Made by a program: the position numbers and the translations under genes
Notes under the pieces: model-generated
Seen by the model: the letters and a program-made list of their open reading frames with translations, nothing else
Database searches by the model: none
Told to the model about the DNA's origin: nothing
Shown here: piece by piece, positions 1-64,000 of the stretch
How positions within the stretch are numbered: the stretch's first letter is position 1
Layout: the number at the start of each line of letters is the position of its first letter
From: a virus
Lineage: Duplodnaviria; Caudoviricetes
IMG/VR virus record: IMGVR_UViG_3300033074_000304
Location: 2,540-66,539 of that record
Reading direction: 5' to 3' (one strand)
DNA length: 64,000 nucleotides

Positions 1-68
1 CCGAAACCCCTATGTGGTACTGCATTTAAGCTATTGCGATGTTACTGATCCTGCTCTAGACAATTCCA

Positions 69-97
69 ACGCTACACTACTTGGTTGTCATTGTCAA
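69..97 (-). promoter_or_regulatory. Leftward sigma70-type promoter with operator in the spacer (probably drives the antirepressor across the circle junction)
   Basis: Minus strand reads TTGACA (97-92), 17 bp, TAGCGT (74-69); the spacer contains CAACCAAGTAG, one mismatch from the genome-wide CAACCAAGTTG dyad. Confidence 0.6.
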
Positions 98-115
98 GCA
101 CCTAAGTTGTTGGGG

Positions 116-1252
116 CTATATCCTGAATTTCTTCATCTCTTCGGCCTTGAATGAATCCAGCAAATGTGTATATCTCTGCGTGATCCAAATCGAAGAGTGT
201 CCCGCGATGTCAGCAGCCAGCTGAATGTTCTTGGTGGCCATAATCAGATGCGTCAGGAAGCAATGACGGAGCTCGTGGTAGACAAACTCTCCTATCCCAG
301 CCCTCTTCACTGCTGAGTCGAACCCGATATTGCTACTCACCAGCATCGCCTCTGTGGGCTTTTTGGTTGATGGGAATACCCAACCACCTATGCTGACAGG
401 CCTGCTACTTCTCCAAGCCAGCAGTGCTGCCCTCAACGTATCCGACATAGGTATCTTGACGGTACGTCCTGCCTTTACCTCTCTGGTGATGACGTTGGAC
501 TTCCAGTCAATGTGTTCCCACCGTAGGCCCAGCACTCCCTCCTTCCGCAGACCGGTGTTCAGAGCTACCACTACCATGGTGTAGAGATGGGCAGGGGCCT
601 TCTTGTCAGAGCACGCTGCCAGCAACCGCTGGATTTCCTCTGAGGTCAGACACCGTTCTCTGGTCTTCGGTTCGGGCAGCTTCGGGTAGCCCTCCATCAG
701 GTTCTTGATGATCACCCTCTTGCGTACCATGATCGTAAGGAGTCTGCTTAGGGCTGTCAACTCCCGGTTAATGGTTGCAGGCTGAGGCTTCGGGACGGTG
801 GACAAACGGTGTCTAACGTACTCATCAACCTCAAGGTGGTCAATCCTGCTGATGTTGATATTACCCAAGAATGGCAGCACGTTGGTCTTCAGGGCCGACA
901 GATACCTGAACGCGGTCTTCTCGTCCAGACGCTTACTCTCAACTTGTTCCTGACACCATAGTTGGAATGTCTCGACTGCCTCCCTGAGTGTCTTGCTGGA
1001 CGCTTTAACGACCAGCTCGCCAGATGACGCCTTCAGCACCAGTGTTGCCTCTCTTGCGGCTGCCTCGGCTTTTGAGACAGATACCGACTCTACGTGTTTC
1101 CGACCGTCGATATAAACCGCCACTGACCACTTCTTGCTGTACCTCGTGGCCATAAAACCACATGCTGGACACTGCTCTCCTTTTGGTTTTTCAGTCTGGA
1201 CCTGCCGCGACTTTTGACAGTTTTGACAGGTCAGCGTTTTGAAGATTGCCAT
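116..1252 (-). CDS. int: Tyrosine recombinase (phage integrase) with N-terminal Zn-ribbon
   Basis: TGLRKEG (Arg), HELRH (HxxR), AGHSS, RYTH (Tyr) catalytic motifs; N-terminal CQNC...CPAC. Confidence 0.93.
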   Translation of the reverse strand: MAIFKTLTCQNCQKSRQVQTEKPKGEQCPACGFMATRYSKKWSVAVYIDGRKHVESVSVSKAEAAAREATLVLKASSGELVVKASSKTLREAVETFQLWCQEQVESKRLDEKTAFRYLSALKTNVLPFLGNINISRIDHLEVDEYVRHRLSTVPKPQPATINRELTALSRLLTIMVRKRVIIKNLMEGYPKLPEPKTRERCLTSEEIQRLLAACSDKKAPAHLYTMVVVALNTGLRKEGVLGLRWEHIDWKSNVITREVKAGRTVKIPMSDTLRAALLAWRSSRPVSIGGWVFPSTKKPTEAMLVSSNIGFDSAVKRAGIGEFVYHELRHCFLTHLIMATKNIQLAADIAGHSSIWITQRYTHLLDSFKAEEMKKFRI

Positions 1253-1253
1253 A

Positions 1254-1736
1254 TCAGTTCCTCCTTAATGGGATCGTGTGCTTCTCTACATTCACCCTGA
1301 CACTCTTGCCTACCAGCTCAATAAGACCTGCCACTACTTCAGAGGCGCTTGGTTCTGCTTTGACTATGGCCCGGTACGCTTCAACCAGTCCTTGTTCCTG
1401 AATGGTATACTCAATGTTGGTGTCCCCGATCAGCGTGACAAGGTCCGTGTCATCAGTGTACTCAGTCAGAATGTGCTTGATCTCGTTGGCCGTGTAGTTC
1501 AGGTACTTCAGCACTACTGCCAAGGTGCTCACCTCAAGCACTTTGTGGTCACACTCATTGAATGCTCTGCGAAGAGTCTCTACTGAATAAGGAACCTTGC
1601 TCTTGGCCCCGAAGTCTCTTATGCTGGCATACCCCTCATCTTCAAGTCTTCTGCTCAACTTCTTCTTCAGCTCTACGGTTCTGGCATCGGTGTCCGGGGC
1701 TAGAGCCCATGTTGCACTTCTCTTTTTCATTGCCAT
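1254..1736 (-). CDS. Putative immunity repressor (HTH-like, no recognisable S24 autocleavage domain)
   Basis: Adjacent to int and divergent from the early operon; helix-turn-helix-like segment SIRDFGAKSKVPYSVETLRRAF; start placed at ATG 1736 behind a G-rich SD. Confidence 0.55.
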   Translation of the reverse strand: MAMKKRSATWALAPDTDARTVELKKKLSRRLEDEGYASIRDFGAKSKVPYSVETLRRAFNECDHKVLEVSTLAVVLKYLNYTANEIKHILTEYTDDTDLVTLIGDTNIEYTIQEQGLVEAYRAIVKAEPSASEVVAGLIELVGKSVRVNVEKHTIPLRRN

Positions 1737-1881
1737 GGTAATTACCCCCCCCATTGATTTGTACTACGGTATGACAGATGTACACCTTTTGCTTCTATTT
1801 GTCAACTACTGTCTTACATTGTCAGACAATAGCAACCCAGATGCTTGACAAGTCAGTTCGGCTATGCTAAACATTTTTTAC

Positions 1882-1892
1882 CAACTGAGTTG
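1882..1892. promoter_or_regulatory. Operator-like dyad CAACTGAGTTG in the divergent repressor/early intergenic region
   Basis: Perfect CAAC-N3-GTTG; the same dyad recurs at other promoters. Confidence 0.6.
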
Positions 1893-1935
1893 TTTGTTTG
1901 TGACAACCATTTTGTGAGGTTAGAAAGGATTTAAT

Positions 1936-2088
1936 ATGGGGGACCGCAGAAGGGTTACTGTAGGGCTCAGCGCAAAGCTTGCAGACAGGCTTGAGGCTGA
2001 GATCGGCAAGAGTGGGCTGAGTATTAGTGAGATCATCAAGACTGCACTTGATGAGTACCTGACCAACAAGGAGGTTTGCAATGGATGA
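1936..2088 (+). CDS. Ribbon-helix-helix DNA-binding protein (Cro-position regulator), 50 aa, not in ORF track
   Basis: MGDRRRVTVGLSAKLADRLEAEIGKSGLSISEIIKTALDEYL fits the CopG/Arc pattern; SD AAAGGA upstream. Confidence 0.75.
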   Translation: MGDRRRVTVGLSAKLADRLEAEIGKSGLSISEIIKTALDEYLTNKEVCNG

Positions 2089-2230
2089 CTGGGGCTTTTT
2101 GGATGCGATGGATGACGAGAACTTGGCGGGGCTGATGAAGAGCAAGATGGCTCTGGCAAGGGAGGCATCAGCCTGTGCTGAAGAGTGCTTGGCCAGATTG
2201 ATGAAACGCGCCGGGGGTGAAGATGCGTAA
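2081..2230 (+). CDS. Small hypothetical protein (49 aa)
   Basis: SD AAGGAGG, overlaps the previous stop and next start. Confidence 0.5.
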   Translation: MDDWGFLDAMDDENLAGLMKSKMALAREASACAEECLARLMKRAGGEDA

Positions 2231-3176
2231 ACTCTACGGAGCCAATGTACTCATGTCCACCAATGGCATGAGCGAGGAGGAGTGGGTACAACATAGGCGT
2301 GCAGGCATCGGTGGCTCCGATCTGGGAGGCATCCTTGGGGTGTCTCCTTACTCAAGCCCGCTGTCTATATGGCTGGCAAAGGTCGAAGGCTACCAGAAAC
2401 CTGTTGGCAGGGCAGCTCACAGGGGCCGCATGTGTGAGGCGTGGATAAGTGACGAAGCGGCCAAGCGCAATGGGTGGAAGGTAAAGAGAGTCAACGCCAT
2501 CCTTCAACACCCTGAGCACCACTGGATGCTGGCCAACATCGACAGGATTATCGTGGCACCCGAGCTGGCTATTTCAGAGATCAAGATGATCAACTCCACC
2601 AGCCGGGAAAAGATGGTGTTGGAGAGTGGGGTGCTGCCTGAGCACGAATTGCAATGCAGATGGTATATGGCCGTGCTTGATATAGGCAAGTGCTACATTA
2701 CCTACGATCTGCCCAACAACGACCCTATTGACATTCTGATTACCAGAGACCTTGAGTTTGAGGAACACGCCATCTCTGCCTGCCGGAACTTCTGGGAACT
2801 TGTGGAGAGCAACCAGCCACCAGCCCTTGATGGGTCAGAGGACGCAGGGGAATGGTTGAAGCGCAGGTTCAACAACCCCACCGAAGGGCATGTTGATCTG
2901 CCAACAGAGGCCGCATTCTTGGCTCTGCAGTATCAGTCGGCACACAACACAATCAGGGAGGCAGAAACAACCAAGGAGTTGGCCAAACAAAAGCTAGAGG
3001 TTATGCTGGGCAACAAGACATGGGGCCGGGTAGACGGGTACGAGATCAGCTGGAAGCCGCTTACCACCAACAGATTGGACACAGACAGGCTGAAGAAAGA
3101 GCGGCCTGATCTGGTGAAAGAGTACACAAAACCAACCGAGAGCCGCAGGTTCTCAATCAAGGAGATCAAGGCATGA
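2217..3176 (+). CDS. YqaJ-like viral recombinase exonuclease
   Basis: RRAGIGGSD, MLANIDR, EIK and Q..WYM motifs of the YqaJ/lambda-exo family; upstream of RecT. Confidence 0.92.
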   Translation: MKMRKLYGANVLMSTNGMSEEEWVQHRRAGIGGSDLGGILGVSPYSSPLSIWLAKVEGYQKPVGRAAHRGRMCEAWISDEAAKRNGWKVKRVNAILQHPEHHWMLANIDRIIVAPELAISEIKMINSTSREKMVLESGVLPEHELQCRWYMAVLDIGKCYITYDLPNNDPIDILITRDLEFEEHAISACRNFWELVESNQPPALDGSEDAGEWLKRRFNNPTEGHVDLPTEAAFLALQYQSAHNTIREAETTKELAKQKLEVMLGNKTWGRVDGYEISWKPLTTNRLDTDRLKKERPDLVKEYTKPTESRRFSIKEIKA

Positions 3177-3481
3177 AGATACTGCTACACGACGGAAGAG
3201 AGCCAGTGCTGCTCAGATACGAATACCCATCCTTTGAACTCTGCTGGAAGAAGCAGACCAAGGACAAGGTTACCGGAGAAGTAACCGACGGGTGGGCACC
3301 GCAGCTGTACTTTGTATCACCGGCCCAAGCCCTGAGCAGGCTGCTTACCATGAAGGTGGGCAACTCTGACACAGCTACCCTGAAGGAGTTGAAGGCAGCG
3401 ATAGAGAAAGCAAGTCTGGAGATCATGGAAGCGTACAGCACGCAAATCACCGAGGAGGAGTTAAAGAATGTCAAACCTTAA
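3173..3481 (+). CDS. Hypothetical protein
   Basis: Translationally coupled ORF in the operon. Confidence 0.6.
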   Translation: MKILLHDGREPVLLRYEYPSFELCWKKQTKDKVTGEVTDGWAPQLYFVSPAQALSRLLTMKVGNSDTATLKELKAAIEKASLEIMEAYSTQITEEELKNVKP

Positions 3482-4349
3482 AGACAAAGTAGTGCAGAAG
3501 GCGGTAGCAGCCAAGCCACAGACCATTGGGGACAAGCTCAACCTGATGGCACCACAGTTCAACAAGATCATGCCGGGGTTTCTGCGCAAGATTGGAGGGG
3601 CAGAGGCTCTGGGGCGTATAGCTCTCAATGAAGTGCGCCGCCAACCGCGTCTGGCTCAGTGCAGCTGGGAATCTCTGGCCGGGGCCCTGATGACCTGTGC
3701 CCAGACCGGGCTGCTTCCGGGCCCACAGCGTCACTGCTACCTGATCCCTTATGGCCAAGAGGTGCAGTTCCAATTTGATTACCGCGGTATGATAGAATTA
3801 GTCCGTCGTTCCGGGGAGTTAGCAACGATCATGGCCACAGCTGTGTATGAGGGTGACGACTGCGAAATTGATATCGGCGCGTGCCATGTTCGCCACCCTT
3901 ACAACGAGAAGGTGGACAAGAGCGACCCTACAAAGATCAGGTTCGTCTACGCCAAGGCAGTGATGAAGGACGGGTCAGTTGCCCTTGAGGTTATGAACCG
4001 GGCGGAGATCGACGCTATCCGTAAACGCTCACAGGCGTCATCAAAAGGCCGACAGTCACCGTGGGATACCGATTGGGAGATGATGGCACGCAAGACCGTG
4101 CTCAAGCGCCTTTGTACCAAAGGGCAGCTCCCACTATCACTTGAGATGCAGAAGTTCGTCCAAGCTGACGAGTCTGTCCGTAGATCAGTCGATGCCGAGC
4201 CCGTCAATGCCCTTGAGTTGCCGCCTATTGCAATCATCCCGTCTACCGATGGTGTGTCGGTAGATGAGTCGGGATGGAAGCAGACCGAGATGATCCAGAC
4301 TGAAGAGCCTGCTACAGACATATTCGGTGAAGAGGTGGCGAATGGCTAA
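3468..4349 (+). CDS. recT: RecT-family single-strand annealing protein
   Basis: CAQTGLLPG..HCYLIPY, QFDYRGMIELVRRSG, SPWDTDWEMMARKTVLKRL. Confidence 0.93.
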   Translation: MSNLKDKVVQKAVAAKPQTIGDKLNLMAPQFNKIMPGFLRKIGGAEALGRIALNEVRRQPRLAQCSWESLAGALMTCAQTGLLPGPQRHCYLIPYGQEVQFQFDYRGMIELVRRSGELATIMATAVYEGDDCEIDIGACHVRHPYNEKVDKSDPTKIRFVYAKAVMKDGSVALEVMNRAEIDAIRKRSQASSKGRQSPWDTDWEMMARKTVLKRLCTKGQLPLSLEMQKFVQADESVRRSVDAEPVNALELPPIAIIPSTDGVSVDESGWKQTEMIQTEEPATDIFGEEVANG

Positions 4350-4746
4350 GAAGAAGGGTAACCAGCTCTACTGCAAGTTCCAGCTACTGACGGAGCCTGA
4401 GCTAAAGTCGTTCGGCCCCAAACAACGGGTCAAGTTCCTATGGCTCTTCGTGAACGAGAAGGGCGACACCAAGAAAGAGAAGGTGTGGGTTACCTTTTAT
4501 GCGTGGGATAAGTTGGCGATGCACATCGTCAACAACTACCACAAGGGTGACTGGATCACCGTAGACCGGGCGTCGCCAAAGGTTGACATCATCAAGCGCG
4601 GTGACCAAGAGAGCACAGTATTGGCTTGGAACGTCTGGGCCCTTGATGAGCAGCAGGACGTACCTGAAATACCCCAGACGGTTGACGATGACTGTGAGCT
4701 GGGCGAGACCGTGCTGCTGGAGGATGAAGATGACATGCCCTACTGA
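4342..4746 (+). CDS. SSB-like OB-fold protein
   Basis: WVTFYAWDKLA..IVNNYHKGDWITV, acidic C-terminal tail ending DDMPY; position after RecT. Confidence 0.7.
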   Translation: MAKKKGNQLYCKFQLLTEPELKSFGPKQRVKFLWLFVNEKGDTKKEKVWVTFYAWDKLAMHIVNNYHKGDWITVDRASPKVDIIKRGDQESTVLAWNVWALDEQQDVPEIPQTVDDDCELGETVLLEDEDDMPY

Positions 4747-5365
4747 TCACACATGCTCAGATGGCAGGCCACTGAAGTACGAGGAGGGAAAGCCAAAGGT
4801 TGGGTTAGTACCTCCGCAGTTGGCCAGAGACCTTGCCCGTGTTTATGAGTACGGGTTGACCAAATACGAGAGAGACAGCTGGAAGAAGTTCACTCTTGAG
4901 GGGGCCAGAGAACTGATCAACCCCAGTATCAGGCACGCTGATGAATACCGGGATGGTCGGTACGTTGACGACGAGTCCCAGTGCTACCACCTGATGCAGG
5001 CTATCTGGAACTTGTTCACAATACACTGGCATGAACTTGACAAGAACCCGGAATATCGGAGGCAATATGAGGAATTACGTTTTAGCAGGCTTGAGCCTGT
5101 TGCTGGTTGTGGCGGGGATGACGCTGGATTACCGGATGAACCTCCCTGTGGAAGAGGACCCGACAATGCCTGCGCTGACGGGTGCGTCCGCTGCTACGAT
5201 GACACCCCAACAGGAGAGGCTTTCAGAGTTCTTTACGAAGCATGGGAGTCCAGCACCAAAAGAGATGGCAATAGCAATCAGCCACGTAAAGCCGAAGAAC
5301 AGGGCGGTGCTCGCAGCTGTGGCGGTCGTAGAGAGCAACGGGGACCATCGTTCTATCGGAGATAA
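4730..5365 (+). CDS. dATP/dGTP diphosphohydrolase (DUF5664-like)
   Basis: KYEEGKPKVGLVP, VYEYGLTKYERDSW, RH, DDESQCYHLMQAIWN; start reassigned to ATG 4730. Confidence 0.8.
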   Translation: MTCPTDHTCSDGRPLKYEEGKPKVGLVPPQLARDLARVYEYGLTKYERDSWKKFTLEGARELINPSIRHADEYRDGRYVDDESQCYHLMQAIWNLFTIHWHELDKNPEYRRQYEELRFSRLEPVAGCGGDDAGLPDEPPCGRGPDNACADGCVRCYDDTPTGEAFRVLYEAWESSTKRDGNSNQPRKAEEQGGARSCGGRREQRGPSFYRR

Positions 5366-5636
5366 TGGGGACAGCAGAGGAGCTTGGCAAGTGCAGCCCA
5401 AGCATTGGGGTAGAGTCCCAGATGACGCTACTGGGCAGGCGTTGCAGGCAGAGCGCATCCTTGAGGAACTGGTGGCTTCTACGCCACGGGGGAACCTTTT
5501 ACACGCCTTATCAGCTTACAATACTGGAAGCTATCACAAACGAGTTGGGCATAGATACGCAAGACAGGTCATCAATTTAAAAAGGAGATTGGCATTATGG
5601 CACGAGACGCACGAGGCAGGTTTATCGCGGATGTAG
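5067..5636 (+). CDS. Lytic transglycosylase (SLT-like) with N-terminal membrane anchor
   Basis: Hydrophobic N-terminus, VVESNG (catalytic Glu), GAWQV, ALSAYNTG; SD GGAGG before ATG 5067. Confidence 0.8.
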   Translation: MRNYVLAGLSLLLVVAGMTLDYRMNLPVEEDPTMPALTGASAATMTPQQERLSEFFTKHGSPAPKEMAIAISHVKPKNRAVLAAVAVVESNGDHRSIGDNGDSRGAWQVQPKHWGRVPDDATGQALQAERILEELVASTPRGNLLHALSAYNTGSYHKRVGHRYARQVINLKRRLALWHETHEAGLSRM

Positions 5637-5893
5637 AGACAGTGGAGTTTACAGATGGCCAGTGTGTGACGCTGGCCGGGTCGCTGGGGGTTGTCCTCCT
5701 TATGACATTTGAGCGCAACTTCAAGCCAATGAAGAATGGCTCCCCACACCTGATCGCACGCAAGATTAAGGCCGTCAAGGAAGCCGTGCTGGACCTGTAC
5801 AAGTCCACAGGAGAGCCGATTGACGACAAATACGCAGAGCTGACCTGCAAAGTCTGGGACGAGACCATGATCAAGCTGAGCAAAGGAGCGTAG
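5597..5893 (+). CDS. Hypothetical protein
   Basis: ORF in the operon with SD AAGGAG. Confidence 0.6.
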   Translation: MARDARGRFIADVETVEFTDGQCVTLAGSLGVVLLMTFERNFKPMKNGSPHLIARKIKAVKEAVLDLYKSTGEPIDDKYAELTCKVWDETMIKLSKGA

Positions 5894-5894
5894 C

Positions 5895-6320
5895 ATGGCA
5901 GAGCGCAAAACAGAGCGTAGGTTGGAAGCCAAATACCCGAAGACATGCGTGATATGCGGGATTGACTTTATGGCCAAATACTCGCACTCGAAGGCGTGCT
6001 CTGCAAAGTGTAGCAACGCACTCCACTACAGGCAAAAAGAGATACTGAGCAGGGCCAATTATGGGGTGTATATCAAGCCAGGGCCGGTTCAAAAGAAACA
6101 ATCCTACACCAGCCCCACCAGTGACGCTGAGCAGCTTGCTCTGAACAGGTTGATAGATAGCAAGAGGTTCGATAGACCAGACCCCGGTCGCTCGTACAAA
6201 CCGGGTGACCCTGACTTTGACCGGCTGGTCAAGGAGATCACCCCTCTCAACAGGATCGACAACGTGGCCGGTATCAGCACCCCTACTTTCCGGGCGTTGC
6301 ATGAGGTTTGCAAGCGTTGA
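5895..6320 (+). CDS. Hypothetical Zn-binding protein
   Basis: CVICG...ACSAKC. Confidence 0.6.
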   Translation: MAERKTERRLEAKYPKTCVICGIDFMAKYSHSKACSAKCSNALHYRQKEILSRANYGVYIKPGPVQKKQSYTSPTSDAEQLALNRLIDSKRFDRPDPGRSYKPGDPDFDRLVKEITPLNRIDNVAGISTPTFRALHEVCKR

Positions 6321-6345
6321 CATCCAAGTTGGTTGGTGGTAGCAT
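6317..6345 (+). promoter_or_regulatory. Sigma70-type promoter upstream of the replication genes, with operator-like sites in the spacer
   Basis: TTGACA-17 bp-TAGCAT; the spacer overlaps CATCCAAGTTG and CAAGTTGGTTG. Confidence 0.65.
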
Positions 6346-6651
6346 CCAATTAGCTCTTTAACCTGAAGCGTCTTTGGGGGACGTGGAGGGTACATATAAC
6401 GCTGTGTCAGATCAGCAACGCTTTCAAGTGCAAACCAAGGAGCCCCAACTCCTTTGCACGACCGGCCCCTTTAGAGTATCTGACCTCTACTGGGGCCATT
6501 CCTTTTCTCTGGAGATACTATGCCGTTATTTTGGATTGAGGCGATGATCGCTTACCGGAAACACCTTGAGAGCAAGATAGAGTTGACCCGCATGGAAGAG
6601 CTGGACTTGGACTACCTTAACGACAGACTACACCCATAAAGGTGACACCAC

Positions 6652-7452
6652 ATGTGTATTCCTTTTGTAAAAATAGCGCGAGACCTGCAGGACCACCCAT
6701 TATGGAAAGAGAAACCATTCAGCAGGGGGCAGGCGTGGATTGATCTTATTTTGATGGCCAGCTACAAAGATGGGGCGATACGGAGACGTGGAATCAAGGT
6801 AAAAGTCCTTCGTGGAGAAATAGGTTACTCATTACGGGAGCTTGCAGAAAAATGGGGTTGGTCACTAGGCAAAGTACAGCGATACATAGACGAGTTAAAA
6901 AGCGATAAGCAAATAGATACAAGAACCGATACGGAGGGCGTAAACGTAACTACCGTACTTTGCTTGGTTAATTACGAAAAGTTCCAAAGCAATGGTACGG
7001 AGAACGATACGGAGAACGATACGGAGAAGAAGCAAAAGGTGATACGGAAACGATACGGAAACGATACGGAGACGGGTACAGATAAAGAAGTTAAAGAAGT
7101 TAAAGAAAGAAAAGAAGAAACCATGTCCGCAGATTTGTTTGAAGAATTTTGGGGATGCCTGCCGAGCAGGGCGAAGAGGTGTGGCAAGGCTGGTGCCAAA
7201 AAATCTTGGGACAAGCATGTCAACGGCAACGCTGCCGAAGTTATAAGTTCAGTCAGGTCGCACATGCAAAGTGCAGACTGGGTCAAGGAAAACGGTAAGT
7301 TCATACCGATGATAACCTCTTGGATCAACCAGCATAGATGGACAGCCCCTGCAGAGAGTCTCGATATCAGTCGCGCCTCAGCCGCTTGTACTGCGCCATA
7401 CTCCCAGTCAGACATCAACACAGCCCTCAGGGCTCGCAAGGTGGTTATATGA
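6652..7452 (+). CDS. Phage replication initiator (lambda O/DnaD-like, winged-HTH N-terminus)
   Basis: GQAWIDLILMA..RG...SLRELAEKWGWS N-terminal motif; FEEFW..LP..K..GKAGAKKSW...FIP..SWINQHRW C-terminal motif; internal iterons. Confidence 0.85.
   Translation: MCIPFVKIARDLQDHPLWKEKPFSRGQAWIDLILMASYKDGAIRRRGIKVKVLRGEIGYSLRELAEKWGWSLGKVQRYIDELKSDKQIDTRTDTEGVNVTTVLCLVNYEKFQSNGTENDTENDTEKKQKVIRKRYGNDTETGTDKEVKEVKERKEETMSADLFEEFWGCLPSRAKRCGKAGAKKSWDKHVNGNAAEVISSVRSHMQSADWVKENGKFIPMITSWINQHRWTAPAESLDISRASAACTAPYSQSDINTALRARKVVI
6995..7072 (+). repeat. Iteron-like direct repeats (putative replication origin inside the initiator gene)
   Basis: TACGGAGAA x3 at a 12-bp period, then GATACGGA x3 at an 11-bp period, followed by the A-rich AAAGAAGTT repeat. 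Confidence 0.75.
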
Positions 7453-9188
7453 AGTCATGGTCAGATGTAGGCATATCAGTTCCAGATTCAGCTGCAGGGG
7501 AATATTACACCACCTGCCCCAAGTGCAGCCCGACCCGCAAGAACAGCAAAGCCAAGTGTTTGTCAGCCAATATTACAGAAGGGGTGTGGTTTTGCCATCA
7601 CTGCAGCTGGTCAGGGTCACTCAAAAAAGGTGAGTGGTCTAAGGCCGAGGTTAAGCGCGAGTGGACAAGGCCGACATACATCCCTCCGCAGACAGCTGAC
7701 GATAAGCTGATGGTTTGGTTTCATAGAAGGGGTATACCTTCGAGGGTAGTAGCCAGAAACAAAATCAAGGCTACAGAAGTCTTTATGCCGCAGGCTGGCA
7801 CAAAGGTGTTGGCAATAGCCTTCCCTTATTTCAGGGGTGGTGAGTGTCTTAATGTGAAGTACCGAGACTACGACAAAAACTTCCGCATGGAGGCTAACGC
7901 TGAACAAACTTTCTACGGGCTTGATGACATACTCCCGAATATGGTCGTGGTAGTAGAGGGAGAGATGGATAAGCTGGCCGTAGAGGCCGCTGGCATCACG
8001 TCGTGCATATCCGTCCCAGCCGGAGCTCCTAACGCTGATAGCAAGGAATACAGCAGCAAGTTTGACTTTCTGGAAAACAGTATGGACCAGATTGCTGACG
8101 TAAAGTGCTTTGTGTTGGCTACAGACGCAGACCCTAACGGCAGGAGGCTGGAGGATGAGCTGGGCCGCAGGTTGGGCAAGCACAGATGCAAGCGCGTGGT
8201 GTGGCCGGACGGCTGCAAAGACGCCAATGATGTGCTGCTGAGGCATGGGCCAGAAGTGCTTCAGTCGTGTATCATGGATGCCCGCCACTTCCCTATTGAC
8301 GGCGTGTTTACAGTAGAGGACTTCGCACAAGACATAGACGATTTATATGCCAAGGGTTTCCAACGCGGGGACTTGCTTGGCTACCAGGTCCTTGACGAGT
8401 TGTACTCGGTGGTCCCAGGCGAGCTTACTGTGGTTACGGGTATACCCAACCACGGCAAGTCAGAGTTTCTGGATCAAATGCTCGTAAAGCTGGTGATGCA
8501 GCACGGATACCGTATCGGGATATTTAGCCCTGAGAACCAGCCGCTGGCATACCATTTCTACAAGCTGGCGGAAAAGTATATCGGCAAGCCTGGGTTCGGT
8601 CGGGGCAGATTCACTCAGGCCGAGATGGCCAAAGCCAAGACCTGGTGCAAGGACCATTTCAGGTTTGTGCTGCCGAAGCCCGAAGACAGGACTGTTGAGA
8701 AGGTGCTGGGAGTAGCGGCAGAAGTGGTGTTAAGGGACGGGATTAAGGGACTGGTGCTGGACCCGTGGAATGAGTTCGAGCATAACAGGGCCAACGGGAT
8801 GTCAGAGCACGAGTACATAGGGTGGGCTCTGATGCGGGTCAAAGAATTTGCCAGGGCGTATGGGGTGCATGTCTGGGTCGTAGCCCACCCGACCAAGATG
8901 TTGAGGGACGTCCAGCTAAAAAAGGACTCTGGTATTGATGCCTACTTGATACCCAAGGCGTATGACATCAGTGGGTCTTCCAACTGGAATAATAAGCCAG
9001 AGGTAGTCATGGCCGTGTATCGGTGGTTCGACGGGCCACTAGAGGGTGCCGTTGAGGTACACATCCAAAAGTGCAGGTTTAAGGGCACTGGCAAACCAGG
9101 GATGTCTGTATTTAGGTACGATAAGGATACTGGCAGGTACACCGAGATTGATCCAACACCGCCGTCTACCGAAGAGGACCCGTACTAA
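7449..9188 (+). CDS. Bifunctional primase-helicase (T7 gp4/Twinkle-like)
   Basis: Zn-binding CPKC...CHHC, TOPRIM VEGEMD and ATDAD, Walker A TGIPNHGKS, LDPWN, VVAHPTK, QKCRF. Confidence 0.92.
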   Translation: MKSWSDVGISVPDSAAGEYYTTCPKCSPTRKNSKAKCLSANITEGVWFCHHCSWSGSLKKGEWSKAEVKREWTRPTYIPPQTADDKLMVWFHRRGIPSRVVARNKIKATEVFMPQAGTKVLAIAFPYFRGGECLNVKYRDYDKNFRMEANAEQTFYGLDDILPNMVVVVEGEMDKLAVEAAGITSCISVPAGAPNADSKEYSSKFDFLENSMDQIADVKCFVLATDADPNGRRLEDELGRRLGKHRCKRVVWPDGCKDANDVLLRHGPEVLQSCIMDARHFPIDGVFTVEDFAQDIDDLYAKGFQRGDLLGYQVLDELYSVVPGELTVVTGIPNHGKSEFLDQMLVKLVMQHGYRIGIFSPENQPLAYHFYKLAEKYIGKPGFGRGRFTQAEMAKAKTWCKDHFRFVLPKPEDRTVEKVLGVAAEVVLRDGIKGLVLDPWNEFEHNRANGMSEHEYIGWALMRVKEFARAYGVHVWVVAHPTKMLRDVQLKKDSGIDAYLIPKAYDISGSSNWNNKPEVVMAVYRWFDGPLEGAVEVHIQKCRFKGTGKPGMSVFRYDKDTGRYTEIDPTPPSTEEDPY

Positions 9189-9200
9189 AGGAGACAACCA

Positions 9201-9587
9201 ATGAGTTTTGAATCGGCTGACAACTACTTTTCGCTTTCAATCAAGCGCAAAACATGCGATAAATGGGTGGAGTTGGACTTGTTCAAGGAGCTGAAGTCAG
9301 TTACGCATGCTGAGCAGCTGCTACTGTCAATGGATGGGGAAGAAGCGGTTGCCAAGTTTAAGAAGGGGCGGAACGTGGTATTCCTTTGCGGCAATGAGAA
9401 GCTGAAGAAGCAGATGAGCCCGAAGGGAAACTGCATCAGCTTTGAGAAGGGTGTGGCCTACATGAGGGAGCACCGGGTGCTGCCAAGGATCATCGAGGAA
9501 ATCAACCAGCCTTTGCTCATAGAAGCGGTGAAGGTGTTTGAGGGGGTAGTGACAGAGATCAGTGTTGCCCCTCTGGAGGCGTTGTGA
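9201..9587 (+). CDS. Hypothetical protein
   Basis: SD AAGGAG; ORF track. Confidence 0.6.
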   Translation: MSFESADNYFSLSIKRKTCDKWVELDLFKELKSVTHAEQLLLSMDGEEAVAKFKKGRNVVFLCGNEKLKKQMSPKGNCISFEKGVAYMREHRVLPRIIEEINQPLLIEAVKVFEGVVTEISVAPLEAL

Positions 9588-9841
9588 GGACTCTGGGCGG
9601 ACTTTTAGATGCAGACCCTACCCTTACCATAGGTGTAAGCAATAAATCGCTCGTACAGCTTCTGGGACGTCTTAGGATTTTGCAGAGGGATGACCCTGAC
9701 AAGGGGTTCATGAGAATGGAGCGGGAGGCGATGATGGTGGAGGGTGGTTTGCGGCCATTGGCCGCCCATAGATGGATGGACTTGAACCCCGACATGTACG
9801 GGGATATAAAAACAGCGGAGGCTTTAAATGAACAAGGGTGA
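9584..9841 (+). CDS. Hypothetical protein
   Basis: Coupled ORF. Confidence 0.5.
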   Translation: MRTLGGLLDADPTLTIGVSNKSLVQLLGRLRILQRDDPDKGFMRMEREAMMVEGGLRPLAAHRWMDLNPDMYGDIKTAEALNEQG

Positions 9842-10094
9842 CATGGTGGAGATCGTAAGGCGTGAGGCAAACGTGACATTGAAGGTTGCACAGACTGTTG
9901 TGGACGAGTTGCTTGGAGCGGTGGTTGACAGGGTGTTTGCTGGTGAGAGGATAAGCGTGCGTGGGTTCGGCGTGTTTTCTCTGAAGACCTCTAAGGCCCG
10001 TGAGTTCAGGAACCCGACCGGGAAAGGTGGTCCGATCAAGGTGGGCGAGCGGAAGACGATGAAGTTCAAGGCTTCGACTATGCTGAGGGGGTGA
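9828..10094 (+). CDS. hup: HU/IHF-family histone-like DNA-binding protein
   Basis: MNKGDMV..., ISVRGFGVFS, ARE.RNP.GKG..IKV....KFKAS. Confidence 0.92.
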   Translation: MNKGDMVEIVRREANVTLKVAQTVVDELLGAVVDRVFAGERISVRGFGVFSLKTSKAREFRNPTGKGGPIKVGERKTMKFKASTMLRG

Positions 10095-10101
10095 CGGTAT
10101 A

Positions 10102-10341
10102 ATGGGCAAGGTTCAGAAGAGCGGTCATGTGCAGGAGTATGTGGGGATAGACCCTAAGACGGGCAAGGAAATATGGACGTATGCCCATCGCAAAGCAGCA
10201 GGGGTGGGCGTTGGTGACAAGGCTGTTGTGCATCACAAAGACTCTAACCCCGGAAACAACAGCCGGTCCAACCTCCAAGTAGTTGCTGATAGGACGGCCC
10301 ACAACAAGATCGACAAGAAGATTCAAAAAGGGAAGAAATAA
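10102..10341 (+). CDS. Small HNH endonuclease-fold protein
   Basis: AHR...VVHHKDSNPGNNSRSNLQVV...HN. Confidence 0.8.
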   Translation: MGKVQKSGHVQEYVGIDPKTGKEIWTYAHRKAAGVGVGDKAVVHHKDSNPGNNSRSNLQVVADRTAHNKIDKKIQKGKK

Positions 10342-10380
10342 AAAGAGCCCCAACCCAATTAAGGGAAGGGGCTTTCTTCT
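10341..10380. terminator. Probable bidirectional intrinsic terminator between converging operons
   Basis: AGCCCC/GGGGCT stem flanked by an A-run on the left and TTTCTT on the right, between convergent ORFs. Confidence 0.65.
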
Positions 10381-10612
10381 ACTCAACACGTTCATACTTA
10401 GGTATACCTCCCACCCAGTACACCCCGCCCAGCTCCTCCAGGCATCGTGGACACACAAACCAGAACGCTGATGTCTTGCCCTTTGGTGCTGCTATCTTCA
10501 GTCCTATGTCGCACTCACCGCACTGTTTGACGGTGCAGGTTTTGCAAGTTCTGAACTCCCTGCCGCATCTGTGGCAGTGGGTAATAAAGTCCTCTGCTGC
10601 TTTAACTCCCAT
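10379..10612 (-). CDS. Small Cys-rich Zn-finger protein
   Basis: CHRC, CKTC, CGEC, CPRC. Confidence 0.6.
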   Translation of the reverse strand: MGVKAAEDFITHCHRCGREFRTCKTCTVKQCGECDIGLKIAAPKGKTSAFWFVCPRCLEELGGVYWVGGIPKYERVE

Positions 10613-10620
10613 TATTCACC

Positions 10621-10938
10621 TCACTGATTTGATTCAAGTAATAAAAGCACCGCCGCTACTATGGCTTCACGTCGGGTAGTGCGTCCTAATTCAACATCAT
10701 TGATTAGTGGGCTGTGTACTCTATGTGTCCCAACCATAGTCCATTCATCAATAGCACATTGCCATAGTAGTGTCGTACCATTATAAGCTAATTGCGGCAC
10801 ATACCCCTTCTCCACAAGCGTATCCAGCAGGCTCATTGCTGCTGCGTCATCGTTGAGGTAGTCGGGAACATGCTTGTTAATGTCACTGTGATATTCTTCC
10901 CATCCCTGCCATCTAGCCAGCTTCTCGTTGTCAGTCAT
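10621..10938 (-). CDS. Phage ABA-sandwich-like protein (paralogue 1)
   Basis: MTDNEKLARWQG...PDYLNDDAAAMSLLDTLV...TRREAIVAA; start reassigned to 10938. Confidence 0.6.
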   Translation of the reverse strand: MTDNEKLARWQGWEEYHSDINKHVPDYLNDDAAAMSLLDTLVEKGYVPQLAYNGTTLLWQCAIDEWTMVGTHRVHSPLINDVELGRTTRREAIVAAVLLLLESNQ

Positions 10939-11026
10939 TTGCTTTACCTCCGTCATATTTGCCAATAGCATATCCGGCAAAAAGAGCAAAAATAATAGGC
11001 ACAACATAAGCAATAATCTCGTTCAT
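10931..11026 (-). CDS. 31-aa single-pass membrane peptide (not in ORF track)
   Basis: MNEIIAYVVPIIFALFAGYAIGKYDGGKAND; overlaps both neighbours in coupled fashion. Confidence 0.55.
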   Translation of the reverse strand: MNEIIAYVVPIIFALFAGYAIGKYDGGKAND

Positions 11027-11361
11027 TCCCCGCCCTCCTTCTCAATAACCTTCAGCGCAGCGGCGGCAATCAAATCCTGAAAAGCGGCATTCGTTGCTAT
11101 CCTCTCCAACGCCGCCGTAGCAGTGCGGAGTTGGGATTCAAGTTCGGTGATACGCTTGGTAGAGTGCTTAATGTAAGGCTCAATCTCCGGTCGCACAGGC
11201 GTACCTAATTTGCAGCCGATCAATTTACCAACCGCCTGCACATCCCATGCTGCTTCAACAGCAAGTTGTTCTATTTTCCAGTTTTTCAAACTCTTATTCT
11301 CAACTTCAAGTTCAACTATCTGCCTGATGTCATCAGCGTTATGCCAAATAGGTTCGCTCAT
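11023..11361 (-). CDS. Hypothetical protein
   Basis: Coupled ORF with coiled-coil C-terminus. Confidence 0.6.
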   Translation of the reverse strand: MSEPIWHNADDIRQIVELEVENKSLKNWKIEQLAVEAAWDVQAVGKLIGCKLGTPVRPEIEPYIKHSTKRITELESQLRTATAALERIATNAAFQDLIAAAALKVIEKEGGE

Positions 11362-11528
11362 CTCCCCAACTCCTTCCCCGAAACGGACACAGTGAACCCG
11401 TCATATTTACCGCCCCATTTAATGCTTTTGACGGCAGGGGCAAACTCTCCCATACGCTTGTCTAGGTATTCCTGCATCGCTTCGATCAGCGTTGCCTCGT
11501 TCAGTATCAGTTCGTTGTTACCTTTCAT
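11358..11528 (-). CDS. Hypothetical protein (56 aa, not in ORF track)
   Basis: MKGNNELILNEATLIEAMQEYLDKRM..., ATGA-type overlaps on both sides. Confidence 0.55.
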   Translation of the reverse strand: MKGNNELILNEATLIEAMQEYLDKRMGEFAPAVKSIKWGGKYDGFTVSVSGKELGR

Positions 11529-11809
11529 GCGTCCCCCTTACCTTTCTCTATCAACTTAATTTCATATTTTAGATCAGAAATTTGTATTTCTAACTTATCT
11601 ATTTCTTCTTTAGCATCGTCCAAATTATCAAATAGATTATTACCCCAATCTCTTAGACCAGAATTAACCTCTCTGATCCGGTTTAGCTGTTTGATGGCGT
11701 GTTTTATGTCAACATGAGTATAGGCACAATCCATGTCCTCTAGCGTTGCAATCACGCTATCAATTAACGGACAGGTAATCTCCCATCCAGAGTTGTCTTT
11801 TAGGCTCAT
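11525..11809 (-). CDS. Hypothetical coiled-coil protein
   Basis: TCPLIDSVI...IREVNSGLRDWG; SD GGAGG. Confidence 0.6.
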   Translation of the reverse strand: MSLKDNSGWEITCPLIDSVIATLEDMDCAYTHVDIKHAIKQLNRIREVNSGLRDWGNNLFDNLDDAKEEIDKLEIQISDLKYEIKLIEKGKGDA

Positions 11810-12030
11810 ACGTCCTCCTTCCCTATCAACTCTAAACAAGTAGCAACGACAGCGGCGCGGCGGGTATAATATTTGTCGTATATTGTCACCTCCGCGCACC
11901 TCTCCAGCATCGCAGCGGCACCGGCTTGGTATGCCGCCTTAGCTGCGCTGTATGCTTCAGGCGTAGGACAGCAATCGTAGTTTCCCATCCACTCTTCAAA
12001 CTCATTCATCATCATTTGTATAACTTTCAT
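11806..12030 (-). CDS. Hypothetical protein sharing its 3' end with the 12027-12320 gene
   Basis: TRRAAVVATCLELIGKEDV vs TRREAVVAACLELIGKEDA. Confidence 0.55.
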   Translation of the reverse strand: MKVIQMMMNEFEEWMGNYDCCPTPEAYSAAKAAYQAGAAAMLERCAEVTIYDKYYTRRAAVVATCLELIGKEDV

Positions 12031-12320
12031 GCGTCCTCCTTCCCTATCAGCTCCAAGCAAGCAGCAACGACAGCTTCACGGCGGGTAGGTTTGCCATAAC
12101 TAAAAGCTAACCTTGCATCACCATTATTGGGGTAAATTTCACAACTCCATGCAGCGGAAGCGTTATCCATAAAAATGTCATATTTTTTTCCCACCAACGT
12201 ATCCAGCAGGCTCATGGCTGCGGCATCATCGTTGAGGTAGTCGGGTAGTTCATAATATTCGTGTAATGGCTCCCCAAACATTGGCCCCTGCCAACGTGCC
12301 AGAATTTCATTATCTGTCAT
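12027..12320 (-). CDS. Phage ABA-sandwich-like protein (paralogue 2)
   Basis: MTDNEILARWQG...PDYLNDDAAAMSLLDTLV. Confidence 0.6.
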   Translation of the reverse strand: MTDNEILARWQGPMFGEPLHEYYELPDYLNDDAAAMSLLDTLVGKKYDIFMDNASAAWSCEIYPNNGDARLAFSYGKPTRREAVVAACLELIGKEDA

Positions 12321-12522
12321 TTGCTTTCTCCTTGTACTCCATCGCCCTCATGCGATCCTCAAAACGCTTACCACCTGATAACCCCCACGGCAGTTCCCAT
12401 TCGGCTATGATTTGTTCCTTTGCCTGCTCCCACCCTTCGCGGTGGGCGGTGGCAAGTTGTTGTTTAAGTGATGGTCTAGTATGGCAGTCACACCATACTG
12501 TATGATTAGCTACGTTGCACAT
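12310..12522 (-). CDS. Hypothetical protein
   Basis: ORF track, SD present. Confidence 0.5.
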   Translation of the reverse strand: MCNVANHTVWCDCHTRPSLKQQLATAHREGWEQAKEQIIAEWELPWGLSGGKRFEDRMRAMEYKEKANDR

Positions 12523-12533
12523 CCCTCACCCTC

Positions 12534-12764
12534 CTATGCGTCAGCAGCAATCTTATGTGCTATATGTTGCAATTCCACATGATCCATTGAATGTACTTTA
12601 GATGCACAGGCGGTTCCATCTAGATAGCGCATAATACAGTACCGTTCTTCATCTGTTAAGGCAGGTATATCCAATGCAACATATAGTGCATTTCCATAGT
12701 ATGCCTCCCCAAGTGCCGTTGCGATTAGCTCTTTGGCTATCTGGTAGTTATCGTATTTACTCAT
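12534..12764 (-). CDS. Hypothetical protein
   Basis: ORF track, SD present. Confidence 0.55.
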   Translation of the reverse strand: MSKYDNYQIAKELIATALGEAYYGNALYVALDIPALTDEERYCIMRYLDGTACASKVHSMDHVELQHIAHKIAADA

Positions 12765-12767
12765 CCC

Positions 12768-13259
12768 TCATCCCTCCAGTCCGAAATGCCGCTTAACATG
12801 AATTTGAGTTATAGGGTCTATAAACTCTAAGCACTCTTTTATAGCCTCTTGACGAATATGTTTGGTGTACTCTTGCAAGCCTAGTACGCTCCCAATCCTC
12901 TCATTCTCTGCCCTTGCCTCGGCAAGCAAGGCTTGACTTGCGTCTAGCTGGCGTTCAAGGTCATCTGCGCGATTAAATTGTTCAACGGCTTTCAGTGACC
13001 ATGATGACTGCTCTTCTACAAGAGCATTAATCCGTAGCCAATCTGACTCAGTGCTTTCTTTGAACGAATCCAGCTGGCGTTTGTAGCCATTGATTTGTGC
13101 GTTACATTTCAATATTACTTGATAATTATCGTTTGCTATCGTGCTTGCCTCTTCCAGCTCTGCCTTGAGCCGGTCGATCTCGCAGTAAGGGCAATCTTTG
13201 CCCTCTGTTGCAAACAGGTACGTGTGTTGGTCGCACGTTTCAAATCCGTTGCTCATCAT
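12768..13259 (-). CDS. Coiled-coil protein with N-terminal CxxH/CxxC
   Basis: TCDQH...DCPYC then heptad-rich region. Confidence 0.6.
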   Translation of the reverse strand: MMSNGFETCDQHTYLFATEGKDCPYCEIDRLKAELEEASTIANDNYQVILKCNAQINGYKRQLDSFKESTESDWLRINALVEEQSSWSLKAVEQFNRADDLERQLDASQALLAEARAENERIGSVLGLQEYTKHIRQEAIKECLEFIDPITQIHVKRHFGLEG

Positions 13260-13271
13260 TCCCTCCTTTTT

Positions 13272-13319
13272 ATCTAACCACTCGATACAGCGGACACGCC
13301 GCTGATCTTGGCGTTATGG
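13272..13319 (+). mobile_element. attC-like integron recombination site B (48 bp)
   Basis: R'' ATCTAAC, 5 bp, L'' GATACAGC (extra A relative to L'), L' GCTGATC, 5 bp, R' GTTATGG. Confidence 0.65.
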
Positions 13320-13523
13320 CGCTAAATCCAGTAGCCAACCTGGAACAGTGCCGCCATTGTCTGCGGTCAATTTATCAACGACCGCCCGAAATACCTTATC
13401 TGATTCCTGAAATGCTGACAGGTATGTTGCTGTGTCCTCCATCATTTGTGCAAACTCAGGTTCCAGACTGTTTTCAGCTTGTTTCTGGCATTGAAAAATA
13501 CAGACACCTATTGAATACCTCAT
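13314..13523 (-). CDS. Hypothetical protein carried as an attC-bounded cassette
   Basis: SD GGAGGT; its stop codon TAA is the TTA of the attC-B core site. Confidence 0.65.
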   Translation of the reverse strand: MRYSIGVCIFQCQKQAENSLEPEFAQMMEDTATYLSAFQESDKVFRAVVDKLTADNGGTVPGWLLDLAP

Positions 13524-13541
13524 CTTTGTGGCACCTCCGCG

Positions 13542-13603
13542 CCATAACCAGTCATCCAAGCGGACGATAAAACCGTCCGCCGCTTAATTCCGCCCCGTTA
13601 GCG
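13542..13603 (+). mobile_element. attC-like integron recombination site A (62 bp)
   Basis: R'' CCATAAC, 5 bp, L'' ATCCAAGC, GGACG/CGTCC hairpin, L' GCTTAAT, R' GTTAGCG; R'' is the exact complement of attC-B R'. Confidence 0.7.
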
Positions 13604-13864
13604 GCTTCTGAAATTTAGGCAGTAAGCGCAGCCGTCTTTTATTACCCACGGTTCCGGCTGTTTGCTTTCCGCAGTGGCCTCAATGATAAATTTGCATCCA
13701 GAGCCTTCCTGCTTTTCGTTCCACAAAACCTCGTCAGGGTCAGAGCATTGGTCACAAAAATTGGCATAAAATTGCATCATCTCTGTTCCGCAACTCGGTA
13801 TATATGGTTGGTATTCAACATTTTGCATGTTATCACCGGCCACCTGCCGTTCCCGTATGGTCAT
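13598..13864 (-). CDS. Cys-containing hypothetical protein ending in the attC-A core
   Basis: CGTE...FCDQC...GCKFI...CLNF; stop TAA overlaps GTTAGCG. Confidence 0.6.
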   Translation of the reverse strand: MTIRERQVAGDNMQNVEYQPYIPSCGTEMMQFYANFCDQCSDPDEVLWNEKQEGSGCKFIIEATAESKQPEPWVIKDGCAYCLNFRSR

Positions 13865-14172
13865 GCTTCCTCCTGATAGTTGTACATGACATGCCACACC
13901 CCGGAACAGGCCATGTGATACTCGTCTTCTTTTATAGAGTTTTTGAAGTTGTCGTAGTTAATCCCCAATACGTGCATAGCAATGGTTGTCGCGGCCTCGC
14001 CCTTTGGTATTACTGCTCTGAACATATAGTCAGCAGACGGGGTCTTGGTTATTTCGGCGGCGGGGAACAGGGCTTTCAGATGTTTTTTGTTCCGTGCTCT
14101 GATCATGAGGGTGGTCTTGTCGTCGCGGTTCTCTACTGCTGAGATGAATCCTTTATTGGTGAATATCCACAT
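13861..14172 (-). CDS. Conserved-looking hypothetical phage protein
   Basis: MWIFTNKGFISAV...IRAR...DYMFRA...INYDNFKNS pattern recalled from uncharacterised phage proteins. Confidence 0.6.
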   Translation of the reverse strand: MWIFTNKGFISAVENRDDKTTLMIRARNKKHLKALFPAAEITKTPSADYMFRAVIPKGEAATTIAMHVLGINYDNFKNSIKEDEYHMACSGVWHVMYNYQEEA

Positions 14173-14415
14173 AGGCGTCTCCTTTGTCGAAGTTGTTAAC
14201 GAAATCTGCGGTGTCTTGGTCGAGTTTGCCTGCTGCGTGGGCTATTGCCCCTGCTATGAATGCGTGCCTGATAGTTGGCTCTGCCACTGACCCAATGATG
14301 TGGCCCATACTGTGGGCAGTCAACACGATGGTGATGAAGCCCAGCTCAAAGACTATCTGATCACCACGCAGGCGAACTGAGAGCTGCCTGAACCAGTGAA
14401 GCTCCAGAATGGATG

Positions 14416-14664
14416 TCATGCCGCCCTCCTTTCTGTTGCTACGGACTTGTAGATACTAAGCTGGTGGTATGCTGCCTCAAGCTCAGAGCTGAACTCTCTG
14501 CCGTCTGAGCACTCCCAGACCACCACCTCATGACGCGCCGGGTACTGGACTGTCTCGATCAGGGCCAGCTTGAGAGCCTTCTGCTTAGCTGATCTTTTAC
14601 GCCACCACTCGCGCTTCTGGCAGGTATCACATACTCCACATTCACATTTCAGTTGTCTGGCCAT
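14416..14664 (-). CDS. Hypothetical Zn-binding protein
   Basis: CECGVCDTC; SD AGGAGG. Confidence 0.55.
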   Translation of the reverse strand: MARQLKCECGVCDTCQKREWWRKRSAKQKALKLALIETVQYPARHEVVVWECSDGREFSSELEAAYHQLSIYKSVATERRAA

Positions 14665-14833
14665 AGGTTGCCTCCTTGTCGCGTGGTTTGCGTCCACGCT
14701 TGCCGTTTGTTGGTTTGTATTGGTTCATGATATAAACGCATTGTCTGGTGATGCCCAGCTCAGCTGCCAATGCTACGGCGCTTTCACCTGCTGCCAGTCT
14801 CCGTTTGACCATCTCGTGTTTGGGCTCGCTCAT
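14642..14833 (-). CDS. Small HTH DNA-binding protein
   Basis: RRLAAGESAVALAAELGITRQCVY. Confidence 0.7.
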   Translation of the reverse strand: MSEPKHEMVKRRLAAGESAVALAAELGITRQCVYIMNQYKPTNGKRGRKPRDKEATYGQTTEM

Positions 14834-14967
14834 TTGTGTTGGTCCTCCATCCAGTAGTGTCGCGCCCCTCTTTTGAATTTTTTGGTAGGGATCAGGACGT
14901 AGACTACAATAGCCAACGCCCCGATCAGCACCGCCCTTGCTGCCAACCAATCTGCAACAGCGTCCAT
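14830..14967 (-). CDS. Small membrane protein
   Basis: Hydrophobic AVLIGALAIVVYVLIP; TGATG coupling. Confidence 0.5.
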   Translation of the reverse strand: MDAVADWLAARAVLIGALAIVVYVLIPTKKFKRGARHYWMEDQHK

Positions 14968-15818
14968 CAGTTTTTCCTCGGTGCCATCTTGAAGGTGAAT
15001 ACGCCACGGTATCCTGCCAGGCGCGTTTCGCATACCGGCTCCCCGGCCTCGGTCCACCCGGTTCTGGTTTCCTGAGTTACTGGCTCATACCCCCAAGACT
15101 CAATCATGCCTGTGGTCTCAAGCCGTTCTGCCAGTTGGCTGCAGCGGTTGCGGTGCCATGCCACTTTGCGCAGGTCCGACGTATCGCAAAGCCCGTATAC
15201 CAGCCTGCTTACCAGAGAGTCGGCCCCGATCTTGCCGTTGTTGGTGTATTCTTTGTGTTCGTATGACCAGCTGATATCAAAACCAGATTCGTCTTCGATC
15301 TTGATGTTCGCTCCCTTCAACCTGTTGGTGATAGTCCTGCGTGAAGGGTACGACCAGCCAGCAGGCAGGCTCGTCCTGTTGCTGACTTGGCTGATCAGGG
15401 TTCTGTATATTTCGTATGTCTCAGGGTTGATGGTCCACCGTGCGGCGTAACCCTCTGGGAGGTTGCCTGCGTGCAGCTCGACAACCACCGCGTCTACTGT
15501 ATAGCTGCCATCTGGGAGCCTGTAATAGGAGTCGGACTCTAAGCGGTAGTACGGCTCGATGGTGCAGGTCTGCCCTTGGTGTACTACTGTCAGGCCAGCC
15601 AGCCCTGTATGTTCCCACTGCTGGTATGCCCAGTCTTTGTAACAGCCGGACATCAGATAGCTGTGCTTGTTGCTGTGGTCGTTGCGCTGGCCTTGGAGCT
15701 GGCTGAGCTGCTGTTTGAGCCTATTGATCTGTTCTTCAGTGCGTGCTGCGATATCCTTGTGTTGCCTTGCTTCCCTGATTGCCTGCATATCGGGTGCTGC
15801 GTAAGTTTTCTGTTCCAT
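14967..15818 (-). CDS. Hypothetical protein
   Basis: 283-aa ORF with SD AGGAG. Confidence 0.65.
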   Translation of the reverse strand: MEQKTYAAPDMQAIREARQHKDIAARTEEQINRLKQQLSQLQGQRNDHSNKHSYLMSGCYKDWAYQQWEHTGLAGLTVVHQGQTCTIEPYYRLESDSYYRLPDGSYTVDAVVVELHAGNLPEGYAARWTINPETYEIYRTLISQVSNRTSLPAGWSYPSRRTITNRLKGANIKIEDESGFDISWSYEHKEYTNNGKIGADSLVSRLVYGLCDTSDLRKVAWHRNRCSQLAERLETTGMIESWGYEPVTQETRTGWTEAGEPVCETRLAGYRGVFTFKMAPRKN

Positions 15819-15867
15819 AGGCGTCTCCTGTTGTGAACGGTATAATGGGTAGAGTGAACCGGGGCTG

Positions 15868-17148
15868 TTACGCCCCGGCTTGCATCCTGACTACTCTGCC
15901 GAACTTCGGTTTGAAGCTGTTGCTGCCGTCTGATGTGACTACCCAAAGGACAGGGCAGCCGGGATCATTGCCATGCTCAGAGCAATAGCCATCTGTGAAG
16001 TAGACCAGCGCTGAGGGCTCTTCGTCCAGCTTGGACAGCTCTTTCATGACAGGGGCAAACGAGGTGCCGCCACCGCCAACCGGCTTGAGCTGCAAGGGAA
16101 GATCGGCCTCAGTGAATGTCTGTCTGCTGCCAACAGATGAATCGCAGTAGATGACCTCAATCTTCGGGGGCTTCGTATCTTCCATGATGCTAGTGATCTC
16201 CCCGGCGAACTGGGCCATGTCGCTATCGCTCATGCTCCCCGACGTGTCCACAGCAATGGCGAAGAAGTCCATGTTGCCCTCGCTGTACATGCTGGGTAGG
16301 TAGATATTCTGGTGAACAAAGCGGCGGTTTGCCTTGGCCCAGCTGTAGTCATCCTTGCTGTTGCGTGTCAGGAAGTCGCGCAGGGTATCTTTCCAATCAA
16401 CCACCGGGCGCAGGACCTCTTCAAGCATACGGGCCAGACCAGATGGCAATTTGCCCTGAGCCTTAGCAACCTGAGCTGCCTGTTGTACAGCCTGCTGCCA
16501 CTCCGCCTCATGCTCGGCCAGGTCAGCAGGGCTCTCTGCAGGGGCGTCCATCACCCCACCGCATTTGCCCGGATCAGGGCATTTGTCACCTTGACCCTGC
16601 CCTTGACCTTGCCCCTGCTGTCCGGGTTGCTTGGTCGGCTCAGGATTGTCTCCATTGCCGCTTGGTTGACCATTGCCGCCACCTTGGTTGTCGCCTTGAG
16701 GTTGAGGCTGAGGTTGACGGCCCGGTTGACGCTCGGACTTCAGCACGGTGTAAATCTGTTCGGCACTCATGCCCTTGAACCTGGGATCAGCCAGCCCTTC
16801 AGCTGGCATCTTGTAGCCGTAGCTGATCAGCTCGAGGTTGATGGCATGGTCGGCTGCTTCATTGTACAGGGCATGGTCACGGCTGCCCCGGCGTGAAGTG
16901 TGGTTGGCTACGCAGTGCATGATTTCGTGAAGCAGGATGAAGTGTGCGTCATCATCAGGCAGAGACTCTATCCACGACTCGTTGTAGATAAGCTCCTTGC
17001 CATCAGTGCCAGCGGTCGGGATGCTGTTGTCAGCCTTGCGCTCAAGGCGCATCAGCAGGATTGAAAAGAACGGTTCGGTCAGGATGATGCGGACCATCAG
17101 GCGTTCCAGCTTTTGTTCAGCGGTTTCAGTTTTTGTTTTCTTAGCCAT
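15868..17148 (-). CDS. Zincin metallopeptidase + vWA domain protein (DUF2201-like)
   Basis: TAGTDG, LLHEIMH (HExxH), N.AAD..IN, Q/G-rich linker, vWA MIDAS DTSGSMS, GGGGT.F, FTDG; start reassigned to 17148. Confidence 0.88.
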   Translation of the reverse strand: MAKKTKTETAEQKLERLMVRIILTEPFFSILLMRLERKADNSIPTAGTDGKELIYNESWIESLPDDDAHFILLHEIMHCVANHTSRRGSRDHALYNEAADHAINLELISYGYKMPAEGLADPRFKGMSAEQIYTVLKSERQPGRQPQPQPQGDNQGGGNGQPSGNGDNPEPTKQPGQQGQGQGQGQGDKCPDPGKCGGVMDAPAESPADLAEHEAEWQQAVQQAAQVAKAQGKLPSGLARMLEEVLRPVVDWKDTLRDFLTRNSKDDYSWAKANRRFVHQNIYLPSMYSEGNMDFFAIAVDTSGSMSDSDMAQFAGEITSIMEDTKPPKIEVIYCDSSVGSRQTFTEADLPLQLKPVGGGGTSFAPVMKELSKLDEEPSALVYFTDGYCSEHGNDPGCPVLWVVTSDGSNSFKPKFGRVVRMQAGA

Positions 17149-17341
17149 GGTGACCTCCTCTTGTGAGTTGTAAGTAGCATTCTGACAGTGCTTGGACAAC
17201 CGGGTCTGCTTTTGGATCATCTCCGGCCTGCTCTTGTATTTCGTGTATAAGCTTGGCTATTACATCACCGGCAGCTTGGTTGATGGCTTTGTATTTGTTG
17301 ATGACATATAGGCTGGATACAGAGATGGTGTAGTCTCTCAT
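17141..17341 (-). CDS. Hypothetical protein
   Basis: Coupled ORF between the vWA and helical partner genes. Confidence 0.45.
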   Translation of the reverse strand: MRDYTISVSSLYVINKYKAINQAAGDVIAKLIHEIQEQAGDDPKADPVVQALSECYLQLTRGGHHG

Positions 17342-18207
17342 CCTAAGTAGCCTGCCATCATGGCCAGAATGGCTTCAGCCTCAGCCGCGACTTGTTTCTG
17401 GTGAACGTCAGCCCCTTCCCGCTTGCACCCTTCAACCTGACCAGCTTGGGGCACCAGCTTGTCTTGCAATGCCTTGGCAATGCGGTCCAGTTCAGGGTCC
17501 TTGTCTACGTTGAGAGCTGGCAGCAGGGCGGTCAGGTCAACGATATCACCCAACAGGCTATCGTGAACTCGTTGGTAGGTGCCGTCCTTCAGGGTCAGGT
17601 ATACCCGGTTGACTGCATCATGGACCCGTTGCCAGACAGACTTCATGGCGTCCTTATGCGCGTCAATCATACGCATCTCAAGGTCAGACGTTGCAAGGTT
17701 GATCTCGTAATCGACCATACCCTCAAGGTGCTTGTATTGGTCAGAGCTGGGAAGTGGGTTGACCGTGAAGTCAACTCGGTAGCCTGCCTTGAACGTGTAT
17801 TCATCAGGGTAGTCAGCTGCATTGAAGGTGCCGTTCAGGGCGATGCGGCGGCGTGCAATGATATCGTCATAGTCCAGAGCCGCGATCATTGCGTTGATCT
17901 TGTCGATCCCCTCGCGCATCTTGTGGGTGTAGTCCATGTACAGCTGGGTGACCAGCAGACGGCCTTCAGTGCCTTTCCATGGAATGGTCATATGGTAGTG
18001 TACTGACTCGCGCAACCGGCCAATCTCGCGTTCCACATCTTCAAGTTCAGAGCCGAAAAGGTCCTTGACTGTCTTCAGGGTGCGCTTGCCCTTGACGCCA
18101 TGATTTGACTTCTGCTCTTCAGTCAGGGCCTTGTCGACCCGGCTGAGTGTTGGACGGTTGACGTTGAATGATACGAGTACCGCGTGTTTATCAAGTTGGA
18201 ATGCCAT
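17338..18207 (-). CDS. Helical hypothetical protein of the AAA/vWA module (DUF3150-like)
   Basis: TIPW...RLL...Y...., FNAADYP, LLPALNV..DPEL; typical position between AAA and vWA genes; SD AGGAGGT. Confidence 0.6.
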   Translation of the reverse strand: MAFQLDKHAVLVSFNVNRPTLSRVDKALTEEQKSNHGVKGKRTLKTVKDLFGSELEDVEREIGRLRESVHYHMTIPWKGTEGRLLVTQLYMDYTHKMREGIDKINAMIAALDYDDIIARRRIALNGTFNAADYPDEYTFKAGYRVDFTVNPLPSSDQYKHLEGMVDYEINLATSDLEMRMIDAHKDAMKSVWQRVHDAVNRVYLTLKDGTYQRVHDSLLGDIVDLTALLPALNVDKDPELDRIAKALQDKLVPQAGQVEGCKREGADVHQKQVAAEAEAILAMMAGYLG

Positions 18208-18353
18208 AAGCCACCTCCTGTGGGTTAAGGGTGAACGGTATAGTGGGTCGAGTTGCCTGATTCTTTCGGGCCTGTCAGTACACTTTCCCGGCAAACTGGC
18301 AGACCCTGAATAATCAGAGAACTATTTGATCATTGCTGCATCACCTCCCCTTT

Positions 18354-19388
18354 CTATGCGGCCCCCATCAGGTCACCGTGGCACTGAAACCACTTGGTGA
18401 AGTTGGGAGCCATCTGCACAGCCTGTGAAGCCGGTGACTTGACTGCATAGTCAACCATCATGACCGAGAACTCAGGGCTCAGTCGCATCGCATAGGTCAG
18501 GAAAGCGTCTGCGTTTGATGCGTTCAGGTGAGCACAGATACCACCGGCCATTGCATAGAGCACGCTGACCTTGCTGGGGATAGGTGCCTCAAGGGGATCG
18601 GCAAGAACAGTCTGAGGCGGCACCATCTCTGCCATGATATCCAGAAAGGCCCCCAGTTCTACAGCCTGACCCTTCCCGATGATGCCTGACAGGACAGAGT
18701 GGTACAGGTTGCGCGGCAGTCCGGTGTTCAGGTAGTCAGACACTGCCTTCCACGACCGGGGTGATGCAAAGACCAGCTCCTCAGATGCCGTGGCCGGGTC
18801 GAAATCATACAGGTTGGCCCCTTTCTTGTAGGACAGCCAAGCGATGACGCCGGGGTTGACGCTTGCCCGGTATGCCCAGTCGCGCCAGTCTGGGAAGTCA
18901 ACAACCATCTCCAAGTGCGGATGGAAACGGTCAGCCAGTGCGGTTGACATCTTGCCAGCAGCACCGGCCCGGTCAGTTGCCCAGTTGCCAGCAAATACAA
19001 GGGTCCAACCTTCAGGCAACGCGTTTCCACGTAGAGCCCGTTCCTCGCCTGCCAGTTCCAGCATTGCTGCCTGATTGGCCATAGGGGCTTTGTCAATCTC
19101 ATCGAAGAACACAAGGCCCTTGCCACCAGTAGGGAACCAGCTGGGCCGTGCGAACATGGTGACCCCGTTCTCGACATACGGTACCCCGGCCAGTTCAACC
19201 GGGTCGATCTGAGACAACCGGATATCAACCATGCCGAGCCCCTGTTCCTTGCAGAACTCGCGGACTACTGCAGACTTGCCGATACCGGGAGACCCCCAGA
19301 TACCCACGTTACGCCCTGCCTTGACTGCCCATTCCATAGTTTCCTTGATGGTGCTGCTCTTTACTTGCATGATATTTTTCTTGGCCAT
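18354..19388 (-). CDS. MoxR/dynein-related AAA+ ATPase
   Basis: Walker A GSPGIGKS, DIRLSQIDPVELAGVP, Walker B FFDEID, AGN, ALADRF, SPRSW. Confidence 0.9.
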   Translation of the reverse strand: MAKKNIMQVKSSTIKETMEWAVKAGRNVGIWGSPGIGKSAVVREFCKEQGLGMVDIRLSQIDPVELAGVPYVENGVTMFARPSWFPTGGKGLVFFDEIDKAPMANQAAMLELAGEERALRGNALPEGWTLVFAGNWATDRAGAAGKMSTALADRFHPHLEMVVDFPDWRDWAYRASVNPGVIAWLSYKKGANLYDFDPATASEELVFASPRSWKAVSDYLNTGLPRNLYHSVLSGIIGKGQAVELGAFLDIMAEMVPPQTVLADPLEAPIPSKVSVLYAMAGGICAHLNASNADAFLTYAMRLSPEFSVMMVDYAVKSPASQAVQMAPNFTKWFQCHGDLMGAA

Positions 19389-19441
19389 AAGCGCCCCCTT
19401 TGGTTGTTGTTAATAAGTTGACAGCATGGTGTCAGGCAAGG

Positions 19442-19750
19442 CTACAGGTATGCTGTCAGCCCCTCGCCAGATGCTTTGATGATGGTCTTGAACTTGTCAA
19501 AAGGTACGTCGTGGACCTTACCGTCTGGGTCAGTGATTTCGCACCAGATAGAACCCCAGCATTCACCGTTGCTGAATCTTGACCAGCCGATGCCGCCTTC
19601 AAACGAGTATCCGTTCAGGTTGCCATGAAGCCTGCCGTTCTTGATCTTGAATGCATGGGTCTTTGCTGCGTAGTTCCCGGCGTGCATTACTGGGGCAAAC
19701 CTGTTGTAGAATCTGCTGTACATTGCTTTTGATGAAAGGCCTCTTGCCAT
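19442..19750 (-). CDS. Hypothetical protein
   Basis: ORF with SD AGGGGG. Confidence 0.55.
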   Translation of the reverse strand: MARGLSSKAMYSRFYNRFAPVMHAGNYAAKTHAFKIKNGRLHGNLNGYSFEGGIGWSRFSNGECWGSIWCEITDPDGKVHDVPFDKFKTIIKASGEGLTAYL

Positions 19751-19812
19751 ATAGCACCCCCTGAGTTGTTAGAGATAAGTTGGCAGCAGCTGACTAGCGA
19801 CTTGGTTGCCGG

Positions 19813-20082
19813 TTATGAGACGCGAACCCAGCCACCGTCATAAGGCTGACCGTTGATAAACCAGCTGAAGTTACGTTGCACGACTGAGCAGAATGCGTTC
19901 AGGCGTTCCTTTGTGGTGCTTGAGGACCAGCCTGCATTGCTGACGTAGATACCATCAGCCCGGCGTTCTACAATCTTGTTACCGTGGAGATACACGGCGT
20001 TACCATCAGTGTGAGTATTGCCAACGCGGCACGGGCGCTGGTCTTGGAATGCAGCATGGATTGTTTTGGTAGTTTTTCTCAT
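19813..20082 (-). CDS. Hypothetical protein
   Basis: VYLHGNKI...NAGWSSSTTKERLN pattern common in phage early genes. Confidence 0.65.
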   Translation of the reverse strand: MRKTTKTIHAAFQDQRPCRVGNTHTDGNAVYLHGNKIVERRADGIYVSNAGWSSSTTKERLNAFCSVVQRNFSWFINGQPYDGGWVRVS

Positions 20083-20084
20083 AG

Positions 20085-20216
20085 TCATACCTCCTGAGCT
20101 GGCATAGGCCAGTATTTTGAACTGCTGCGATCTTCAGCGTAGATATAGCGCATCAGGCTGACGAACCCCTCAGCCTCGACACGACGACGGCGGCCTGAGT
20201 TATATTTTTTTGGCAT
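20085..20216 (-). CDS. Small hypothetical protein
   Basis: SD GGAGGT before MPKKY. Confidence 0.35.
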   Translation of the reverse strand: MPKKYNSGRRRRVEAEGFVSLMRYIYAEDRSSSKYWPMPAQEV

Positions 20217-20305
20217 GGCGGCACCTCCAGAGCTGTTCCCTGCTGATAAGGCGTTCAAGGTAGATTTCAAGCTGGTCCAGACGTTTGATGGTTTCACTCA
20301 TGGCG

Positions 20306-20554
20306 TTACCTCAATTCTTTGTGCATCTTGGCCAGTGCCGTGTTGATGTGGTCATCGTTCAGGTACTTGTACAGCGTGTCACAAACGAACGGGGTCATGC
20401 CTGCAGCGTGCAGTAAGTCCCATGCGTGGCGTTTGGCAGAATGACCGGCGTTCAGGTAAAAAGAGTAGTCCTGAGCATGATCTTTGAGCATGGCGTTGTG
20501 CTTGGCTACTATGGCTGATTGCAGCTGATTGTAGTGTTCTGTGGTCATTTTCAT
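20306..20554 (-). CDS. Hypothetical protein
   Basis: WDLLH...CDTLYKYLNDDHINTAL; SD AGGAGGT. Confidence 0.65.
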   Translation of the reverse strand: MKMTTEHYNQLQSAIVAKHNAMLKDHAQDYSFYLNAGHSAKRHAWDLLHAAGMTPFVCDTLYKYLNDDHINTALAKMHKELR

Positions 20555-20564
20555 GGGTCACCTC

Positions 20565-20795
20565 CTATGGGAACATGCGGTCAGGGACAAACAGCCGCTG
20601 GCCCTTGACAGTTACGTAGTAGCTGGCAGAGTTGCTGCAGCAGATGGCATAGACACGCAGGTTACAGCCCTTGTCGCGCTTGACGTAATAATGAGTTGGT
20701 ATCTTGCTGCCGTAACCTGACTTTGTAATGCCGGAACGGCCACGCCAATCTTGGTGCAGATAGTGTACTGTCCAGTTCTCTGGGATATAGTTCAT
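20565..20795 (-). CDS. Hypothetical protein (first gene of the leftward arm)
   Basis: GYGSKIPT.Y...RVYAICCSN; start reassigned to 20795 behind AGGAGGT. Confidence 0.65.
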   Translation of the reverse strand: MNYIPENWTVHYLHQDWRGRSGITKSGYGSKIPTHYYVKRDKGCNLRVYAICCSNSASYYVTVKGQRLFVPDRMFP

Positions 20796-20799
20796 AGGC

Positions 20800-21262
20800 C
20801 ACCTCCTAAAGATAGTTGCGTCAGGCCCCGGAGTGACTACCGGCGGTTTCGTGTCCTTCTCATAACCACTGCCTGACTGTTTGGTTGTGTACTCCATACG
20901 ATACCTGATGATCAGATACCCTATGCAGAACACAACCTTGGCTTCATAGCCCGTGCCTCAGTCGTTATCACTGATGCCGGTACTAAACGGTATTACCCTT
21001 GCCTGCCTGCCTGCATTGCCCTGATTCGGAGCCCCGGACACCCTATGCTTAATGGGTGCAATGTTGCGTTTCGTCACCGTCCAATCAGGCGCTATTCAGT
21101 TGTCGCTTGCCAGTGATCAAGATGGTCACACTGGGGCGTAAGAGCTGGGGCAGAGGTCTTGGTCACTGTTACCGCCTCGAAGGGGACTGAGTGACCGCCC
21201 CAACCATTTCGGTTGTAGGGGCCGGGAAGACCGTGTCGCTATGTGACTGCCCTTGCGACAAT
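20800..21262 (-). ncRNA. Candidate long structured leader or ncRNA
   Basis: Multiple nested helices on the minus strand (TGTCGC/GCGACA, GGTCTT/AAGACC, GCCCC/GGGGC, GGTCACT/AGTGACC, CTGATT/AATCAG, GCACCC/GGGTGT); no convincing CDS. Confidence 0.45.
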
Positions 21263-21291
21263 TCCGTTGTCTCATATTTTATTTACTTTGT

Positions 21292-21302
21292 CAACTTGGT
21301 TG
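21292..21302. promoter_or_regulatory. Operator-like dyad CAACTTGGTTG
   Basis: Perfect match in the control region. Confidence 0.6.
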
Positions 21303-21864
21303 CCCCTTAACTACAACTTGTTCGCAGTAAACAAGTATCGCGCGTAATTGGTATATATAGTGCATTTAGTAATAATAAGAAAAGCTTAGTAATAATAAGG
21401 TGTTGTAGTATGTAAGGTATGTAAGGAGGGGGAGAGGTCGGTCAGTGTTCACAAAATGAACATAGTCGTAGCACGATTCTGAGATTCGTAACACGATCTG
21501 CCAACCTGCTGATAATACATAGATAGCAAGGAGGCGGCAGGTCCGATCTCCCGGGGTACTCAGCCAGGATGTAGTCAGTAATGAGTGTACAGCAGGGCAG
21601 GACTGTAATGATTACGCATAGTTGGCTATAGTGGGCAAAGGTCTATAAGGTCTCTGCTCTCTGTTCCGGGCCTGATCTGGGCCTTGCCCGGACAGCCCCT
21701 ATACCCGTATCCCCCACCCGGGTACCCTAGCCCCAGAACGCCTGGCCTGTGCCTACATGATATGATTCCTACCCTTCATCATCATCCCATCATTTTTATC
21801 ACCTCCAATGTTTACATTATTAAGCTACCCGTACTTTGCTTATTTTAAATGTTTACATTATTAG

Positions 21865-21893
21865 TTGACACTGCACCAACCAAGTTGTATGTT
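21865..21893 (+). promoter_or_regulatory. Rightward sigma70-type promoter with a perfect operator in the spacer
   Basis: TTGACA-17 bp-TATGTT; CAACCAAGTTG at 21877-21887; ATGTTTACATTATTA repeats upstream. Confidence 0.7.
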
Positions 21894-21915
21894 TACACAA
21901 AACAAGGAGACACGT

Positions 21916-22293
21916 ATGCACGACCATAAGCAGTTTGAGTATATGAATTTTATGAGGGCGATCAGAGAACTTCTCTCCAAGGAGTTGTCAGAAGCGAAGC
22001 TGGTCTTGGGGACTCTTGATTTGACCGTGCCTTCTGATGATGACCGTCTGATAGCTGTACCGGGCCAGTATTACAAGGTGAAGGGGTATGTGATCCACAA
22101 GGACAGCAAACGAGGTGTGAAGTTCGAGAAGGAGTTCTTGGCTGAGATCACTCAGGATGTGTCTTATGACAGGCTGATGCCGATGGTGTTGGAGATAGCA
22201 GATGATGTGTCCCATCATTTCTTTGGATGCGATGAATCGGAAATTGCGATAGGAGCCAGACCGGGTAGTCATGGGATTAAGGGATTGGCATGA
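21916..22293 (+). CDS. Hypothetical protein
   Basis: SD AAGGAG; start reassigned to ATG 21916. Confidence 0.65.
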   Translation: MHDHKQFEYMNFMRAIRELLSKELSEAKLVLGTLDLTVPSDDDRLIAVPGQYYKVKGYVIHKDSKRGVKFEKEFLAEITQDVSYDRLMPMVLEIADDVSHHFFGCDESEIAIGARPGSHGIKGLA

Positions 22294-22487
22294 TCGGCAG
22301 AGGGGCGAAAGAGCCTGAGTATCAGGATGTAAAAGACAGATGGGCAGACATACGGGCTCTCTTCAGCCAACGCGAGATGCAGGACGCAATAAATAGGCAC
22401 GCTAAGGCTTTGGCTGACCAGATAGATGCAGATTTGTTGAACGCAATCAAGGGACCAGTGCATGAAATTAAGAGCAAGAAAAGGTAG
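22290..22487 (+). CDS. Hypothetical protein
   Basis: Coupled ORF; N-terminus IGRGAKEPEY resembles that of 22616. Confidence 0.5.
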   Translation: MIGRGAKEPEYQDVKDRWADIRALFSQREMQDAINRHAKALADQIDADLLNAIKGPVHEIKSKKR

Positions 22488-22632
22488 CAGTGAAGCCCGT
22501 TTGAAGGTGTTCTCCTTCAGGGTGACTGATGAGGAAGAGGCTTTGATTGAGAAGGCTTTCAGAGACTCAAAGCATTTGTCATATCAGGATTATCTACGGG
22601 AAGTGGTGATGGCAGATGCTGCAAATAGGTAG
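22462..22632 (+). CDS. Ribbon-helix-helix-like protein (56 aa, not in ORF track)
   Basis: LKVFSFRVTDEEEALIEKAF...SYQDYLREVVM. Confidence 0.6.
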   Translation: MKLRARKGSSEARLKVFSFRVTDEEEALIEKAFRDSKHLSYQDYLREVVMADAANR

Positions 22633-22933
22633 AGGGGCAGAGAAACCTGAATACGAGTTTGGGTCTAGCCAGTATGCGTCGATATACGCCTCTGCCACCA
22701 ATAAGTTGTTTGTACACAGGTACTCGCCTGTCGCCGAGCTGTGCGACATGATCGACAGCGTGGAGAAGTACCACAACAAGAGACCATCAGCTTTGGTTAT
22801 GAGGCCAGAAAACATCAAGAGGTTGATGGACTTGACAAGAGGTGGCTATGCCGCAACGGTCACAACCGACCTGCCATTCGGGAAGCCGGTGGGTAAGTTC
22901 GACGGAATAGACGTGTATGTGGAGATGATATGA
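22616..22933 (+). CDS. Hypothetical protein
   Basis: ORF track. Confidence 0.55.
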   Translation: MLQIGRGAEKPEYEFGSSQYASIYASATNKLFVHRYSPVAELCDMIDSVEKYHNKRPSALVMRPENIKRLMDLTRGGYAATVTTDLPFGKPVGKFDGIDVYVEMI

Positions 22934-23208
22934 AAGAGTTGCGCGCAATAACCGAGATAGGAATGTCTGAGATGCAGGACAAGGGCCTCAACGCCTATCG
23001 TGAGGCGATCCAGTTCGACCTGCTGATGAAGATAAAGCAGGAACTGGCTGATAATCTGGACAAGTTCGTGATGATAGAGAGGCGTACTGACCCTTTGACC
23101 GGTGTGATGCATGTGAAGGCCTCTCTGAGGCTGCTGGAGCCATCCGATGGGCAGATGATGAGGTTTGCCTACGTCCCTTTTGAAGACGAACAGATGAGGT
23201 TGAGATGA
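22930..23208 (+). CDS. Hypothetical protein
   Basis: Coupled ORF. Confidence 0.55.
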   Translation: MKELRAITEIGMSEMQDKGLNAYREAIQFDLLMKIKQELADNLDKFVMIERRTDPLTGVMHVKASLRLLEPSDGQMMRFAYVPFEDEQMRLR

Positions 23209-23579
23209 TTTATGCGCAGGTAGAGATACCGATGTACCAGCTGCATGTTGTTTTCTGTGGGGATTGTGAGCCTCATGATGTGGTTGAGGAGCTTGCTAAA
23301 AGACACAAGCATGTTCTGGGTGTGTTTGAGCAGACCAACACCAACGCTTTGGGCAGGTGCTGGGTACATGATGGTGACGTTTATATCTGGGTGAAGGATA
23401 TGGGCATGGGTGGGGCGTTCCTCCATGAGATGGTGCATGCAGCCTGTGGGATCATGGACCTCAAGGGTATACCGTTGTGCTCTGAGACGGAAGAGGTGCT
23501 GGCGTATCTGGTGGGTTATCTGAAGGTGGCGCTGCTGGATGAGGTGTACGCAGAGAGGGAGAAGATTGAATGCGACTGA
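23205..23579 (+). CDS. Small zincin-like metallopeptidase
   Basis: FLHEMVHAA (HExxH) followed by EEVLAYLVGYL. Confidence 0.65.
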   Translation: MIYAQVEIPMYQLHVVFCGDCEPHDVVEELAKRHKHVLGVFEQTNTNALGRCWVHDGDVYIWVKDMGMGGAFLHEMVHAACGIMDLKGIPLCSETEEVLAYLVGYLKVALLDEVYAEREKIECD

Positions 23580-23968
23580 TACTTCCTACCGGCATCACGT
23601 TCCCCAGAAAGACCAAGGCTGACAAGAAGTATATGTTGAATCTCAACGTGTACAGGAATCTCAACTTCATCGTGAATAACCAGATGAAGGCGGCTTTTTC
23701 GGAGCTGGTTGACAATGAGATATACCGCACAAGGCCAGAGATTCCTCCTCCACCTTACCGCTTTACCTACACCCTGTTTCAAGAGTCTAAACGGAAGACT
23801 GACGTAGCAAATGTGTGCTGCGTTGTGGACAAATTTTGCTGCGACAGCTTGGTATCTCTGGGGATAGTAGACGACGACAACCATAACATCATCAAGGAAG
23901 TGGTGTACCGGTATGGAGGAGTGGATAAAGACAATCCAAGGGTTGAATTAACTGTGGAGGGGATATGA
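23570..23968 (+). CDS. RusA-like Holliday junction resolvase/endonuclease
   Basis: RKTDVAN...DK..CDSL...GIVDDDN...NPRVELTV. Confidence 0.8.
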   Translation: MRLILPTGITFPRKTKADKKYMLNLNVYRNLNFIVNNQMKAAFSELVDNEIYRTRPEIPPPPYRFTYTLFQESKRKTDVANVCCVVDKFCCDSLVSLGIVDDDNHNIIKEVVYRYGGVDKDNPRVELTVEGI

Positions 23969-24240
23969 AGGGTTACAATTTTGGTGAGGCGTTGGCGCTG
24001 CTGAAGGCAGGACATAGGGTCGCCCGTGAGAGCTGGAACGGTAAGGGGATGTGGTTGTTTTTGAACCCCGGATTGACGAGCTTTGGGTGTGACGACATGC
24101 AGGAGATGTCTGGTCTGCGTCAGGACGAGATTGAAGAGCTGCCATATATTTGCATGGTGACGGTGGATAAAAAGATTGTCCCTTGGCTTGCTTCACAGAC
24201 CGACCTGTTGGTAGAGGACTGGGTTGTTTTGACAGATTGA
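23965..24240 (+). CDS. DUF2829 protein (Tad2-like anti-defence sponge family)
   Basis: NFGEALALLKAGHRVARESWNGKGMW...PWLASQTDLLVEDW. Confidence 0.85.
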   Translation: MKGYNFGEALALLKAGHRVARESWNGKGMWLFLNPGLTSFGCDDMQEMSGLRQDEIEELPYICMVTVDKKIVPWLASQTDLLVEDWVVLTD

Positions 24241-24815
24241 GTTCCCGGCAACGGGCTTGACGCCCCTGAAGAATATCGGTTTTCATTCCGGCAATGCTCC
24301 CGGAGGGGAGAGGCGACCGAGGTCGGTACGACCGGAGCGCAAATAGGCTGCAGTACCTCAGCTGGTTAGAGGTGGGGCCGCGATAGTGAGAGCTATCAAC
24401 GCCCCAAGTCGCCGGTTCGATTCCGGCCTGCAGCCGCATGATTTACTGGCCACAATAGCCCACCTCTGGGAGCCATGTAGCTGCATGGCATAGCGTGGAA
24501 GAGACTTAACTGCGGGTAGCTCCGTGGTCAGCCGGTGCCGAGTGGGAAGGTGTCTAAATCCGGTTAGTGCGACCAGTATGACAGCCGGGAAAGACCGGCA
24601 AACAGTTTTGCGGGAGCTGAGAGTATCGGCTCCGCTGCCACCGTCATTGAGGGGCAGACTGGGCTACAAGGACGATCCTCGTCACTTCCCGGCTGTAGCG
24701 ACCTGAGCGGTGGTTCCAAAGACGGCTACCCTGCTGCCGATAAACGCAGGGGCGTGTCGGGAGCTGGTTACTCCCAAAAGGGAAAGCGGGGATGCCCGAA
24801 AGAACCCGCGACAAT
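24241..24815 (+). ncRNA. Candidate large structured ncRNA region containing a tRNA-like domain
   Basis: About 575 nt with no good CDS; GNRA-capped hairpins (CCCG-GCAA-CGGG, GATAGT-GAGA-GCTATC), GCCGG-GAAAGA-CCGGC, tetraloop-receptor-like TCTAAA/TATGA. Confidence 0.55.
24346..24438 (+). tRNA. tRNA-shaped RNA with the anticodon loop replaced by a 22-nt GNRA-capped extension
   Basis: Acceptor GCTGCAG/CTGCAGC, T8A9, D stem CCTC/GAGG with GG in the loop, stem GGGGC/GCCCC, 5-nt variable loop, T arm GCCGG-TTCGATT-CCGGC; no 7-nt anticodon loop; ends C-GCA, not CCA. Confidence 0.75.
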
Positions 24816-24829
24816 GGCAAGGAGGCTAC

Positions 24830-25006
24830 ATGACCGCATGCCCGTACTGTCAGGCAGAGTTTATTATGCACTCAGCGTTGTCGTACCACATCAGGGTCAT
24901 GCACCCAGCAAAAGTAGAGGAGTTTTTCAATGGCGCGTACCCGAAAGAGGGATGTGATCCCACCCCAAGAAGCCGTGATTGTGGAGGCCCTTGCATCAGG
25001 GGCTGA
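24830..25006 (+). CDS. C2H2 zinc-finger protein (58 aa)
   Basis: C-x2-C-x3-F-x5-L-x2-H-x4-H exactly (CPYCQAEFIMHSALSYHIRVMH); SD AAGGAGG. Confidence 0.75.
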   Translation: MTACPYCQAEFIMHSALSYHIRVMHPAKVEEFFNGAYPKEGCDPTPRSRDCGGPCIRG

Positions 25007-25358
25007 TCCTGTGTCGGCTGTGGCTCTGGCCGGGCACACAATGTCCCCTGAGAACGCCAAGGTGATGGCCAAGCACGTCTGGAAGAACAATGTTGACAGA
25101 AACTCGTCTATGGTAACGGCATTGGAGGAAGTTGGCGTATCACCTGTCACCATAGCCCAGAAGCTGAAGGACAAGATGGACGCCAAGACGCTGGTGCCAA
25201 TGGGCAAGGGTGAGATCGTTGAAGTAGACGACCACTCTGTCCAGCTCAAGGCAACCGATATGATGCTCAAAGTGGTGGGCGGCTATGCAGCTACCAAGAC
25301 AGCCCATGTGGAGCTGAAATTTGAAGAGATACTTATACATATCGACAACGAGTCATAG
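24930..25358 (+). CDS. Terminase small subunit (putative)
   Basis: Directly upstream of TerL; N-terminal HTH-like region, D..VQLKA.DM..KV.G.Y. Confidence 0.65.
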   Translation: MARTRKRDVIPPQEAVIVEALASGADPVSAVALAGHTMSPENAKVMAKHVWKNNVDRNSSMVTALEEVGVSPVTIAQKLKDKMDAKTLVPMGKGEIVEVDDHSVQLKATDMMLKVVGGYAATKTAHVELKFEEILIHIDNES

Positions 25359-25505
25359 CGCCTTGCCCCGGGCTCCTTGCTGAAGCGTGGTGGATTCAAG
25401 GTTCCGGGGTATGTTCCATTGCACGACGCCTTGATCCGGTTTAACACGTAGGGCTTGGGGCCTGCAGGCTTACTCCCCCCCCTGTTCAAGGCCCCTACAC
25501 TTTCA

Positions 25506-25520
25506 ACGTCGTGATGACGT
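25506..25520 (+). promoter_or_regulatory. Late-gene 5' hairpin ACGTC-GTGAT-GACGT adjoining the TerL SD
   Basis: Perfect 5-bp stem; an identical 15-mer precedes the capsid gene. Confidence 0.65.
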
Positions 25521-25526
25521 GGAGAT

Positions 25527-28367
25527 ATGATGACAGACGAACAGAAAGACAAGATCATTACGCTTGTAAAGCGCTGTAAGGCCGATTTCCTCTACTTTGC
25601 CAAGAACTTTCTCAAGGTTGAAGCCCGTGTAGGCGGCAAAATCATCCCCTTTGAGATGAACTCCCCCCAAAAAGTGCTGCATATCATAGTTGAGAGGCAC
25701 ATCAAGCCTCACCGGCCCGTCAGGATCGTAGCCCTTAAAGCTCGCCGGATGGGCTTTTCAACGTACTTCTCGGCCAGATTCTTCTGGAAATCTTCATTTA
25801 ACCGCAACAGGAAGGCCGCGCAGATCACCCACGAGCCGGAAGCCACGGATACCCTCTTCAAAATGGTCAAACGGATGTACGACCACCTGCCAAAATGGAT
25901 GCAACCGGAGCAAAAGTACAACAACAAGAGCCTGCTGGAGTTCAACAACAAGGATGGGACCGGTCTGAACAGTGGTTTCAGGGTCGCAACTGCCGGGAAA
26001 TCCGATTTCGGGTCAGGCCAATCCATACATTTCTTGCATCTTTCGGAAATGGCCAAGTGGCCGGTGGAAACGACCTCTTCGCTGATGACTTCAGTCGAGC
26101 AAACGGTCCCATTTGACGATCCAGAGGCTGAAGAGGTCATAGAATCCACCGCAAAGGGTATGGGAGGGGAGTTTTACAGCCGTTTTTATGGAGCCAAGTA
26201 CCGCATTTGGGTAAAAAAGCTCAAGGGCGGGAAGCCGGTCATCGACACTACCATAAACACGTCTGCACCAGACGATAACCTGTTCACTTCTGTGTTCCTG
26301 CCATGGTTTGTCTTTGAGGACTACGTCATGCCGGTGTCACCCGGCTTCAGCAAGACGCAGGAGGAGCGTGAAATAGCCGACAGATTCGGTCTTTCTGACG
26401 AGCAGGTCGTATGGAGACGCTTCGCTATAGCCAACCTGTGTAAGGGAGACATCGACAAGTTCAATCAGGAGTACCCGGATTGCATTGCTGCAGGCAGTAG
26501 GGTCGGGACATCTGCGGGTATCTTCAAAATCGAAGAGCTGGTGGATGCCAGCCACTGTCTGCTGTGCGCTGACCACGGGGTGGTGTCGAGAGTATGGCTC
26601 AAGGCCGAAAGGGAAGTGGTAAGGGTCACTACCTCCCTCGGCTACAGCCTCACATGCACACCAGATCACTGGGTAGCTGGTGCCGATGGGCATTTTGTCC
26701 AAGCCGGGGCGTCAGAAGGGTCAGAGATCGTGCTCCAACCACCAGTTTTTGCAGACTCAGAATATGTCCACAAATACCAATACCTCCCGTCGGCGGAAAT
26801 GTCGGTGCCAATAACTCCTGAGTTCGGCAGGTTTCTTGGGTATTTCGTGGGTGACGGCAGTTACTCAGGAAACACCATATCTATCGTATGCGAAGGGTCA
26901 GATGCGGATGTGATTGCTGACGTGGAGCAGCTGATAACAGCTCACTTCGGTAAGCCCGGCACCAGAGCGGTGGGCTCAAAAGGAGGCGGGGCCGAGGTCA
27001 GGTTGTCATGCGTGGCAGCGGGGGCCATGTTCAAGTCACTTGGACTGATCGAGACCAAGCCAGACCGGCTGATGCGTAAAGTATGCGTGCCAGAAGCTAT
27101 ATTCAGAAGCCCCAAGCCAGTCGTCAGGGAGTTCCTGCGGGGCCTTTTTGAGGCTGACGGGTTTGCCGGTTACCAGCAGGCCAGAATGGTGCTCTTCAGC
27201 AAACACTACGATTTCTTGCAAGATGTACAGCTACTACTGCTCGGATTTGGCATAACATCGAGGCTTACCACGTCTCAAAGGCGCAACAAAACCCATGAGT
27301 ACACGGCTAACGAACTGTGTCTGAGGGCAGCAGAATGCAGGATGTTTACTACTGAAGTGGGCTTTGTTTCAGCCCGCAAGCAGGGTAGACTGGTGGCTCA
27401 TTGCAACACAAACCCTAAATTCGCCAAGAGGAGCTACAAAGGCAAGAGCGTCACCAAAATCACCCTTTCCGACACCGTTACGAGTGTTATATCGGGAGGG
27501 GCGGCACACGTATACGATGCTACCATCCGTGGGTACAAACCTTGGTTCGGGGCCAACGGGATATTGGTTCATAATTGCCCGGAGGTGGCATTCCTCACGT
27601 CAGGACGCCCGGTGTTCGACAACGTAAAGGTATCTGCCCTCAAAGACGTGGCACCCAAGCCTATAGCCAGATACGAGTTTGAAGTGTACCCCGGTGGAGG
27701 CAGCGGCTTCGGCCCTACCCCGCAAGGCAGGTTCGCTGTCTGGGAAGAACCTGATCCCAACAAGGCGTACATTGTGGGTGCCGACGTGGCCGAGGGCCTG
27801 GAGAAAGGCGACTTTTCCTGCGCCTACGTAATCAACCATCAGACCGGGGAGATGGTGGCTGAGTGGCATGGCAAGATTGACGCGGATATGTTTGCAAGGG
27901 TTCTCTACGCCATTGGTATGCGCTACAACACTGCCTTTCTGGCCCCTGAGAGGAACAACCACGGTATGACGGTGCTGTCATGGCTGCAGAGCAACCTGAT
28001 GTACCCAAACAATAGAATATATGTGGAAATGGTACACGACCCACCAGCCAAGCCGTACAAGCGATACGGGTGGGTAACCAACCTGCGTACACGCTCCATC
28101 ATGATCGACAACCTGATCAGGGAGGCCAGAGAGGGTATCCACGGCATCAGGAGCGCCGACCTGCTGGATGAGATGCTGTCATTCAAGATTCAGAAGAATG
28201 GCAAGATGGAGGCGGACTCCGACATGCACGACGACCGGGTCATGGCGTATGCCATCGCCAAATACGTCAAACAGACCACCCCTTTACGCATAAAGACTCG
28301 CAACAAGTTATCCACAGCCCCGGCCTCTTCAAGACTCAAAGGCATAGGCTGGAAGGCATTTGTGTAG
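25527..28367 (+). CDS. terL: Terminase large subunit with intein
   Basis: LKARRMGFST (Walker A), HLSE (Walker B), IESTAKG, VGADVAEG, PERNNHG, HDDRVMA. Confidence 0.95.
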   Translation: MMTDEQKDKIITLVKRCKADFLYFAKNFLKVEARVGGKIIPFEMNSPQKVLHIIVERHIKPHRPVRIVALKARRMGFSTYFSARFFWKSSFNRNRKAAQITHEPEATDTLFKMVKRMYDHLPKWMQPEQKYNNKSLLEFNNKDGTGLNSGFRVATAGKSDFGSGQSIHFLHLSEMAKWPVETTSSLMTSVEQTVPFDDPEAEEVIESTAKGMGGEFYSRFYGAKYRIWVKKLKGGKPVIDTTINTSAPDDNLFTSVFLPWFVFEDYVMPVSPGFSKTQEEREIADRFGLSDEQVVWRRFAIANLCKGDIDKFNQEYPDCIAAGSRVGTSAGIFKIEELVDASHCLLCADHGVVSRVWLKAEREVVRVTTSLGYSLTCTPDHWVAGADGHFVQAGASEGSEIVLQPPVFADSEYVHKYQYLPSAEMSVPITPEFGRFLGYFVGDGSYSGNTISIVCEGSDADVIADVEQLITAHFGKPGTRAVGSKGGGAEVRLSCVAAGAMFKSLGLIETKPDRLMRKVCVPEAIFRSPKPVVREFLRGLFEADGFAGYQQARMVLFSKHYDFLQDVQLLLLGFGITSRLTTSQRRNKTHEYTANELCLRAAECRMFTTEVGFVSARKQGRLVAHCNTNPKFAKRSYKGKSVTKITLSDTVTSVISGGAAHVYDATIRGYKPWFGANGILVHNCPEVAFLTSGRPVFDNVKVSALKDVAPKPIARYEFEVYPGGGSGFGPTPQGRFAVWEEPDPNKAYIVGADVAEGLEKGDFSCAYVINHQTGEMVAEWHGKIDADMFARVLYAIGMRYNTAFLAPERNNHGMTVLSWLQSNLMYPNNRIYVEMVHDPPAKPYKRYGWVTNLRTRSIMIDNLIREAREGIHGIRSADLLDEMLSFKIQKNGKMEADSDMHDDRVMAYAIAKYVKQTTPLRIKTRNKLSTAPASSRLKGIGWKAFV
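26481..27575 (+). mobile_element. Intein with LAGLIDADG homing endonuclease (365 aa) in TerL
   Basis: Starts CIAAGSRV, block B TCTPDH, LGYFVGDGS and LRGLFEADG, ends ILVHN followed by Cys+1. Confidence 0.95.
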
Positions 28368-28394
28368 ATTATCAACACAGTTGTGTGTTTTTTG

Positions 28395-28424
28395 TTGACA
28401 CGTTGGTTGCCAAAATTCTATGAT
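28395..28424 (+). promoter_or_regulatory. Sigma70-type promoter upstream of portal with flanking operator-like dyads
   Basis: TTGACA-18 bp-TATGAT; CAACACAGTTG at 28373-28383 and CACGTTGGTTG at 28399-28409. Confidence 0.65.
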
Positions 28425-28455
28425 CGCTCCAACTTACTATGAACAGGTTGGTGAT

Positions 28456-30597
28456 ATGCAACTTGACGCCCCGCTTAATAAAGGAGTGACAGCCCTCGGT
28501 TTGGTGCCGTTCAAGCCTGCGTCGGTAATGGTTGCTGAGGAGCAGGCGGCTCAGCAGGCCGAGCTTGAGCGTGCGGCCCAACAGCGTGCGTCACTGACCA
28601 GTTCCCTTTCCAATTATATCGACAACTGCTGGTCGGATGCCAAAGAGGCCAAGATACCAGTCGAGGCCCAGATGCTGCGCAACATGCGCCAGCGGAGCGG
28701 TGAGTACGAGGCCGACAAGCGGCTGGCTATCACCCAGATGGGCGGCTCTGACGTGTACGTGTTGCTCACAGCGACCAAATGCAGAGCAGCTATCGCGTGG
28801 CTCAATGACTTGCTGAGGCCGGTTGGCGAGCGTCCTTGGGGCATCAAACCCACCCCTATTGCTTCAATACCCGGAGACCTGTTTGCAAGCCTTGAGGCTG
28901 AGTCCATGGCGGTTGCCGAGCAGGCCGTCTCAGAAGTCATGCAGATTGCCGGGTATGTCGACCCTGACATCCTGACTGGTGAAATCCAAGAGTACATGCA
29001 GAAGCGCCACGACGACCTGATGAAGGAAGTCCAAGAGGAAGCAGAAAAGGGCGCAGACCGCATGTCATTACTGATGGATGACCAGCTGCAGGAAGGTGGC
29101 TGGCACCGTGCGTTCTGGCAGGTAGTTGACGATCTTGTCACCAGCAAGGCAGGCATCCTGAAGGGCCCCGTCATCCGGCAGCGCAAAACACAGCAGTGGA
29201 CACAAGACGCCACCGGCAAGTGGATTATTGACGTTAAGCCAGCCTTTGTACCAGAGTTTTACCGCGTCTCACCGTTTGACCTCTACCCCTCCCCAGACTC
29301 CCGTGGTCCCAACGATGGTTACCTCATAGAGCGCCATCGTCTTACCCGTACTGAAATACAAGCCATGCTGGGCGTGCCCGGTTACTCAGACGACAGCATC
29401 CGCAAGGTCTTGTCCGAGTACGGCAGCGGTATGATCAACCTGTTGAGCGTAGACTCTGAGCGTGCTCCGATTGAGTTCGGCGGCAACCTGAACCCAGTGA
29501 AGCAAAAGGGTGAGAAGATCGAAGCTCTTGAGTTCTGGGGCTCTGTGCAGGGCAAGCTGCTGATTGACTGGGGTCTGAAAGACAACATTGACCCGGTGTT
29601 GGACTACGAAATCAACGCTTGGAAGATCGGAAACTACGTCATCAAGGCGGTCATTAACCCTGACAAGCTGGGGCGCAAGCCGTACAGCGTAGATTCATGG
29701 GAGCGGATACCGGGCTCGTTCTGGGGCCGTGGCGTTCCTGAGTTGATGGCTGACATCCAAGATGTTTGTAACAGCCTTGCAAGAGGCATTGTCAACAACG
29801 CCCAGATCGCGTCCGGACCTCAGACCGAAGTAAACACCGACCGTTGCGACGCCAGCGAAGACATCCATCCGTGGAAGATTTGGCAGGTTACCAATAGTCA
29901 GATGCAAGATGCTCCGGCTGTGCGGTTTACCACGCCACCCTGTATCGTTGAGCCGTTGTTGAGGGTGTTCGATCACTTTTCCACCCAGGCTGAAGATCAG
30001 ACCGGTATCCCGCGCTGGGCCTATGGCCGCTCAAGCTCTGCCGACGCAAGCTCTACCTCGTCCGGCCTGTCCATGCTGATGACATCTGCCAGCCGTGGAA
30101 TTAAAGAAGTGGTGTCTCATATCGACCAGATGACCGCTGACTGCATCGAGCGGTTGTACGACTACAATATGAACTTTAGCGAAGACGAGAGCGTCAAGCG
30201 TGATTGCCGTGTGATTGCCCGTGGCTCTTCGTCGATCCTGCAGCGCGAGCAGCGTCAGCAGCAGCTCACTCAGTTGCTGGCACAGACCAACAACCCGACC
30301 GACATGCAGATCATCGGGCTGGACGGCAGAGCCAAGCTTCTTTCGGAGTCCATCAAGGCTATGGATATTGACTCCTACGATGTTGTCCCAGAGAAGGACG
30401 AACTGAAGGAGTTGATCGCCAAGATTGAGGCCCAGAACGCACAGATGATGGCTATGGGCCAGAACCCCGGCCAAGGCAAAGGCGTGGCGTCTCAGGCAGC
30501 CCCGGACCCACTTGACCCAGCTGGACAAAAGATGGGCGGCGAGCAGGCCAATATGTTCAAGAGCATTCCTGAGCCTGAGATGCAGGAAGCTGCATGA
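28456..30597 (+). CDS. Portal protein
   Basis: Follows TerL; GILKGP, VSPFDLYPSP, GSFWGRGVPELMADIQ...N..ARGIVNN..IASGPQ, TGIPR; start reassigned to ATG 28456. Confidence 0.9.
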   Translation: MQLDAPLNKGVTALGLVPFKPASVMVAEEQAAQQAELERAAQQRASLTSSLSNYIDNCWSDAKEAKIPVEAQMLRNMRQRSGEYEADKRLAITQMGGSDVYVLLTATKCRAAIAWLNDLLRPVGERPWGIKPTPIASIPGDLFASLEAESMAVAEQAVSEVMQIAGYVDPDILTGEIQEYMQKRHDDLMKEVQEEAEKGADRMSLLMDDQLQEGGWHRAFWQVVDDLVTSKAGILKGPVIRQRKTQQWTQDATGKWIIDVKPAFVPEFYRVSPFDLYPSPDSRGPNDGYLIERHRLTRTEIQAMLGVPGYSDDSIRKVLSEYGSGMINLLSVDSERAPIEFGGNLNPVKQKGEKIEALEFWGSVQGKLLIDWGLKDNIDPVLDYEINAWKIGNYVIKAVINPDKLGRKPYSVDSWERIPGSFWGRGVPELMADIQDVCNSLARGIVNNAQIASGPQTEVNTDRCDASEDIHPWKIWQVTNSQMQDAPAVRFTTPPCIVEPLLRVFDHFSTQAEDQTGIPRWAYGRSSSADASSTSSGLSMLMTSASRGIKEVVSHIDQMTADCIERLYDYNMNFSEDESVKRDCRVIARGSSSILQREQRQQQLTQLLAQTNNPTDMQIIGLDGRAKLLSESIKAMDIDSYDVVPEKDELKELIAKIEAQNAQMMAMGQNPGQGKGVASQAAPDPLDPAGQKMGGEQANMFKSIPEPEMQEAA

Positions 30598-30854
30598 TTA
30601 CAGAGCTGAATGAGATGGAAACCGTTGGGCTGATTAAACAGCTCAGGGTTATGCAGGGCTCGCTCTTTGAAAAGCATCTGAAGTGCTTACAGAAAAAAAC
30701 TGATGAAGAATTGCGGCATATCACCGGTGACGGTGTTCTGAGGCATCAGGGGCGAGCACAGCTCCTAGAAGAGCTTCTGGAGAACATATCGTCAGCAAGG
30801 ACCGAGCTTGAGAAGCTTGAGAAGCCCAAGGTGGATATGAACAAAGCGTTTTAA
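30594..30854 (+). CDS. Hypothetical protein (Bbp19-like position after portal)
   Basis: RHQGRAQLLEELL motif; coupled to portal. Confidence 0.55.
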   Translation: MITELNEMETVGLIKQLRVMQGSLFEKHLKCLQKKTDEELRHITGDGVLRHQGRAQLLEELLENISSARTELEKLEKPKVDMNKAF

Positions 30855-30901
30855 CCCTAGCGAGCGCAGGGTATTCAAAGCCTAGCCGCAGAGCAGGCAC
30901 A

Positions 30902-30915
30902 CTGTCGTGAGACAG
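30902..30915 (+). promoter_or_regulatory. Late-gene 5' hairpin CTGTC-GTGA-GACAG before the scaffold SD
   Basis: Perfect 5-bp stem with GTGA (GNRA) loop. Confidence 0.6.
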
Positions 30916-30931
30916 AGAGAAAGGATGTACC

Positions 30932-31861
30932 ATGCCACACGCAATGTCCCCTATTGAACGAGCCGAACAGGAATTGAAAGCCATTGAGAGCCAGTTCACT
31001 GTCGCGCCCCAACAACCGGACCAGCAGGCACCACAGCAACAGCCGGAGTTCCAAGCACAACAGCAGCCGCAGCAAAGCCAGCCACCGGCTGAGCAGAAGA
31101 CTGATGACTACTATCAGCGCTGGAAAAGTCTGGATGGAATGCTAAAAAATAAGGACGAGCAGATTTCACAGCTCATGCAGAGCAACACCGAACTGATGCA
31201 AAAGTTTGAAACCTTGCTGCAAAAGCCAGCGGAGCCACAACAACCTGAATTGAAACTGGACGACTTCTCCAGCCAATACGGGGAGGACACCGTAGAAGCC
31301 ATCGCAAAGGTGGCAGCGTCCATGTTTGGTAGCAGGCTGACAGCCTTGGAGGAGCGGGTCAATGAGCTCGCCGGAGTCGCAGGTGCTGTCCATACGTTGG
31401 CAGCTGACCAGCGCACGGTTAAACAAGAGAATTTCAGGGCCGGGCTCAAGGCACAGGTATCAGACTTTGAGCAGATCATCGAGACACAGGAGTGGGATAC
31501 GTGGCTCCTGAACACCACCGATGAGATCAGCGGGTTGTCTTACAAGCAGCTGTTTGATGCAGCCAATGACGGCTGGAATATGGGCACCATGGTCGCTTTG
31601 TTCAACAGGTTCAAGGCAACCAAACCAGCGGCCCCCAGTCATCAGCACGATCCACGGGCAGGCCTTGTGGCACCCGGTGGAGGTAGTTCAGCGTCCGCAC
31701 CCACTTCGGGTGTAGACCCTAATGGGACGTGGACAGAATCAGAGATTATGCAGGCATACGAGAACCACCGTCGTGGCATGTATACGGCAGACCACTGGGC
31801 AAAGATTGATTCTGAAATCATGAAGGCTTATGCGGAAAACAGGGTGATCGTAGGACGATAA
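30932..31861 (+). CDS. Capsid scaffolding protein (putative)
   Basis: Q/P-rich N-terminus, YYQRWKSLDGM coiled coil, located between portal and capsid. Confidence 0.75.
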   Translation: MPHAMSPIERAEQELKAIESQFTVAPQQPDQQAPQQQPEFQAQQQPQQSQPPAEQKTDDYYQRWKSLDGMLKNKDEQISQLMQSNTELMQKFETLLQKPAEPQQPELKLDDFSSQYGEDTVEAIAKVAASMFGSRLTALEERVNELAGVAGAVHTLAADQRTVKQENFRAGLKAQVSDFEQIIETQEWDTWLLNTTDEISGLSYKQLFDAANDGWNMGTMVALFNRFKATKPAAPSHQHDPRAGLVAPGGGSSASAPTSGVDPNGTWTESEIMQAYENHRRGMYTADHWAKIDSEIMKAYAENRVIVGR

Positions 31862-31864
31862 GGA

Positions 31865-31913
31865 CTGTCGAGAGATAGACCGTTTAACTTACCCAAGAAC
31901 GTCGTGATGACGT
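31865..31913 (+). promoter_or_regulatory. Two late-gene hairpins before the capsid SD
   Basis: CTGTC-GAGA-GATAG (31865-31878) and ACGTC-GTGAT-GACGT (31899-31913). Confidence 0.65.
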
Positions 31914-31930
31914 AGAGAGGATTTAGCACC

Positions 31931-32977
31931 ATGGCAACTATTACTATTGCAGGCTCCAGCCAGCTTGGCCGCGCCGCTGGTTATCCCGATTTTAGCTCGG
32001 TTTCAGCGAGCTCAATGACCCCTTTGATTTATGCTCAGAAGACTTTAATTAAATTTTATCGCAAAACCTTCCTGAGCGAGATTTGCAACACCGAATATGA
32101 AGGCAGCATCAAGAGTCAAGGCGACAAGGTCATCATCCGTACCGTTCCGGATATCACCATCAACAACTACGAGATCGGGCAAGACCTGACCTATGAAACC
32201 CCCACCTCTGCCAGCATCATGCTGGAGATCGACAAGGCCAAGTATTATGCCTTCAAGATCGACAAGGTGGACGAACTGCAGAACGACATCAACCAGTTTG
32301 AGAAGTGGACTGCTGATGCCGCTGAGCAGCTGAAGATCAAGATTGAGACTGATTTTCTGGCTGACGTATTCAAGACCAACGTGGCCACCAACGTGTCCAG
32401 CTACAACCGTGGTGCCGCTTCTACCGGTGTAGCCGGTATGTCTGGCAACTACCTGTTGGGCGGCTCTAACGCCACCAAGGGTATGGCCATCGTAAACCGT
32501 GGTGCTGCCACCACTGCCCTGTCTGCTGTTGACCCTATCGACGCCATCATGGCCGCCGAATCGGTGCTCACCGAGCAGAACGTGCCGCAGGATAGCCAGC
32601 GCTGGATGGTCATCCCTACTTGGTTTGCCTACACCCTGCAAACTTCCGAGCTGCGCCGGGCAGACGGTCAGGGTTCACCGGCCAACCAAGATGTACTTGA
32701 GAACGGCAAGCTGGGCCGTCTGGGGCAGTTCACCCTGTACGTGTCCAACAACCTGCCGAATCATGCCACCTCCACCTCTGCAGCAACTTCCGCTGGGGCC
32801 TGTACCATCATCCCCTTCGGCCACAAGGTGGGTATGACCTTCGCAACTCAGCTGACCGATACCGAGATGATGCCTCACCCGCTGAACTTTGGACGGATTA
32901 TGCGCGGTCTGCAGGTCTATGGCTACAAGGCTGTCAAGCCCGAAGCTCTGGGCGTAATGCTCGCCGCACGGGCGTAG
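31931..32977 (+). CDS. Major capsid protein (HK97-fold)
   Basis: ICNTEYEGSIKSQGDKVIIRTVP, LEIDKAKY.AF.IDKVDELQ, RWMVIP, G.LG...F.LYVSNNLP, GLQVYGYK. Confidence 0.92.
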   Translation: MATITIAGSSQLGRAAGYPDFSSVSASSMTPLIYAQKTLIKFYRKTFLSEICNTEYEGSIKSQGDKVIIRTVPDITINNYEIGQDLTYETPTSASIMLEIDKAKYYAFKIDKVDELQNDINQFEKWTADAAEQLKIKIETDFLADVFKTNVATNVSSYNRGAASTGVAGMSGNYLLGGSNATKGMAIVNRGAATTALSAVDPIDAIMAAESVLTEQNVPQDSQRWMVIPTWFAYTLQTSELRRADGQGSPANQDVLENGKLGRLGQFTLYVSNNLPNHATSTSAATSAGACTIIPFGHKVGMTFATQLTDTEMMPHPLNFGRIMRGLQVYGYKAVKPEALGVMLAARA

Positions 32978-32985
32978 TAGATGAA

Positions 32986-33007
32986 AGAGGGGGCTCCGGC
33001 CCCCTCT
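32986..33007 (+). terminator. Stem-loop after the capsid gene (terminator or stabiliser)
   Basis: AGAGGGGGC-TCCG-GCCCCCTCT, weak U-tract. Confidence 0.6.
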
Positions 33008-33023
33008 AGTTTAAGGAGGCGTC

Positions 33024-33320
33024 ATGCCTAAGTATATTATGAGAATCAGCGACGGCGTTCTGTTCCCGTATGCAACCCATGCCCACTGGGAAACTGACCC
33101 CAAGTACAAGGTACATGTGGAAGGGGAAGTAGAGCAGGCCGCTGTTGCAGAAGCAGACGAAGCGGCAGAACGGCACAAAGCTATTCTGGCCGCAGTACAT
33201 GCAGTCCCGGTTGAAAGCTACGGCAAGAACGGGCGTCCTAACGTAGGCACCGTGTCTGAGCTGGCCGGGTTCAAGGTAACCGCTGAAGAGATACAAGCCG
33301 CTCTGGATCAAACCAAATAG
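33024..33320 (+). CDS. Hypothetical head-associated protein
   Basis: SD AAGGAGG; position after the capsid gene. Confidence 0.6.
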   Translation: MPKYIMRISDGVLFPYATHAHWETDPKYKVHVEGEVEQAAVAEADEAAERHKAILAAVHAVPVESYGKNGRPNVGTVSELAGFKVTAEEIQAALDQTK

Positions 33321-33335
33321 CCGAGGAGATAGCCA

Positions 33336-33752
33336 ATGGCAACTACTTATACTGATGTAGCTAACCAAGATGCGTTGGTCCGTACTTTTTGTTCGGCCAC
33401 CCCTTTTGTCGTAAAGAGCACCTTCACCCTGTCTTCGCTTGACAGCGTCCTGGTTAATGACGACGTGGTGAATCTGTTCACCCTTCCTGCCAATACGATG
33501 GTGACTGACGCCGTTCTGGAAGTAACCGGGGCAGGGACTTCTGCCACCACCGGCACTCAGACCGTCAAGCTGCGTGTGGGCACCACTGATATTACAGCAG
33601 CGCTTAATGGCAAGGCAACCGGCATTACCCACAGCACTGCCAAGTATGTCGGAGCTACAGACGCGACTGTAAACGTAATCGCTGCAGTGGCTACCGATGT
33701 CGTAACGCTGAACCCAACCATCCGCGTAACCCTGATTTGTGTCAACATCTAA
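33336..33752 (+). CDS. Putative capsid decoration/cement protein
   Basis: Beta-rich, DVVNLFTLPANTMV pattern. Confidence 0.6.
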   Translation: MATTYTDVANQDALVRTFCSATPFVVKSTFTLSSLDSVLVNDDVVNLFTLPANTMVTDAVLEVTGAGTSATTGTQTVKLRVGTTDITAALNGKATGITHSTAKYVGATDATVNVIAAVATDVVTLNPTIRVTLICVNI

Positions 33753-33794
33753 CCCGGTGGGGCCTTGTGCCCCGCCTTTCTTTCTGGAGTAGCC

Positions 33795-34439
33795 ATGACC
33801 GCTCAGGACATGATCACCGCGCTGAGATATCGACTCGACGACACCGTCGGGGCTGATGCCAACAAGATGTGGACCGACGGCGAGCTGTTGTCGTACATCG
33901 ACGAGGTGCAGACCGAAGTGGCCGAAGAGTGCCGTGTCCTGCATGTCACGTCTACGGTTGCGTGCGAGATCGGGGACTCTACCTTCGACGCTGGGGGGAT
34001 GACCCTTGAGGTGGAAGAGGCCGTGCTGATCGCGGGTACGCAGCGTGTCCCACTCGGCCAGTCTTCCATGCATGAGTTTGTAGCAGCAGGCGTGTGGCCG
34101 TCTCCTGAAGTCGGCACGCCTACGTCCATGGCTCCGTCTGACTCCAGCGGCGGATATGTTCTGGACAAGGAGCTGGACTTCGCGGCGTCTCTGTACCTGA
34201 TCACCACCTCTCTGCCAGACCCGATTATTGACGACACATCCGCCATAGGCATCCCGGCCAAGTACCACAGCAGGATGCTGAACGGCGTGCTCAAGCTCTG
34301 TTTCCTCAAGCCCGACAAGGAGACCTTCAGCCAGACCAAGGCTGACCTGTTCACCAAAATGTATGAGATGGACAAAGAGCATATCAAGCGCATTGAGAGC
34401 AAGGTTCGTCCGAAAGCCATCAAATACGTTGTTGGGTAG
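33795..34439 (+). CDS. Head-tail adaptor-like protein
   Basis: MTAQDMI..LRYRLDD...WTD.EL..YI.E; GIPAKYH. Confidence 0.65.
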   Translation: MTAQDMITALRYRLDDTVGADANKMWTDGELLSYIDEVQTEVAEECRVLHVTSTVACEIGDSTFDAGGMTLEVEEAVLIAGTQRVPLGQSSMHEFVAAGVWPSPEVGTPTSMAPSDSSGGYVLDKELDFAASLYLITTSLPDPIIDDTSAIGIPAKYHSRMLNGVLKLCFLKPDKETFSQTKADLFTKMYEMDKEHIKRIESKVRPKAIKYVVG

Positions 34440-34448
34440 GAGCTGACC

Positions 34449-35792
34449 GTGTCAGAAGCCATCCTCTTCAAAAAATGTTTAGGCTACACCGATTCCTCTG
34501 CTGTCGCCACTCAGAGCCACAACCCTGAGACCGGCGAAACACAGTTGATCGGTTGCACCAATACCACGGTTACGGACGATGGCGCTGTTGAGAAAGCACC
34601 GGCGCTGTCTACCGTCTATACCCACTCTGCGCCACTCAACAGGGTGTCGGCTGGGACGCGCCTGCTCTTCGACGACGGCACCAATATCTATGAGTATGTC
34701 GGTGGGGTGACTCCTGTCGCTACCAGATTCCCGGTACTGGACGGCCCGATCATCCATACTCCGATCGACGTGCGCGTGTCTGGTGCCACCAAGAACTACA
34801 AGTCAGTCAACCCGACCGGCGTAATGACCGAACTGACTGTCGGCACCAATCCCGGCCCTGCCACATCTGTTGCCTATGAAAAAATGCCCGTCTGTGATGG
34901 AGGTTTCGTCTACAATGCAAAGCTCTACACTTGGAAGGGCAAGTTTATTCAGTATTCGGAAGATTACCATTATGACCTTTGGGATATTGGCAATAGCTTT
35001 GTTAGCCACCTGTCAGATGTCAGACAAGCCGGTGCTGTACCCAACGTATTACTCGTCGCTCATGACGGGGTAGTTATCTCCTATGTCGGCAGCGGTCCTG
35101 CTGATTTTGCCAAGAAGTTCTATCCTTGCCCTTACATCAACAAGACCCTGTTCAGTGGTTTCATCAGCAAGGCTCTTGGCTACGGCCACGTCTTTATGGC
35201 TGACGACGGTATCTACATGGTTGACCAGAACGGTCAGATGGTCAGACTGACTGACAGTAATCTTGAGTATGCTGACACCCTGAACACCAGCTACACCAGC
35301 GCAATAGTCTCTGACGGCAAGTATCTGGCCTTTGGCAACAGCGTCTGCGTGGAATACGATTTCAGAACCAAAGCAGTCATGCTCAGACCGTCTGGTGTCG
35401 CTGCTGCGACTGTTCAGGTTGACACACCATATCTAGCCTATGGCTCGACTATGGCAACCATCTCCAGCTCACAGAACAGTGCTGTAGCCAGTTCCGTGAC
35501 GATCCCCTACGCCTACCTTGGGACAGAAGGCAGAAAGTCCTTCAGCGACCTGTATTTTACTGGAGAACTGACTGGTGATCTTGAGATCGTCTGCCGTGAT
35601 CAGTCCGACCCAGAAGAACCGATTCGCTGGACTATCGAAGCTGCTGACCTTGGCGTTGTCCAGAACAAACGGATCAAACTGCCAAGAGGCGTTGTCGGCA
35701 GCAAAGTGTCATTCCAGTTTAACGCTCTTGCTGGCAGCACGTTCAGAATGGAAGAGGCACGAGTCGTCTTTGACGCAGGGAACCGGCGTTGA
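34449..35792 (+). CDS. Tail tubular/nozzle-like protein
   Basis: Beta-propeller-like composition, position after the adaptor, C-terminal GRK.F..LYF...RIKLPRG. Confidence 0.6.
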   Translation: MSEAILFKKCLGYTDSSAVATQSHNPETGETQLIGCTNTTVTDDGAVEKAPALSTVYTHSAPLNRVSAGTRLLFDDGTNIYEYVGGVTPVATRFPVLDGPIIHTPIDVRVSGATKNYKSVNPTGVMTELTVGTNPGPATSVAYEKMPVCDGGFVYNAKLYTWKGKFIQYSEDYHYDLWDIGNSFVSHLSDVRQAGAVPNVLLVAHDGVVISYVGSGPADFAKKFYPCPYINKTLFSGFISKALGYGHVFMADDGIYMVDQNGQMVRLTDSNLEYADTLNTSYTSAIVSDGKYLAFGNSVCVEYDFRTKAVMLRPSGVAAATVQVDTPYLAYGSTMATISSSQNSAVASSVTIPYAYLGTEGRKSFSDLYFTGELTGDLEIVCRDQSDPEEPIRWTIEAADLGVVQNKRIKLPRGVVGSKVSFQFNALAGSTFRMEEARVVFDAGNRR

Positions 35793-37708
35793 TTACCTTC
35801 CCACCGCAGCTGCGTACAGGATCGCCAGAGGCTGTGGCTGTCCAGAACATAGGCAGGCAACAGGCGTTTATTTTACGGCAGCAACTTGCTCTTGGAAAAC
35901 TGAATATGGGAACACGGCGGGTTACTCTTGATAACGGTATCGAGATAACCTGCACCTACTGCTTTGGCAAGGAAGATATCTGGGTCAAAGTACCGCAAGT
36001 CCTGACAAGTGAGAGTGTTGAGGTTGTTGCAGAGTTCAGCTTGTTGGTCTGCGTGCCGAGATTAGCGTCAGACGGTGTTGTTTTCCCGCTTACAACCGAA
36101 GCGTTTGACCGGCAGTATGGCCTGAAGGTCAAGGACGCGGAAAATGGTCTTGAGTATGAAGCACCTGTCTCCAAGATTGATGTTGCAGGCAGAGGCAATT
36201 ATCATCTGGCAACTGAGGATGCTGTCTATTCAATAATAGCACCAGTGCACCATCTTGCTAACGAACCTAACAACGAAATACTGATACCAAGTTACACTAG
36301 ATACGCATGGACTACAAACGTCACAGCCAAAGATATTCATACATGTTATTCCGAATATGTTTACTCACAAGGAGAGCCGTTCTTCAGAGGAACTTATGCA
36401 CCGCCTGAATTAGAGTTTCAGTCTGCTTTGATAGTAGGTCTTGGTATTGATGGTGAAGACAATATCCATGTAGCACAGCTTATAGAAGCTGGTGAAGGGT
36501 CTGGGTATTGGTTAATAAATGACAAGGAAGGCGTTGCTCTTGGTGTCTTGTTTGGCACTGAATCAAATGCTGCTACCAAAGCAGATACTGTTGAAGGTTC
36601 TTTTTCAGAAATATGGAAGAACGAAAGCAAGACGCGTTGGTGGGTGGAGTTCCATAGCACCAACTGCTTTTCTTTGAATGAACACGGCCTTATGCCAGCA
36701 AGCCTTAACATATCACGAAGAGAATCATCATCTAGGGCAGGTGGTGTTAAACAGTGGTTCTATGACAACGGGACGTGGAAACAGTATGGTACAAGTGTCC
36801 CCGCAATACTTGAGTTTAAGGGACTACAATATGAAGATTCTCTTAAAAAAACAGAGTATGAACACTATCCATCTGGGGAAATAAACGGCTTGTTTATTGG
36901 CAAGCCTGTAACTATTGATCACAAGGCGTTGTCGTGGTCTGGAGTGCAGGGGTTACATAGAGAAAAATTACTAAAGGCATACCAAGCTACTGATTGGGCG
37001 GTAACGTTTATTCAATCAGACAATTGGGGGCAAGATGGCTCCTATATAGACATACATATCTCTGGGAACAAGGATAAAGACGGCAATTTATGTATAGGTA
37101 CTTTGTCTGTATCCAGTACTCTTCCCGGCACTTTGTCAACCATAGTCCAGTTTTCGCATTACAGGCTTGATATTAGCAATAAGTGCGTCCCTGACCAATC
37201 TGCCAAACTCGTTACAGGAGAAATAACCGTTACGTCAAGCCTTGGCGAATACGTTTTCCCAGCTGGTTACACAACCAAAAGTGGGTCGTGGGTAAGCATA
37301 TCAGAATGGTGGGCACCGGGGTCTTGGGGTGTTGTTTTAAGCCGCACAGAGTTATCTGGCAATACAAAAACACAGTATTATTCATCAAACAGTCCAGTTG
37401 TTGATCAAGGTCAAGTGTATTCTACAATGTGCCGGTATTCTTCAATACAGTACAGATCGGATTTAAGTTATGTAAAAAGCAACAATAGTACACCAATTGA
37501 CTACGGTTATGGGACATCAAGCGGTTATTCTCACGCTGGTTCATACCTTTTGTATAGCGGCGATGGCATTTGGTATCCGTGTAACAGCAATTACCCTGCA
37601 GCCGATTGCCCTATAAGGTGTGAAGACATAGAGGCTTCTGGATACAATACAGCATTCTTTTGGTATCCAATAGTGTATGTACAAACCTTAGAATGGAGAT
37701 GCTATTGA
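35789..37708 (+). CDS. Large virion/tail protein, AT-richer region
   Basis: 639-aa aromatic/Ser-rich ORF, coupled. Confidence 0.6.
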   Translation: MITFPPQLRTGSPEAVAVQNIGRQQAFILRQQLALGKLNMGTRRVTLDNGIEITCTYCFGKEDIWVKVPQVLTSESVEVVAEFSLLVCVPRLASDGVVFPLTTEAFDRQYGLKVKDAENGLEYEAPVSKIDVAGRGNYHLATEDAVYSIIAPVHHLANEPNNEILIPSYTRYAWTTNVTAKDIHTCYSEYVYSQGEPFFRGTYAPPELEFQSALIVGLGIDGEDNIHVAQLIEAGEGSGYWLINDKEGVALGVLFGTESNAATKADTVEGSFSEIWKNESKTRWWVEFHSTNCFSLNEHGLMPASLNISRRESSSRAGGVKQWFYDNGTWKQYGTSVPAILEFKGLQYEDSLKKTEYEHYPSGEINGLFIGKPVTIDHKALSWSGVQGLHREKLLKAYQATDWAVTFIQSDNWGQDGSYIDIHISGNKDKDGNLCIGTLSVSSTLPGTLSTIVQFSHYRLDISNKCVPDQSAKLVTGEITVTSSLGEYVFPAGYTTKSGSWVSISEWWAPGSWGVVLSRTELSGNTKTQYYSSNSPVVDQGQVYSTMCRYSSIQYRSDLSYVKSNNSTPIDYGYGTSSGYSHAGSYLLYSGDGIWYPCNSNYPAADCPIRCEDIEASGYNTAFFWYPIVYVQTLEWRCY

Positions 37709-37974
37709 CGAACATAGACAAAATAGGTTCCATGTCAGACATTTATGACATCAATGAGTATCGTTTGCTGTGTGGTGAACCCATACCATTTATTGTGTAT
37801 TGCATGGAGCTTGGTGTTTATCTGTATGTTACTCACAAATACCCAAATGAAGAGATTACACAGGCCCTTTTGGACAGAGCTGCTGAGGCTACTGTTGTTA
37901 TTGATTTTGACAACAAGACTGGCAATGAAATCTTTGAGCAGTCAAGCTGCTGTGGTGGTGGAGAGGTCAAGTAA
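37693..37974 (+). CDS. Hypothetical protein ending SSCCGGG
   Basis: ORF track; start uncertain. Confidence 0.4.
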   Translation: MEMLLTNIDKIGSMSDIYDINEYRLLCGEPIPFIVYCMELGVYLYVTHKYPNEEITQALLDRAAEATVVIDFDNKTGNEIFEQSSCCGGGEVK

Positions 37975-39087
37975 GTGGCAGAAGATTGCTCAATATACAA
38001 CTGCCTTGTGCAGGAAGACATCCCATTTACTATTGAAGATGGTAGGACACATATTGCCAAACATTATTGGGATGTGCGGTTGTCTTGGAACGGGTTAGAG
38101 CTTCTTGATGTCAAGCGCAACTTTTATTTAGCAACAGCGTACAATACAAAGTACGATGCTGAAAAATACAAGTATGTTTTAGGCAGCATCACACCTTGCG
38201 GTGCTACATCTTCAGGCACAATAACAGGCCAGATGTCAGAATCTGTTAGCGGTCAAGTGTCTCAAATCATGTATGCTGATCTTGAACACGATGTTTACTT
38301 GGTGCGGAAACAAACAGAGACACACACTTCAAGAGTAGAGCAACAAAACCCGTTTCAGGTTTTCACCTTGTACGCAACTGTGCAGCTTATAGCGTACTTT
38401 ATGCAGATAGACAGTACAATAGATGTTGATTTTACGTTGTACGTTAAGGGTCAACCTGTTGCTTCTTTTGCAAAAGACACTGTTAAAAAAATCAATACAG
38501 CACAACCTGTTGTATGGCCTCAGCCTAGTTCAAAGTCTATGTTCTTTTTGGCTGCTCCCGGCTACGAGTGGTTAAAAGCAAGTTGGTTTTATTGGTACAA
38601 TGATCCCGGCGATATTGGTTATGCACCTTGTTATGAAGGGTTTTTGACTGGTGATGGCGTCGGTATCATGAACGGGTATAAAAGGGCTGAAACTGATGGA
38701 GGTAAAGACTTCTTTTACCCTGACTGGATCAGAGATTATATGTTCGTTGGGTGCCCGCCATTCCATAGCCTTATGGCAGCAGAAGCGTATGAAAGATTTT
38801 ACAACGTGCTTGGTGGGCCTGTAAGCAAAAGATGCGCTGCTCCATTTAAGACTACGTTGAACGCTAATTTATGGGTCACACAAGACATCATAGGCAACTA
38901 TATCAAGTATGCTGATCATGATTTTTATTCGTTCTTCTTGCCAGAGGTGGAACAGGTGATCAACAACCTTGGCAACACAGAGATAAAGCAACTGTTTGAC
39001 GCAGCAGTGGCAGCAGCAAAGGATGATGATGGGTTGCCTCTTAACCTGCCTTCTCCTGAAATTTATTACCCGATAGGCATAGCATGA
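37975..39087 (+). CDS. Hypothetical virion protein
   Basis: 370-aa ORF. Confidence 0.55.
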   Translation: MAEDCSIYNCLVQEDIPFTIEDGRTHIAKHYWDVRLSWNGLELLDVKRNFYLATAYNTKYDAEKYKYVLGSITPCGATSSGTITGQMSESVSGQVSQIMYADLEHDVYLVRKQTETHTSRVEQQNPFQVFTLYATVQLIAYFMQIDSTIDVDFTLYVKGQPVASFAKDTVKKINTAQPVVWPQPSSKSMFFLAAPGYEWLKASWFYWYNDPGDIGYAPCYEGFLTGDGVGIMNGYKRAETDGGKDFFYPDWIRDYMFVGCPPFHSLMAAEAYERFYNVLGGPVSKRCAAPFKTTLNANLWVTQDIIGNYIKYADHDFYSFFLPEVEQVINNLGNTEIKQLFDAAVAAAKDDDGLPLNLPSPEIYYPIGIA

Positions 39088-39338
39088 TTGATCTGATTAT
39101 TTATTCTTTGTCGGCCTATGCAGTCACCTTTGTGGTGGCATCAAGCAGCTTGTTTGAACCAGTAAGGCTTTGGTTTATGCGTAAAACACCGAAGCTGAAG
39201 ATAGGCAACAACAAACACATGATAGAGTGTCGGATGTGCACCGGCTTTTGGGCTGCTTTGCTGGTCTGTAATAGTGACTGGAAGATGATCCTACCGGCTT
39301 ATGGTTTAAGCTATTTCATGGCAACATTAGAGAGGTGA
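39084..39338 (+). CDS. Small membrane protein with CxxC (DUF1360-like)
   Basis: Hydrophobic segments, LFEPVR, ECRMCTGFW. Confidence 0.6.
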   Translation: MIDLIIYSLSAYAVTFVVASSSLFEPVRLWFMRKTPKLKIGNNKHMIECRMCTGFWAALLVCNSDWKMILPAYGLSYFMATLER

Positions 39339-39342
39339 CAAT

Positions 39343-39774
39343 ATGGCAATGGTACTGATGGACACAGGGGCAACTCAGATTGCCAACAGCTATTTTAAGA
39401 AAACCAACCCCGCAGCAGGTAACAACCTGACGCTCAAACTGTTTGTCAACGACATCACACCTGCTGATGATGACGTGATCGGTGATTACACAGAGGCTTC
39501 TGGTGGAGGGTATGCTGCAAAGACGTTGATAGCATCAGAGTTCACTACCTCTACGGTTGGTGGCATCGTGCAGTGTGCATACAACACACAACAGTCATTC
39601 GTGTTTACTGGTGCTCTTACCACCAACCCCGCCATTTACGGGGCGTACATTGTAGATGCTGATGGCGTGCTGATCTGTGCTGAAAAGGCCGCTGCTTCCT
39701 ACACCCCTACTGCAAATGGTCACATGTACGTGGTGGACGTTGTGGTTCAAATCAGCAAAGGTACACCTACCTGA
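39343..39774 (+). CDS. Virion structural protein
   Basis: LKLFVNDITP...EASGGGYAAKTL...IYGAYIVD pattern. Confidence 0.65.
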   Translation: MAMVLMDTGATQIANSYFKKTNPAAGNNLTLKLFVNDITPADDDVIGDYTEASGGGYAAKTLIASEFTTSTVGGIVQCAYNTQQSFVFTGALTTNPAIYGAYIVDADGVLICAEKAAASYTPTANGHMYVVDVVVQISKGTPT

Positions 39775-39786
39775 TAGGAGGCTGAT

Positions 39787-40077
39787 ATGGCAGCAGGAGA
39801 TGTTTATAATCAGGGTGTAACAGCTACAGCGCAAGATGCCTACTTTGCTATCCAGCCGAGTGCAGGGGTAGAGGTTGTTATCCATAACATCAGCCATTCA
39901 ACGGATGCCGTGCTTGAGTTCTATGACGGAACTACAGCAGTCACTGTTGATACACAGATAGGTGCCGGTGCATGGATGGGGATGTTTTTGCATTGTACCA
40001 ATGGCAAGTATTATCGTGTGAAGAACACCAACGCGGCTTCAAACAATATCTGCTGCGATGGTGTGCAAACCAAGTAA
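39787..40077 (+). CDS. Hypothetical structural protein
   Basis: SD AGGAGG. Confidence 0.55.
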   Translation: MAAGDVYNQGVTATAQDAYFAIQPSAGVEVVIHNISHSTDAVLEFYDGTTAVTVDTQIGAGAWMGMFLHCTNGKYYRVKNTNAASNNICCDGVQTK

Positions 40078-40086
40078 GGGGTCATT

Positions 40087-40638
40087 ATGGCTATTAAGCG
40101 TCTGAACACTCTTCAAAAAGATAGCGACATTATTGACCTGACCAGCGCAACCACTGACTATCCGCTGGCAGTTGGTGAAACTGCTATCATTACATACACA
40201 TCAGCAACCAGTGTTCCGCTGCGTGTAGCTACAACAAATGGAGAATATGAGCTGCATTTAACAGGAGATCTCACAATAGCGTCAACAAATTCAGGCGCAA
40301 TTACATTTAATCCAAACAACTCTAGTCAGACAGGTATGATAGGAACAGCGACACAAGTAGGCATTACAACGCTTACCAGCAATAGTTTTGCTACATCAAC
40401 CAGCACAATAACCATGGGCTCATCATTATTGGTTTACGCAAATTTCAATGTGACAACTAGCACTAAATATAAAGGCTGGTTGGGTAATTCTGTGTATAAA
40501 TTTAGTAATACCAACGGCTTGTACCGTGACGTGTATGCTGGATATTGGGATAACACTACAACGGAGTGGACATCGCTGGGCACAATAACGTTCCCGTTTG
40601 CACAGTCCGGGAAAATAGCAATTAAGCGGATAGCATAA
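40087..40638 (+). CDS. Hypothetical structural protein
   Basis: Thr/Ser-rich beta protein. Confidence 0.55.
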   Translation: MAIKRLNTLQKDSDIIDLTSATTDYPLAVGETAIITYTSATSVPLRVATTNGEYELHLTGDLTIASTNSGAITFNPNNSSQTGMIGTATQVGITTLTSNSFATSTSTITMGSSLLVYANFNVTTSTKYKGWLGNSVYKFSNTNGLYRDVYAGYWDNTTTEWTSLGTITFPFAQSGKIAIKRIA

Positions 40639-41187
40639 ATGCTCACATCAACTGGCCTCTACATATCCGGCGGAGATATCACTGAGCAGGGCAGGTTTGC
40701 AATTAACAACCTGACTGAGATTGGCGAGTATGTTCCGACAATATCAGGCGGGTATCTCGTGATGTCCGGTGGAATGGTTGTTGGCGGGACGTTGCCTGTT
40801 ACAACCAAATCAGGCATGTCAATGTCGGGTGGATTTGTTGCAGGCGGTGAGTGTCCTTTCGGTAACGGCTATTACCACGACATGACAGGTGGTTTTGTAG
40901 CCGGTGGTAATCTTGGCCTTGCATCAGGCTATTCGTTTGTAACAGCAGGCGGTCTTGTAGTAAGCGGCAATTTCAACCTACCTGCTGGATTGAATATGTC
41001 AGGCGGAGCAATAATTGGCGGTACATTCCCTGTTACCACAAGTGCTGGCATGACCATGACCGGCGGGATGCTGGTAGGCGGCAACCAGATCAAGAAGCAG
41101 ATACCCTTTGAAGCGGTCTATCCTCCTGTTGTCGATTTCACCCTTACGGACGCATCAATCAACTTTAAACTGGAGCAACAGCCATGA
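40639..41187 (+). CDS. Gly-rich repeat protein
   Basis: Six imperfect [MT][STA]GG-x3-GG units. Confidence 0.55.
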   Translation: MLTSTGLYISGGDITEQGRFAINNLTEIGEYVPTISGGYLVMSGGMVVGGTLPVTTKSGMSMSGGFVAGGECPFGNGYYHDMTGGFVAGGNLGLASGYSFVTAGGLVVSGNFNLPAGLNMSGGAIIGGTFPVTTSAGMTMTGGMLVGGNQIKKQIPFEAVYPPVVDFTLTDASINFKLEQQP

Positions 41188-41822
41188 GCATAGTCGTGCA
41201 GAAGGGCAACGGTTTTTCAGGGCAGTACACACAAGCTGTTATCGCTACGGCTGCTGACTGGACCGGTACGGCAGCAGTATATAAGACCTACCCAGGCTCG
41301 GCAGTCTTTACTGTTGACCTGTCTGTAAGCGTTGACGGCACAAAGCTGTTGTTCACCCTGCCTGCCAACCAGATACTGAATCTTGATGCCGGTGTTTATG
41401 CTGTAGTGGGTAACATGGTTAGTGCAACGCTTGGCATTGACACGTACCGGATCGACTATATGACTGTCACCGAAGTTGTTGCCAGTGAACAACCCATGAC
41501 CACGCTGACCATGACCGTTGCCAAGATAGACGGCACGCCAACCGGCTCCCCCACCAAGACCCTGACCAACACCACCAGCGGCACCGTGCTTGTGAACGGA
41601 TGGAGCGGCGTTAAGGTTACTGCGTCTCACAACACTGCCTACAACATCGGCACTGATATTATCGGAACAGAAACAGTGACCACTGAAACCAATGCAGCAG
41701 GCTATGCTCAACTTGCTGTCATTAAGGGATCGACCGTTACCGTATCCTGCCCGTCTTTTGGTAAGACCGTTACTGTTGATACCACCGGCCTTGATACCAT
41801 TGACCTGAGTACCTACTTCTAA
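41184..41822 (+). CDS. Hypothetical structural protein
   Basis: Thr/Val-rich Ig-like composition. Confidence 0.55.
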   Translation: MSIVVQKGNGFSGQYTQAVIATAADWTGTAAVYKTYPGSAVFTVDLSVSVDGTKLLFTLPANQILNLDAGVYAVVGNMVSATLGIDTYRIDYMTVTEVVASEQPMTTLTMTVAKIDGTPTGSPTKTLTNTTSGTVLVNGWSGVKVTASHNTAYNIGTDIIGTETVTTETNAAGYAQLAVIKGSTVTVSCPSFGKTVTVDTTGLDTIDLSTYF

Positions 41823-41830
41823 GGAGTCCA

Positions 41831-43636
41831 GTGATGTCAGAACTTAACCTTGACGGTATGCTAACATCTGACGCGGTAAAAACCGTGATAGAGGCGAAAT
41901 ACAGCGACGTGTCGGTGTGGGCCGAGTATGGTAGAACCATGCTTGAATCGAAGCTGGCCGATATTGTAGCCAACAACGAACAGTTTGACGTGTCAGCGTT
42001 TATTCAGGCGGCACAAGATGCTATTGACGGGATACCGGTTAGCGAGGCGTCCACTATCACGTATACCGCCCCGGCAGCGCCAGCGTACAATGGTCCTGTG
42101 GCGTACACAGCACCTGCAAGTCCTGAGTATATCCTTGGGGAAGAACTTGCTCCCGTAATGCCACTCGCACCGTCATACAACACAACAGATATTGTACCTG
42201 ACTTGCCAGAAGCGCCTACCTACGAAACGGCAGGATTAGCCCCCTCTATGCCTAATGCCCCTTCTTGGCAGTCAATCTCGTATTCCGCGCCTACGCTCAG
42301 AGGGACGATACAAGCCATACCAGAGCCAACGCAGTATGAGGCAGGCGCAGCACCATCTACCGACATCACGTTTACCAATACTGCCTTTAGCGACAACCTG
42401 CTTGATACACTGAAGGCGAAATTGAATGCTGAGTTGTCAGGTACGCATACTGGTCTTGGCAGTGCAGAAGCCGCTTTGTTTGCCAGAGAGACAGCACGAC
42501 AGAACGCTGCTCGTTCAGCGGCTTATACTGAGATCACAACTCAGTTTTCTGCTCGCGGGTTTGATATGCCCCCCGGCGCTCTACTCGCAAAGCAGACAGA
42601 GATGAACAACCAGACGGCTCTGCTCTTGTCTGACTCAAGCTCTCAAATCATGGCTGAGTCTGCTAGGTTGGCGGTGGATTACAATAAAGCTGTATTGGCT
42701 GCGACTTCACAAGCAATAGATATGCTTGGCAGGTTGCATGACAGCAAGGTAATGCGTGACTTTGAAGCCGCAAAGAACGAGGTTATGCTTGATCTTGAGG
42801 GATTTAAGGCCGCGATACAGGTGCTGGCAGCAAACGCTGATCTTGAGGGTAAGTATATCAGCACGCTGGCAACGGCCAACAATAGCATAGTCCAGATGTT
42901 CAGTGCAGAGGTGGGTGCAGAATCGGCCCGTATTGGCGCTTTATCTGATCTGAACAAGGCGTATGCGGCAAACTTTTCTGCTGAAGTGCAGGCGGAAACA
43001 GCAAGAGTTGGGGCTTTGTCTGACTACAATAAGTCGCTTGCAAGCCAGTTTACGGCTGAGGTTCAGGCTGGCGTAGCAAAGGTAAGTGCCTTTGCCGATT
43101 ATAACAAATCTCTGGCAGGTCAGTTCACGGCAGAAGTGCAGGCCGAGACAGCTAGGGTAAGTGCTTTGTCAGACTACAACAAATCCCTTTCTGGACAGTT
43201 TACCGCAGAGATACAAGGTGCTATAGCGGCTACCAACGCCCCTACCGAAGTCAACAAGGCCCTTGCAGCAGCTTACTCTGCCGCTGTCCAAGGAGCTGCG
43301 GCTGATGTGTCTGCACAGGGGGAAGAGGCAAGATCGAAGGCGGCTGCTGACGAAGTGGCGTCACGCAAGGCTATGGGCATAGCTGATCTGGCAAGCAAAT
43401 TTGCGCTGTCCAATATCGACCAAGCAATACGCAAGTACGCTGCTGACCTTGAGTTACTGAAAGGTACCGCGTCAGGGGCCATGCAGTTGATTGCATCATC
43501 ATTCAACACGGTATCAACCACTGCAAGCCTCGGTTATCAGGCGCAAGGTCAGACCAGCTACGACGGTGATATCGAGTCCAAGAACGCGAACCGGTTGGCT
43601 GTGGCTAACCTGAAGCAATCACCCGGTGGATTCTGA
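41831..43636 (+). CDS. Putative internal virion/ejection protein with 25-aa repeats
   Basis: Pro-rich N-region, Ala-rich helical body, FxAEVQAE..RV.ALSDYNKSL repeats. Confidence 0.65.
   Translation: MMSELNLDGMLTSDAVKTVIEAKYSDVSVWAEYGRTMLESKLADIVANNEQFDVSAFIQAAQDAIDGIPVSEASTITYTAPAAPAYNGPVAYTAPASPEYILGEELAPVMPLAPSYNTTDIVPDLPEAPTYETAGLAPSMPNAPSWQSISYSAPTLRGTIQAIPEPTQYEAGAAPSTDITFTNTAFSDNLLDTLKAKLNAELSGTHTGLGSAEAALFARETARQNAARSAAYTEITTQFSARGFDMPPGALLAKQTEMNNQTALLLSDSSSQIMAESARLAVDYNKAVLAATSQAIDMLGRLHDSKVMRDFEAAKNEVMLDLEGFKAAIQVLAANADLEGKYISTLATANNSIVQMFSAEVGAESARIGALSDLNKAYAANFSAEVQAETARVGALSDYNKSLASQFTAEVQAGVAKVSAFADYNKSLAGQFTAEVQAETARVSALSDYNKSLSGQFTAEIQGAIAATNAPTEVNKALAAAYSAAVQGAAADVSAQGEEARSKAAADEVASRKAMGIADLASKFALSNIDQAIRKYAADLELLKGTASGAMQLIASSFNTVSTTASLGYQAQGQTSYDGDIESKNANRLAVANLKQSPGGF
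42899..43230 (+). repeat. 75-bp tandem coding repeat (about 4.5 units)
   Basis: Phe codons at 42899, 42974, 43049, 43124, 43199. Confidence 0.8.
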
Positions 43637-43693
43637 TTCGCATGACAACCAAGAAGCTGGTAATGTGCTAACAACAAGTTGGAGGTAAGATAT

Positions 43694-44956
43694 ATGGCAG
43701 ATTTTGAGCAGGACACTAAAGCTCTTGAAACAAAGTTATCCAGCGCCGCGAAAGTGCCGAAGTCCGAAGAGAGTTATTTCCGAGGTAAACCCGGAGGCTT
43801 TGTAGACCGGGCCGTAGGAGCTGTGTTCGGCGGAAAGAATTATGACGAGGACGGGAGGTATACCGGCGCTGTGTCGCAGGCGGACACTGCCAAGACCTCC
43901 TCCGCGCCAGCTCCACCGTCCCCAGCCATAGCCACTCCTGCTCCTGCCCCAAATGCCCCTGTCGCCCCGGCTACTGCGAGGCCGGAACCGGCTGCTAACA
44001 AGGCGATATCCACCTCTGCGGCCAACGTGGTGCAAAATGCCATCGCTAAAATGGGGTTGAGCCCTGAGCAATTCAAAAGGTTCGACGTAGCCAGTGGCAA
44101 AGCTGGCCCCGGCGTTGTGGCCAACGGAAGCCGTAGCGATTGGTCAAATGGGTCTGCCAACACAGCAGCTTTGTCCCAGATCAATATGCAGCCGTCAGCC
44201 CTGACCTCTTACTCCTCCAAAGCAAGGACTGATGAGTTCGGGAGGGCACTGCCTGACGAACAGATAACTGCCAATCTCGGTACTATGTCGAATCGCAATT
44301 TACAGGGTATGACTTATGACCAGCAGGTGGCCAAGGCTCAAGAGGTCAACGCCGCGAACGAGCGCTTCAATGCTATCAACATGTCCCCAAGAGAGCGTGC
44401 TGCCTTTGAGAATATGAGCAACACCAAGATGGGCTCATTTACCAGATCAGGGGCTGCCGCAGAGGTAGAGGCCTTCAAGGCCCGTCGTGACGCTTACCTC
44501 GGCAAAGAGAAGAACGACCAAGCCCTTGCACTCGGGAAGCAGCAGTCTGACGACCGTAAGTACGCGGCAGACCAAGCCCTCTCTGGTCATAAGATGACGG
44601 CTGATGCGACACGGTACAAGGCGGACAGAGACGCTGAAGGTGACAAGCTGAAGGTGGACGCAGCTATCAAGACCGGCAAGGACTCACAGCGCTCAGACAG
44701 TATCAAGGCGCTGAGCACCAGCATAGAACAAAAGACCAAGGCCCTTGAAGGCATAGTAGACCCCAGGAAGCGTGAAACGGCCATGGTGGCGCTGGAGAAG
44801 GACCACGCACGGCTGGCCAAGCTGGCAGGGTTTGAGGACAGTGGCGAGCAGGCTGCCTCCAAGTTACCAAAGGGCATGAAACGACAAGTCGGTACATCTG
44901 GAGGCAAGCCGGTGTATGAAGACGAAAAAGGCAACAGACACATCATGGAGGGCTAA
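43694..44956 (+). CDS. Putative internal virion/ejection protein
   Basis: SD GGAGGT; Ala/Pro-rich then charged helical; ends LPKGMKRQVGTSGGKPVYEDEKG. Confidence 0.65.
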   Translation: MADFEQDTKALETKLSSAAKVPKSEESYFRGKPGGFVDRAVGAVFGGKNYDEDGRYTGAVSQADTAKTSSAPAPPSPAIATPAPAPNAPVAPATARPEPAANKAISTSAANVVQNAIAKMGLSPEQFKRFDVASGKAGPGVVANGSRSDWSNGSANTAALSQINMQPSALTSYSSKARTDEFGRALPDEQITANLGTMSNRNLQGMTYDQQVAKAQEVNAANERFNAINMSPRERAAFENMSNTKMGSFTRSGAAAEVEAFKARRDAYLGKEKNDQALALGKQQSDDRKYAADQALSGHKMTADATRYKADRDAEGDKLKVDAAIKTGKDSQRSDSIKALSTSIEQKTKALEGIVDPRKRETAMVALEKDHARLAKLAGFEDSGEQAASKLPKGMKRQVGTSGGKPVYEDEKGNRHIMEG

Positions 44957-47900
44957 ATGGCTCTGAAACCATTTTCTGGAGAACTTGATAAAGAGCCTGT
45001 GCTGAAGCCTTTTGATGGACGGCTCGACGGAGAATCCCCCAAGCGCACCATTCTTGGCACTGCAGCTGATGTCGGCGTATCGGCCTTAAAGGGCTCTGTC
45101 GGCCTCGTGCAGTCTGGTGTCGGTCTGGCTGATACCGCAACTGGCGGCCATATCGGCAAGGCTATCGAAGACTATACTCCGGTGCAGCTGAAGAAGACAC
45201 AGGCTGAGTTGGATACTTGGTATTCTGATGCCCAGAAGGCGGCCAACCAGAAGGTCTCAGACGCCAAGGGGTTCGGAGGCAAACTGTCTGCGTTGGTGGA
45301 CAACCCTTCCGTAGCATTCCACGGTGCTCTTGAGTCCGCCCCGTCCATGCTGGGTGCTGCTGGTATTGGCCGTGGTGCTGCCGCCATAGCTCCAAAGATA
45401 CTGGGTGGTGCTGCAAACGCATGGAAGGCAGCTGCTGTGGGCGAAGGCGCTTACTCCGCTGGTTCGCTTGCTGAAGGCATGAGAGAGCAGAGCAAGGACG
45501 GACTGCTCACCCCCGGCCAGCAGGGCGCTGCTGTCCTCGGCGGTCTAGGTACTGCTGCTATTGGAGGCGCGTCTGGCAAACTCCAGAAGAAGCTGGGCTG
45601 GGATGATGTTGAGGCCTCTCTGGTCAACAAGGCGGCTATCGGCGCATCCAAGAAGGGTATGCCCACCCGCATGGCTCAGGGTGCCGCCTCTGAAGGTGCC
45701 TTTGAAGAAATGCCACAGTCTATGTGGGAGAAGGGTGCTGAGAACCTTGGTGCTGGTCGTCCCTACACTGAAGGCATGGCTGAGGCTGGCGCTGAAGGCC
45801 TTGCAGTCGGTGGCCTCATGGGTGCCGGTGGTGGCACTGTCCAGCATCGTATGGCCAAGAATGACGTTGATATGGACACCTACCGCAAAGAGGTAGAGGC
45901 AGAATACCAGCGCAATATCACCGACCCGGTGCGCAAGAAAGAGTTGGAAGCCGAAATGGTGGCCCGTGGTTGGATGCAGCAACCGGGCAGCACCCAGAGT
46001 GACCAAGACTTGCTGCAGATAGGTTTTACTCCGACTGGACAACCTATCACTGATCCTCGCAAACCTTGGGCCGGTGGATCAACTTTTGATACTGGCGCAG
46101 ACGATGGACAGGCTGGCAACGCAATAGACGGTAGAGCGGTCTCAGGGGATGTCATCGCCCCTCTGTCTATGTCTGAGATTGACGTGCTGAACGGGCCACC
46201 AGTGATTGAGGGCGAAATAGTGCCTGACCGGCCTGCCCTACCAGCCCCACTCAAGGCTCTGCCTGCTCCGGCTGATCTGGCCGGGAAAGCTCTTGGCGAC
46301 AACTTCGCAATGGCTGACGGCCCACTGACCACTGGCGATACCAAGATGGGTCCGGCTGCTCAATCTGCTGGTCTTGAGTTCCGTAATGGGAACGAGTTGC
46401 TGGCAACCGATAAGACCGGCAGCCTTGATGTGCCGAGCGTGGCCAGTTCAGAACAGATTCAGCAGGCAGCCTACGACCGCGTTATGACCACCATGACCAA
46501 GACCCTGTCAGGCCAGATGCTGACCGAGCAGGAGCAGGCCCAGCTGAAGCACGACCTGAATGTGATGGGTTCGTTGCAGAAGCTGAACAAACTGGCGCCC
46601 AAGCCGGTTGATGCTGGCGTTCAGGCTCCTGCAGGAGAGATCACTCCAGCCGGTTACAAACCAGCTTCTGACAAAGGCGTTCCCACCAGCGAATACACGG
46701 CTCAGGCGAACAAGCCATTCAAGAATGCACCCAAGCAGGCACCGGTAGCCGGAGCAGGCGTAGAAGGGATGCTGACCAACCTCAAAGAAGGAGATTCATC
46801 ATGGCAAAAGGCGGATTCTCAGCAGGCAAACCAAACCCTTTCGCAAAGCAACCAGCAGGCAAAGGAGCCCCAGCAGTCCCCGGTGGCAAGCCCTTCGGCG
46901 GCAAAGACAAAGGCCCCTGCAAAAAAGGCGGCAAAAAGTAAGTCTGCTGGCGTGCCAGCGACTCAGGCTGCAAGCTCAAACCAATCTCTCACCGAAGAGA
47001 CTAAGCCTCTGCAGCCTGCTGCCGACGAGTACGCAGGAAAGACAGACGCAGAACTTGAGAAGCTGGCCGACGTCAAGGAGTCCTTTGGGCTCAAGGATGA
47101 GGCAGACGCTATAAGGGCACGCATTGGCAGCACTAAGGCTGCAAGCGCACCATCTGGGGCCACGATGCCTGAGACGCCTCTGCAGCCTGCTAAACCGACC
47201 CTGATCTCTGAAGGCATCAAGAAGCAGAAGGCCAAGAAGGCAGCTGCTCCTGCTGCTGTCGAGACCCCCACCCACGAAGTCATGACTGAAGGTGGAGACA
47301 AGGTAAGTGTGCAGGCCAAGGACAAGGCAACAGCCAAGAAAATGGTGCAGCTCGCTGAAGCCATGGACGCCATACCCCAGCTCAAGAAGGACATACAGAA
47401 GGCCAAAGACAAAAATAGAGACGCGGATTATATCGCTGACCTTGAATCATATCTTGCAGACGCTCGCAAAACGGTGCAGAAGCTGAAGGGCCAAGGAGTG
47501 GAGGCTCCGACCAACTGGGGTAAAGGTGAAGCCAGATATGAAGCCGAGATGTCCAACATCGATGATACCACGGTAAACACAACCAAATGGTCTGCCCCGG
47601 ACGCTGCCACCAACGAGTCTGAGTCAGAGACCGATAAAAAGGAACCACCGACCTTCGAGGAGTATGCCCGAGGTGTAGCCATCGAGACGGTCATGAAGCG
47701 TCAGGCTATCCGGTCCATGGCGACCAACGCAGCCCCCGGAGTCAACATCTGGCGCAACGTGGCTGAGATGAACAAGGAACGGGGCACCGATGTCAAGGTT
47801 GGCGGAGAGGGCTTCTACTCCTCTGACGACGGCTCAATCCACTTCTTCACCGATGACATCAAGGGCAAGGACCTTGCCACTGCTGCCAGCCGCGCTGCTT

Positions 47901-50900
47901 ACGTCGCCCGTCACGAGCTCAAACACCGTGGCTTTGTGGCTATCTTTGGCGACAAGATGAACCCGATGCTGGATGCCGTCTACAACCAGCACAAGGACAG
48001 GGTAGATGCGTATGTCAACGGTTTGAACCCGTTCCGTGTTGAGGCCAAGCTGGCACCGCTAGACTTGACCGCAGAAGCAGGCCAGCGCGAAGGCACTGAA
48101 GAATGGCTGGCGTCCCACACTGACCCCGCCTATGCCGGTGCGTCTGCCCTGACCAAGGCTATGGTGGGCAGTAACTCTATCCGTAGGCTCACTTCTGCTG
48201 CACGCAACTGGCTGCGCATGGCTGGTCTTAACCTCAAGTGGTCTGATCAAGACATTCTGAGCATGGCCAAGCAAGCCTTCAAAGCTGGACGTGACACCAA
48301 GGCAAAAGTTGGTGGTATTGACAAAACAACTAAGAAGTCGCATAGTACAAATGTAAACAGGTTCTCTCTCAACGCGCAAACGAACAAGCCGGGTGGCTAT
48401 GCCGGGATTTCTGCCAACACAAGGGATGCCCTTGAGAAATCAGTGGCAACTTACATGCCCCAAGTGGAAGCGATGCTGGACTCTGGCAAGCTTGATCTGT
48501 ACCATGGTACTGGCAACGATACCCCCAACGTATCGGCAGACGGGTACTTTGATGCACGCCAGTTCTCAGGTACGAACGAAGGTGGTGCTGCTCTGGGAGC
48601 CGGGACATACTTGGCTACCACGCCTGAGACAGGGATGTTCTACGCCGCTGCCTACACCAATGGCGTAGAGACCTACTTCCTGAATACGAGAGTGAACCCA
48701 CGGGCACAAGGCAAATCAGTTCTCAGGTTTGACGTGCCGCTGAACAAGCAGACCAAGCGTGTACAGGATGCCATCAGGGCAGCAGGGTTTGCAGTTGATG
48801 ACACAACAGGGACGGTCTTTTACAACCAGACAGCACCAAAGGCAGGCGGTGAGTGGGCACTGAACGATATCCTGTCCAAGCACGGCATTATAGGAACGGC
48901 AGCCCCGGCAGGTTGGGCAGGTGGCCATCTGTCGAGTAATGAGGCAGTAGTCAGGGCAGCTGATAATGGTGAGTTGAACTACGCGATATTCAATGACCGT
49001 GAGCATATCGAGATCAGAAGCCGCACCGTAATGAAGGCGGACGCCAAAGGGCAGTGGAAGCCAGTTGACTCAACGCTGTACAGAACTGGCAACATGTCCA
49101 CAGAAGCAGCGCCGGGGCTTGACTCAGGATATGGATACGCAGACGCCTACCAGCAATCTCCACTGAAAGTCAGGGATGAGTTTGACGACCGCACTCTGGC
49201 AGCCAAGCGCAAGTTCATCCTGAACGCGATGGATGTGCTGGGCCTCAAAGACCGTGGCCTACTGAGAGGGTACGGGCTCTGGAAGGGCCAGACCAACAAA
49301 GCCGACCAAGACCTGATCAGGCATGAGCTTGAGATCGACGAGAAGGGTAAGCCAGTATTCAAGGCCGAGTATGAGCAGCAGCTGAGAACGCTGCTTGCAC
49401 TGGCAGGCATGGTCACCCATCAGGATGGCGAGGGTTACCACGTACCGGTATATGAATCCACTGGTGAGTTTGACAACGCCATTGAGTTTGACTTCGGTGG
49501 CCAGCTTACCAGAGATGAGTTTCAGAAGTTTGGCGCAGAACTGACCAAGATATTTGGCGATGCGGCTCCGATTGCGGTGCCTACTGACAACGGTATCAGA
49601 GTAGTGGATTGGAGCGAAGGTGATTTTAAGACGTTTAAGCTCGCCATATCCGATGCCGTGGAGGCTGCTGGCCTAAAGACAAAAGCAACAGGGGCTATGG
49701 ATTTTTACTCCCCGTCTGGGCTGATGCACCATTCGGGTTTCCAAGAAGGAGTGGGTTATGGAACAAGCTACAGAGAACAGATTGCCGTTTTGGGAAAAAC
49801 CGGGAGTGCCGCCAAGACGTCCGGGACCAGACGATCCGATCTTCAACGAGCCGGTGAGGCTTTCTACCATGAGGCGTACCAGATCAGACGAGAGTTCGCA
49901 GAACGACACTGGGGCCTCAGCAGAAACGCCACCCAACAAGAGCGAGAAGCCTTAATCGGCCAAGACCCTGCTGCGTTTGCGCAAGAGTTGGCAGACACGC
50001 TGGGTGGCCAGACCGATGCAGCCTACATAGCTGACCGTGCCAATGGTGTTGGCCTCAAGGTAATGGAAGACCCAGTCAAGGGGCTCACCAACATCAAGAA
50101 CATGGTGTACAGGGACGACGTAGGCAGGGTGGCAGAAGCAATAGAGCAGGTCCAGCAAGGCAACTTTGAGGCGGTTGACAAGATCAAGCACCTGATTGCC
50201 AAGACCAAGCTGGGCACTGATATGAAAGCGTATGAAGCACTGCGCAAACCTGACGGTACGGTCTATGACCTGAACCCACCACGCAGGTTTAGCGTGGGGA
50301 CGGAGGTGCAGGATGACAGAACTGGACAAGGACGAAATACGAATATACAGCCACCTGCTGAAGGACTTGATGGAGAGTCCGGGGCAGAGGGGGCCAACCA
50401 ACAGGGTCAAAGCCAAGCTGCAGGAGCTGGGACTGGAGCCGTCAATATTGGAGACACTGGGCTACGAAGAGATGTTGCGCAGGATAGAGTCAGGCTCTCT
50501 GTAGCGGACCAAGGTTTTACAGAGTGGACAGAAGGGCTGCCATTGCGCGTGGAACTGCCAGAGCTATTCACCCGCGGGGTAGGCATAGGCCGCAACGAGT
50601 GGAGAGAAACGGACCCTGACATACTTGGGGAGAGATACAAGGACTTCGGCCCCGGCGTGTACTTGATGTTCCATGGGCCGAAGTGGCAACATAAATTCAA
50701 CAAGTTTGCCACCAAGGCAAATGATGGCGATGGCAGAGATTCCAGAGGCAATCGGTCTGTGTTTGTGTCGCCAAACGCTGAGTGGGCTGGGTCGTACCGG
50801 TTTATGCAGTTTGACGGTGCGGAAGAAGTGGCCGCACAGCTTAAATATTACGCCGACAAAGTGGCACAGGTGCGCGAAAGCGGGGGCAGCGAAGCAGAAA

Positions 50901-53900
50901 TTAAAGCCGCCCAAATCCGCCTAGATGATGAAAGCAAGGCTGCATCTAACCAGCTTTTTGGCTACGAAGTCATGCCTGTCTACGTCAAAACCAAGAACCC
51001 GTTCATGTTCTGGCGTAAGGACCACATGGACGCGCTGATAGCAGGAGTACCGGCTATGCTCGACACCTACCGCAGGGACAAGATCGCCAAGGGGGCTTGG
51101 GAGCCGTTTGACCATCCTGATGTGCAGGACTGGCTACGCGATAATGGGTATGACGCCTACTTTGAGACCGAGTTTGGCCAACTTCTTTATGAAGATAAGG
51201 ATACAGGCGATACCAAGACGGGTGGGCAGCTCAACCTCGCGCTGATAGGCCAATCAGAAGACCAGCAAATCAAATCCGCTACCGGCAACGTAGGCTCATA
51301 CGGCCAACGCCCGGTTACGGCTGAAGACGTGGCCAACCTCAAGATTACCGAAGCCGACCAGAAGGCCCTGGGCACCAACGTCGTCAAGGTAGGCGACCCC
51401 ATGACCCCGGAGATCGCCAATAAGCTGCAGGCGCTGGGGGACATCCGCTTCAGCGTAGCCACCCCGGCTGACACCATGTCCTTCACCAAGGCTGCCGACA
51501 GTGAGCGCCTGGGCTCCAACCCCGGTGGCATCTATCAGGACGCTGCTGGCAACAGGTTCTACGTTAAGTTCTACGACGATGACAATCAGGCCAAGTCAGA
51601 GATAGCTGCCGCGAAGCTGTACAGAGCAGCTGGGCTTCCTTCCCCTGACCTTACCCTCGGTCCTCTGCAAAACGGTCTCAACGGGCTTGCATCGCGCTGG
51701 AGAGATGATCTTCAGGAGTTGGAGCCTGCCGAGCTTGCTGCCCACCCTGATGCCCCGGCTGCATACTATGTATCTGCTGTTCTGAAGAACTGGGACGTGG
51801 TGGGTCTTGGGTATGACAACCTTGTCCAGACCGGCTACGGCAGACTGATGGTTGTTGACGGTGGCGGCACGTTCAAGTTCAGAGCCCAAGGTGGCCCCAA
51901 GGCATACGATGGCAATGTGCAGGCAGAACTGGACGGTTACCTTAACCCTTACCTGAATCCTGAAGCGGCCAGAGTGTTCTCCAAGATGTTTGAAGCGAAC
52001 CCGAAGGCCAAGGAGCAAGGGCAGGCCGCTGTAGCCAAGTTGACTGACAACGTGATTGACAAGGCTGTTGCTGAGGCTGGACTGGGGCAGGATATTGCTG
52101 AGGCGGCAAAGCAGCGCCGGGATGCGGTGATGAAGTTCTCGGTGGGGTCGCCTGAGTTCAAGACTTGGTTCGGCAATAGCAAGGTGGTTGACGGTCAGGG
52201 CAAGCCGCTGGTGGTGTATACAGGCACGAGCAAGGATGCTGATTTTACCAAGTTCAAAGCACCTAAAAATGGAGTATGGTTTACCTCTGACCGGGAGGTC
52301 GCGTCGCAATACGCAATGGAGAATGACAGCCAAGCCACCAAGATGGATTATTACACTGGCAAGTTTATCCACACCAACACCAGAGGTCGCGTAATACCAG
52401 TCTATTTGTCACTCCAGAACCCTAAAGCACTAGATACGGTTCCCGACTCCTTACGGTACGCATCTAACTATAAAAAAGCGCAAGGGGAGTATTTTGAACA
52501 ACTGAAAACTCAGGGCTACGATGGAGTAGTGATGCCGGGCGGCGTGTATGTGGCATTTAGGCCAGAGCAAATTAAGTCGTCAATGGGCAACCGTGGCACA
52601 TGGGATGGTAGCAACCCTGATATACGGTTCTCTATCAACGACACCCTGATTGCAACCGGCCTGACCCAAGGCCAATTCAACGCCCTCCATAATGTGGGGG
52701 CTCTGACTATCGACAAGACTTGGCAAGACAAGGCGGAGTCTCTGCAGAAGTCCATGTTCGGCAACTTCAGGCAGAAGTATGTTGACCAGTTTGACCCGCT
52801 GAAAGGGCTTGATGATCCTGCTGCCTACATGTACGCCAGACTGTCCAAGGCTTCTGACGGTGCTCTTGAGGCGTTCCTGAACTACGGCGACATCCGCATC
52901 AACGGTGGGGTGTATGACAGTATCGTGGGCGGCAAGGGTCTGACTGAGCTGATGCAGGGGCTGCAGGGTGAGCACGACCGCTGGATGTGGTGGGTGGCTG
53001 CCCAGCGTGCCGACAAGCTCTCCAAGGACGAAAGGGAGCGGCTGTTCGGTACTGCTGATATCCGTGAGCTGAAGTTGTTGAACCAAGGCGACCTGCCCGA
53101 CGGCCAGAAGCGCCTGAAGGTATACTCGGATACGTTGAAGGAGTTCCAGAAACTCAACGCCAAGGTGTTGAACGTAGGCCGCGATTCCGGGCTGATAGAC
53201 GCAAACTCCAAGCAGTTCTGGGAAGACGAGTTCTACATCCCCTTCTATCGTGCAGCTGAGGACGGTATAGAGGGTTCAGATGTGGGCCCAAGCACTTCCA
53301 GCGGCCTTGTCCGCCAGTACGCATTCAAGAAGCTGAGAGGCGGCACAGGCAAGTTGAACCAAGACTTGATGGCCAATATCCTGATGAACTGGTCACACAT
53401 CCTGTCAGCTTCTGCCAAGAACCGGGCAGCAAAGCAGGCCCTTGAATCAGCAGAGCGTATGGGTATCGCGGCCAAAGCCAAGCATGGCGAGAAGGGCGCT
53501 GTCTGGTTTATGGACGGTGGTAAGAAGACCAGCTACACCATTGACGAAGAGTACGCCCCGGTACTGGACGCTATCACCGCCATATCCAGAGCAGGGAGCG
53601 ACGGTCCGGGCGCGAAAGCCATGGGCAAGTTTAAGCACTGGCTGACCGTAGGTGTTACTGCCAACCCTACCTTCAAACTGCGCAACCTGATCAGGGACTC
53701 TATCGCTGCGATGGCTGTATCACCTCTTGGCTACAACCCGCTCAAGAACGTGAGCGACGGACTTGATATCATGAGGGACAAGCAGAACCAGACCTATGCT
53801 TCGCTGCTGGCTTCTGGCGGCATCATCCGGTTTGGCACCATGCTGGAAGGCGACCGTGCCTCCCACATGAGAAAGTTGATCAATGCAGGCATCCCGGAGA

Positions 53901-55132
53901 ATACCATTGTCACCAGCTGGGAACACGTTAAAGACAAGTTCACCAAGGGTCTTGACTGGTACAACGAGTGGGGCGACACCACTGAGGGTGCCAACCGCGC
54001 TGCCCTGTACCAGCAGCTGAGGGAACAGGGCGTATCACACGCCGAGGCCGCCTTCCAAGCACGGGATATGCTGGACTTCTCTATGGGTGGCACCAGTGGG
54101 GTTATCAGATACCTGACCTCAGTTGTACCGTTTATGAACGCCCGGATTCAGGGTCTGGACAAGCTGGCTCGCGGGGCACGAGAGGATAGCGGCAGATTCG
54201 CAGCTGTGCTTGGAGCAACCGCTCTGGCGTCCCTCTTCCTGTTGATGAAGTACCGTGACGATGACGACTGGAAGAAGCGCGAGGACTGGGACCGTGACAA
54301 CTACTGGTGGTTCAAGGTAGACGGTAGGGCCTATCGTATCCCCAAGCCGTTTGAAGTGGGTGCCATAGCCACGTTGGCAGAACGCACTGCGGAACTGTAT
54401 ATGAGCGATGAGATGACTGGTAAGCAGTTCGCCAGGTTCCTTAAAGATACTGTCCTGAACACGTTTGCAATGAACCCGGTGCCACAGATGTTTAAACCGG
54501 TAATAGACGTATATGCAAACGAGAACAGCTTCACCAAGCGTGCTATTGAGTCTGAGGGGATGGAGCATCTGCAGAAGTCAGAGCGTTACACCGGCACCAC
54601 CAGTGAGGCAGCCAGACTGTTGGGCAAAAACGGGCTCGTGTCCCCGGTGCAGATTGACCACCTTGTCAAGTCCTATGCCGGGTGGCTTGGTACTGCCGCC
54701 CTGACCATAGGCGATCTGACTGCCAAGGGTATTATGGACCGCCCAGCTGAAGCCGACCGCAGGCTGAAAGAGATGTTCTTCGTGGGCAACTTCGCAGAAG
54801 AGCTGCCCAGCGCATCCAGCCGGTATCTGACACAGTTCTACAAGCAGTCCCGTGAGATCACCGAAGCTCATGCTACCTTCAAGCTGTTGAACGAGACTGA
54901 CCCTGAGCGTGCTGAGCGGTACGCTGAAGAGAAGCAGAACGAGTTGGGGCTTTACAAAGCAGCCAACAGAATACAGCGGCAACTGGCCAAACTGAACGCC
55001 CAGACAAGAGCGATAGAAAACTCCCGCGACATGACCGGGGCAGAGAAGCGTGAAGCCATAGACGCCATAACTGAAGCCAAGAATCAGCTGGCAGCCAGTG
55101 CTGAACGGAGCCTTGCTTCTGTTTTAGATTGA
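44957..55132 (+). CDS. Giant polyvalent internal virion protein (zincin + 3 ART-like + kinase-like + LPD38)
   Basis: Gly/Ala-rich N-terminus; RHELKH zincin (47912); LYHGT (48503), MFHG (50672) and VYTGT (52217) ART-PolyVal-like modules with PVY and QIKS.GN.G motifs; YVKFY...NWDVVG...VDGGG kinase-like module; RIPKPFEVG LPD38 signature. Confidence 0.85.
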   Translation: MALKPFSGELDKEPVLKPFDGRLDGESPKRTILGTAADVGVSALKGSVGLVQSGVGLADTATGGHIGKAIEDYTPVQLKKTQAELDTWYSDAQKAANQKVSDAKGFGGKLSALVDNPSVAFHGALESAPSMLGAAGIGRGAAAIAPKILGGAANAWKAAAVGEGAYSAGSLAEGMREQSKDGLLTPGQQGAAVLGGLGTAAIGGASGKLQKKLGWDDVEASLVNKAAIGASKKGMPTRMAQGAASEGAFEEMPQSMWEKGAENLGAGRPYTEGMAEAGAEGLAVGGLMGAGGGTVQHRMAKNDVDMDTYRKEVEAEYQRNITDPVRKKELEAEMVARGWMQQPGSTQSDQDLLQIGFTPTGQPITDPRKPWAGGSTFDTGADDGQAGNAIDGRAVSGDVIAPLSMSEIDVLNGPPVIEGEIVPDRPALPAPLKALPAPADLAGKALGDNFAMADGPLTTGDTKMGPAAQSAGLEFRNGNELLATDKTGSLDVPSVASSEQIQQAAYDRVMTTMTKTLSGQMLTEQEQAQLKHDLNVMGSLQKLNKLAPKPVDAGVQAPAGEITPAGYKPASDKGVPTSEYTAQANKPFKNAPKQAPVAGAGVEGMLTNLKEGDSSWQKADSQQANQTLSQSNQQAKEPQQSPVASPSAAKTKAPAKKAAKSKSAGVPATQAASSNQSLTEETKPLQPAADEYAGKTDAELEKLADVKESFGLKDEADAIRARIGSTKAASAPSGATMPETPLQPAKPTLISEGIKKQKAKKAAAPAAVETPTHEVMTEGGDKVSVQAKDKATAKKMVQLAEAMDAIPQLKKDIQKAKDKNRDADYIADLESYLADARKTVQKLKGQGVEAPTNWGKGEARYEAEMSNIDDTTVNTTKWSAPDAATNESESETDKKEPPTFEEYARGVAIETVMKRQAIRSMATNAAPGVNIWRNVAEMNKERGTDVKVGGEGFYSSDDGSIHFFTDDIKGKDLATAASRAAYVARHELKHRGFVAIFGDKMNPMLDAVYNQHKDRVDAYVNGLNPFRVEAKLAPLDLTAEAGQREGTEEWLASHTDPAYAGASALTKAMVGSNSIRRLTSAARNWLRMAGLNLKWSDQDILSMAKQAFKAGRDTKAKVGGIDKTTKKSHSTNVNRFSLNAQTNKPGGYAGISANTRDALEKSVATYMPQVEAMLDSGKLDLYHGTGNDTPNVSADGYFDARQFSGTNEGGAALGAGTYLATTPETGMFYAAAYTNGVETYFLNTRVNPRAQGKSVLRFDVPLNKQTKRVQDAIRAAGFAVDDTTGTVFYNQTAPKAGGEWALNDILSKHGIIGTAAPAGWAGGHLSSNEAVVRAADNGELNYAIFNDREHIEIRSRTVMKADAKGQWKPVDSTLYRTGNMSTEAAPGLDSGYGYADAYQQSPLKVRDEFDDRTLAAKRKFILNAMDVLGLKDRGLLRGYGLWKGQTNKADQDLIRHELEIDEKGKPVFKAEYEQQLRTLLALAGMVTHQDGEGYHVPVYESTGEFDNAIEFDFGGQLTRDEFQKFGAELTKIFGDAAPIAVPTDNGIRVVDWSEGDFKTFKLAISDAVEAAGLKTKATGAMDFYSPSGLMHHSGFQEGVGYGTSYREQIAVLGKTGSAAKTSGTRRSDLQRAGEAFYHEAYQIRREFAERHWGLSRNATQQEREALIGQDPAAFAQELADTLGGQTDAAYIADRANGVGLKVMEDPVKGLTNIKNMVYRDDVGRVAEAIEQVQQGNFEAVDKIKHLIAKTKLGTDMKAYEALRKPDGTVYDLNPPRRFSVGTEVQDDRTGQGRNTNIQPPAEGLDGESGAEGANQQGQSQAAGAGTGAVNIGDTGLRRDVAQDRVRLSVADQGFTEWTEGLPLRVELPELFTRGVGIGRNEWRETDPDILGERYKDFGPGVYLMFHGPKWQHKFNKFATKANDGDGRDSRGNRSVFVSPNAEWAGSYRFMQFDGAEEVAAQLKYYADKVAQVRESGGSEAEIKAAQIRLDDESKAASNQLFGYEVMPVYVKTKNPFMFWRKDHMDALIAGVPAMLDTYRRDKIAKGAWEPFDHPDVQDWLRDNGYDAYFETEFGQLLYEDKDTGDTKTGGQLNLALIGQSEDQQIKSATGNVGSYGQRPVTAEDVANLKITEADQKALGTNVVKVGDPMTPEIANKLQALGDIRFSVATPADTMSFTKAADSERLGSNPGGIYQDAAGNRFYVKFYDDDNQAKSEIAAAKLYRAAGLPSPDLTLGPLQNGLNGLASRWRDDLQELEPAELAAHPDAPAAYYVSAVLKNWDVVGLGYDNLVQTGYGRLMVVDGGGTFKFRAQGGPKAYDGNVQAELDGYLNPYLNPEAARVFSKMFEANPKAKEQGQAAVAKLTDNVIDKAVAEAGLGQDIAEAAKQRRDAVMKFSVGSPEFKTWFGNSKVVDGQGKPLVVYTGTSKDADFTKFKAPKNGVWFTSDREVASQYAMENDSQATKMDYYTGKFIHTNTRGRVIPVYLSLQNPKALDTVPDSLRYASNYKKAQGEYFEQLKTQGYDGVVMPGGVYVAFRPEQIKSSMGNRGTWDGSNPDIRFSINDTLIATGLTQGQFNALHNVGALTIDKTWQDKAESLQKSMFGNFRQKYVDQFDPLKGLDDPAAYMYARLSKASDGALEAFLNYGDIRINGGVYDSIVGGKGLTELMQGLQGEHDRWMWWVAAQRADKLSKDERERLFGTADIRELKLLNQGDLPDGQKRLKVYSDTLKEFQKLNAKVLNVGRDSGLIDANSKQFWEDEFYIPFYRAAEDGIEGSDVGPSTSSGLVRQYAFKKLRGGTGKLNQDLMANILMNWSHILSASAKNRAAKQALESAERMGIAAKAKHGEKGAVWFMDGGKKTSYTIDEEYAPVLDAITAISRAGSDGPGAKAMGKFKHWLTVGVTANPTFKLRNLIRDSIAAMAVSPLGYNPLKNVSDGLDIMRDKQNQTYASLLASGGIIRFGTMLEGDRASHMRKLINAGIPENTIVTSWEHVKDKFTKGLDWYNEWGDTTEGANRAALYQQLREQGVSHAEAAFQARDMLDFSMGGTSGVIRYLTSVVPFMNARIQGLDKLARGAREDSGRFAAVLGATALASLFLLMKYRDDDDWKKREDWDRDNYWWFKVDGRAYRIPKPFEVGAIATLAERTAELYMSDEMTGKQFARFLKDTVLNTFAMNPVPQMFKPVIDVYANENSFTKRAIESEGMEHLQKSERYTGTTSEAARLLGKNGLVSPVQIDHLVKSYAGWLGTAALTIGDLTAKGIMDRPAEADRRLKEMFFVGNFAEELPSASSRYLTQFYKQSREITEAHATFKLLNETDPERAERYAEEKQNELGLYKAANRIQRQLAKLNAQTRAIENSRDMTGAEKREAIDAITEAKNQLAASAERSLASVLD
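48318..48346 (+). promoter_or_regulatory. Candidate internal promoter within the giant gene
   Basis: TTGACA-17 bp-CATAGT with CAACTAAGAAG in the spacer; locally AT-rich; resembles the lysis promoter at 55129. Confidence 0.45.
49758..49955 (+). CDS. Nested overprinted ORF 1 (65 aa) in an alternative frame of the giant gene
   Basis: SD AAGGAG 6 nt before ATG; WEKPGVPPRRPGPDDPIFNEPVRLS. Confidence 0.5.
   Translation: MEQATENRLPFWEKPGVPPRRPGPDDPIFNEPVRLSTMRRTRSDESSQNDTGASAETPPNKSEKP
50313..50504 (+). CDS. Nested overprinted ORF 2 (63 aa) in an alternative frame of the giant gene
   Basis: SD GGAGGT 5 nt before ATG; globular helical-looking sequence while the giant frame here is low-complexity linker bounded by RFSV and RLSV. 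Confidence 0.6.
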   Translation: MTELDKDEIRIYSHLLKDLMESPGQRGPTNRVKAKLQELGLEPSILETLGYEEMLRRIESGSL

Positions 55133-55157
55133 AAAACAACCCAGAAGGCTGTACATT
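55129..55157 (+). promoter_or_regulatory. Candidate lysis-cassette promoter
   Basis: TTGAAA-17 bp-TACATT with CAACCCAGAAG in the spacer. Confidence 0.5.
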
Positions 55158-55186
55158 ACTGACAACTTGTTTTGAGGTGACACGTC

Positions 55187-55654
55187 GTGAAGACGCAAGA
55201 CCAACTATTCAAAGAGATGACCCCCGACCTGCAAGTCCTCTATGAGAAGTTTTATATGGAGATGCATCTTGCTGGTCTGGACTTTGAACTCAACGAAGTC
55301 CTCCGCACTCCCGCCGTCCAAGCAGCCTATTATGCGCAGGGCAGAGAAGACCTTGAAGAGGTTAATCGCCTTCGCAAGAACGCTGGTCTTCGCCCTATCA
55401 GCCCCAAAGAAAACAACTACCGTGTAACATGGACGCTCAACTCCCGGCACTTCCCCGATCAGCATGGGCGCTCCAGAGCATTCGATATTAGGCTGCTGAA
55501 GTACGGCAAGCCCCATTGGGAAACCAAGTGGGATGGCAACGATAACAGCATTGGTGATTATGCTGAAGCCGCTGCTATTGGCAAGAAGGTTGGCCTGGAT
55601 GCCGGTGGTATGTGGTCAAAGCCCGATTTCCCCCATTACCAGTTGGGTGAATAA
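55187..55654 (+). CDS. Endolysin, M15-family peptidase (L-Ala-D-Glu/D,D-peptidase-like)
   Basis: LRT...Q..YYAQGR, VTWTLNSRH, AFDI, GGMW..PDFPH. Confidence 0.9.
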   Translation: MKTQDQLFKEMTPDLQVLYEKFYMEMHLAGLDFELNEVLRTPAVQAAYYAQGREDLEEVNRLRKNAGLRPISPKENNYRVTWTLNSRHFPDQHGRSRAFDIRLLKYGKPHWETKWDGNDNSIGDYAEAAAIGKKVGLDAGGMWSKPDFPHYQLGE

Positions 55655-55655
55655 G

Positions 55656-55880
55656 ATGGACATGCTCAAGGACGACTACACTAAACAGTATTCCATCAGC
55701 CGAGTCAGTGTCGCACTGGTGCTGACCATGCTGCTGATTTATGCAGGCTACCAGCTGTACAAGACTGCCACACTGCCTGACCTGCCGAATGGCTGGCTGA
55801 CATACCTGCTGGGCCAATATGGGCTGACAAAAGGGGCTAGCACCATAGCCGAAGTCAAGGTCGGTAGCAATGCGTCCTGA
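55656..55880 (+). CDS. Holin-like membrane protein
   Basis: SISRV..ALVLTMLLIYAG TM segment; adjacent to the endolysin. Confidence 0.6.
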   Translation: MDMLKDDYTKQYSISRVSVALVLTMLLIYAGYQLYKTATLPDLPNGWLTYLLGQYGLTKGASTIAEVKVGSNAS

Positions 55881-56019
55881 GTACATGAAATGGTATTGCA
55901 AAGACTGCGAGCATTTCAGGCTGAACGACCGTCAGTGCGTATGGCATGGGCCAAGCAAACCATTCAAGCGTGCATGCAAATCATTTGAGGCTATTGACGA
56001 TGCTGATCTACGTTCTTGA
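55870..56019 (+). CDS. 49-aa Cys-rich protein (not in ORF track)
   Basis: CKDCEHF...QC...ACKSF; coupled overlaps. Confidence 0.5.
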   Translation: MRPEYMKWYCKDCEHFRLNDRQCVWHGPSKPFKRACKSFEAIDDADLRS

Positions 56020-56341
56020 CGACGATGTGCTGGAGGCCATTTTATGGCGAGAGGCCGCAAAGCCGGGCCATTATGTACTTGGCTTCAGCACCGCTCTTGA
56101 ATTTAGGCAGGCCGTGATGGAGCGCAAGCCGGATGTGGCCGTACTTGATTTGATCATGCCGCATGAAACAGGGGATGAAGTGTGCAAATGGATGCGGGCT
56201 TGTTATCCGGATGTGAAGGTAGTCGTTTGCACAGGCGTCGAGGGGGATGAGTACAGGATTTTAGCCGAGCAATGCGGGGCTACCTATATGAGCAAGACAA
56301 TATCACACCGGGATCGTATGGAGGCGCTGCTATGCCAATAA
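56000..56341 (+). CDS. Single-domain response-regulator receiver (CheY-like)
   Basis: VLDDD acidic pocket, VLDLIMP phospho-Asp, TGDEV, VCTG (Thr), SK (Lys). Confidence 0.88.
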   Translation: MLIYVLDDDVLEAILWREAAKPGHYVLGFSTALEFRQAVMERKPDVAVLDLIMPHETGDEVCKWMRACYPDVKVVVCTGVEGDEYRILAEQCGATYMSKTISHRDRMEALLCQ

Positions 56342-56814
56342 ACCTCGAAGAACTGCTAGTTGAGAGCATTAAACAGAACTCCTCGCTTGCCACCAAGATA
56401 GGCGGTGTTGAAACCACGCTTCAGCATATACGCTCTGATAATGCTCAAATGCTGCGTGACTTTAACGATGCGCTCAGAACTATCACTGATATTCAGCGGC
56501 AACTGCTGACCAATACCGATGACCATAAAATCGTTCACGCCCGTATTGACGAGGTGAAGGATGAACTTGATGAAGTCAGAGAGTCTATCAACAGCATCAA
56601 GACTACCTGTACGACAAACGGTCATTACAGGGTGAAAGTTGAGGCGCTTGAAGAGCTGATTTCCCAGCTTGAATTTGCCGCCAAGGTATTTGGCTGCAGG
56701 GTGTTCGGAGCGCCGGTCTGGATCATCGTATGTTGCATGGTTGGCATGGGGTTTGTCATTGACGTGGTGAAGCACCGGGACGTTGTGGACTCGCTGATGG
56801 GGCTTATCAAATGA
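56332..56814 (+). CDS. Coiled-coil protein with C-terminal TM segment (holin/antiholin-like)
   Basis: DHK.VHARIDEV coiled coil, hydrophobic VWIIVCCMVGMGFVI. Confidence 0.6.
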   Translation: MPINLEELLVESIKQNSSLATKIGGVETTLQHIRSDNAQMLRDFNDALRTITDIQRQLLTNTDDHKIVHARIDEVKDELDEVRESINSIKTTCTTNGHYRVKVEALEELISQLEFAAKVFGCRVFGAPVWIIVCCMVGMGFVIDVVKHRDVVDSLMGLIK

Positions 56815-56978
56815 GCCCGATGACTGACGCAGCCCGTATCAGAGAGCTGGAAGCGGAAGTACGGGATCTTCGTATGCGCCTGTCGGCTATCAAGGTTATT
56901 ACCAACAAAATACATCCGGTGTGCAGCCAGAGGCTCCAAGAGCTGCTTGAAGAATGCGAGGGCTGTAAAGTTGAATGA
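56811..56978 (+). CDS. Small coiled-coil protein (not in ORF track)
   Basis: RIRELEAEVRDLRMRL; coupled. Confidence 0.4.
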   Translation: MSPMTDAARIRELEAEVRDLRMRLSAIKVITNKIHPVCSQRLQELLEECEGCKVE

Positions 56979-57091
56979 AAACTGCGGTGAGTGCATCAAG
57001 TACGATGCCAAGCGTAAGCGGGGCAAGAGAGACGGAAGCCCCAAGATGAAAGTGAATGGCTGCATGATGGGCTTTGTGCCAAAGGGCAAAA

Positions 57092-57457
57092 ATGGAAATC
57101 CTGCTGACGATTGATAAGTTTCTCCAGAACGTGTTTGTCAGATGGGCGCTACTGGTGGCTACGGTAGCGGCTCTTGCGACTGCGACATGGGCGAAGATAC
57201 AGCTTGGGACTGTAAGGCTTCAGAGAGACGCCGCACAGGGCCAGGTCGCCACCTATCAGGCCCACCTTGAGATTCAGAACGCCGCGATACGGCAGCTTGA
57301 CGTTGATACCCAGAATGCCAAGACCAAGATAGCTGGTGCCAAGAAAGAAGCGGCACGGCTTCAGGACGAGTTGGACAAATGGAAGCGCAAGCCGCCGGTC
57401 TTTACCGGCACATGTGACGAGATGGTGCAGCAGGTGCTGGCCGAGGTGCGCAAATGA
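57092..57457 (+). CDS. Inner-membrane spanin (Rz-like)
   Basis: N-terminal TM then coiled coil QNAAI. Confidence 0.75.
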   Translation: MEILLTIDKFLQNVFVRWALLVATVAALATATWAKIQLGTVRLQRDAAQGQVATYQAHLEIQNAAIRQLDVDTQNAKTKIAGAKKEAARLQDELDKWKRKPPVFTGTCDEMVQQVLAEVRK

Positions 57458-57570
57458 CCAAAGAGTGTTTTGGAGATCAGTGCAAAGGCTGTGAACAGTT
57501 CTTTTATTGTGAAGACCACTTCCCGGCTGGCTGCTGGGGCGACTGCTGGAGCGAGGACGATGACCAATGA
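57454..57570 (+). CDS. 38-aa Cys/acidic peptide between the spanin genes
   Basis: MTKECFGDQCKGCEQFFYCEDHFPAGCWGDCW; ATGA overlaps at both ends. Confidence 0.45.
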   Translation: MTKECFGDQCKGCEQFFYCEDHFPAGCWGDCWSEDDDQ

Positions 57571-57821
57571 AAACAGCTGTCCTTATGGTGAGCATTTTGA
57601 CTGCTACGCTTGTTGGAGGGTGTTGTACTCCAGAGACTGTGTTGGTGCCGGTGTACAGCTGCCCTGCTCCACCGGAGATGACAATGCCGGTGCTGGCGGT
57701 GACACGACTATCTGATAAGCCAGCTACTCCTGACGCGTTGCAGGCACTGGTGGTAGATCACAAATCACTGAAAAGCACGCTGGAGCAGTGCATAACGATA
57801 CTGGACGGATATAGGGAATGA
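57567..57821 (+). CDS. Outer-membrane lipoprotein spanin (Rz1-like)
   Basis: Signal peptide with lipobox LVGG-C, Pro-rich CPAPPEMTMP. Confidence 0.8.
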   Translation: MKTAVLMVSILTATLVGGCCTPETVLVPVYSCPAPPEMTMPVLAVTRLSDKPATPDALQALVVDHKSLKSTLEQCITILDGYRE

Positions 57822-57942
57822 TCAGGCTCAGAAGCGGCAGGTGCATAACTGCTATCATGCGCAACGCTGTGCGTGCGCTGCTGGGACTGCTGACCGAAAA
57901 CGGGGTCCACCTCAAGACTGAGGACGGGAAGGTGCTCTTGCC

Positions 57943-58680
57943 ATGAGTGACGGCATCAAGATATCAGCCCTGCCTGCCGCGTCCGGCCCTACTGCTGGCG
58001 ATGTGTTCCCGGTTGTGCAAGGTGGCGTGACAAAGAAGGCCCCGCTGACCGCCGGTTCTCTGTACTATGGCAACCCGGACTACCCCACAGTAGCCGCCGC
58101 TCTGGACAAACTACTGTACGTCAACCCGTCTGCGTCGTTTAATCTCTCGGTCGGGACAGTGGAGATCGGCAGCGTGGTGGACATCGTGGTGGCATCGTGG
58201 TCGTTCAACAAAACAATGGTCAGCGCGTCGTTGACTGATGCCGTGATCACCCCGGCAGATGTAACGCACACTTTCAGCGGGTTGGGGCTTGTTTCCAGCA
58301 AGACCTATACTCTGACCTTCAGCGACGGGACAAACAGCGGCAGCGCCTCTCGTACCGTGTCGTTCATGCCCAGGCGGTACTGGGGGGTCTCAGCCAGTGC
58401 ATCGATCGGCAGCGCTGAGATCATCACCTTCGCGCAAGAGTTCAGCACCAGCAAGAGCAAGGCGGTGACATACGACTGTTCGGGTGGCCGGTATTTCTAT
58501 TTCTGCTACCCGTCTTCTGTGGGTGCTATCGGCAACGTAACAGTGGGAGGGCTGGCCTTCAGTGATCTGGTGGTATCGACCCAGTCATTCACCAACGCAT
58601 CCGGCTACGTCCAGAGCTACTACGTGATCCGCTGCGGCAATATCCAGACCGGCGCCGCTATCAGCGTGGTGTGGTCATGA
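57943..58680 (+). CDS. Virion structural/decoration protein
   Basis: IKISALPAAS..AGD.FP.VQGG.T N-terminus typical of fibre-proximal proteins; Ig-like body. Confidence 0.65.
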   Translation: MSDGIKISALPAASGPTAGDVFPVVQGGVTKKAPLTAGSLYYGNPDYPTVAAALDKLLYVNPSASFNLSVGTVEIGSVVDIVVASWSFNKTMVSASLTDAVITPADVTHTFSGLGLVSSKTYTLTFSDGTNSGSASRTVSFMPRRYWGVSASASIGSAEIITFAQEFSTSKSKAVTYDCSGGRYFYFCYPSSVGAIGNVTVGGLAFSDLVVSTQSFTNASGYVQSYYVIRCGNIQTGAAISVVWS

Positions 58681-59264
58681 GTGCGATACCTGGAACCAAC
58701 CTTGCTGCACCGGTGGTGCCGTTCACCACTGATGACGCCTACCCTACCCACGATTCGTTGTACGGGAAGGGCGGCCACCGGGAGGTCGGGACTCTTGCGG
58801 AGCGTGATGCGATACCTGCGCAGCGGCAACGCGTAGGTATGCTCTGCTATGTGGTTGAGGATGCGACAACATACCAGCTGACCGCGTCGGGGTGGGTGCC
58901 ATTTGCAGGAGGCGGCGGCAGTGATATTCCAGGCATAGCGGTGGTGGCAGCTGTAGACCTGGGGGGCCATCGGGTCGTCACGGTGGATGGGTTGTACGCC
59001 GATGCTTCTGACATCACCACAATGAACAAGGGGGCTGGCTTGACCGTGGTGGCGGTGAGCGCAGGGCAAACTACAGCTGCATACAATACTGGTGTGATAA
59101 CTGAACCAAGCTGGAACTGGTCGGTGGGACAACCGGTATACCTCGGGCTGAACGGCCTGCTGACGCAAACCCCACCCACAACCGGCTACCTGTTGAGGAT
59201 AGGGCAGCCCAAGAGCGCGACCAGCTTGATTGTCGAAATAGCTCAACCCATTCAACTCACGTAA
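58677..59264 (+). CDS. Virion structural protein
   Basis: GGHREV.TLAERDAIP..R.R.GMLCYV; WNWSVGQPVYLG.NG.LTQTPP. Confidence 0.65.
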   Translation: MSAIPGTNLAAPVVPFTTDDAYPTHDSLYGKGGHREVGTLAERDAIPAQRQRVGMLCYVVEDATTYQLTASGWVPFAGGGGSDIPGIAVVAAVDLGGHRVVTVDGLYADASDITTMNKGAGLTVVAVSAGQTTAAYNTGVITEPSWNWSVGQPVYLGLNGLLTQTPPTTGYLLRIGQPKSATSLIVEIAQPIQLT

Positions 59265-59276
59265 AGGAGAACAATC

Positions 59277-59783
59277 ATGGCTGACAAGTTTATCAAACAG
59301 GTGGCAGGGACACTCACCGAGCAAGAGGCACTGGTGCAATCCGTAGGCGCAGGATCGGCTGGCAAGATCATAGCCCTTGACGCCCAAGGCAAGCTGGACA
59401 ATTCGGTGCTTCCCACTGGCATCGGGGCTGACACTGCCTCGCTGACCGCGTCAGAAGACCTGGCCGCAGGGGAGTACGTGAATATCTATAACGACGCCGG
59501 GGCGCCGAAGTGCAGGCTGGCCGACGCCACCACCAGCGGCAAGGAGGCCCACGGGTTCGTTCTGGCGGCTGCGGCCAGTGGCACCTCGGCAGTGGTGTAC
59601 TTCGAGGGCACCAACAACCAGGTGACAGGCGCGACGGCAGGCCCGGTGTTTTTATCCACCACGGCAGGCGGGTTCACCTCAACAGCCCCCTCTGCAGCAG
59701 GCAATGTGGTGCAGCGCATCGGCGTAGCCACATCGGCCACCAGCATCAATGTTGAGTGCGGCCAGCCGGTCGTGCTGGCATAA
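59277..59783 (+). CDS. Head fibre/decoration-like protein
   Basis: ASEDLAAGEYVNIY...A.GFVLAA...GPVFLSTTAG. Confidence 0.65.
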   Translation: MADKFIKQVAGTLTEQEALVQSVGAGSAGKIIALDAQGKLDNSVLPTGIGADTASLTASEDLAAGEYVNIYNDAGAPKCRLADATTSGKEAHGFVLAAAASGTSAVVYFEGTNNQVTGATAGPVFLSTTAGGFTSTAPSAAGNVVQRIGVATSATSINVECGQPVVLA

Positions 59784-59786
59784 GTC

Positions 59787-60005
59787 ATGACCCGCAGGCC
59801 GCTGGTAAACGTGAATGGGGCGGTGCATGAGTTGCCGCACGGCGACCTGCCCTACCCCTTTACTCAAGCCATGCTGGACTTCCTGTCGCATTGCTCTATC
59901 TCTGCGACCGGAGACCCATTGTGGGACGGCGTGCCGTTTTTGCCGGGGCTGCCTGACAATGTGTATGTGGTAACCGGCTACGTCGAAAACGGCTACGTCG
60001 ATTAA
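59787..60005 (+). CDS. Hypothetical protein
   Basis: ORF track. Confidence 0.45.
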   Translation: MTRRPLVNVNGAVHELPHGDLPYPFTQAMLDFLSHCSISATGDPLWDGVPFLPGLPDNVYVVTGYVENGYVD

Positions 60006-60017
60006 AAGGAGAGGACG

Positions 60018-62321
60018 ATGGGAGTTACCGGTACAAACATAACCCTGACGCTGCGCAACACCAAGGGCGTGGCTCTGACATACGCGGAGCTGGACGCCAA
60101 TATGTCCGGGCTGGAAGCAGCGATAGAGGGGCACAGCCATGACGATTTCTCCCTGTCCGGGCACAACCACGATGGAGAGTATGAGCCGGTAGGTGCGGTG
60201 GATGCTGCTGTTGCTGCGCTGCAGGACGAAAAGCAGGACACACTTATCAGCGGCACCAACATCAAGACCATCAACGGAAGCTCCATTTTAGGAAGCGGAG
60301 ATTTAACGGTTGAAGGTGGCAGCGGAATGTCCAATCCCATGACCACTGCCGGGGATTTAATTGTAGGCGGTACTGATGGCGCTCCTACACGGTTGGCTAA
60401 GGGTACTGATGGGCAAGTGCTGACACTGGCAAGCGGATTGCCCTCGTGGGCTGCTGCGAGTGGTGGGAGCCAAGTCACCACCATCTTCGGTAGCCTCTCT
60501 CTCTACATCACGCAGCAGACAACCCTGACCATCACCAACTACGATTCCGCCACCACCTATGGCGTGTCAGTGATATCAGGCACAGTCTCCCGTACAGGCG
60601 ATACCATCACCTACACTGCGGGTAGTACCGCTGGTACAGACACCCTGACCATCACCGCCGGGGCAGCCACGCGAGATATCCCCATCACTGTCAATGCCGC
60701 AGGAGTTTCCACGCCAACCAACACTACCCCCGCTAACGGCGCAACGGATCAGGGTGTACCTAGTATTACTCTCTCTGCTTCGACCTTTTCGTGGGTCGGA
60801 TTGTTTGACACCCACGCATCATCCGATTGGGAGTTGGCCACAGACAGTGGATTCACCACAGTAGTCGCCAGTAGCAATGCCGACACCATCAATAAGACAT
60901 CCTGGACCACAACCGTATCCGCCAGCCAGACCTATTACTGGCGCGTGCGCTATCGTGGCGCATCAGGCAGGGTTTCGGATTGGTCAGCGGGTACATCGTT
61001 TGTCACTAAAGCCGCGCTTGGCGGGTTGATAGGCACACAGGGCGGCCAAGGTTTTGGTGTAGGCGTTTATGTAGGTGATCTTCCTGCTGGATTCAGCGCC
61101 ATGACGGGCACAACCGACCCCGCCCATGATAACTACGGAAACTATCAGTATTCAGATGGTTCGGTAATGTGTTTTGTTCCCCGGTTCTATTATCGCATAG
61201 GGTCAGCTTCTTCGCCTCGCTATGCAACCTACGGGGCAAATGCGGTTGATATTGTGGGGATAGAGACGTTTGCCGACGAAGCAGCCGCCAACGCCGCAGG
61301 CTATGCCATGCACCGTGCGTTTATTGATGGAGGCTCTGTTAAAAGCGGATTTTTCATCGACAAGTATTTGTGCAGTAAAAACGGCACCGCTTCAGGAAAA
61401 TCTGTCAAAAATGGTGATCCAATTTCCCTGACTACAAATGCTACCTACAACCCGTCATCAACCATGACCGGATGCACAGGCATCCTGGCTGATGCAGTGG
61501 TGTTATCCAGAGCCAGAGGCACCGGATTTAACACTGCCTCCATATTTATGTATTCAGCTCTGGCCCTGCTTTCGCTGGCACATGGTCAGGCTGCAACCGC
61601 AACAACCTACTGCGCCTGGTACGATGCTGCTGGCACCACCAACTTCCCCAAGGGCTGTAACAACGGGAGCCTGGCTGATACCAACGACGCCACAGTTACC
61701 TATTCAGTGTCGGGCATTTCACCAAAGCCCCTCACCGGATCAGCCTCCAACCTCGCAAAAACCACTCACAACGGGCAGAGCTGTGGGGTGGCTGATCTGA
61801 ACGGCGCAATGTATCAGGTGATGCTGGGATTAACTGACTTCGGCACCAGTGCCACCGACACCACGGCACATGCCAACGGTAACGTGTATTTGCTGAAAAC
61901 CTCCGTTGCTCTCAGCAGCCTCACTGCCGGATGGGGCGGCACTACCGATGCCTGGGGCAACACCACCAGCCTGGCGACCAAATATGATGCGGTCACGGGG
62001 CTGCTGCCCTGGGGAGCGGGAACCGGCTGGTTGTATATGGGCAATAACACAAACAGAGTGCTGGACCCAGCTACCAGCGGCACCGGGTACCAGCGTACTT
62101 CTTGCGGTATCCCGCAAGACACCAACGCCATGTCTGCCGGAGGCACCAACCTATATGGCAACGACGGGCAGTATCGGTACAACAAAGCCAATCTGTTTCC
62201 CCTCGCTTCCGGCTTTTGGAACGATGCGGCGAATGCGGGTTTGTTCTACCGTTATTGGAACTTCTACCGCTCGAATGCTCACACCTATTCTGGCTTTCGT
62301 GCCTCCTGTTACGGTGCGTAG
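60018..62321 (+). CDS. Tail fibre/receptor-binding protein with C-terminal CLec/FGE-like DGR target domain
   Basis: LTYAELDAN N-terminus, FN3/Ig-like middle (TYYWRVRYR), GFFIDKY, HNGQ..GVADLNG.M.Q, terminal G.W...AG.F...N.YRS.....GFRA. Confidence 0.85.
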   Translation: MGVTGTNITLTLRNTKGVALTYAELDANMSGLEAAIEGHSHDDFSLSGHNHDGEYEPVGAVDAAVAALQDEKQDTLISGTNIKTINGSSILGSGDLTVEGGSGMSNPMTTAGDLIVGGTDGAPTRLAKGTDGQVLTLASGLPSWAAASGGSQVTTIFGSLSLYITQQTTLTITNYDSATTYGVSVISGTVSRTGDTITYTAGSTAGTDTLTITAGAATRDIPITVNAAGVSTPTNTTPANGATDQGVPSITLSASTFSWVGLFDTHASSDWELATDSGFTTVVASSNADTINKTSWTTTVSASQTYYWRVRYRGASGRVSDWSAGTSFVTKAALGGLIGTQGGQGFGVGVYVGDLPAGFSAMTGTTDPAHDNYGNYQYSDGSVMCFVPRFYYRIGSASSPRYATYGANAVDIVGIETFADEAAANAAGYAMHRAFIDGGSVKSGFFIDKYLCSKNGTASGKSVKNGDPISLTTNATYNPSSTMTGCTGILADAVVLSRARGTGFNTASIFMYSALALLSLAHGQAATATTYCAWYDAAGTTNFPKGCNNGSLADTNDATVTYSVSGISPKPLTGSASNLAKTTHNGQSCGVADLNGAMYQVMLGLTDFGTSATDTTAHANGNVYLLKTSVALSSLTAGWGGTTDAWGNTTSLATKYDAVTGLLPWGAGTGWLYMGNNTNRVLDPATSGTGYQRTSCGIPQDTNAMSAGGTNLYGNDGQYRYNKANLFPLASGFWNDAANAGLFYRYWNFYRSNAHTYSGFRASCYGA

Positions 62322-62323
62322 CA
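62202..62323 (+). other. DGR-type variable region with downstream hairpin
   Basis: Variable-position codons all NNY around fixed TGG, GCG, CGC TCG and GGCTTTCG; hairpin TGTTACG-GTG-CGTAGCA at 62307-62323. Confidence 0.6.
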
Positions 62324-62431
62324 TCATACAACCATTTCAGGCAGCGGATTTTATTGGAAGCACCGGAATTGTTATCACAGCTACCATCAGGAGTAAGGAA
62401 TGATCTACTACAAATACACAAAAATTGTTGA
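62321..62431 (+). pseudogene. Possible C-terminal remnant of a DGR reverse transcriptase
   Basis: Frame reads ASYNHFRQRILLEAPELLSQLPSGVR..., resembling from memory the tail of DGR RTs; no start or SD. Confidence 0.4.
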
Positions 62432-62849
62432 AGCCGGACCGTTTGGTACAACCAAGGCAATCGTACTGCCGGAAATCGACGGGCAGCGGATCGGCAACGA
62501 ACTGGGCGTGGTTGGCGATGAAACATACGTGAGCCTGCCGGATGATGCTGTGCTGCCGGAACAGTTGCCAGAAATAAACTGCCAGCCTGTGACCATGACC
62601 GAAGAGCTGAAGAGTGCGTTAAAGGCTATCAACCCACACTGCAAGCTGGTGGATCAGCAGATTAAAGACAAAATCCGTGAACGGTACGACGCAGAAGATG
62701 AGATGTATTTTTCCCGTATCTCCATCGGGGTTGTGATGGGCGTGTATCAGTTTCTGCCGGGAGAGCAAGAGGCGGTGTTGGAGTATGGGGCGTATGTGGA
62801 ATCGGTGCGGGAATGGGCGAGGGAAGAAAGAGATAAAATAGGACTATGA
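62400..62849 (+). CDS. Hypothetical protein of the type found downstream of fibre/DGR loci
   Basis: ELGVVGDETYVSLPDDAVLPEQ...IRERY..EDEMY. Confidence 0.65.
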   Translation: MIYYKYTKIVEAGPFGTTKAIVLPEIDGQRIGNELGVVGDETYVSLPDDAVLPEQLPEINCQPVTMTEELKSALKAINPHCKLVDQQIKDKIRERYDAEDEMYFSRISIGVVMGVYQFLPGEQEAVLEYGAYVESVREWAREERDKIGL

Positions 62850-62858
62850 GGAGTTCCA

Positions 62859-63083
62859 ATGCTAAATTATTTTATTCATTTAGGGGATGCGACATCCCAA
62901 TGGTTTAACACTGTCTTTGGTGGGCATCCAAACGAGTCGATCTCAGGAAGAGCTTACAGGGAAAAGAAATGGTATGAGCGCTATATCAATCTTCTGCTGT
63001 GGTTTGATAAAGACCATTGCAAAACAGCTTACGAGAACGACGTTTCCTATGCAGCGAGGCTGCTTGCACAGCACAGAAAATGA
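62859..63083 (+). CDS. Conserved-looking small phage protein
   Basis: DATSQWFNTVFGGHPNESISGRAY...DKDHC..AY. Confidence 0.7.
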   Translation: MLNYFIHLGDATSQWFNTVFGGHPNESISGRAYREKKWYERYINLLLWFDKDHCKTAYENDVSYAARLLAQHRK

Positions 63084-63186
63084 TGACCACAAACAAGAGG
63101 TTTGGGGTTAGTCACCATTTAGTCACTTTTCTGCGATGGCACAGAAAAAACTGTAACGAATTTATGCTGTTATTTATTACAAAAAC

Positions 63187-63235
63187 AGGTCTGCAAAACC
63201 TCGATTCATCAGTTCAAATCTGATCGTCGCCTCCA
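63187..63235 (+). other. attP core = 3' half of tRNA-Cys(GCA)
   Basis: AGGT-CTGCAAA-ACCT anticodon arm, ATCAG-TTCAAAT-CTGAT T arm, CGTCGCC-T-CCA acceptor end with U73; 5' half absent. Confidence 0.88.
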
Positions 63236-63242
63236 TAAAATC

Positions 63243-63273
63243 AGGGACTTAGGCAATTCTAAGTCCCTTTTTT
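63243..63273 (+). terminator. Intrinsic terminator replacing the host tRNA terminator after integration
   Basis: AGGGACTTAG-GCAATT-CTAAGTCCCT followed by a T-run. Confidence 0.85.
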
Positions 63274-63400
63274 GTGCCATTTTGTCAACTTGGGTGTTTC
63301 TTTATGCAAATCAATAAGTTGCGTGATTGGCCGGACTTGTGCCAGTCCCAACTTGGTTGGTATTGCCTGACATCTTAGGTGTTTCCATGTTAGTCAGTTT

Positions 63401-64000
63401 TTAGTCAGTCTTTTGGGTAGCGCAAAGCCTTTTATATTCTGATTCCCTGCTGAACTTAGCACTTCCATCAGCTCCCGGCATCTCCCATCTCGCTGGGGCT
63501 CTCATCATTCCGCCGTCCATGTTAAAGGTGACAATCTTCCTGATGAAATCCAGTCCTTTCTGAGTCACCATCGTGGTCCTGCCTATCTTGACCTCACCCT
63601 TAACGGTGTACTTGCGCTCCCTGACCATAAATAGGCCCCTATCAACGTATTTCTGGTAAGGCTCGTTGTCACTCATCAGGACGTGCAGGTCACGCAGTAT
63701 CCTGAACAAGGTGTTCTGCCCCAGCAGCGGCACAGCCAGCACCTTTGATACCTCGCGTATCAGGATCAGGTCTGACGATTCTGCCACGGCGTCGAAGAAG
63801 TCTACCTTGTGGGCGTTCTCCTCACGGTACTTGACCTCAACCAGCAGATGCTCAAGAGCCTGAGCGTATGTCTGCGGCAGGTTGTAGCTGCCTGTCTTGC
63901 GGATGGTGGGCAGGACTTCTGACGTTACCCACTTCTTGAAGCGTTTGGCTTCTGGCTTATCGCTGCGGAGAATGAGTGAGTATAGGCCAGACTCGTTGAC
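63401..64000 (-). CDS. ant: BRO-N/KilAC (ANT) antirepressor, 5' end outside the window
   Basis: Open frame from the window end: VNESGLYSLILRSDKPEAKRFKKWVTSEVLPTIRKTGSY..., then GQNTLFRILR...PYQKYVDRGLF...TTMVTQKG. Confidence 0.92.
   Translation of the reverse strand, partial: VNESGLYSLILRSDKPEAKRFKKWVTSEVLPTIRKTGSYNLPQTYAQALEHLLVEVKYREENAHKVDFFDAVAESSDLILIREVSKVLAVPLLGQNTLFRILRDLHVLMSDNEPYQKYVDRGLFMVRERKYTVKGEVKIGRTTMVTQKGLDFIRKIVTFNMDGGMMRAPARWEMPGADGSAKFSRESEYKRLCATQKTD

Follow-up and report, generated by a model that had tools for sequence, protein, structure and literature searches.

The window analysed here, which is the whole stretch of 64,000 nucleotides, makes up most of a 66.5-kb IMG/VR record rated complete by CheckV. 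This genome encodes a primase-helicase, a terminase, a portal protein and a 3391-aa polyvalent protein, together with a tyrosine integrase (116–1252, minus strand; PF00589, 104 bits), a YqaJ exonuclease (2217–3176) and a RecT annealase (3468–4349). Based on this gene content, the source is a temperate tailed phage, and both of the sites described below lie well inside its genome, in a block of early genes. The 3391-aa ORF was also considered as an N4-type virion RNA polymerase, with the hairpins of the locus as its promoters; this candidate was rejected, as ART and LPD38 domains identify the product as a polyvalent protein. Concerning the host, no tRNA and no bacterial flank was found as a clue (first 2.7 kb of the record and right end of the window), and megablast, blastn and tblastn searches of the region against a phage sequence collection gave no matches.

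The genes between about 10 and 21 kb of the window are on the minus strand and are tightly packed or overlapping, except around a 69-codon ORF (13314–13523), which is set off by spacers of 54 and 74 nt. To the left of the first of the two sites (site B, 13272–13319), the ORF list gives a gene for a 163-aa coiled-coil protein (12768–13259, minus strand). The ORF between the sites (13314–13523, minus strand) encodes a small helical protein of 69 aa and has a GGAGG ribosome-binding box at about 13534–13538. As the sequence-only reading had described, this enclosed gene ends with a TAA inside a GTTA core: its stop (13314–13316) is the TTA of the R′ core of site B. A flanking phage gene of 76 aa (13598–13828, minus strand; phrog_6074, E = 2e-7) ends in the same manner, its TAA (13598–13600) being the TTA of the R′ core of the second site (site A, 13542–13603). 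This upstream gene had been read as 13598–13864; the stop in the GTTA core stands and an in-frame extension does reach 13864, but the ATG at 13828 is the more likely start because the homologues start there.

Two homologues of the 69-aa protein, 71% and 52% identical to it, align with gaps that span whole residues (3 and 4 aa), and a C-terminal homologue in another contig (L062) has synonymous differences; the divergence of the 76-aa gene is also mostly synonymous. Given these homologues, the whole-residue gaps and the synonymous divergence, the minus-strand ORFs are real genes. The 69-aa protein matches no family in PHROGs, Pfam or NCBIfam, and the protein atlas returns only generic helical-bundle look-alikes for it. 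No relatives of the 163-aa and 69-aa genes were found in a search of the viral contig collection, and a tblastn comparison of 13 local proteins with the fetched bacterial and viral array loci revealed no cassettes in common. On the + strand, an 84-codon frame (13317–13570) is open across the cassette, from an ATG in the R′ box of site B to a TAA in site A; lying opposite a real gene, this frame is probably open by chance. In the 163-aa gene, related contigs from two metagenomes lack 21 nt at window position 12925, which corresponds to 7 codons in frame.

Anatomy, family and polarity of the attC sites

Site B (13272–13319, + strand) is 48 nt long and is composed of R″ (ATCTAAC), a spacer (CACTC), L″ (GATACAGC), a 9-nt centre, L′ (GCTGATC), a second spacer (TTGGC) and R′ (GTTATGG), with the crossover predicted between G13313 and T13314. 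Site A (13542–13603, + strand) is 62 nt long and is composed of R″ (CCATAAC), a spacer (CAGTC), L″ (ATCCAAGC), a centre of 20 nt that includes a 7-bp stem, L′ (GCTTAAT), an 8-nt spacer and R′ (GTTAGCG), with the crossover predicted between G13597 and T13598. In both sites an 8-nt L″ is opposed to a 7-nt L′ and the fourth base of L″ is unpaired (an A in site B); site A also has one L-box mismatch. All elements of the full attC anatomy claimed for both sites on the + strand in the sequence-only reading are therefore present. Folded as DNA, site B is predicted to form a stem of 9 bp interrupted by a single bulge (z about −2), and the folds of site A have z values of −2.75 and −3.4. A loose TAAC–hairpin–GTTA descriptor finds 4 sites in the window versus 1.0 ± 0.8 in shuffles.

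A covariance-model search had been proposed as a check of the sites. We used a model of our own, R1, which is based on 57 diverse bacterial attC sites and in which the pairs of the R box, the L box and the inner stem were specified, and searched the whole 64-kb window on both strands (128 kb) with filters off. Both sites are matched at full length on the + strand, site A with 51.2 bits (E = 1.5e-10) and site B with 45.2 bits (E = 5e-9), scores which are like those of proven attCs but not fully independent of the sites, since the training set was collected with a pattern derived from their 5′ arms. The R″ and R′ core boxes (consensus letters TAAC and GTTA) are matched by both sites in the R1 alignment. 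The next best match in the window has only 10.2 bits, no third attC was found in it, and neither site has a minus-strand match at E ≤ 10. The positive controls, which are attCs from the class 1 integrons of plasmid R100 and of a Klebsiella IncC plasmid, score 58.3 (aadA1), 50.6 (aadB) and 43 bits (cmlA5) on the strand in sense with the gene, and at most 9.4 bits on their bottom strands. The more distant attCs of arr-2 and OXA-10 are missed, so R1 is specific to a subfamily. Most of the concern about independence is answered by these class 1 controls, the clean background and the adjacency of intI to the bacterial arrays described next.

The window-derived pattern matched 45 viral contigs, most of the matches being full attC sites, and at least 120 loci (L063–L182) in bacterial genomes. 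The training family occurs in dense arrays, with 432 hits in 532 kb in the bacterial loci among the matches listed; these arrays are co-oriented and are found in Rhodanobacter, Dyella, Ideonella, Thermoanaerobaculia, Desulfobacterales, Thioploca, Ca. Thiodiazotropha and others. An intI above the TIGR02249 cut-off is present in four of the five bacterial genomes tested, and in all three genomes which have both on one contig the intI directly adjoins the array and the sites point away from it. From this it follows that the orientation of the sites on the + strand of the window is that of the attC top strand; in R100, the same orientation is the sense orientation of aadA1. The + polarity suggested earlier is thus confirmed by the bacterial arrays and by R100. 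Since the attCs are on the + strand and the conserved ORFs are on the minus strand, the genes run against the attC polarity, which had likewise been claimed. A typical cassette carries a promoterless ORF in the top-strand orientation of its attC, whereas the conserved ORF here is on the minus strand. The L062 homologue of the 69-aa gene also lies between TAAC–hairpin–GTTA elements, the upstream one being a weak R1 match. In one Thermoanaerobaculia locus (L120; intI at G004:C5:432245–433180), the intI is upstream of the array on the same strand and is not divergent from it.

Looking at each site separately, the closest relatives of site A among the matches listed are Rhodanobacter-type attCs, to which its 5′ arm is identical at 24 of 25 positions, and the closest relatives of site B among the matches listed are 48-nt attCs in Ca. 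Thiodiazotropha arrays. Site B had been described as short in comparison with classical attCs; it is indeed 48 nt long, but attCs of the same layout and length occur in bacterial arrays, and for this reason its shortness is no obstacle. Attention may be drawn to three such loci with 48-nt attCs and a 9-nt centre, from Ca. Thiodiazotropha and a Ctena orbiculata symbiont (L071:975–1352, L127:2360–2407 and L100:1749–1796); two of the L071 sites are 330 bp apart. The attCs of class 1 cassettes range from 57 to 141 nt and are longer than these symbiont sites. On the basis of their scores, layout and arm sequences, we class both sites of the window as integron attC homologues and not merely as attC-like.

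A predicted cassette and the variation at its ends

The R″ box of site A pairs with the R′ box of the upstream site B at 7/7 positions, and over the extended repeat at 10/10; the left arm of this inverted repeat (GTTATGGCGC, 13313–13322) comprises R′ of site B and the first bases of the cassette, and the right arm (GCGCCATAAC, 13539–13548) is the extended R″ of site A. The exact complementarity between R′ of site B and R″ of site A which had been reported therefore holds and extends to 10 bp. With its own R′, in contrast, the R″ of site A pairs at 5/7 positions only. At its three variable R-box positions, site A agrees with the upstream R′ at 3/3 and with its own R′ at 1/3. In the bacterial arrays (listed loci), these positions are perfectly paired with the upstream R′ in 95 of 138 pairs and with the own R′ in 39 of 138; in such arrays R″ pairs with the preceding R′ because the crossover takes place at G|TT. 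This pattern of pairing defines a predicted cassette of 284 bp (13314–13597, + strand), which starts with TTATGG, contains attC site A and the 69-aa gene together with the GGAGG box of that gene, and has the G of the R′ box of site A as its last base. By the logic of these arrays, the 163-aa gene (12768–13259) would belong to the cassette which owns site B. Concerning the start of that cassette, neither a + strand GTTAGAT nor a third attC was found upstream; the 163-aa gene ends in TGA and there is no GTTA core at 12768.

The two co-oriented sites are 222 bp apart on the + strand, and there is no intI nearby; a CALIN is characterised by at least two attCs within 4 kb and no nearby intI, and a complete integron by an intI with an adjacent attI and Pc. 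No IntI-class protein is found in the 66.5-kb record. Its sole tyrosine recombinase (116–1252), which is 12 kb away from the sites, scores 63 bits against TIGR02249 (cut-off 265) and 26 bits against PRK15417 (cut-off 435), and on these scores is classed as an ordinary phage integrase outside the IntI class. The earlier statements that IntI is absent and that the locus is CALIN-like are both upheld: with a tyrosine integrase but no IntI in the record, and two + strand sites within 4 kb, the locus is a two-site CALIN.

Variation between relatives was studied with contigs (not reads) from four public runs, which were placed on 11800–15200 and whose coverage gaps (e.g. 12484–12711 and 14194–14649) are not evidence of absence. 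A 44-kb contig from run X24, which may come from the source sample, covers the whole stretch with zero differences. Related contigs from runs X1 (wastewater) and X2 (aquatic) match the window through the 163-aa gene and site B as far as 13316/13317 (GTTA or GTTAT) and beyond this point enter two different, unrelated sequences, in both of which a minus-strand frame again ends at the same TAA. Other related contigs start at 13596/13597, and the interior bin 13396–13509 is covered by no contig in the two other metagenomes (X1 and X2). Gene 13598–13828 is also found in contigs L002 and L003, with 93.6% nucleotide and 94.6% amino acid identity; the homology extends from the start codon to the TAACG at 13596, which is two bases past the crossover point, while the flanking sequences are unrelated. 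Conservation is thus limited to the ORF itself, from its start codon to its stop, and does not take the form of an attC-bounded cassette.

On both sides the breakpoints are within 0–3 nt of GTTA, as would be expected if the cassette behind site B differed from phage to phage. The presence/absence polymorphism proposed as a check of the cassette was found at contig level, in that relatives diverge at the GTTA cores (13316/13317 and 13596/13597); a circle or deletion joint for 13314–13597 is not listed among the contigs, which are blind to rare forms. The breakpoint pattern is no proof of IntI action, because it is based on contigs only, the region is mosaic elsewhere and the cores are stop codons: as both R′ cores coincide with stop codons, ordinary recombination at gene boundaries would give nearly the same breakpoints. 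Mosaicism is also seen at many gene boundaries of the region where there is no attC. In a 5.8-kb contig from X1, position 14176 is joined to 14670 (a skip of 493 bp) with one extra base and no attC at the joint, and two small genes (14153–14419 and 14416–14697) are omitted.

Proposed recombination by a host integrase and other explanations

The data show that the sites resemble attCs in sequence and anatomy, which way they point, that they have the crossover signature and that related contigs vary by whole cassettes at both R′ cores. We think it likely that these are genuine attC sites in a two-site CALIN; that they would recombine at G|TT by means of an IntI supplied by the host, and that the block was once inserted, is our inference. 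In the proposed mechanism, the minus strand of the window (the attC bottom strand), when single-stranded, would fold at each site into a hairpin of R box, spacer and L box with unpaired bases. An integron integrase of the host cell, and not of the phage, would bind the hairpin and cut between the G and the TT of the R′ core. Recombination of site A with site B would then free a 284-bp circle (13314–13597), the rejoined attC of which would have the 10-bp R″/R′ stem, and new genes would be taken up if either site recombined with a free cassette. The locus may be active at present.

The block itself may have entered the phage by an IntI-type insertion at the G|TTA which overlaps the TAA-C stop of gene 13598–13828, and this stop is likely to be the original insertion target. 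An insertion at a stop-codon GTTA would leave the gene intact and force the attC top strand onto the non-coding strand; this is the proposed reason why the genes are backwards and end at the crossover point. The copy in L002, which ends with TAACG and has no adjacent attC, looks like the unoccupied form of the target. IntI inserts cassettes at 5′-GWT-3′ genomic sites and can re-excise them (10.1101/2022.09.11.507474), and since insertion at such sites has been demonstrated experimentally, the G|TT junction at the TAA-C stop fits an IntI insertion. Points which stand against the host-integrase reading are the absence of IntI from the record, the presence of only two sites and the left cassette boundary, which was not found.

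According to the main rival explanation, the sites are integron-derived but fixed relics, and the variation arises by homologous or short-homology exchange between phages (through YqaJ and RecT, or host RecA), for which the conserved attC arms and the ends of genes would serve as patches of homology, with no integrase involved. Several of the observations are what this explanation would lead one to expect: the phage has YqaJ and RecT and no IntI, a RecT gene is found about 1 kb from the attC array of a viral contig (L038), relatives differ at many boundaries free of attC, such as the 493-bp skip, and L002 contains gene 13598–13828 as a bare ORF. The chain complementarity and the positions of the breakpoints argue against it, and we consider it rather unlikely. 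The 10/10 pairing of R″ of site A with the upstream R′ is the trace of a G|TT crossover, which homologous exchange inside an attC would not make; the breakpoints on either side are at GTTA within 0–3 nt; and the sites have kept their unpaired bases and their strand asymmetry.

It is improbable that the hairpins are kept mainly for a role as RNA in the leftward transcript, where they could be a weak terminator, a processing site or a 5′-leader, with the integron ancestry being incidental. Their position would suit such a role, as each hairpin is 8–25 nt upstream of the GGAGG of the next minus-strand gene, amid otherwise overlapping genes, and the antisense placement recurs in other viral contigs. 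However, no U-tract follows either stem, a terminator scan calls neither site, and no Rfam family is matched, with only sub-threshold hits to AsdA (17 bits) and sR3 (14 bits); also, the R boxes, the unpaired bases and the chain complementarity are left unexplained. A role as RNA is compatible with recombination of the sites by a host IntI and may be an added function of the hairpins. Chance hairpins and a chimeric contig of phage and bacterial integron, which the shortness of the TAAC and GTTA motifs (stop codons included) and the presence of two sites only might suggest, are effectively excluded by the R1 scores (45–51 bits versus at most 10.2 elsewhere), by arms near-identical to those of bacterial attCs, by the 44-kb X24 contig which spans the stretch without a difference (possibly from the source sample), by relatives from other metagenomes in which the 163-aa gene is joined to site B, and by the phage genes on both sides in a record rated complete.

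Related systems and gene orientation in viral arrays

Phage CALINs are already published, and attC-bearing phages without an integron integrase are rare. Qi, Rajabal, Ghaly, Tetu and Gillings (2023, Front Microbiol) screened 10,705 phage genomes and found integron components in 21 of them, including 17 CALINs with at least two attCs each, and IntI1 recombined 5/6 of the attC sites tested from virulent phages (PMC9892861). The locus in the window is similar to these CALINs (PMC9892861) in having at least two attCs within 3–4 kb inside a phage, no intI and small cassettes of unknown function, and in the proposed dependence on a host IntI. It differs from them in that it belongs to an uncultured temperate phage from a metagenome, has two sites and is known from sequence alone. 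The genes in the window are also antisense to the attCs, with their stops inside R′, unlike in that account; antisense or opposite gene orientation is not mentioned in the text of PMC9892861.

With the sedentary chromosomal arrays of Rhodanobacter and other Xanthomonadales, Ca. Thiodiazotropha, Thermoanaerobaculia and others (L063–L182), the window shares one attC subfamily, which is characterised by TAAC, a CAGTC spacer, an 8-nt L″ ending in AGC, GGAC…GCC, a 7-nt L′ and CGTTA. Identical arm sequences, sizes of 48–62 nt and R-box chain complementarity are also common to both. Unlike the locus in the window, the chromosomal arrays are long, with about 20 sites in 8 kb, are located beside an intI and contain ORFs mostly in sense. 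The type of attC suggests that the sites came from proteobacterial chromosomal integrons (Rhodanobacter-like and Thiodiazotropha-like), which is an ecological clue and possibly also one to the host. The class 1 attCs (59-base elements; aadA1, aadB and cmlA5) have the same box layout, a partly shared L″/L′ sequence (…CAAGC / GCTTAA…), the unpaired base on the same arm and R1 scores of 58, 51 and 43 bits versus 51 and 45 bits for the window; their cassettes, however, are found downstream of intI1, attI1 and Pc with the genes in sense, whereas the sites in the window have no integron platform.

The locus can also be compared with attG insertions (Loot et al., 10.1101/2022.09.11.507474), in which a cassette outside an integron is joined to the backbone at G|TT; those were studied in E. 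coli and V. cholerae chromosomes, whereas insertion into a phage genome is what we infer here. Phage morons and mosaicism are similar in having a small extra gene amid packed genes, stem-loop flanks and whole-gene differences between relatives. Morons are defined by a promoter and a terminator of their own, and unlike them the window has stem-loops that are homologous to attCs, contain R and L boxes and lack a U-tract. The locus is a well-supported case of attCs in the middle of the genome of a complete temperate phage, where they mark a unit which varies between related phages. It supports the view that phages ferry integron cassettes from one bacterium to another and also use the integron machinery of the host to reshuffle small early genes of their own.

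Concerning gene orientation, co-oriented arrays of the window's attC family are found in other IMG/VR contigs (L025:8789–10377, L055:5801–8380, L038:3822–5212, L031:3059–3999, L047:903–1232 and L032:5625–7664). In L025, which has 7 R1 matches, six antisense ORFs end 5 nt inside the R′ box; in L055, L038, L031, L047 and L032 the antisense ORFs end in the R′ core, in the same register as in the window. Phage-like genes are found next to the viral arrays, encoding RecT, a DNA methyltransferase, a Mom-like protein and an endolysin. When ORFs of at least 50 codons ending at the TAA of an R box are counted, the viral loci have 4 sense-only and 10 antisense-only ORFs, versus 88 and 28, respectively, in the bacterial loci among the matches listed (Fisher p = 0.0007); this is a crude comparison, as the ORFs were taken without a gene caller, the GC content of the bacterial genomes is high and the contigs are not independent of one another, and the orientation bias is treated as a lead.

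Taking together the window, L002/L003, L062 and the other IMG/VR arrays including L025, we tentatively suggest that phage attC arrays might be a distinct, backwards class, in which the genes are antisense and each ends with the TAA of a G|TTA core. Such a layout could arise because the neutral targets for IntI in compact phage genomes are the GTTA motifs in TAA-C stops. If such a class exists, the attC bottom-strand sequence would be on the coding strand of the cassette genes, and phages would have a cassette pool which is exchanged via host integrases and whose genes would be silent in a bacterial integron. The recurrent backwards orientation, if upheld by a proper survey, would be a new insight into the entry of cassettes into compact genomes.

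Two of the viral contigs have further arrangements of sites. L002 contains an attC-family site of its own (2942–3002, minus strand; 36.5 bits), which is just upstream of the gene shared with the window and antisense to it, and the shared gene is flanked by an imperfect direct repeat of about 27 nt (2979–3005 and 3345–3372) containing GTTAGAGGC. In L058, two attCs (1760–1820 and 1821–1886, minus strand) are located back to back with no cassette between them, and one of them has R″ CCATAAC and R′ GTTAGAT, which are the box sequences of the sites in the window.

Follow-up and report, generated by a model that had tools for sequence, protein, structure and literature searches.

The late genes of this phage raise the question of why one small hairpin recurs at their ribosome binding sites and what might read it. 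We addressed this in a window of 64,000 nucleotides, the whole stretch of DNA that was analysed (positions 2,540 to 66,539 of IMG/VR record IMGVR_UViG_3300033074_000304). The phage is temperate and has a lambdoid-style layout, with an integrase, RecE/RecT and RusA, and its late operon is 38 kb long. No close relatives were detected among GenBank phages by megablast. The nearest isolates are Rhizobium phages with a capsid identity of 38% and a leader of 27 nt, and five closer capsid homologues show identities of 62–99%. A first motif scan of genome contigs gave no match, and a scan of metagenomes returned the related record G001 only. Wastewater runs labelled RNA-Seq consist of contigs that were flagged as probably DNA and therefore carry no information on transcript ends or expression.

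An earlier sequence-only reading had listed five hairpins in front of, or at the start of, late genes. All five were found at the positions it gave, and its gene labels hold: TerL (with an intein), a scaffold-position protein, the major head protein and an M15 endolysin (Table 1). The second of these is a putative scaffold, since its role was assigned by gene order. As the N-terminus MT[DQ]EQKD is conserved in relatives, TerL probably starts at ATG 25530 and not at 25527. The intein segment is lacking in G001 and in a relative of approximately 93% identity.

Table 1. Hairpins and associated genes in the window (SD, Shine–Dalgarno sequence).
Feature	Coordinates	Strand	Details
Terminator-like structure	25457..25495	+	GGGGCC...UUCAAGGCCCC and U-rich run; directly 5′ of terL hairpin
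terL hairpin	25506..25520	+	ACGUC-GUGAU-GACGU; SD GGAG adjoins 3′ end; ATG 25530 9 nt on
TerL	25527..28367	+	LAGLIDADG intein (~26483-27574)
Scaffold-position-gene hairpin	30902..30915	+	CUGUC-GUGA-GACAG; then AGAGAGAAAGGA, ATG 30932
Scaffold-position protein	30932..31861	+	309 aa; sole match phrog_13678 (function unknown)
Capsid-leader hairpin 1	31862..31881 (core 31865-31878)	+	GG-A-CUGUC-GAGA-GAUAG-A-CC
Capsid-leader hairpin 2	31899..31913	+	ACGUC-GUGAU-GACGU; then AGAGAGGA, ATG 31931
Major capsid protein	31931..32977	+	phrog_267 at 7e-49; Pfam Phage_capsid_4
Strong hairpin	~32986-33007		ends capsid gene
Endolysin-start hairpin	55183..55195	+	CGUC-GUGAA-GACG; GUG start (55187) in loop; SD GAGGUG 55175-55180
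Endolysin	55187..55654	+	Peptidase_M15_4

Within the window, either 9–17 nt separate the 3′ end of the hairpin from the start codon or the start codon lies within the loop. The first capsid-leader hairpin, which starts 3 nt past the scaffold stop codon, contains a G.U pair and, below an A.A mismatch, a short outer helix. The endolysin hairpin has no fifth pair because the 3′ C opens a CAA codon, where a T would give TAA. Four related records retain the hairpin sites, with the exception of the scaffold site, which is missing from the corresponding place in G001 and L001 and therefore represents a lineage-specific gain. At terL the 15-mer is unchanged and in the same place in G001 though its flanks have diverged, and L233 carries GUGUC-GUGAU-GACAC, which amounts to two compensatory pairs. 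The first capsid-leader hairpin is conserved in G001 and L001 as CUGUC-GUGA-GAUAG. The second is unchanged in G001 and reads GCGUC-GAGAU-GACGC in L001, and the endolysin-start hairpin is kept in G001 with the loop GUGAU. Judged by sequence, the terminator-like structure 5′ of the terL hairpin also appears in G000, G001 and L233, with a variable interior.

The motif GTCGWGA(N)GAY occurred five times in the window, on the + strand only and at the named sites only, compared with 0.70 matches expected from shuffled sequences; five matches were reached in 0 of 100 shuffles. No further copy was found on either strand of the 66.5-kb genome. A covariance model of 12 sites gave each of its own sites at least 18.6 bits, while the best remaining hit in approximately 179 kb had 14.7 bits (E 0.47). 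Pairing was observed in 96% of cells, with the outer pair as AU (4), CG (3) or GC (2), the second as CG (7) or UA (4) and the third as GC (9) or GU (2), a pattern of pairing and covariation matched by 0 of 500 shuffles. The compensatory change in the outer stem that the sequence-only reading had described is real and is extended by relatives. Other phages add the stems CCGUC/GACGG, UCGUC/GACGA and AUGUC/GACAU. The loops GUGA, GAGA, GCGA and GGGA, with or without one extra base, vary only within the GNRA rule and have a length of 4 or 5. Covariation, the G.U pair and the GNRA-type loops confirm, as far as sequence comparison reaches, that the sites are RNA stem-loops selected as sense-strand hairpins and not DNA palindromes. 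The conserved module consists of a short outer helix, a 1x1 mismatch (usually A.A) and NNGUC-GNRA(N)-GAYNN; the apex of the first capsid-leader hairpin on variable outer helices was seen in many IMG/VR leaders. Leader folding energies are ordinary (z −0.9 to −1.6), and the hairpins with their flanks have energies of −4.7 to −8.4 kcal/mol. A basal helix sequestering the SD was rejected, as pairing between the 5′ flank and the SD was no stronger than with permuted flanks.

Outside this genome, 44 of 120 IMG/VR matches to the 15-mer ACGTCGTGATGACGT sit 3–27 nt 5′ of an SD and start codon, representing 31 distinct genes, and the variant GCGUCGUGAUGACGC was in such a context in 18 of 121 matches; the collections were queried with exact words from this window, which biases estimates of the breadth and variability of the family. 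Controls of the same composition were nearly absent from ribosome binding site contexts in IMG/VR (stem swap 1/118, loop shuffle 0/14). The genes 3′ of the motif mostly encode major capsid proteins of at least six PHROG families, and furthermore portals, TerL, scaffold and major tail proteins. The genomes of other carrier phages contain 1–5 sites each, almost without exception on the strand of the late genes. Overall, the hairpins lie 0–27 nt 5′ of, or overlap, the SD and start codon of virion or lysis genes; in some other phages the SD is within the hairpin (GUC-GUGAG-GAC, then AUG). Measured over 76 distinct sites, the gap to the stop codon upstream on the same strand has a median of 32 nt; it does not exceed 35 nt in 39 of 74, which puts most sites inside operons. 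Among 54 matches in bacterial genomes, about a dozen are true leader sites and the remainder lie in coding DNA of high-GC bacteria. Prophage-like copies were present in Treponema, Marinomonas (including Marinomonas spartinae), Methylococcaceae and Thiotrichaceae, hence in two bacterial phyla. For cultured phages, a short blastn query gave chance matches in coding DNA only. In Rfam 15, the whole window had no match at gathering score, and the capsid leader at E ≤ 10 gave two meaningless ones. A literature search found no published description of such a hairpin family. An apparently uncatalogued family of hairpins thus stands in front of late genes of many unrelated phages.

Several known elements resemble these hairpins in part. 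Intercistronic C(UUCG)G hairpins have reportedly been described in phage T4 mRNAs by Tuerk et al. in 1988. Their defining feature is an unusually stable UUCG loop, whereas neither the stem nor the position relative to the SD is fixed; like the hairpins described here, they are small, carry a tetraloop and recur between the cistrons of late mRNAs. Cluster K mycobacteriophages carry SAS (GGGATAGGAGCCC), an asymmetric 13-bp sequence with the SD inside it that is found in the non-structural arm of one phage cluster and whose function, although unknown, has been suggested to lie in translation initiation, while ESAS adds an inverted repeat just upstream (PMC3203893). Like our hairpins, SAS and ESAS are short repeats in one orientation at the starts of a subset of genes, are conserved in related phages and number from a handful to approximately 19 copies per genome (PMC3203893). 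In contrast, the hairpins described here are GNRA-capped, lie 5′ of the SD of structural and lysis genes and occur in unrelated phages of several host phyla; the 13-bp GGGATAGGAGCCC was not found at start sites, and since sequence and anatomy differ, membership in SAS/ESAS was rejected. The hairpins are not intrinsic terminators, being followed by a purine-rich SD and no U-run, and a terminator scan did not report any of the five. Nor are they of the Guanidine-II (mini-ykkC) type, in which two tandem mini-hairpins with ACGR loops stand immediately 5′ of the SD: the loops here are GNRA(N), and a further perfect GNRA hairpin occurs in the 60 nt upstream at only 6 of the 76 sites. The 3391-aa protein was considered as an N4-like virion RNA polymerase with hairpin promoters, but Pfam assigns it LPD38 and ART-PolyVal, and the location of the sites at late genes on the sense strand also speaks against hairpin promoters. 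Pairing of the loop with the 3′ tail of 16S rRNA would require another order in the mRNA, and position 2 of the loop varies. A hammerhead core, a box C/K-turn, a CsrA site, a CRISPR-repeat mimic and a fourU-type thermometer were dropped on sequence alone.

The sequence-only reading had further proposed a post-transcriptional regulon coordinated by a single RNA-binding protein. The regulon is borne out to the extent that selected sense-strand hairpins stand at the ribosome binding sites of a small co-marked set of late genes and that such sets recur elsewhere; the single phage-encoded reader is not. In MS2, PP7, T4 RegA and Mu Com-mom, recognition of a small hairpin at or over the SD or start codon controls the translation of phage genes, and our hairpins likewise adjoin or overlap these signals. 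One could accordingly picture an operator for a phage-encoded protein, each lineage having its own fast-evolving binder. Hairpins that are bound by a protein classically combine an invariant apex with a covarying lower stem, as is the case here, the sites are placed as in coat-protein and RegA-type operators, and 1–5 sites per genome resemble a regulon. Each operator of the coat-protein and RegA type, however, is confined to one phage group and is recognised by a known protein of the phage itself. In the present case, neither Pfam nor PHROGs revealed an RNA-binding domain in the annotated ORFs, with small ORFs partly scanned; one weak zinc-finger-like match (ORF 24710-25006, E 1e-3) was under the Pfam cut-off. 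A blastp comparison at E 1e-4 detected no protein family common to seven carrier genomes (G000, G001, G006–G010), a search that distant, very small or fast-evolving phage proteins would escape. The same 15-nt sequence in unrelated phages across two phyla ill fits lineage-specific binders and points to a host-wide partner or to an intrinsic function of the RNA. As the genes most often marked encode the most abundant virion proteins, namely capsid, major tail and scaffold, a leader that sets expression is no worse an explanation than a repressor operator, and we judge an operator for a phage protein rather unlikely.

Similar weight falls on a role in mRNA processing and stability, in which a host endonuclease would cut the A/U-rich strand 5′ of the hairpin, the resulting 5′ end would be capped by this hairpin and the 3′ end of the preceding segment by the hairpin upstream, and the marked mRNA would live longer. 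The sites are intercistronic within operons and have A/U-rich 5′ flanks, the capsid gene is flanked by a hairpin after the scaffold stop codon, a second before its SD and a strong one at its end, and the link between marking and abundance would be expected. To protect an end, however, a hairpin has to be stable but need not keep a particular sequence, whereas here the apex GUC-GNRA(N)-GAY does not vary and the stem swap of the same composition hardly occurs at ribosome binding sites (1/118). The commonest form, in which a 5-bp stem with a U-A and sometimes a G.U pair carries a pentaloop, is not maximally stable, and at the endolysin site the start codon would sit in the protected hairpin. Stability as the primary function is in our view possible, if doubtful. 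Processive antitermination of the nut or put type, with the nascent hairpin modifying RNA polymerase for read-through of terminators within the late operon, would suit a temperate phage of lambdoid layout in which the terL hairpin is preceded by a terminator-like structure and the capsid gene is followed by a strong hairpin. The boxB element of lambdoid nut sites is a 15-nt RNA hairpin with a 5-bp stem and a pentaloop able to take up a GNRA fold plus an extra base, bound by N, and our hairpins share the 5-bp stem and the GNRA-like pentaloop, besides tetraloop forms. Nut sites, though, belong to early operons, are accompanied by boxA and act on transcription, whereas these hairpins are at ribosome binding sites of late genes. 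No convincing boxA (CGCUCUUUA-like) precedes them, the spacers ACCGUUUAACUUACC, AGCGUUUCUAUAACC and AGCGCUUUUAUUACAAC being merely loosely U-rich, and none is found before the scaffold and lysis sites; Pfam and PHROGs recognised no N-type arginine-rich antiterminator in the ORFs scanned, which included part of the small ones. Moreover, the terL hairpin is 3′, not 5′, of the neighbouring terminator-like structure, and the model gives no role to the close association with SD and start codon, the latter even lying within the loop at the endolysin gene; this leaves antitermination quite improbable. Least probable of all is a DNA-level site, either a palindromic operator to which a protein dimer would bind or a segment of a late promoter. 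The inverted repeats exist in DNA too, and the A/T-rich 5′ flanks (ACTA, TACTATA) could be -10-like, but the sites are on the coding strand throughout, a G.T pair would read C.A on the opposite strand and the spacing of the half-sites alternates between 4 and 5. The regions 5′ of the window sites have no promoter-like element in common, and half of all sites lie within 35 nt of an upstream stop codon.

With the RNA-level hairpin, its placement, its spread and the absence of a detectable common phage protein as the observations, our preferred reading, to which we assign a probability of roughly 0.4, is that of a cis-acting leader hairpin at the ribosome binding site that is read by a conserved host component and sets the translation of the marked cistrons. 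The hairpins would be located in intercistronic leaders of a late polycistronic mRNA, and the partner would most likely be the 30S subunit or a protein associated with the ribosome. The hairpins would tune the translation efficiency of each marked cistron within one long operon, with a probable second role in the lifetime of the marked mRNA segment. The effect on translation initiation, the host origin of the partner and the sign of the effect are what we infer here. Portal, TerL and endolysin are not abundant proteins; boosting the abundant ones alone therefore fails to cover every site.

A more specific form of this reading is suggested by 16S rRNA. The invariant core of the family is, letter for letter, helix 36 (h36) of most bacteria (GUC-GUGA-GAU), including the G.U pair of CUGUC...GAUAG, and the h36 string was confirmed in 16S sequences printed in 28 papers. 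Enterobacteria such as E. coli have GUU-GUGA-AAU at this helix. G001 and L001 carry the h36 stem and tetraloop, GUCGUGAGAU, in their capsid-leader hairpins; the copy in the capsid leader of the window is GUCGAGAGAU, with the GNRA variant GAGA as its loop. In the ribosome, h36 is docked on the central pseudoknot and is part of the uS2 site (PMC6007441; PMC10931766). As a 3-bp hairpin in rRNA it differs from the phage element, which extends the stem by two covarying pairs and adds a mismatch and an outer helix. Just 10 nt are identical, and the agreement may be due to chance, with a probability of a chance match of approximately 0.5% for approximately 5 kb of stable RNA, judged post hoc. That the hairpin mimics h36 and engages uS2 (with bS1) or the docking groove of h36 is in our opinion improbable; if true, phages of many bacterial phyla would carry a copy of a universally conserved rRNA element (GUC-GUGA-GAU/C) beside the SD of virion genes, and their late mRNAs would gain privileged or regulated access to the 30S subunit without a phage-encoded factor. 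The possible identity with h36 leads to a specific, testable mechanism.

Translational tuning by small leader hairpins is in itself a familiar concept. New is the reuse of one 15-nt sequence by unrelated phages, before capsid, tail, portal and terminase genes and in at least two bacterial phyla, with no common phage protein detected. If the hairpin acts via the host ribosome or a universal factor, it would constitute a portable signal for late-gene expression, a marker for major structural genes in metagenomic phage contigs and a handle on how protein amounts are balanced within one long operon.

The motif GTCGWGA(N)GAY occurs five times in the window, against 0.70 expected, and every copy lies on the + strand; a search of the genome found none beyond these five. 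All five hairpins are present where the sequence-only reading had placed them. At three sites the 3′ end of the hairpin is 0–1 nt from a purine-rich Shine–Dalgarno (SD) sequence and 9–17 nt from the start codon. The first capsid-leader hairpin starts 3 nt past the scaffold stop codon, 20 nt 5′ of the capsid-proximal one. At the endolysin gene the GUG start codon is in the loop and a GAGGUG SD lies 4 nt earlier; here a fifth base pair is ruled out because the pairing T would make a TAA codon.

The window represents bases 2540–66539 of one 66.5-kb phage record with a temperate-type layout (integrase, RecE/RecT, primase-helicase and RusA-like resolvase genes), a Tad2-like anti-Thoeris gene and a long late block. 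The terL intein is missing both from G001, a complete syntenic relative, and from a relative of about 93% identity found in wastewater runs; the latter has inserts of 1168 nt elsewhere in terL, 374 nt at the end of the portal gene and 1074 nt inside the capsid gene. These differences indicate that the head genes gain and lose mobile elements. A near-consensus sigma-70-type promoter overlaps the annotated portal start; the actual portal start may lie farther 3′, or the gene may be translated with only a very short leader. The palindrome CAAC-N3-GTTG is present in five copies (1.3 expected), all in promoter-like intergenic regions, and a related GTCAAC-ATA-GTTGAC lies directly 5′ of the capsid SD in a distant relative (L132). 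A non-coding stretch of 469 nt has a very strong fold (−198.9 kcal/mol) that includes a tRNA-shaped domain, comprising acceptor, D and T arms, in which a long GNRA-capped helix replaces the anticodon loop. Neither ARAGORN nor Rfam reported this stretch, which may be a phage ncRNA, either Y-RNA-like (YrlA) or of another kind. A second hairpin family, in two tandem copies 5′ of the scaffold gene, has a covarying 4-bp stem, a bulged A, a GC/GC pair and a CNNNGA loop (for example GCCU-A-GC-CGCAGA-GC-AGGC). It is kept in the window's own genome (G000), G001 and the relative fragment L001 (2210–2265), and also lies at L128, 6620–6690.

Positions of late-gene hairpins and other features in the window
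Feature	Position	Strand	Remarks
Hairpin before terL	25506	+	15-mer type
Hairpin before scaffold gene	30902	+	
First capsid-leader hairpin	31865	+	tetraloop type
Capsid-proximal hairpin	31899	+	15-mer type
Hairpin over endolysin start	55183	+	
TerL with LAGLIDADG intein		+	late block; intein at 26483–27574
Portal, SU10-type		+	late block; annotated start ATG 28420
Scaffold-position protein		+	late block
Capsid protein, P22/Phage_capsid_4-type		+	late block
Polyvalent protein, 3391 aa (LPD38, ART-PolyVal)		+	late block
M15 endolysin		+	late block
Insert observation, terL	26008/26049		
Insert observation, portal	30585/30594		
Insert observation, capsid	32043/32066		
Sigma-70-type promoter	28395–28424		TTGACA, 18 nt, TATGAT; 11/12 matches
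CAAC-N3-GTTG palindromes	1882, 21292, 21877, 28373, 63349		
Folded non-coding stretch	24241–24709		
Tandem hairpins 5′ of scaffold gene	30855–30900		

Conservation was followed in G001 (66.8 kb, approximately 70% nucleotide identity) and in two fragments of relatives, L001 and L233. The terL, lysis and both capsid sites are kept amid otherwise scrambled intergenic DNA, and the scaffold site was gained in the lineage of the window. Across 12 sites, neither the two top pairs nor loop positions G1, R3 and A4 ever change, and the third pair is G-C or G·U. The lower two pairs show the changes AU/CG/GC and CG/UA, which confirms the compensatory change proposed earlier for the outer stem; this covariation was not built in, because these pairs lie outside the search pattern. 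Pairing was retained in 96% of cells, a value reached by none of 500 shuffles, and a covariance model scored the 12 sites at at least 18.6 bits and everything else at no more than 14.7 bits. More distant relatives (capsid 50–72% identical) have another hairpin, or none, at the corresponding place.

Scanning IMG/VR with the exact 15-mer placed 44 of 120 matches in RBS context, defined as 3–27 nt 5′ of an SD plus start of an ORF of at least 50 aa, and these represented 31 distinct N-termini. Controls of the same composition behaved as chance: 1/118 with the second and third pairs swapped (ACTGCGTGATGCAGT) and 0/14 with a shuffled loop (ACGTCTGTAGGACGT). The lower-stem variant GCGTCGTGATGACGC gave 18/121, before 16 distinct genes. 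Second copies at the same loci added further stems (CCGUC/GACGG, UCGUC/GACGA, AUGUC/GACAU) and loops (GCGA, GGGA, GCGAU). The tetraloop type of the capsid leader, A-CUGUC-GWGA-GAUAG-A, lies in IMG/VR nearly always in non-coding DNA and forms the apex, past an A·A mismatch, of a variable outer helix of 2–8 bp. In approximately 95-kb contigs from a single sample (L142, L147, L148, L152, L154 and others), one or two copies of A-CUGUC-GUGA-GAUAG-A sit on long A/U-rich outer helices, 52–53 nt apart, with a strong terminator and without an ORF downstream; this element could be a small RNA made of the hairpin module.

Half of the 20 ORFs downstream of 15-mer sites encode major head proteins, from six PHROG families (10, 334, 1357, 283, 1328 and 617-related); one head protease/head-protein fusion, two portals, one TerL, three phrog_290 tail proteins and one baseplate wedge protein were also found. 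The tetraloop type precedes five major tail proteins, two capsid proteins and one scaffold protein. Five other carrier genomes have 1–5 sites each, and every site passing the stem test is on the late-gene strand before portal, scaffold-like, capsid or TerL-like genes; in some, the SD is within the hairpin (GUC-GUGAG-GAC, then AUG). For 76 distinct sites, the upstream stop codon lies a median of 32 nt away, which places the element inside polycistronic mRNAs. The GTDB matches that are genuine leader sites lie in prophage-like DNA from Treponema (two in T. primitia ZAS-10), Marinomonas spartinae, Methylococcaceae and Thiotrichaceae, and the others fall in coding DNA of high-GC bacteria.

Also frequent downstream of the 15-mer is a 77-aa ORF family with a signal-peptide-like N-terminus. 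Its leader (L009, L023, L034, L038 and about 15 more loci) has two hairpins, AGCC-GUGA-GGCU and, after a 5-nt spacer, ACGUCGUGAUGACGU, then UAGGAG; the first has C-G where the U-A pair stood. At HK97-type capsid genes (L029, L052, L072, L082, L093) the 15-mer hairpin is set within a larger leader, in which an upstream hairpin loop, CUUGGGCAA, is able to pair with GCCCAA between SD and AUG. This pairing, with the compensatory change GUGGGC/GCCCAC in L082, resembles a pseudoknot that covers the ribosome-binding site.

Inverted repeats might also be the binding site of a dimeric DNA-binding protein. The strictly sense-strand orientation, the G·U pair (C·A on the opposite strand), the switching of loop length between 4 and 5 and the restriction of loop changes to GNRA-fold tolerance are unlike such a site and fit RNA stem-loops; no promoter-like element common to the regions upstream of the five window sites was found. 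The observation behind the sequence-only reading is confirmed, and its interpretation is partly supported. The phage-specific regulator that it proposed is disfavoured, since no RNA-binding domain was found among the window's annotated ORFs, the seven carrier genomes compared have no protein family in common by blastp at E 1e-4 and one sequence recurs across phyla. These points favour a conserved host partner, or else an intrinsic property of the RNA. With the hairpin located at the ribosome-binding site or inside it, the most economical candidate for what reads it is the 30S subunit or a factor associated with the ribosome. In most bacteria, helix 36 of 16S rRNA is identical to the invariant core GUC-GUGA-GAU, and the string appears as printed 16S sequence in 28 papers. 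Helix 36 docks onto the central pseudoknot and contributes to the uS2 site (PMC6007441); uS2 contacts h35–h37, is required for bS1 to bind and also acts as a translational repressor (PMC10931766). We regard this match as a lead rather than a finding, as 10 identical nucleotides can arise by chance.

Possible rival roles for the hairpin are those of a repressor-type operator, a cap for processing or stability, and a signal for antitermination. The hairpin resembles boxB in form and coat-protein and RegA operators in position, but a defining feature of each system is missing. Leader folding energies are ordinary, and a proposed basal helix sequestering the SD failed a permutation test. Among published concepts, the SAS/ESAS repeats of Cluster K mycobacteriophages come nearest; they too are start-associated, in one orientation and of unknown function, but differ in sequence, anatomy, gene set and breadth. 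No match was found in Rfam 15, nor to the core sequence as a leader hairpin in the literature searched. The most fitting description is that the element belongs to a widespread and apparently uncatalogued family of hairpins in phage late-gene leaders. Its mechanism is probably host-dependent; that capsid, major tail and scaffold genes are enriched among those it marks suggests that it would set high or balanced output.

Follow-up and report, generated by a model that had tools for sequence, protein, structure and literature searches.

Does the linker between two modules of a giant polyvalent-protein gene carry a second gene in another reading frame, and, if so, which of the two readings is the older and what would the small product do? 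The question is raised by positions 50285-50504 of the window, that is, of the whole 64,000-nt stretch of viral DNA analyzed here, which derives from a 66.5-kb IMG/VR virus genome with a completeness rating of 100%. All the features described lie on the plus strand. The interval is part of one ORF of 3391 aa (44957-55132; its frame is called frame 0 throughout), in which Pfam finds above threshold an ART-PolyVal domain (aa 2412-2548, E 1.8e-21) and an LPD38 domain (aa 3102-3271, E 6e-37). Multiple conflict-related domains, an LPD and an effector among them, in a phage context mark the product as a polyvalent protein. Homologous giant ORFs of 1900-4170 aa reside in 80 related IMG/VR loci. InPase, LPD1/3/5, N6_Mtase and SNF2 are found within the same giant gene in relatives, and the module content differs from one relative to the other. 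The DNA spanning positions 49500-51500 has zero matches in GenBank phages, and modules 1-3 are missing in the four closest phage records (G001-G004). Polyvalent proteins are regarded as arsenals of several enzymes that are delivered by injection.

The segment of interest is delimited by two RFS-type junctions, R-F-S-V of PPRRFSV at 50285-50296 (RRFSV starting at aa 1776/1777, with the R at nt 50285) and R-L-S-V at 50492-50503 (aa 1846). The motif is more frequent in the giant protein than expected by chance: [RKVI][FL]S[VIL] is present in 6 copies vs. 0.69 in shuffles, the strict form [RK]FS[VIL] in 5 vs. 0.12. Between the junctions frame 0 encodes a low-complexity linker rich in G, Q, A, E and D (50297-50491; GTEVQDDRTGQ...DVAQDRV) and made up of atypical codons. 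The +1 frame of the same DNA contains ORF 2 (50313-50504; product P0002), which translates into 63 aa, MTELDKDEIRIY...ESGSL*, a sequence including the peptides IYSHLLK and LQELGLEPSILETLGYEEMLR. A Shine-Dalgarno-like GGAGGT (50302-50307) precedes the ATG at 50313, the distance from GGAGG being 6 nt; in frame 0 the same GGAGG is read within codons for T-E-V, and the same class of SD 5-mer is found on about one fourth of the crude gene calls in the window. The TAG (50502-50504) overlaps the second junction, ending 12 nt past the R of RLSV. Start, ribosome binding site and stop are thus intact inside another gene, and frame 0 is open throughout. The initial annotation had described both this 63-aa ORF, with its SD, start and junctions, and a low-complexity linker in the giant frame, and on these points it was accurate.

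The length of ORF 2 is unremarkable. The +1 frame of the giant gene contains 12 ATG ORFs of at least 40 aa, among which ORF 2 ranks fifth or sixth. Given the frame-0 protein, the +1 frame is expected to be open with a probability of 0.105, which drops to 0.055 if codons are permuted locally, values by which the length does not stand out; the figure for the average window of the giant gene is about 0.07. The notion that +1 stops cannot arise in hydrophilic linkers accounts for no more than part of the fit (0.105 vs. about 0.07). These data are in line with a first alternative, according to which ORF 2 arose by chance, is not translated, and owes its signature to the composition of a purine-rich, A3-rich, low-complexity linker: comparable +1 ORFs abound in the same gene, openness has a probability of about 0.1, and the very many windows scanned in the initial annotation add a look-elsewhere effect. 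The reverse calculation gives a different figure. Given the +1 protein, frame 0 is expected to be open with a probability of 0.014 only, and read-through is therefore selected, both frames being maintained. Alternative-frame ORFs of at least 60 aa led by GGAGG or AGGAG are also in excess, 2 being seen vs. 0.09 expected by synonymous resampling (P = 0.002). The excess is weak family-wide: across 68 related giant genes, such SD-led ORFs number 14 vs. 8.1 expected.

In contrast to length alone, the signature left by the +1 frame in codon usage and GC3 clearly exceeds chance. The synonymous logP of frame 0 over ORF 2 is -1.445 vs. -1.170 +/- 0.044 (z about -6). With the frame-0 protein fixed, none of 419 open resamples had a +1 frame as gene-like as that observed, and, relative to synonymous nulls, the +1 codon score has a z of +3.6 to +5. 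When local codon composition is kept, z is 3.6 for ORF 2 vs. 0.95-2.5 for four control ORFs; under the same constraint none of 20,000 resamples jointly reached the openness and the codon score of ORF 2. The codon logL of the +1 frame (-3.904) is higher than the average over 373 real-gene windows (-3.973) and than that of any other of the six frames, that of frame 0 (-4.206) falls at the 0.3 percentile of the same windows, and in none of the 373 control windows did an alternative frame win on codon score. The +1 frame uses the common codons CTG, GAG and AAG.

The composition of third positions shows a shift in phase. Frame-0 GC3 is 0.32-0.42 across ORF 2 vs. 0.62-0.76 in the flanks, and frame-0 A3 over the linker is the highest in the giant gene; both the dip and the peak are limited to ORF 2, the interval separating it from a second nested ORF upstream, ORF 1, being normal. 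Glycine in the linker is encoded by GGA (7 codons) and GGG (5 codons), never by GGC, which accounts for 40% of the Gly codons in the genome. The third position of the +1 frame is itself atypical (G 51%, T 3%). A purely compositional origin is hard to reconcile with the sharp boundaries of the GC3 dip, with the absence of the effect from the N-terminal linkers of this giant protein, which are rich in A, K, Q and P, with the optimal spacing of SD and ATG, and with the joint probability of openness and codon score, less than 5e-5 at ORF 2 vs. 0.0014-0.04 in the four control ORFs. On the other side, 38 of the 1157 alternative-frame ORFs of at least 50 aa found in 81 giant genes beat frame 0 on codon score. 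Several are low-complexity, plainly so those at L004 9402 and L025 401, and the codon test therefore yields false positives where a linker is acidic or rich in purines. On balance we regard a chance ORF with a compositional artefact as somewhat unlikely. Were it the case, ORF 2 would still be of use as a warning that purine-rich linkers lead codon-based frame tests astray.

The ORF 2 product has a single relative. P0013 (MEELSKEEIRIYSQLLDDLIENPGQPGPTNRVRG), a 34-aa protein called on 3 Logan contigs, the longest of 3166 nt, is 71% identical to aa 1-34 of the ORF 2 peptide and starts at the same Met. That a gene was called in other DNA from the matching start speaks against a chance ORF. As inferred by minimal-change reasoning from the protein only, the substitutions imply a similar identity in both frames, and hence provide no proof of selection on the +1 frame. 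Codon usage, the shift in GC3 phase and P0013 together suggest that +1 is a genuine, and probably the older, coding frame. That homologues are limited to this one 34-aa fragment speaks, in turn, for a chance ORF. Full-length homologues were not found by phmmer among 1.84 billion representatives; matches to CCDC53-repeat and ankyrin proteins involve a 22-residue motif only of eukaryotic repeat proteins, and were not taken as homology. A profile made from the P0002/P0013 alignment confirmed no member in viral, metagenome and genome collections, and the peptide is missing in the 80 related loci and in the four closest phage records. A degenerate DNA pattern for PGQxGPTNRV hit at least 120 metagenomic loci, all attributable to chance. 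Searched in frame 0, at near and shorter lengths, the linker and its flanks retrieved from a set of 5.8 billion proteins the giant protein itself and one weak ART match.

An AlphaFold model of the ORF 2 peptide built from the single sequence has 4 helices (pLDDT 71.5, pTM 0.48), and is the one source of backing for the helical product proposed in the initial annotation. Foldseek searches with the model gave no E value below 3, and the ESM Atlas returned no usable match, the recognition score being 2168, below 2300. Neither in hydrophobicity nor in amphipathicity does the peptide exceed the null, in line with a chance ORF. Its charged fraction exceeds the null, because the wobble positions of frame 0 are A-rich.

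Other alternative-frame ORFs are found in the same giant gene. ORF 1 (49758-49955, +1 frame, 65 aa), preceded by AAGGAG, has a signal similar to that of ORF 2, and weaker: codon z is about +3 to +3.7, frame-0 synonymous z about -4, and the +1 frame is open with a probability of 0.47-0.5. Its product is P/R/S-rich and has a low hydrophobic moment (P = 0.99). A third SD-led ORF (46801-46941, +2 frame, 46 aa, LLR P = 0.023) lies over a Q/S/A/K-rich linker; its product is of low complexity, and the signal is therefore probably compositional. Among relatives, the nested +1 ORF of the L045 type (L045:6414-6620) has the best support. Its ATG and stop are kept across about 70% nucleotide identity, it is open with a probability of 0.016-0.04 in three lineages, and variable frame-0 wobble positions number 15 of 34 within it vs. 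83 of 98 in the flanks (p = 1.6e-5), a suppression of synonymous variation from which it follows that embedded ORFs of this type can be conserved. Constraint is of the frame-0 type over the first half of this ORF, and +1-like in the second half only. The L045 peptide found no usable match in the ESM Atlas (recognition 1700). An apparent +1 conservation of 33% between the nested ORFs of L012/L054 and L068 was rejected, since the alignment is equally good in all three frames and the differences are spread evenly over codon positions; a signal proved to be frame-unspecific is a further point for a chance origin of such ORFs.

How the two frames came to share the segment may best be explained by assuming that a small gene cassette, with +1 as its native frame, is crossed by the giant gene in frame 0 and there gives a disordered linker, a reading that we prefer tentatively, giving it slightly less than even chances. 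The cassette would correspond to 50300-50504, and include GGAGG, the ATG at 50313, a predicted four-helix peptide of 63 aa and the TAG; it would have been placed between two module-junction motifs of the polyvalent effector gene. Read in frame 0, the cassette would yield a hydrophilic, disordered G/Q/A/E linker, the read-through being imposed by the need of the giant gene not to lose the frame of its essential C-terminal domains. Among validated viral overlaps, it is the ancestral frame that has the more genome-like codon usage (PMC3494269), and it is by this codon-similarity logic of Sabath, Wagner and Karlin 2012 that +1 is taken as ancestral here. We infer, in this order of events, that the giant frame overprints the small gene, and not vice versa. 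The initial annotation had concluded that the linker exists to carry the gene; the causal arrow probably points the other way, the linker being a by-product of a small gene read in another frame. Like the pairs examined by Sabath, Wagner and Karlin 2012, one frame is genome-like, and the deviant frame looks disordered. Those pairs were experimentally validated and phylogenetically dated, whereas the present case consists of one sequence and a 34-aa fragment. ORF 2 would most likely still be translated from its own SD and ATG on the late giant-gene mRNA, giving rise to a small helical protein of its own. Several functions may be envisaged for this protein, one being that of an accessory factor (a chaperone, an inhibitor or an antidote) of the neighboring modules. 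If the cassette reading is correct, linkers of giant proteins may arise from captured small genes read in another frame, a concrete route of gene fusion and of de novo linker birth.

The same codon and GC3 signature, and its boundaries at the junctions, would be accounted for if the +1 frame were a fossil: the segment formerly coded in +1, either as a small independent gene or as a helical mini-module that was in frame until compensating indels close to the two junctions displaced it, and only the giant frame is translated now. Frame shifts do occur in these giant genes. In L020 the giant gene is distributed over two frames, the upstream one ending C-terminally in the peptide that L077 carries nested in +1; moreover the CTCTCT at the 3' junction of ORF 2 looks slippage-prone by eye. 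Under this scenario, however, an SD and an ATG must stand at the 5' edge by coincidence, or have been kept without use, the +1 frame has still not acquired a stop, no large protein carries the peptide in frame, and two events, one for ORF 1 and one for ORF 2, are required within 750 nt. We consider a fossil frame unlikely.

A third possibility is a programmed +1 frameshift near 50300-50315, stimulated by the internal SD and terminating at 50504, which would produce, beside the full-length protein, a truncated isoform made up of the N-terminus, module 1 (48359-50296) and a helical tail. An SD-like element does lie near the frame junction, the +1 segment stops exactly at the next module, and the half-and-half pattern of constraint seen in the L045 family would also fit a shift product. 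Yet no slippery or hungry-codon site was recognized by eye across 50285-50320, an ATG at canonical distance from an SD is a simpler route to the +1 frame, and the family offers no precedent. The hypothesis appears extremely unlikely.

The initial annotation had placed ORF 2, along with ORF 1 and an internal promoter, in a toxin-immunity architecture, the module downstream of the linker being the toxin. In its elaborated form, the product of ORF 2 would neutralize the ART-like module 2 during virion assembly, the two being inherited as one overprinted unit. ORF 2 is indeed located directly upstream of module 2 (P0004, 50492-51445), its predicted product has the small size and helical build of many immunity proteins, and the evidence for a gene-like +1 frame applies here as well. 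Module 2 is, however, a putative ART only: it matches Pfam ART-PolyVal with E 2.8e-4 at profile positions 44-139 only, and scores 22.1 bits vs. a cut-off of 31.2. The single-sequence AF2 fold of linker plus module 2 is uninformative (pLDDT 38.5). The ORF 2 peptide has no match in Pfam, PHROGs, NCBIfam, PADLOC or PDB sequences, immunity, antitoxin and defence families included. A tblastn search with the peptide gave noise only in phages (E = 6), and nothing in plasmids. The peptide had been expected to travel with module 2; homologues of the module were not found in viral contigs, phages, the 80 related loci or the closest relatives, and on the P0013 contigs neither the linker nor either flank has a called homologue in frame 0 at any length searched. 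Nested ORFs in relatives precede non-toxin modules, the L045 one being sandwiched between InPase and LPD5. The scan for promoters and terminators did not rise above shuffle level (1 promoter-like site vs. 1.4 in shuffles), so that the internal promoter is what chance would provide, and the P/R/S-rich, non-amphipathic product of ORF 1 lends the architecture no help. What survives of the proposal is a +1 ORF that resembles a gene, has a strong SD and occupies the segment from junction to junction; that it encodes an immunity protein is very unlikely.

ART toxins paired with immunity proteins or antitoxins are known, as Tre1-Tri1 and DarT-DarG. Similarly to these pairs, a small ORF here adjoins an ART-like domain; unlike them, the genes are not separate, ORF 2 shows neither homology to immunity families nor co-occurrence, and the ART match of module 2 is sub-threshold. 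Same-strand nested genes also have precedents in phages, since Rz1 lies inside Rz in lambda, and E inside D and B inside A in phiX174. In these pairs as in ours a short ORF with its own start is wholly contained, in +1, within a longer gene, both frames are open, and one of the two readings is of low complexity or disordered. The differences are that the host is here a 10-kb multi-effector gene, that the overlap coincides with an inter-module linker, and that, judged by the codon signature, the small ORF would be the older and the linker the overprint; moreover, the present case is known from sequence alone.

Polyvalent proteins of phages and conjugative elements were described by Iyer et al. 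2017 with no embedded ORFs and with no cognate immunity partner, a further point against the immunity model; the terms 'overlapping', 'linker' and 'frameshift' are absent from their text (PMC5512222). The giant protein is akin to theirs in having many effector-type domains, with phage-type LPD38 and ART-PolyVal, in one polypeptide, and differs from those as published because of the embedded ORF and the prominence of the RFS-type junction motif. ORF 2 and the L045-type ORF might be instances of an architecture not described so far, in which related polyvalent genes repeatedly carry on inter-module linkers separately translated +1 genes, whose products would serve the flanking modules as non-packaged accessory factors (antidotes, chaperones or timers, for example). 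Such a generalization is quite doubtful. If true, annotation pipelines would systematically overlook a class of phage proteins, and direct tests could be made of candidate regulators or antidotes of injected effectors.

The RFS-type motif was detected in one of the four relatives checked, as a single VKFSI in L002. In the giant protein, the sequence at the second junction, RLSVADQGFTEW, is by eye similar to KFSVGSPEFKTW, which leads the Pfam-positive ART-PolyVal module.

The giant ORF (44957-55132, + strand; 10,176 nt, 3391 aa) hosting ORF 2 belongs to a 66.5-kb IMG/VR virus record, rated 100% complete by CheckV, of which the window covers bases 2540-66539. Since its product carries the Pfam domains LPD38 (aa 3102-3271) and ART-PolyVal (aa 2412-2548), it is a phage-type polyvalent protein as defined by Iyer et al. 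2017 (PMC5512222). Homologous giant ORFs reside in 80 related IMG/VR loci, with C-terminal domains 32-61% identical and middle modules differing. The junction motif [RK][FL]S[VIL] is found at every module start (48359, 50285, 50492, 51446, 52133 and 52625), and exceeds chance both in this form (6 vs. 0.69 in shuffles) and in the strict one (5 vs. 0.12). It is similar to the lead sequence of ART-PolyVal domains. One of four relatives checked, L002, features the motif (VKFSI).

ORF 2 is real as a sequence feature, its coordinates and those of the junctions in the initial annotation being all correct. In frame 0, RRFSV starts at 50285 and RLSV at 50492, the text from the former to the latter being GTEVQDDRTGQGRNTNIQPPAEGLDGESGAEGANQQGQSQAAGAGTGAVNIGDTGLRRDVAQDRV. 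In the +1 frame of the same strand, GGAGGT (50302-50307) is followed by ATG (50313) and TAG (50502-50504), which delimit the 63-aa product P0002. ORF 2 length provides no evidence beyond chance: the span is open in +1 in 10.5% of resamples of synonymous codons at fixed giant protein and 5.5% of permutations restricted to local codons, and the +1 frame of the giant gene includes 12 ATG ORFs of at least 40 aa and ten open stretches of at least 63 codons. Alternative-frame ORFs of at least 60 aa led by a Shine-Dalgarno (SD) sequence are two, ORF 2 and ORF 1 at 49758, vs. 0.09 expected per gene (P = 0.002). As enrichment is mild in 68 related giant genes (14 vs. 8.1), and the first-stage reading screened very many windows, the SD argument alone is weak.

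Composition is the strongest result for ORF 2, the +1 frame of which bears a genuine coding signature. Frame-0 synonymous codons across ORF 2 are far from phage usage (logP per codon -1.445 vs. -1.170 +/- 0.044 given the frame-0 protein); glycine is encoded in the linker by GGA (seven codons) and GGG (five), never by GGC, which reaches 40% genome-wide. Frame-0 GC3 falls to 0.32-0.42 exactly over 50297-50566, where A3 is at its whole-gene maximum, and is normal (0.62-0.76) in the flanks and between ORF 1 and ORF 2. None of 419 open resamples is as gene-like as the +1 reading; when local codon composition is preserved, z is 3.6 (0.95-2.5 for four control alternative-frame ORFs in the same test), none of 20,000 permutations being both open and equally gene-like. 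The +1 frame scores best among all six (-3.904 per codon, vs. a mean of -3.973 +/- 0.092 in 373 windows taken from real genes of this phage), while frame 0 (-4.206) lies at the 0.3 percentile of those windows, in none of which an alternative frame outscores the true one. Genome-like codon usage marks the ancestral frame of validated viral overlaps (PMC3494269); the native frame of the segment may be +1, the giant gene having to read through it. Frame 0 is open in 1.4% of draws if the +1 protein alone is constrained, and is therefore kept open by selection. The reading we tentatively prefer, at somewhat less than even chances, is that ORF 2 is an embedded, still-translated small gene, which the giant gene reads through as a linker.

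A chance ORF combined with a compositional artefact is unlikely, yet to be reckoned with. Most of the excess is due to A at frame-0 wobble positions and gives rise to charged residues in +1 (z about +4 for the charged fraction); P0002 does not surpass the null in hydrophobic content or helical amphipathicity, and the +1 third position is itself atypical (G 51%, T 3%). Among 1157 alternative-frame ORFs of at least 50 aa in 81 giant genes (the one in the window and those of L002-L081), 38 outscore frame 0, some plainly of low complexity. Apparent deep conservation of nested ORFs between L012/L054 and L068 was rejected as frame-unspecific; along with the low-complexity winners, this indicates that the codon test can misfire over purine-rich linkers. 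All 38 ORFs are in the +1 frame, and long alternative-frame ORFs in the 81 genes are 508, vs. 395 under synonymous resampling.

ORF 1 (49758-49955, AAGGAG SD, 65 aa, +1) shows a similar, weaker anomaly (codon z about +3 to +3.7 in +1, about -4 in frame 0); its product is P/R/S-rich and non-amphipathic, and frame 0 there resembles an ordinary helical protein. A third SD-led ORF (46801-46941, AAGGAG, +2 frame, 46 aa), over the Q/S/A/K-rich N-terminal linker, is probably compositional, given its low-complexity product. Further +1 ORFs with codon scores above the giant frame and helical- or globular-looking products (L078:2991-3200, L031:4188-4367, L067:4701-5105, L015:8856-9029, L002:8277-8465) have no family match, and no divergent homologue among the loci fetched.

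A phmmer search of 1.84 billion representatives revealed one close relative of P0002, the 34-aa P0013, 71% identical over aa 1-34 with a shared Met start, and encoded on three Logan contigs (the longest 3166 nt). Other matches, eukaryotic CCDC53-repeat and ankyrin proteins, were discarded, 22 residues only being matched. Among called proteins of 30-5935 aa, none is similar to the frame-0 linker or to its flanks; in the P0013 relative, the ORF called as a gene was apparently the +1 one, with neighbours other than modules 1 or 2. By minimal-change reasoning, identity is expected to be similar in the two frames given the ten P0013 substitutions, which therefore do not demonstrate selection. That ORF 2 is an untranslated fossil frame is rather improbable.

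P0002 has no match in Pfam, PHROGs, NCBIfam, PADLOC, PDB sequences or Foldseek; its single-sequence AF2 model has four helices (pLDDT 71.5). The proposal that it is the immunity protein of module 2 (50492-51445) seems very doubtful. P0002 and modules 1-3 are absent from the 80 related loci, the four closest phage records, and GenBank phages and plasmids, and the supposed travelling of the peptide with module 2 was not borne out; the module scores below threshold as ART-PolyVal (22.1 vs. 31.2 bits), and the internal promoter once invoked, at 48318, is no better than chance. The immunity model is therefore plausible by position only.

In 11 related giant genes (L041-L046, L048, L049, L062, L071, L074) a 68-aa +1 ORF picked by the screen (L045:6414-6620) keeps its ATG after AAGGAAT, down to about 67-72% nucleotide identity, and its stop, just ahead of the next module (LTLESPTP). 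Variation is greatest at frame-0 wobble in the flanks (41/48 and 42/50 columns), and decreases to 15/34 in the second half of the ORF (vs. 83/98, Fisher p = 1.6e-5), where +1 wobble becomes the most variable position. The window is among the three lowest for synonymous divergence in the 10-kb gene, despite low frame-0 amino acid identity, and in three lineages +1 would be open with a probability of 0.016-0.04 given the frame-0 protein. This ORF is a candidate for a true overlapping gene, or for the tail of a frameshift product. Without proving ORF 2, it shows that genes of this family can conserve +1 ORFs embedded over their linkers. A +1 frameshift isoform across ORF 2 deserves hardly any credit. 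Some related records carry the giant gene in two frames (L013; L020, 2687-5794 and 5521-9774), so that frame changes, real or assembly-derived, happen at linkers; the C-terminal end of the L020 upstream frame (1036 aa) is the peptide nested in +1 of L077. Like ORF 2, the L045-type ORF combines a G/D/A/Q linker in frame 0 with a helical +1 product; it lies between InPase and LPD5 modules, with no toxin adjoining.
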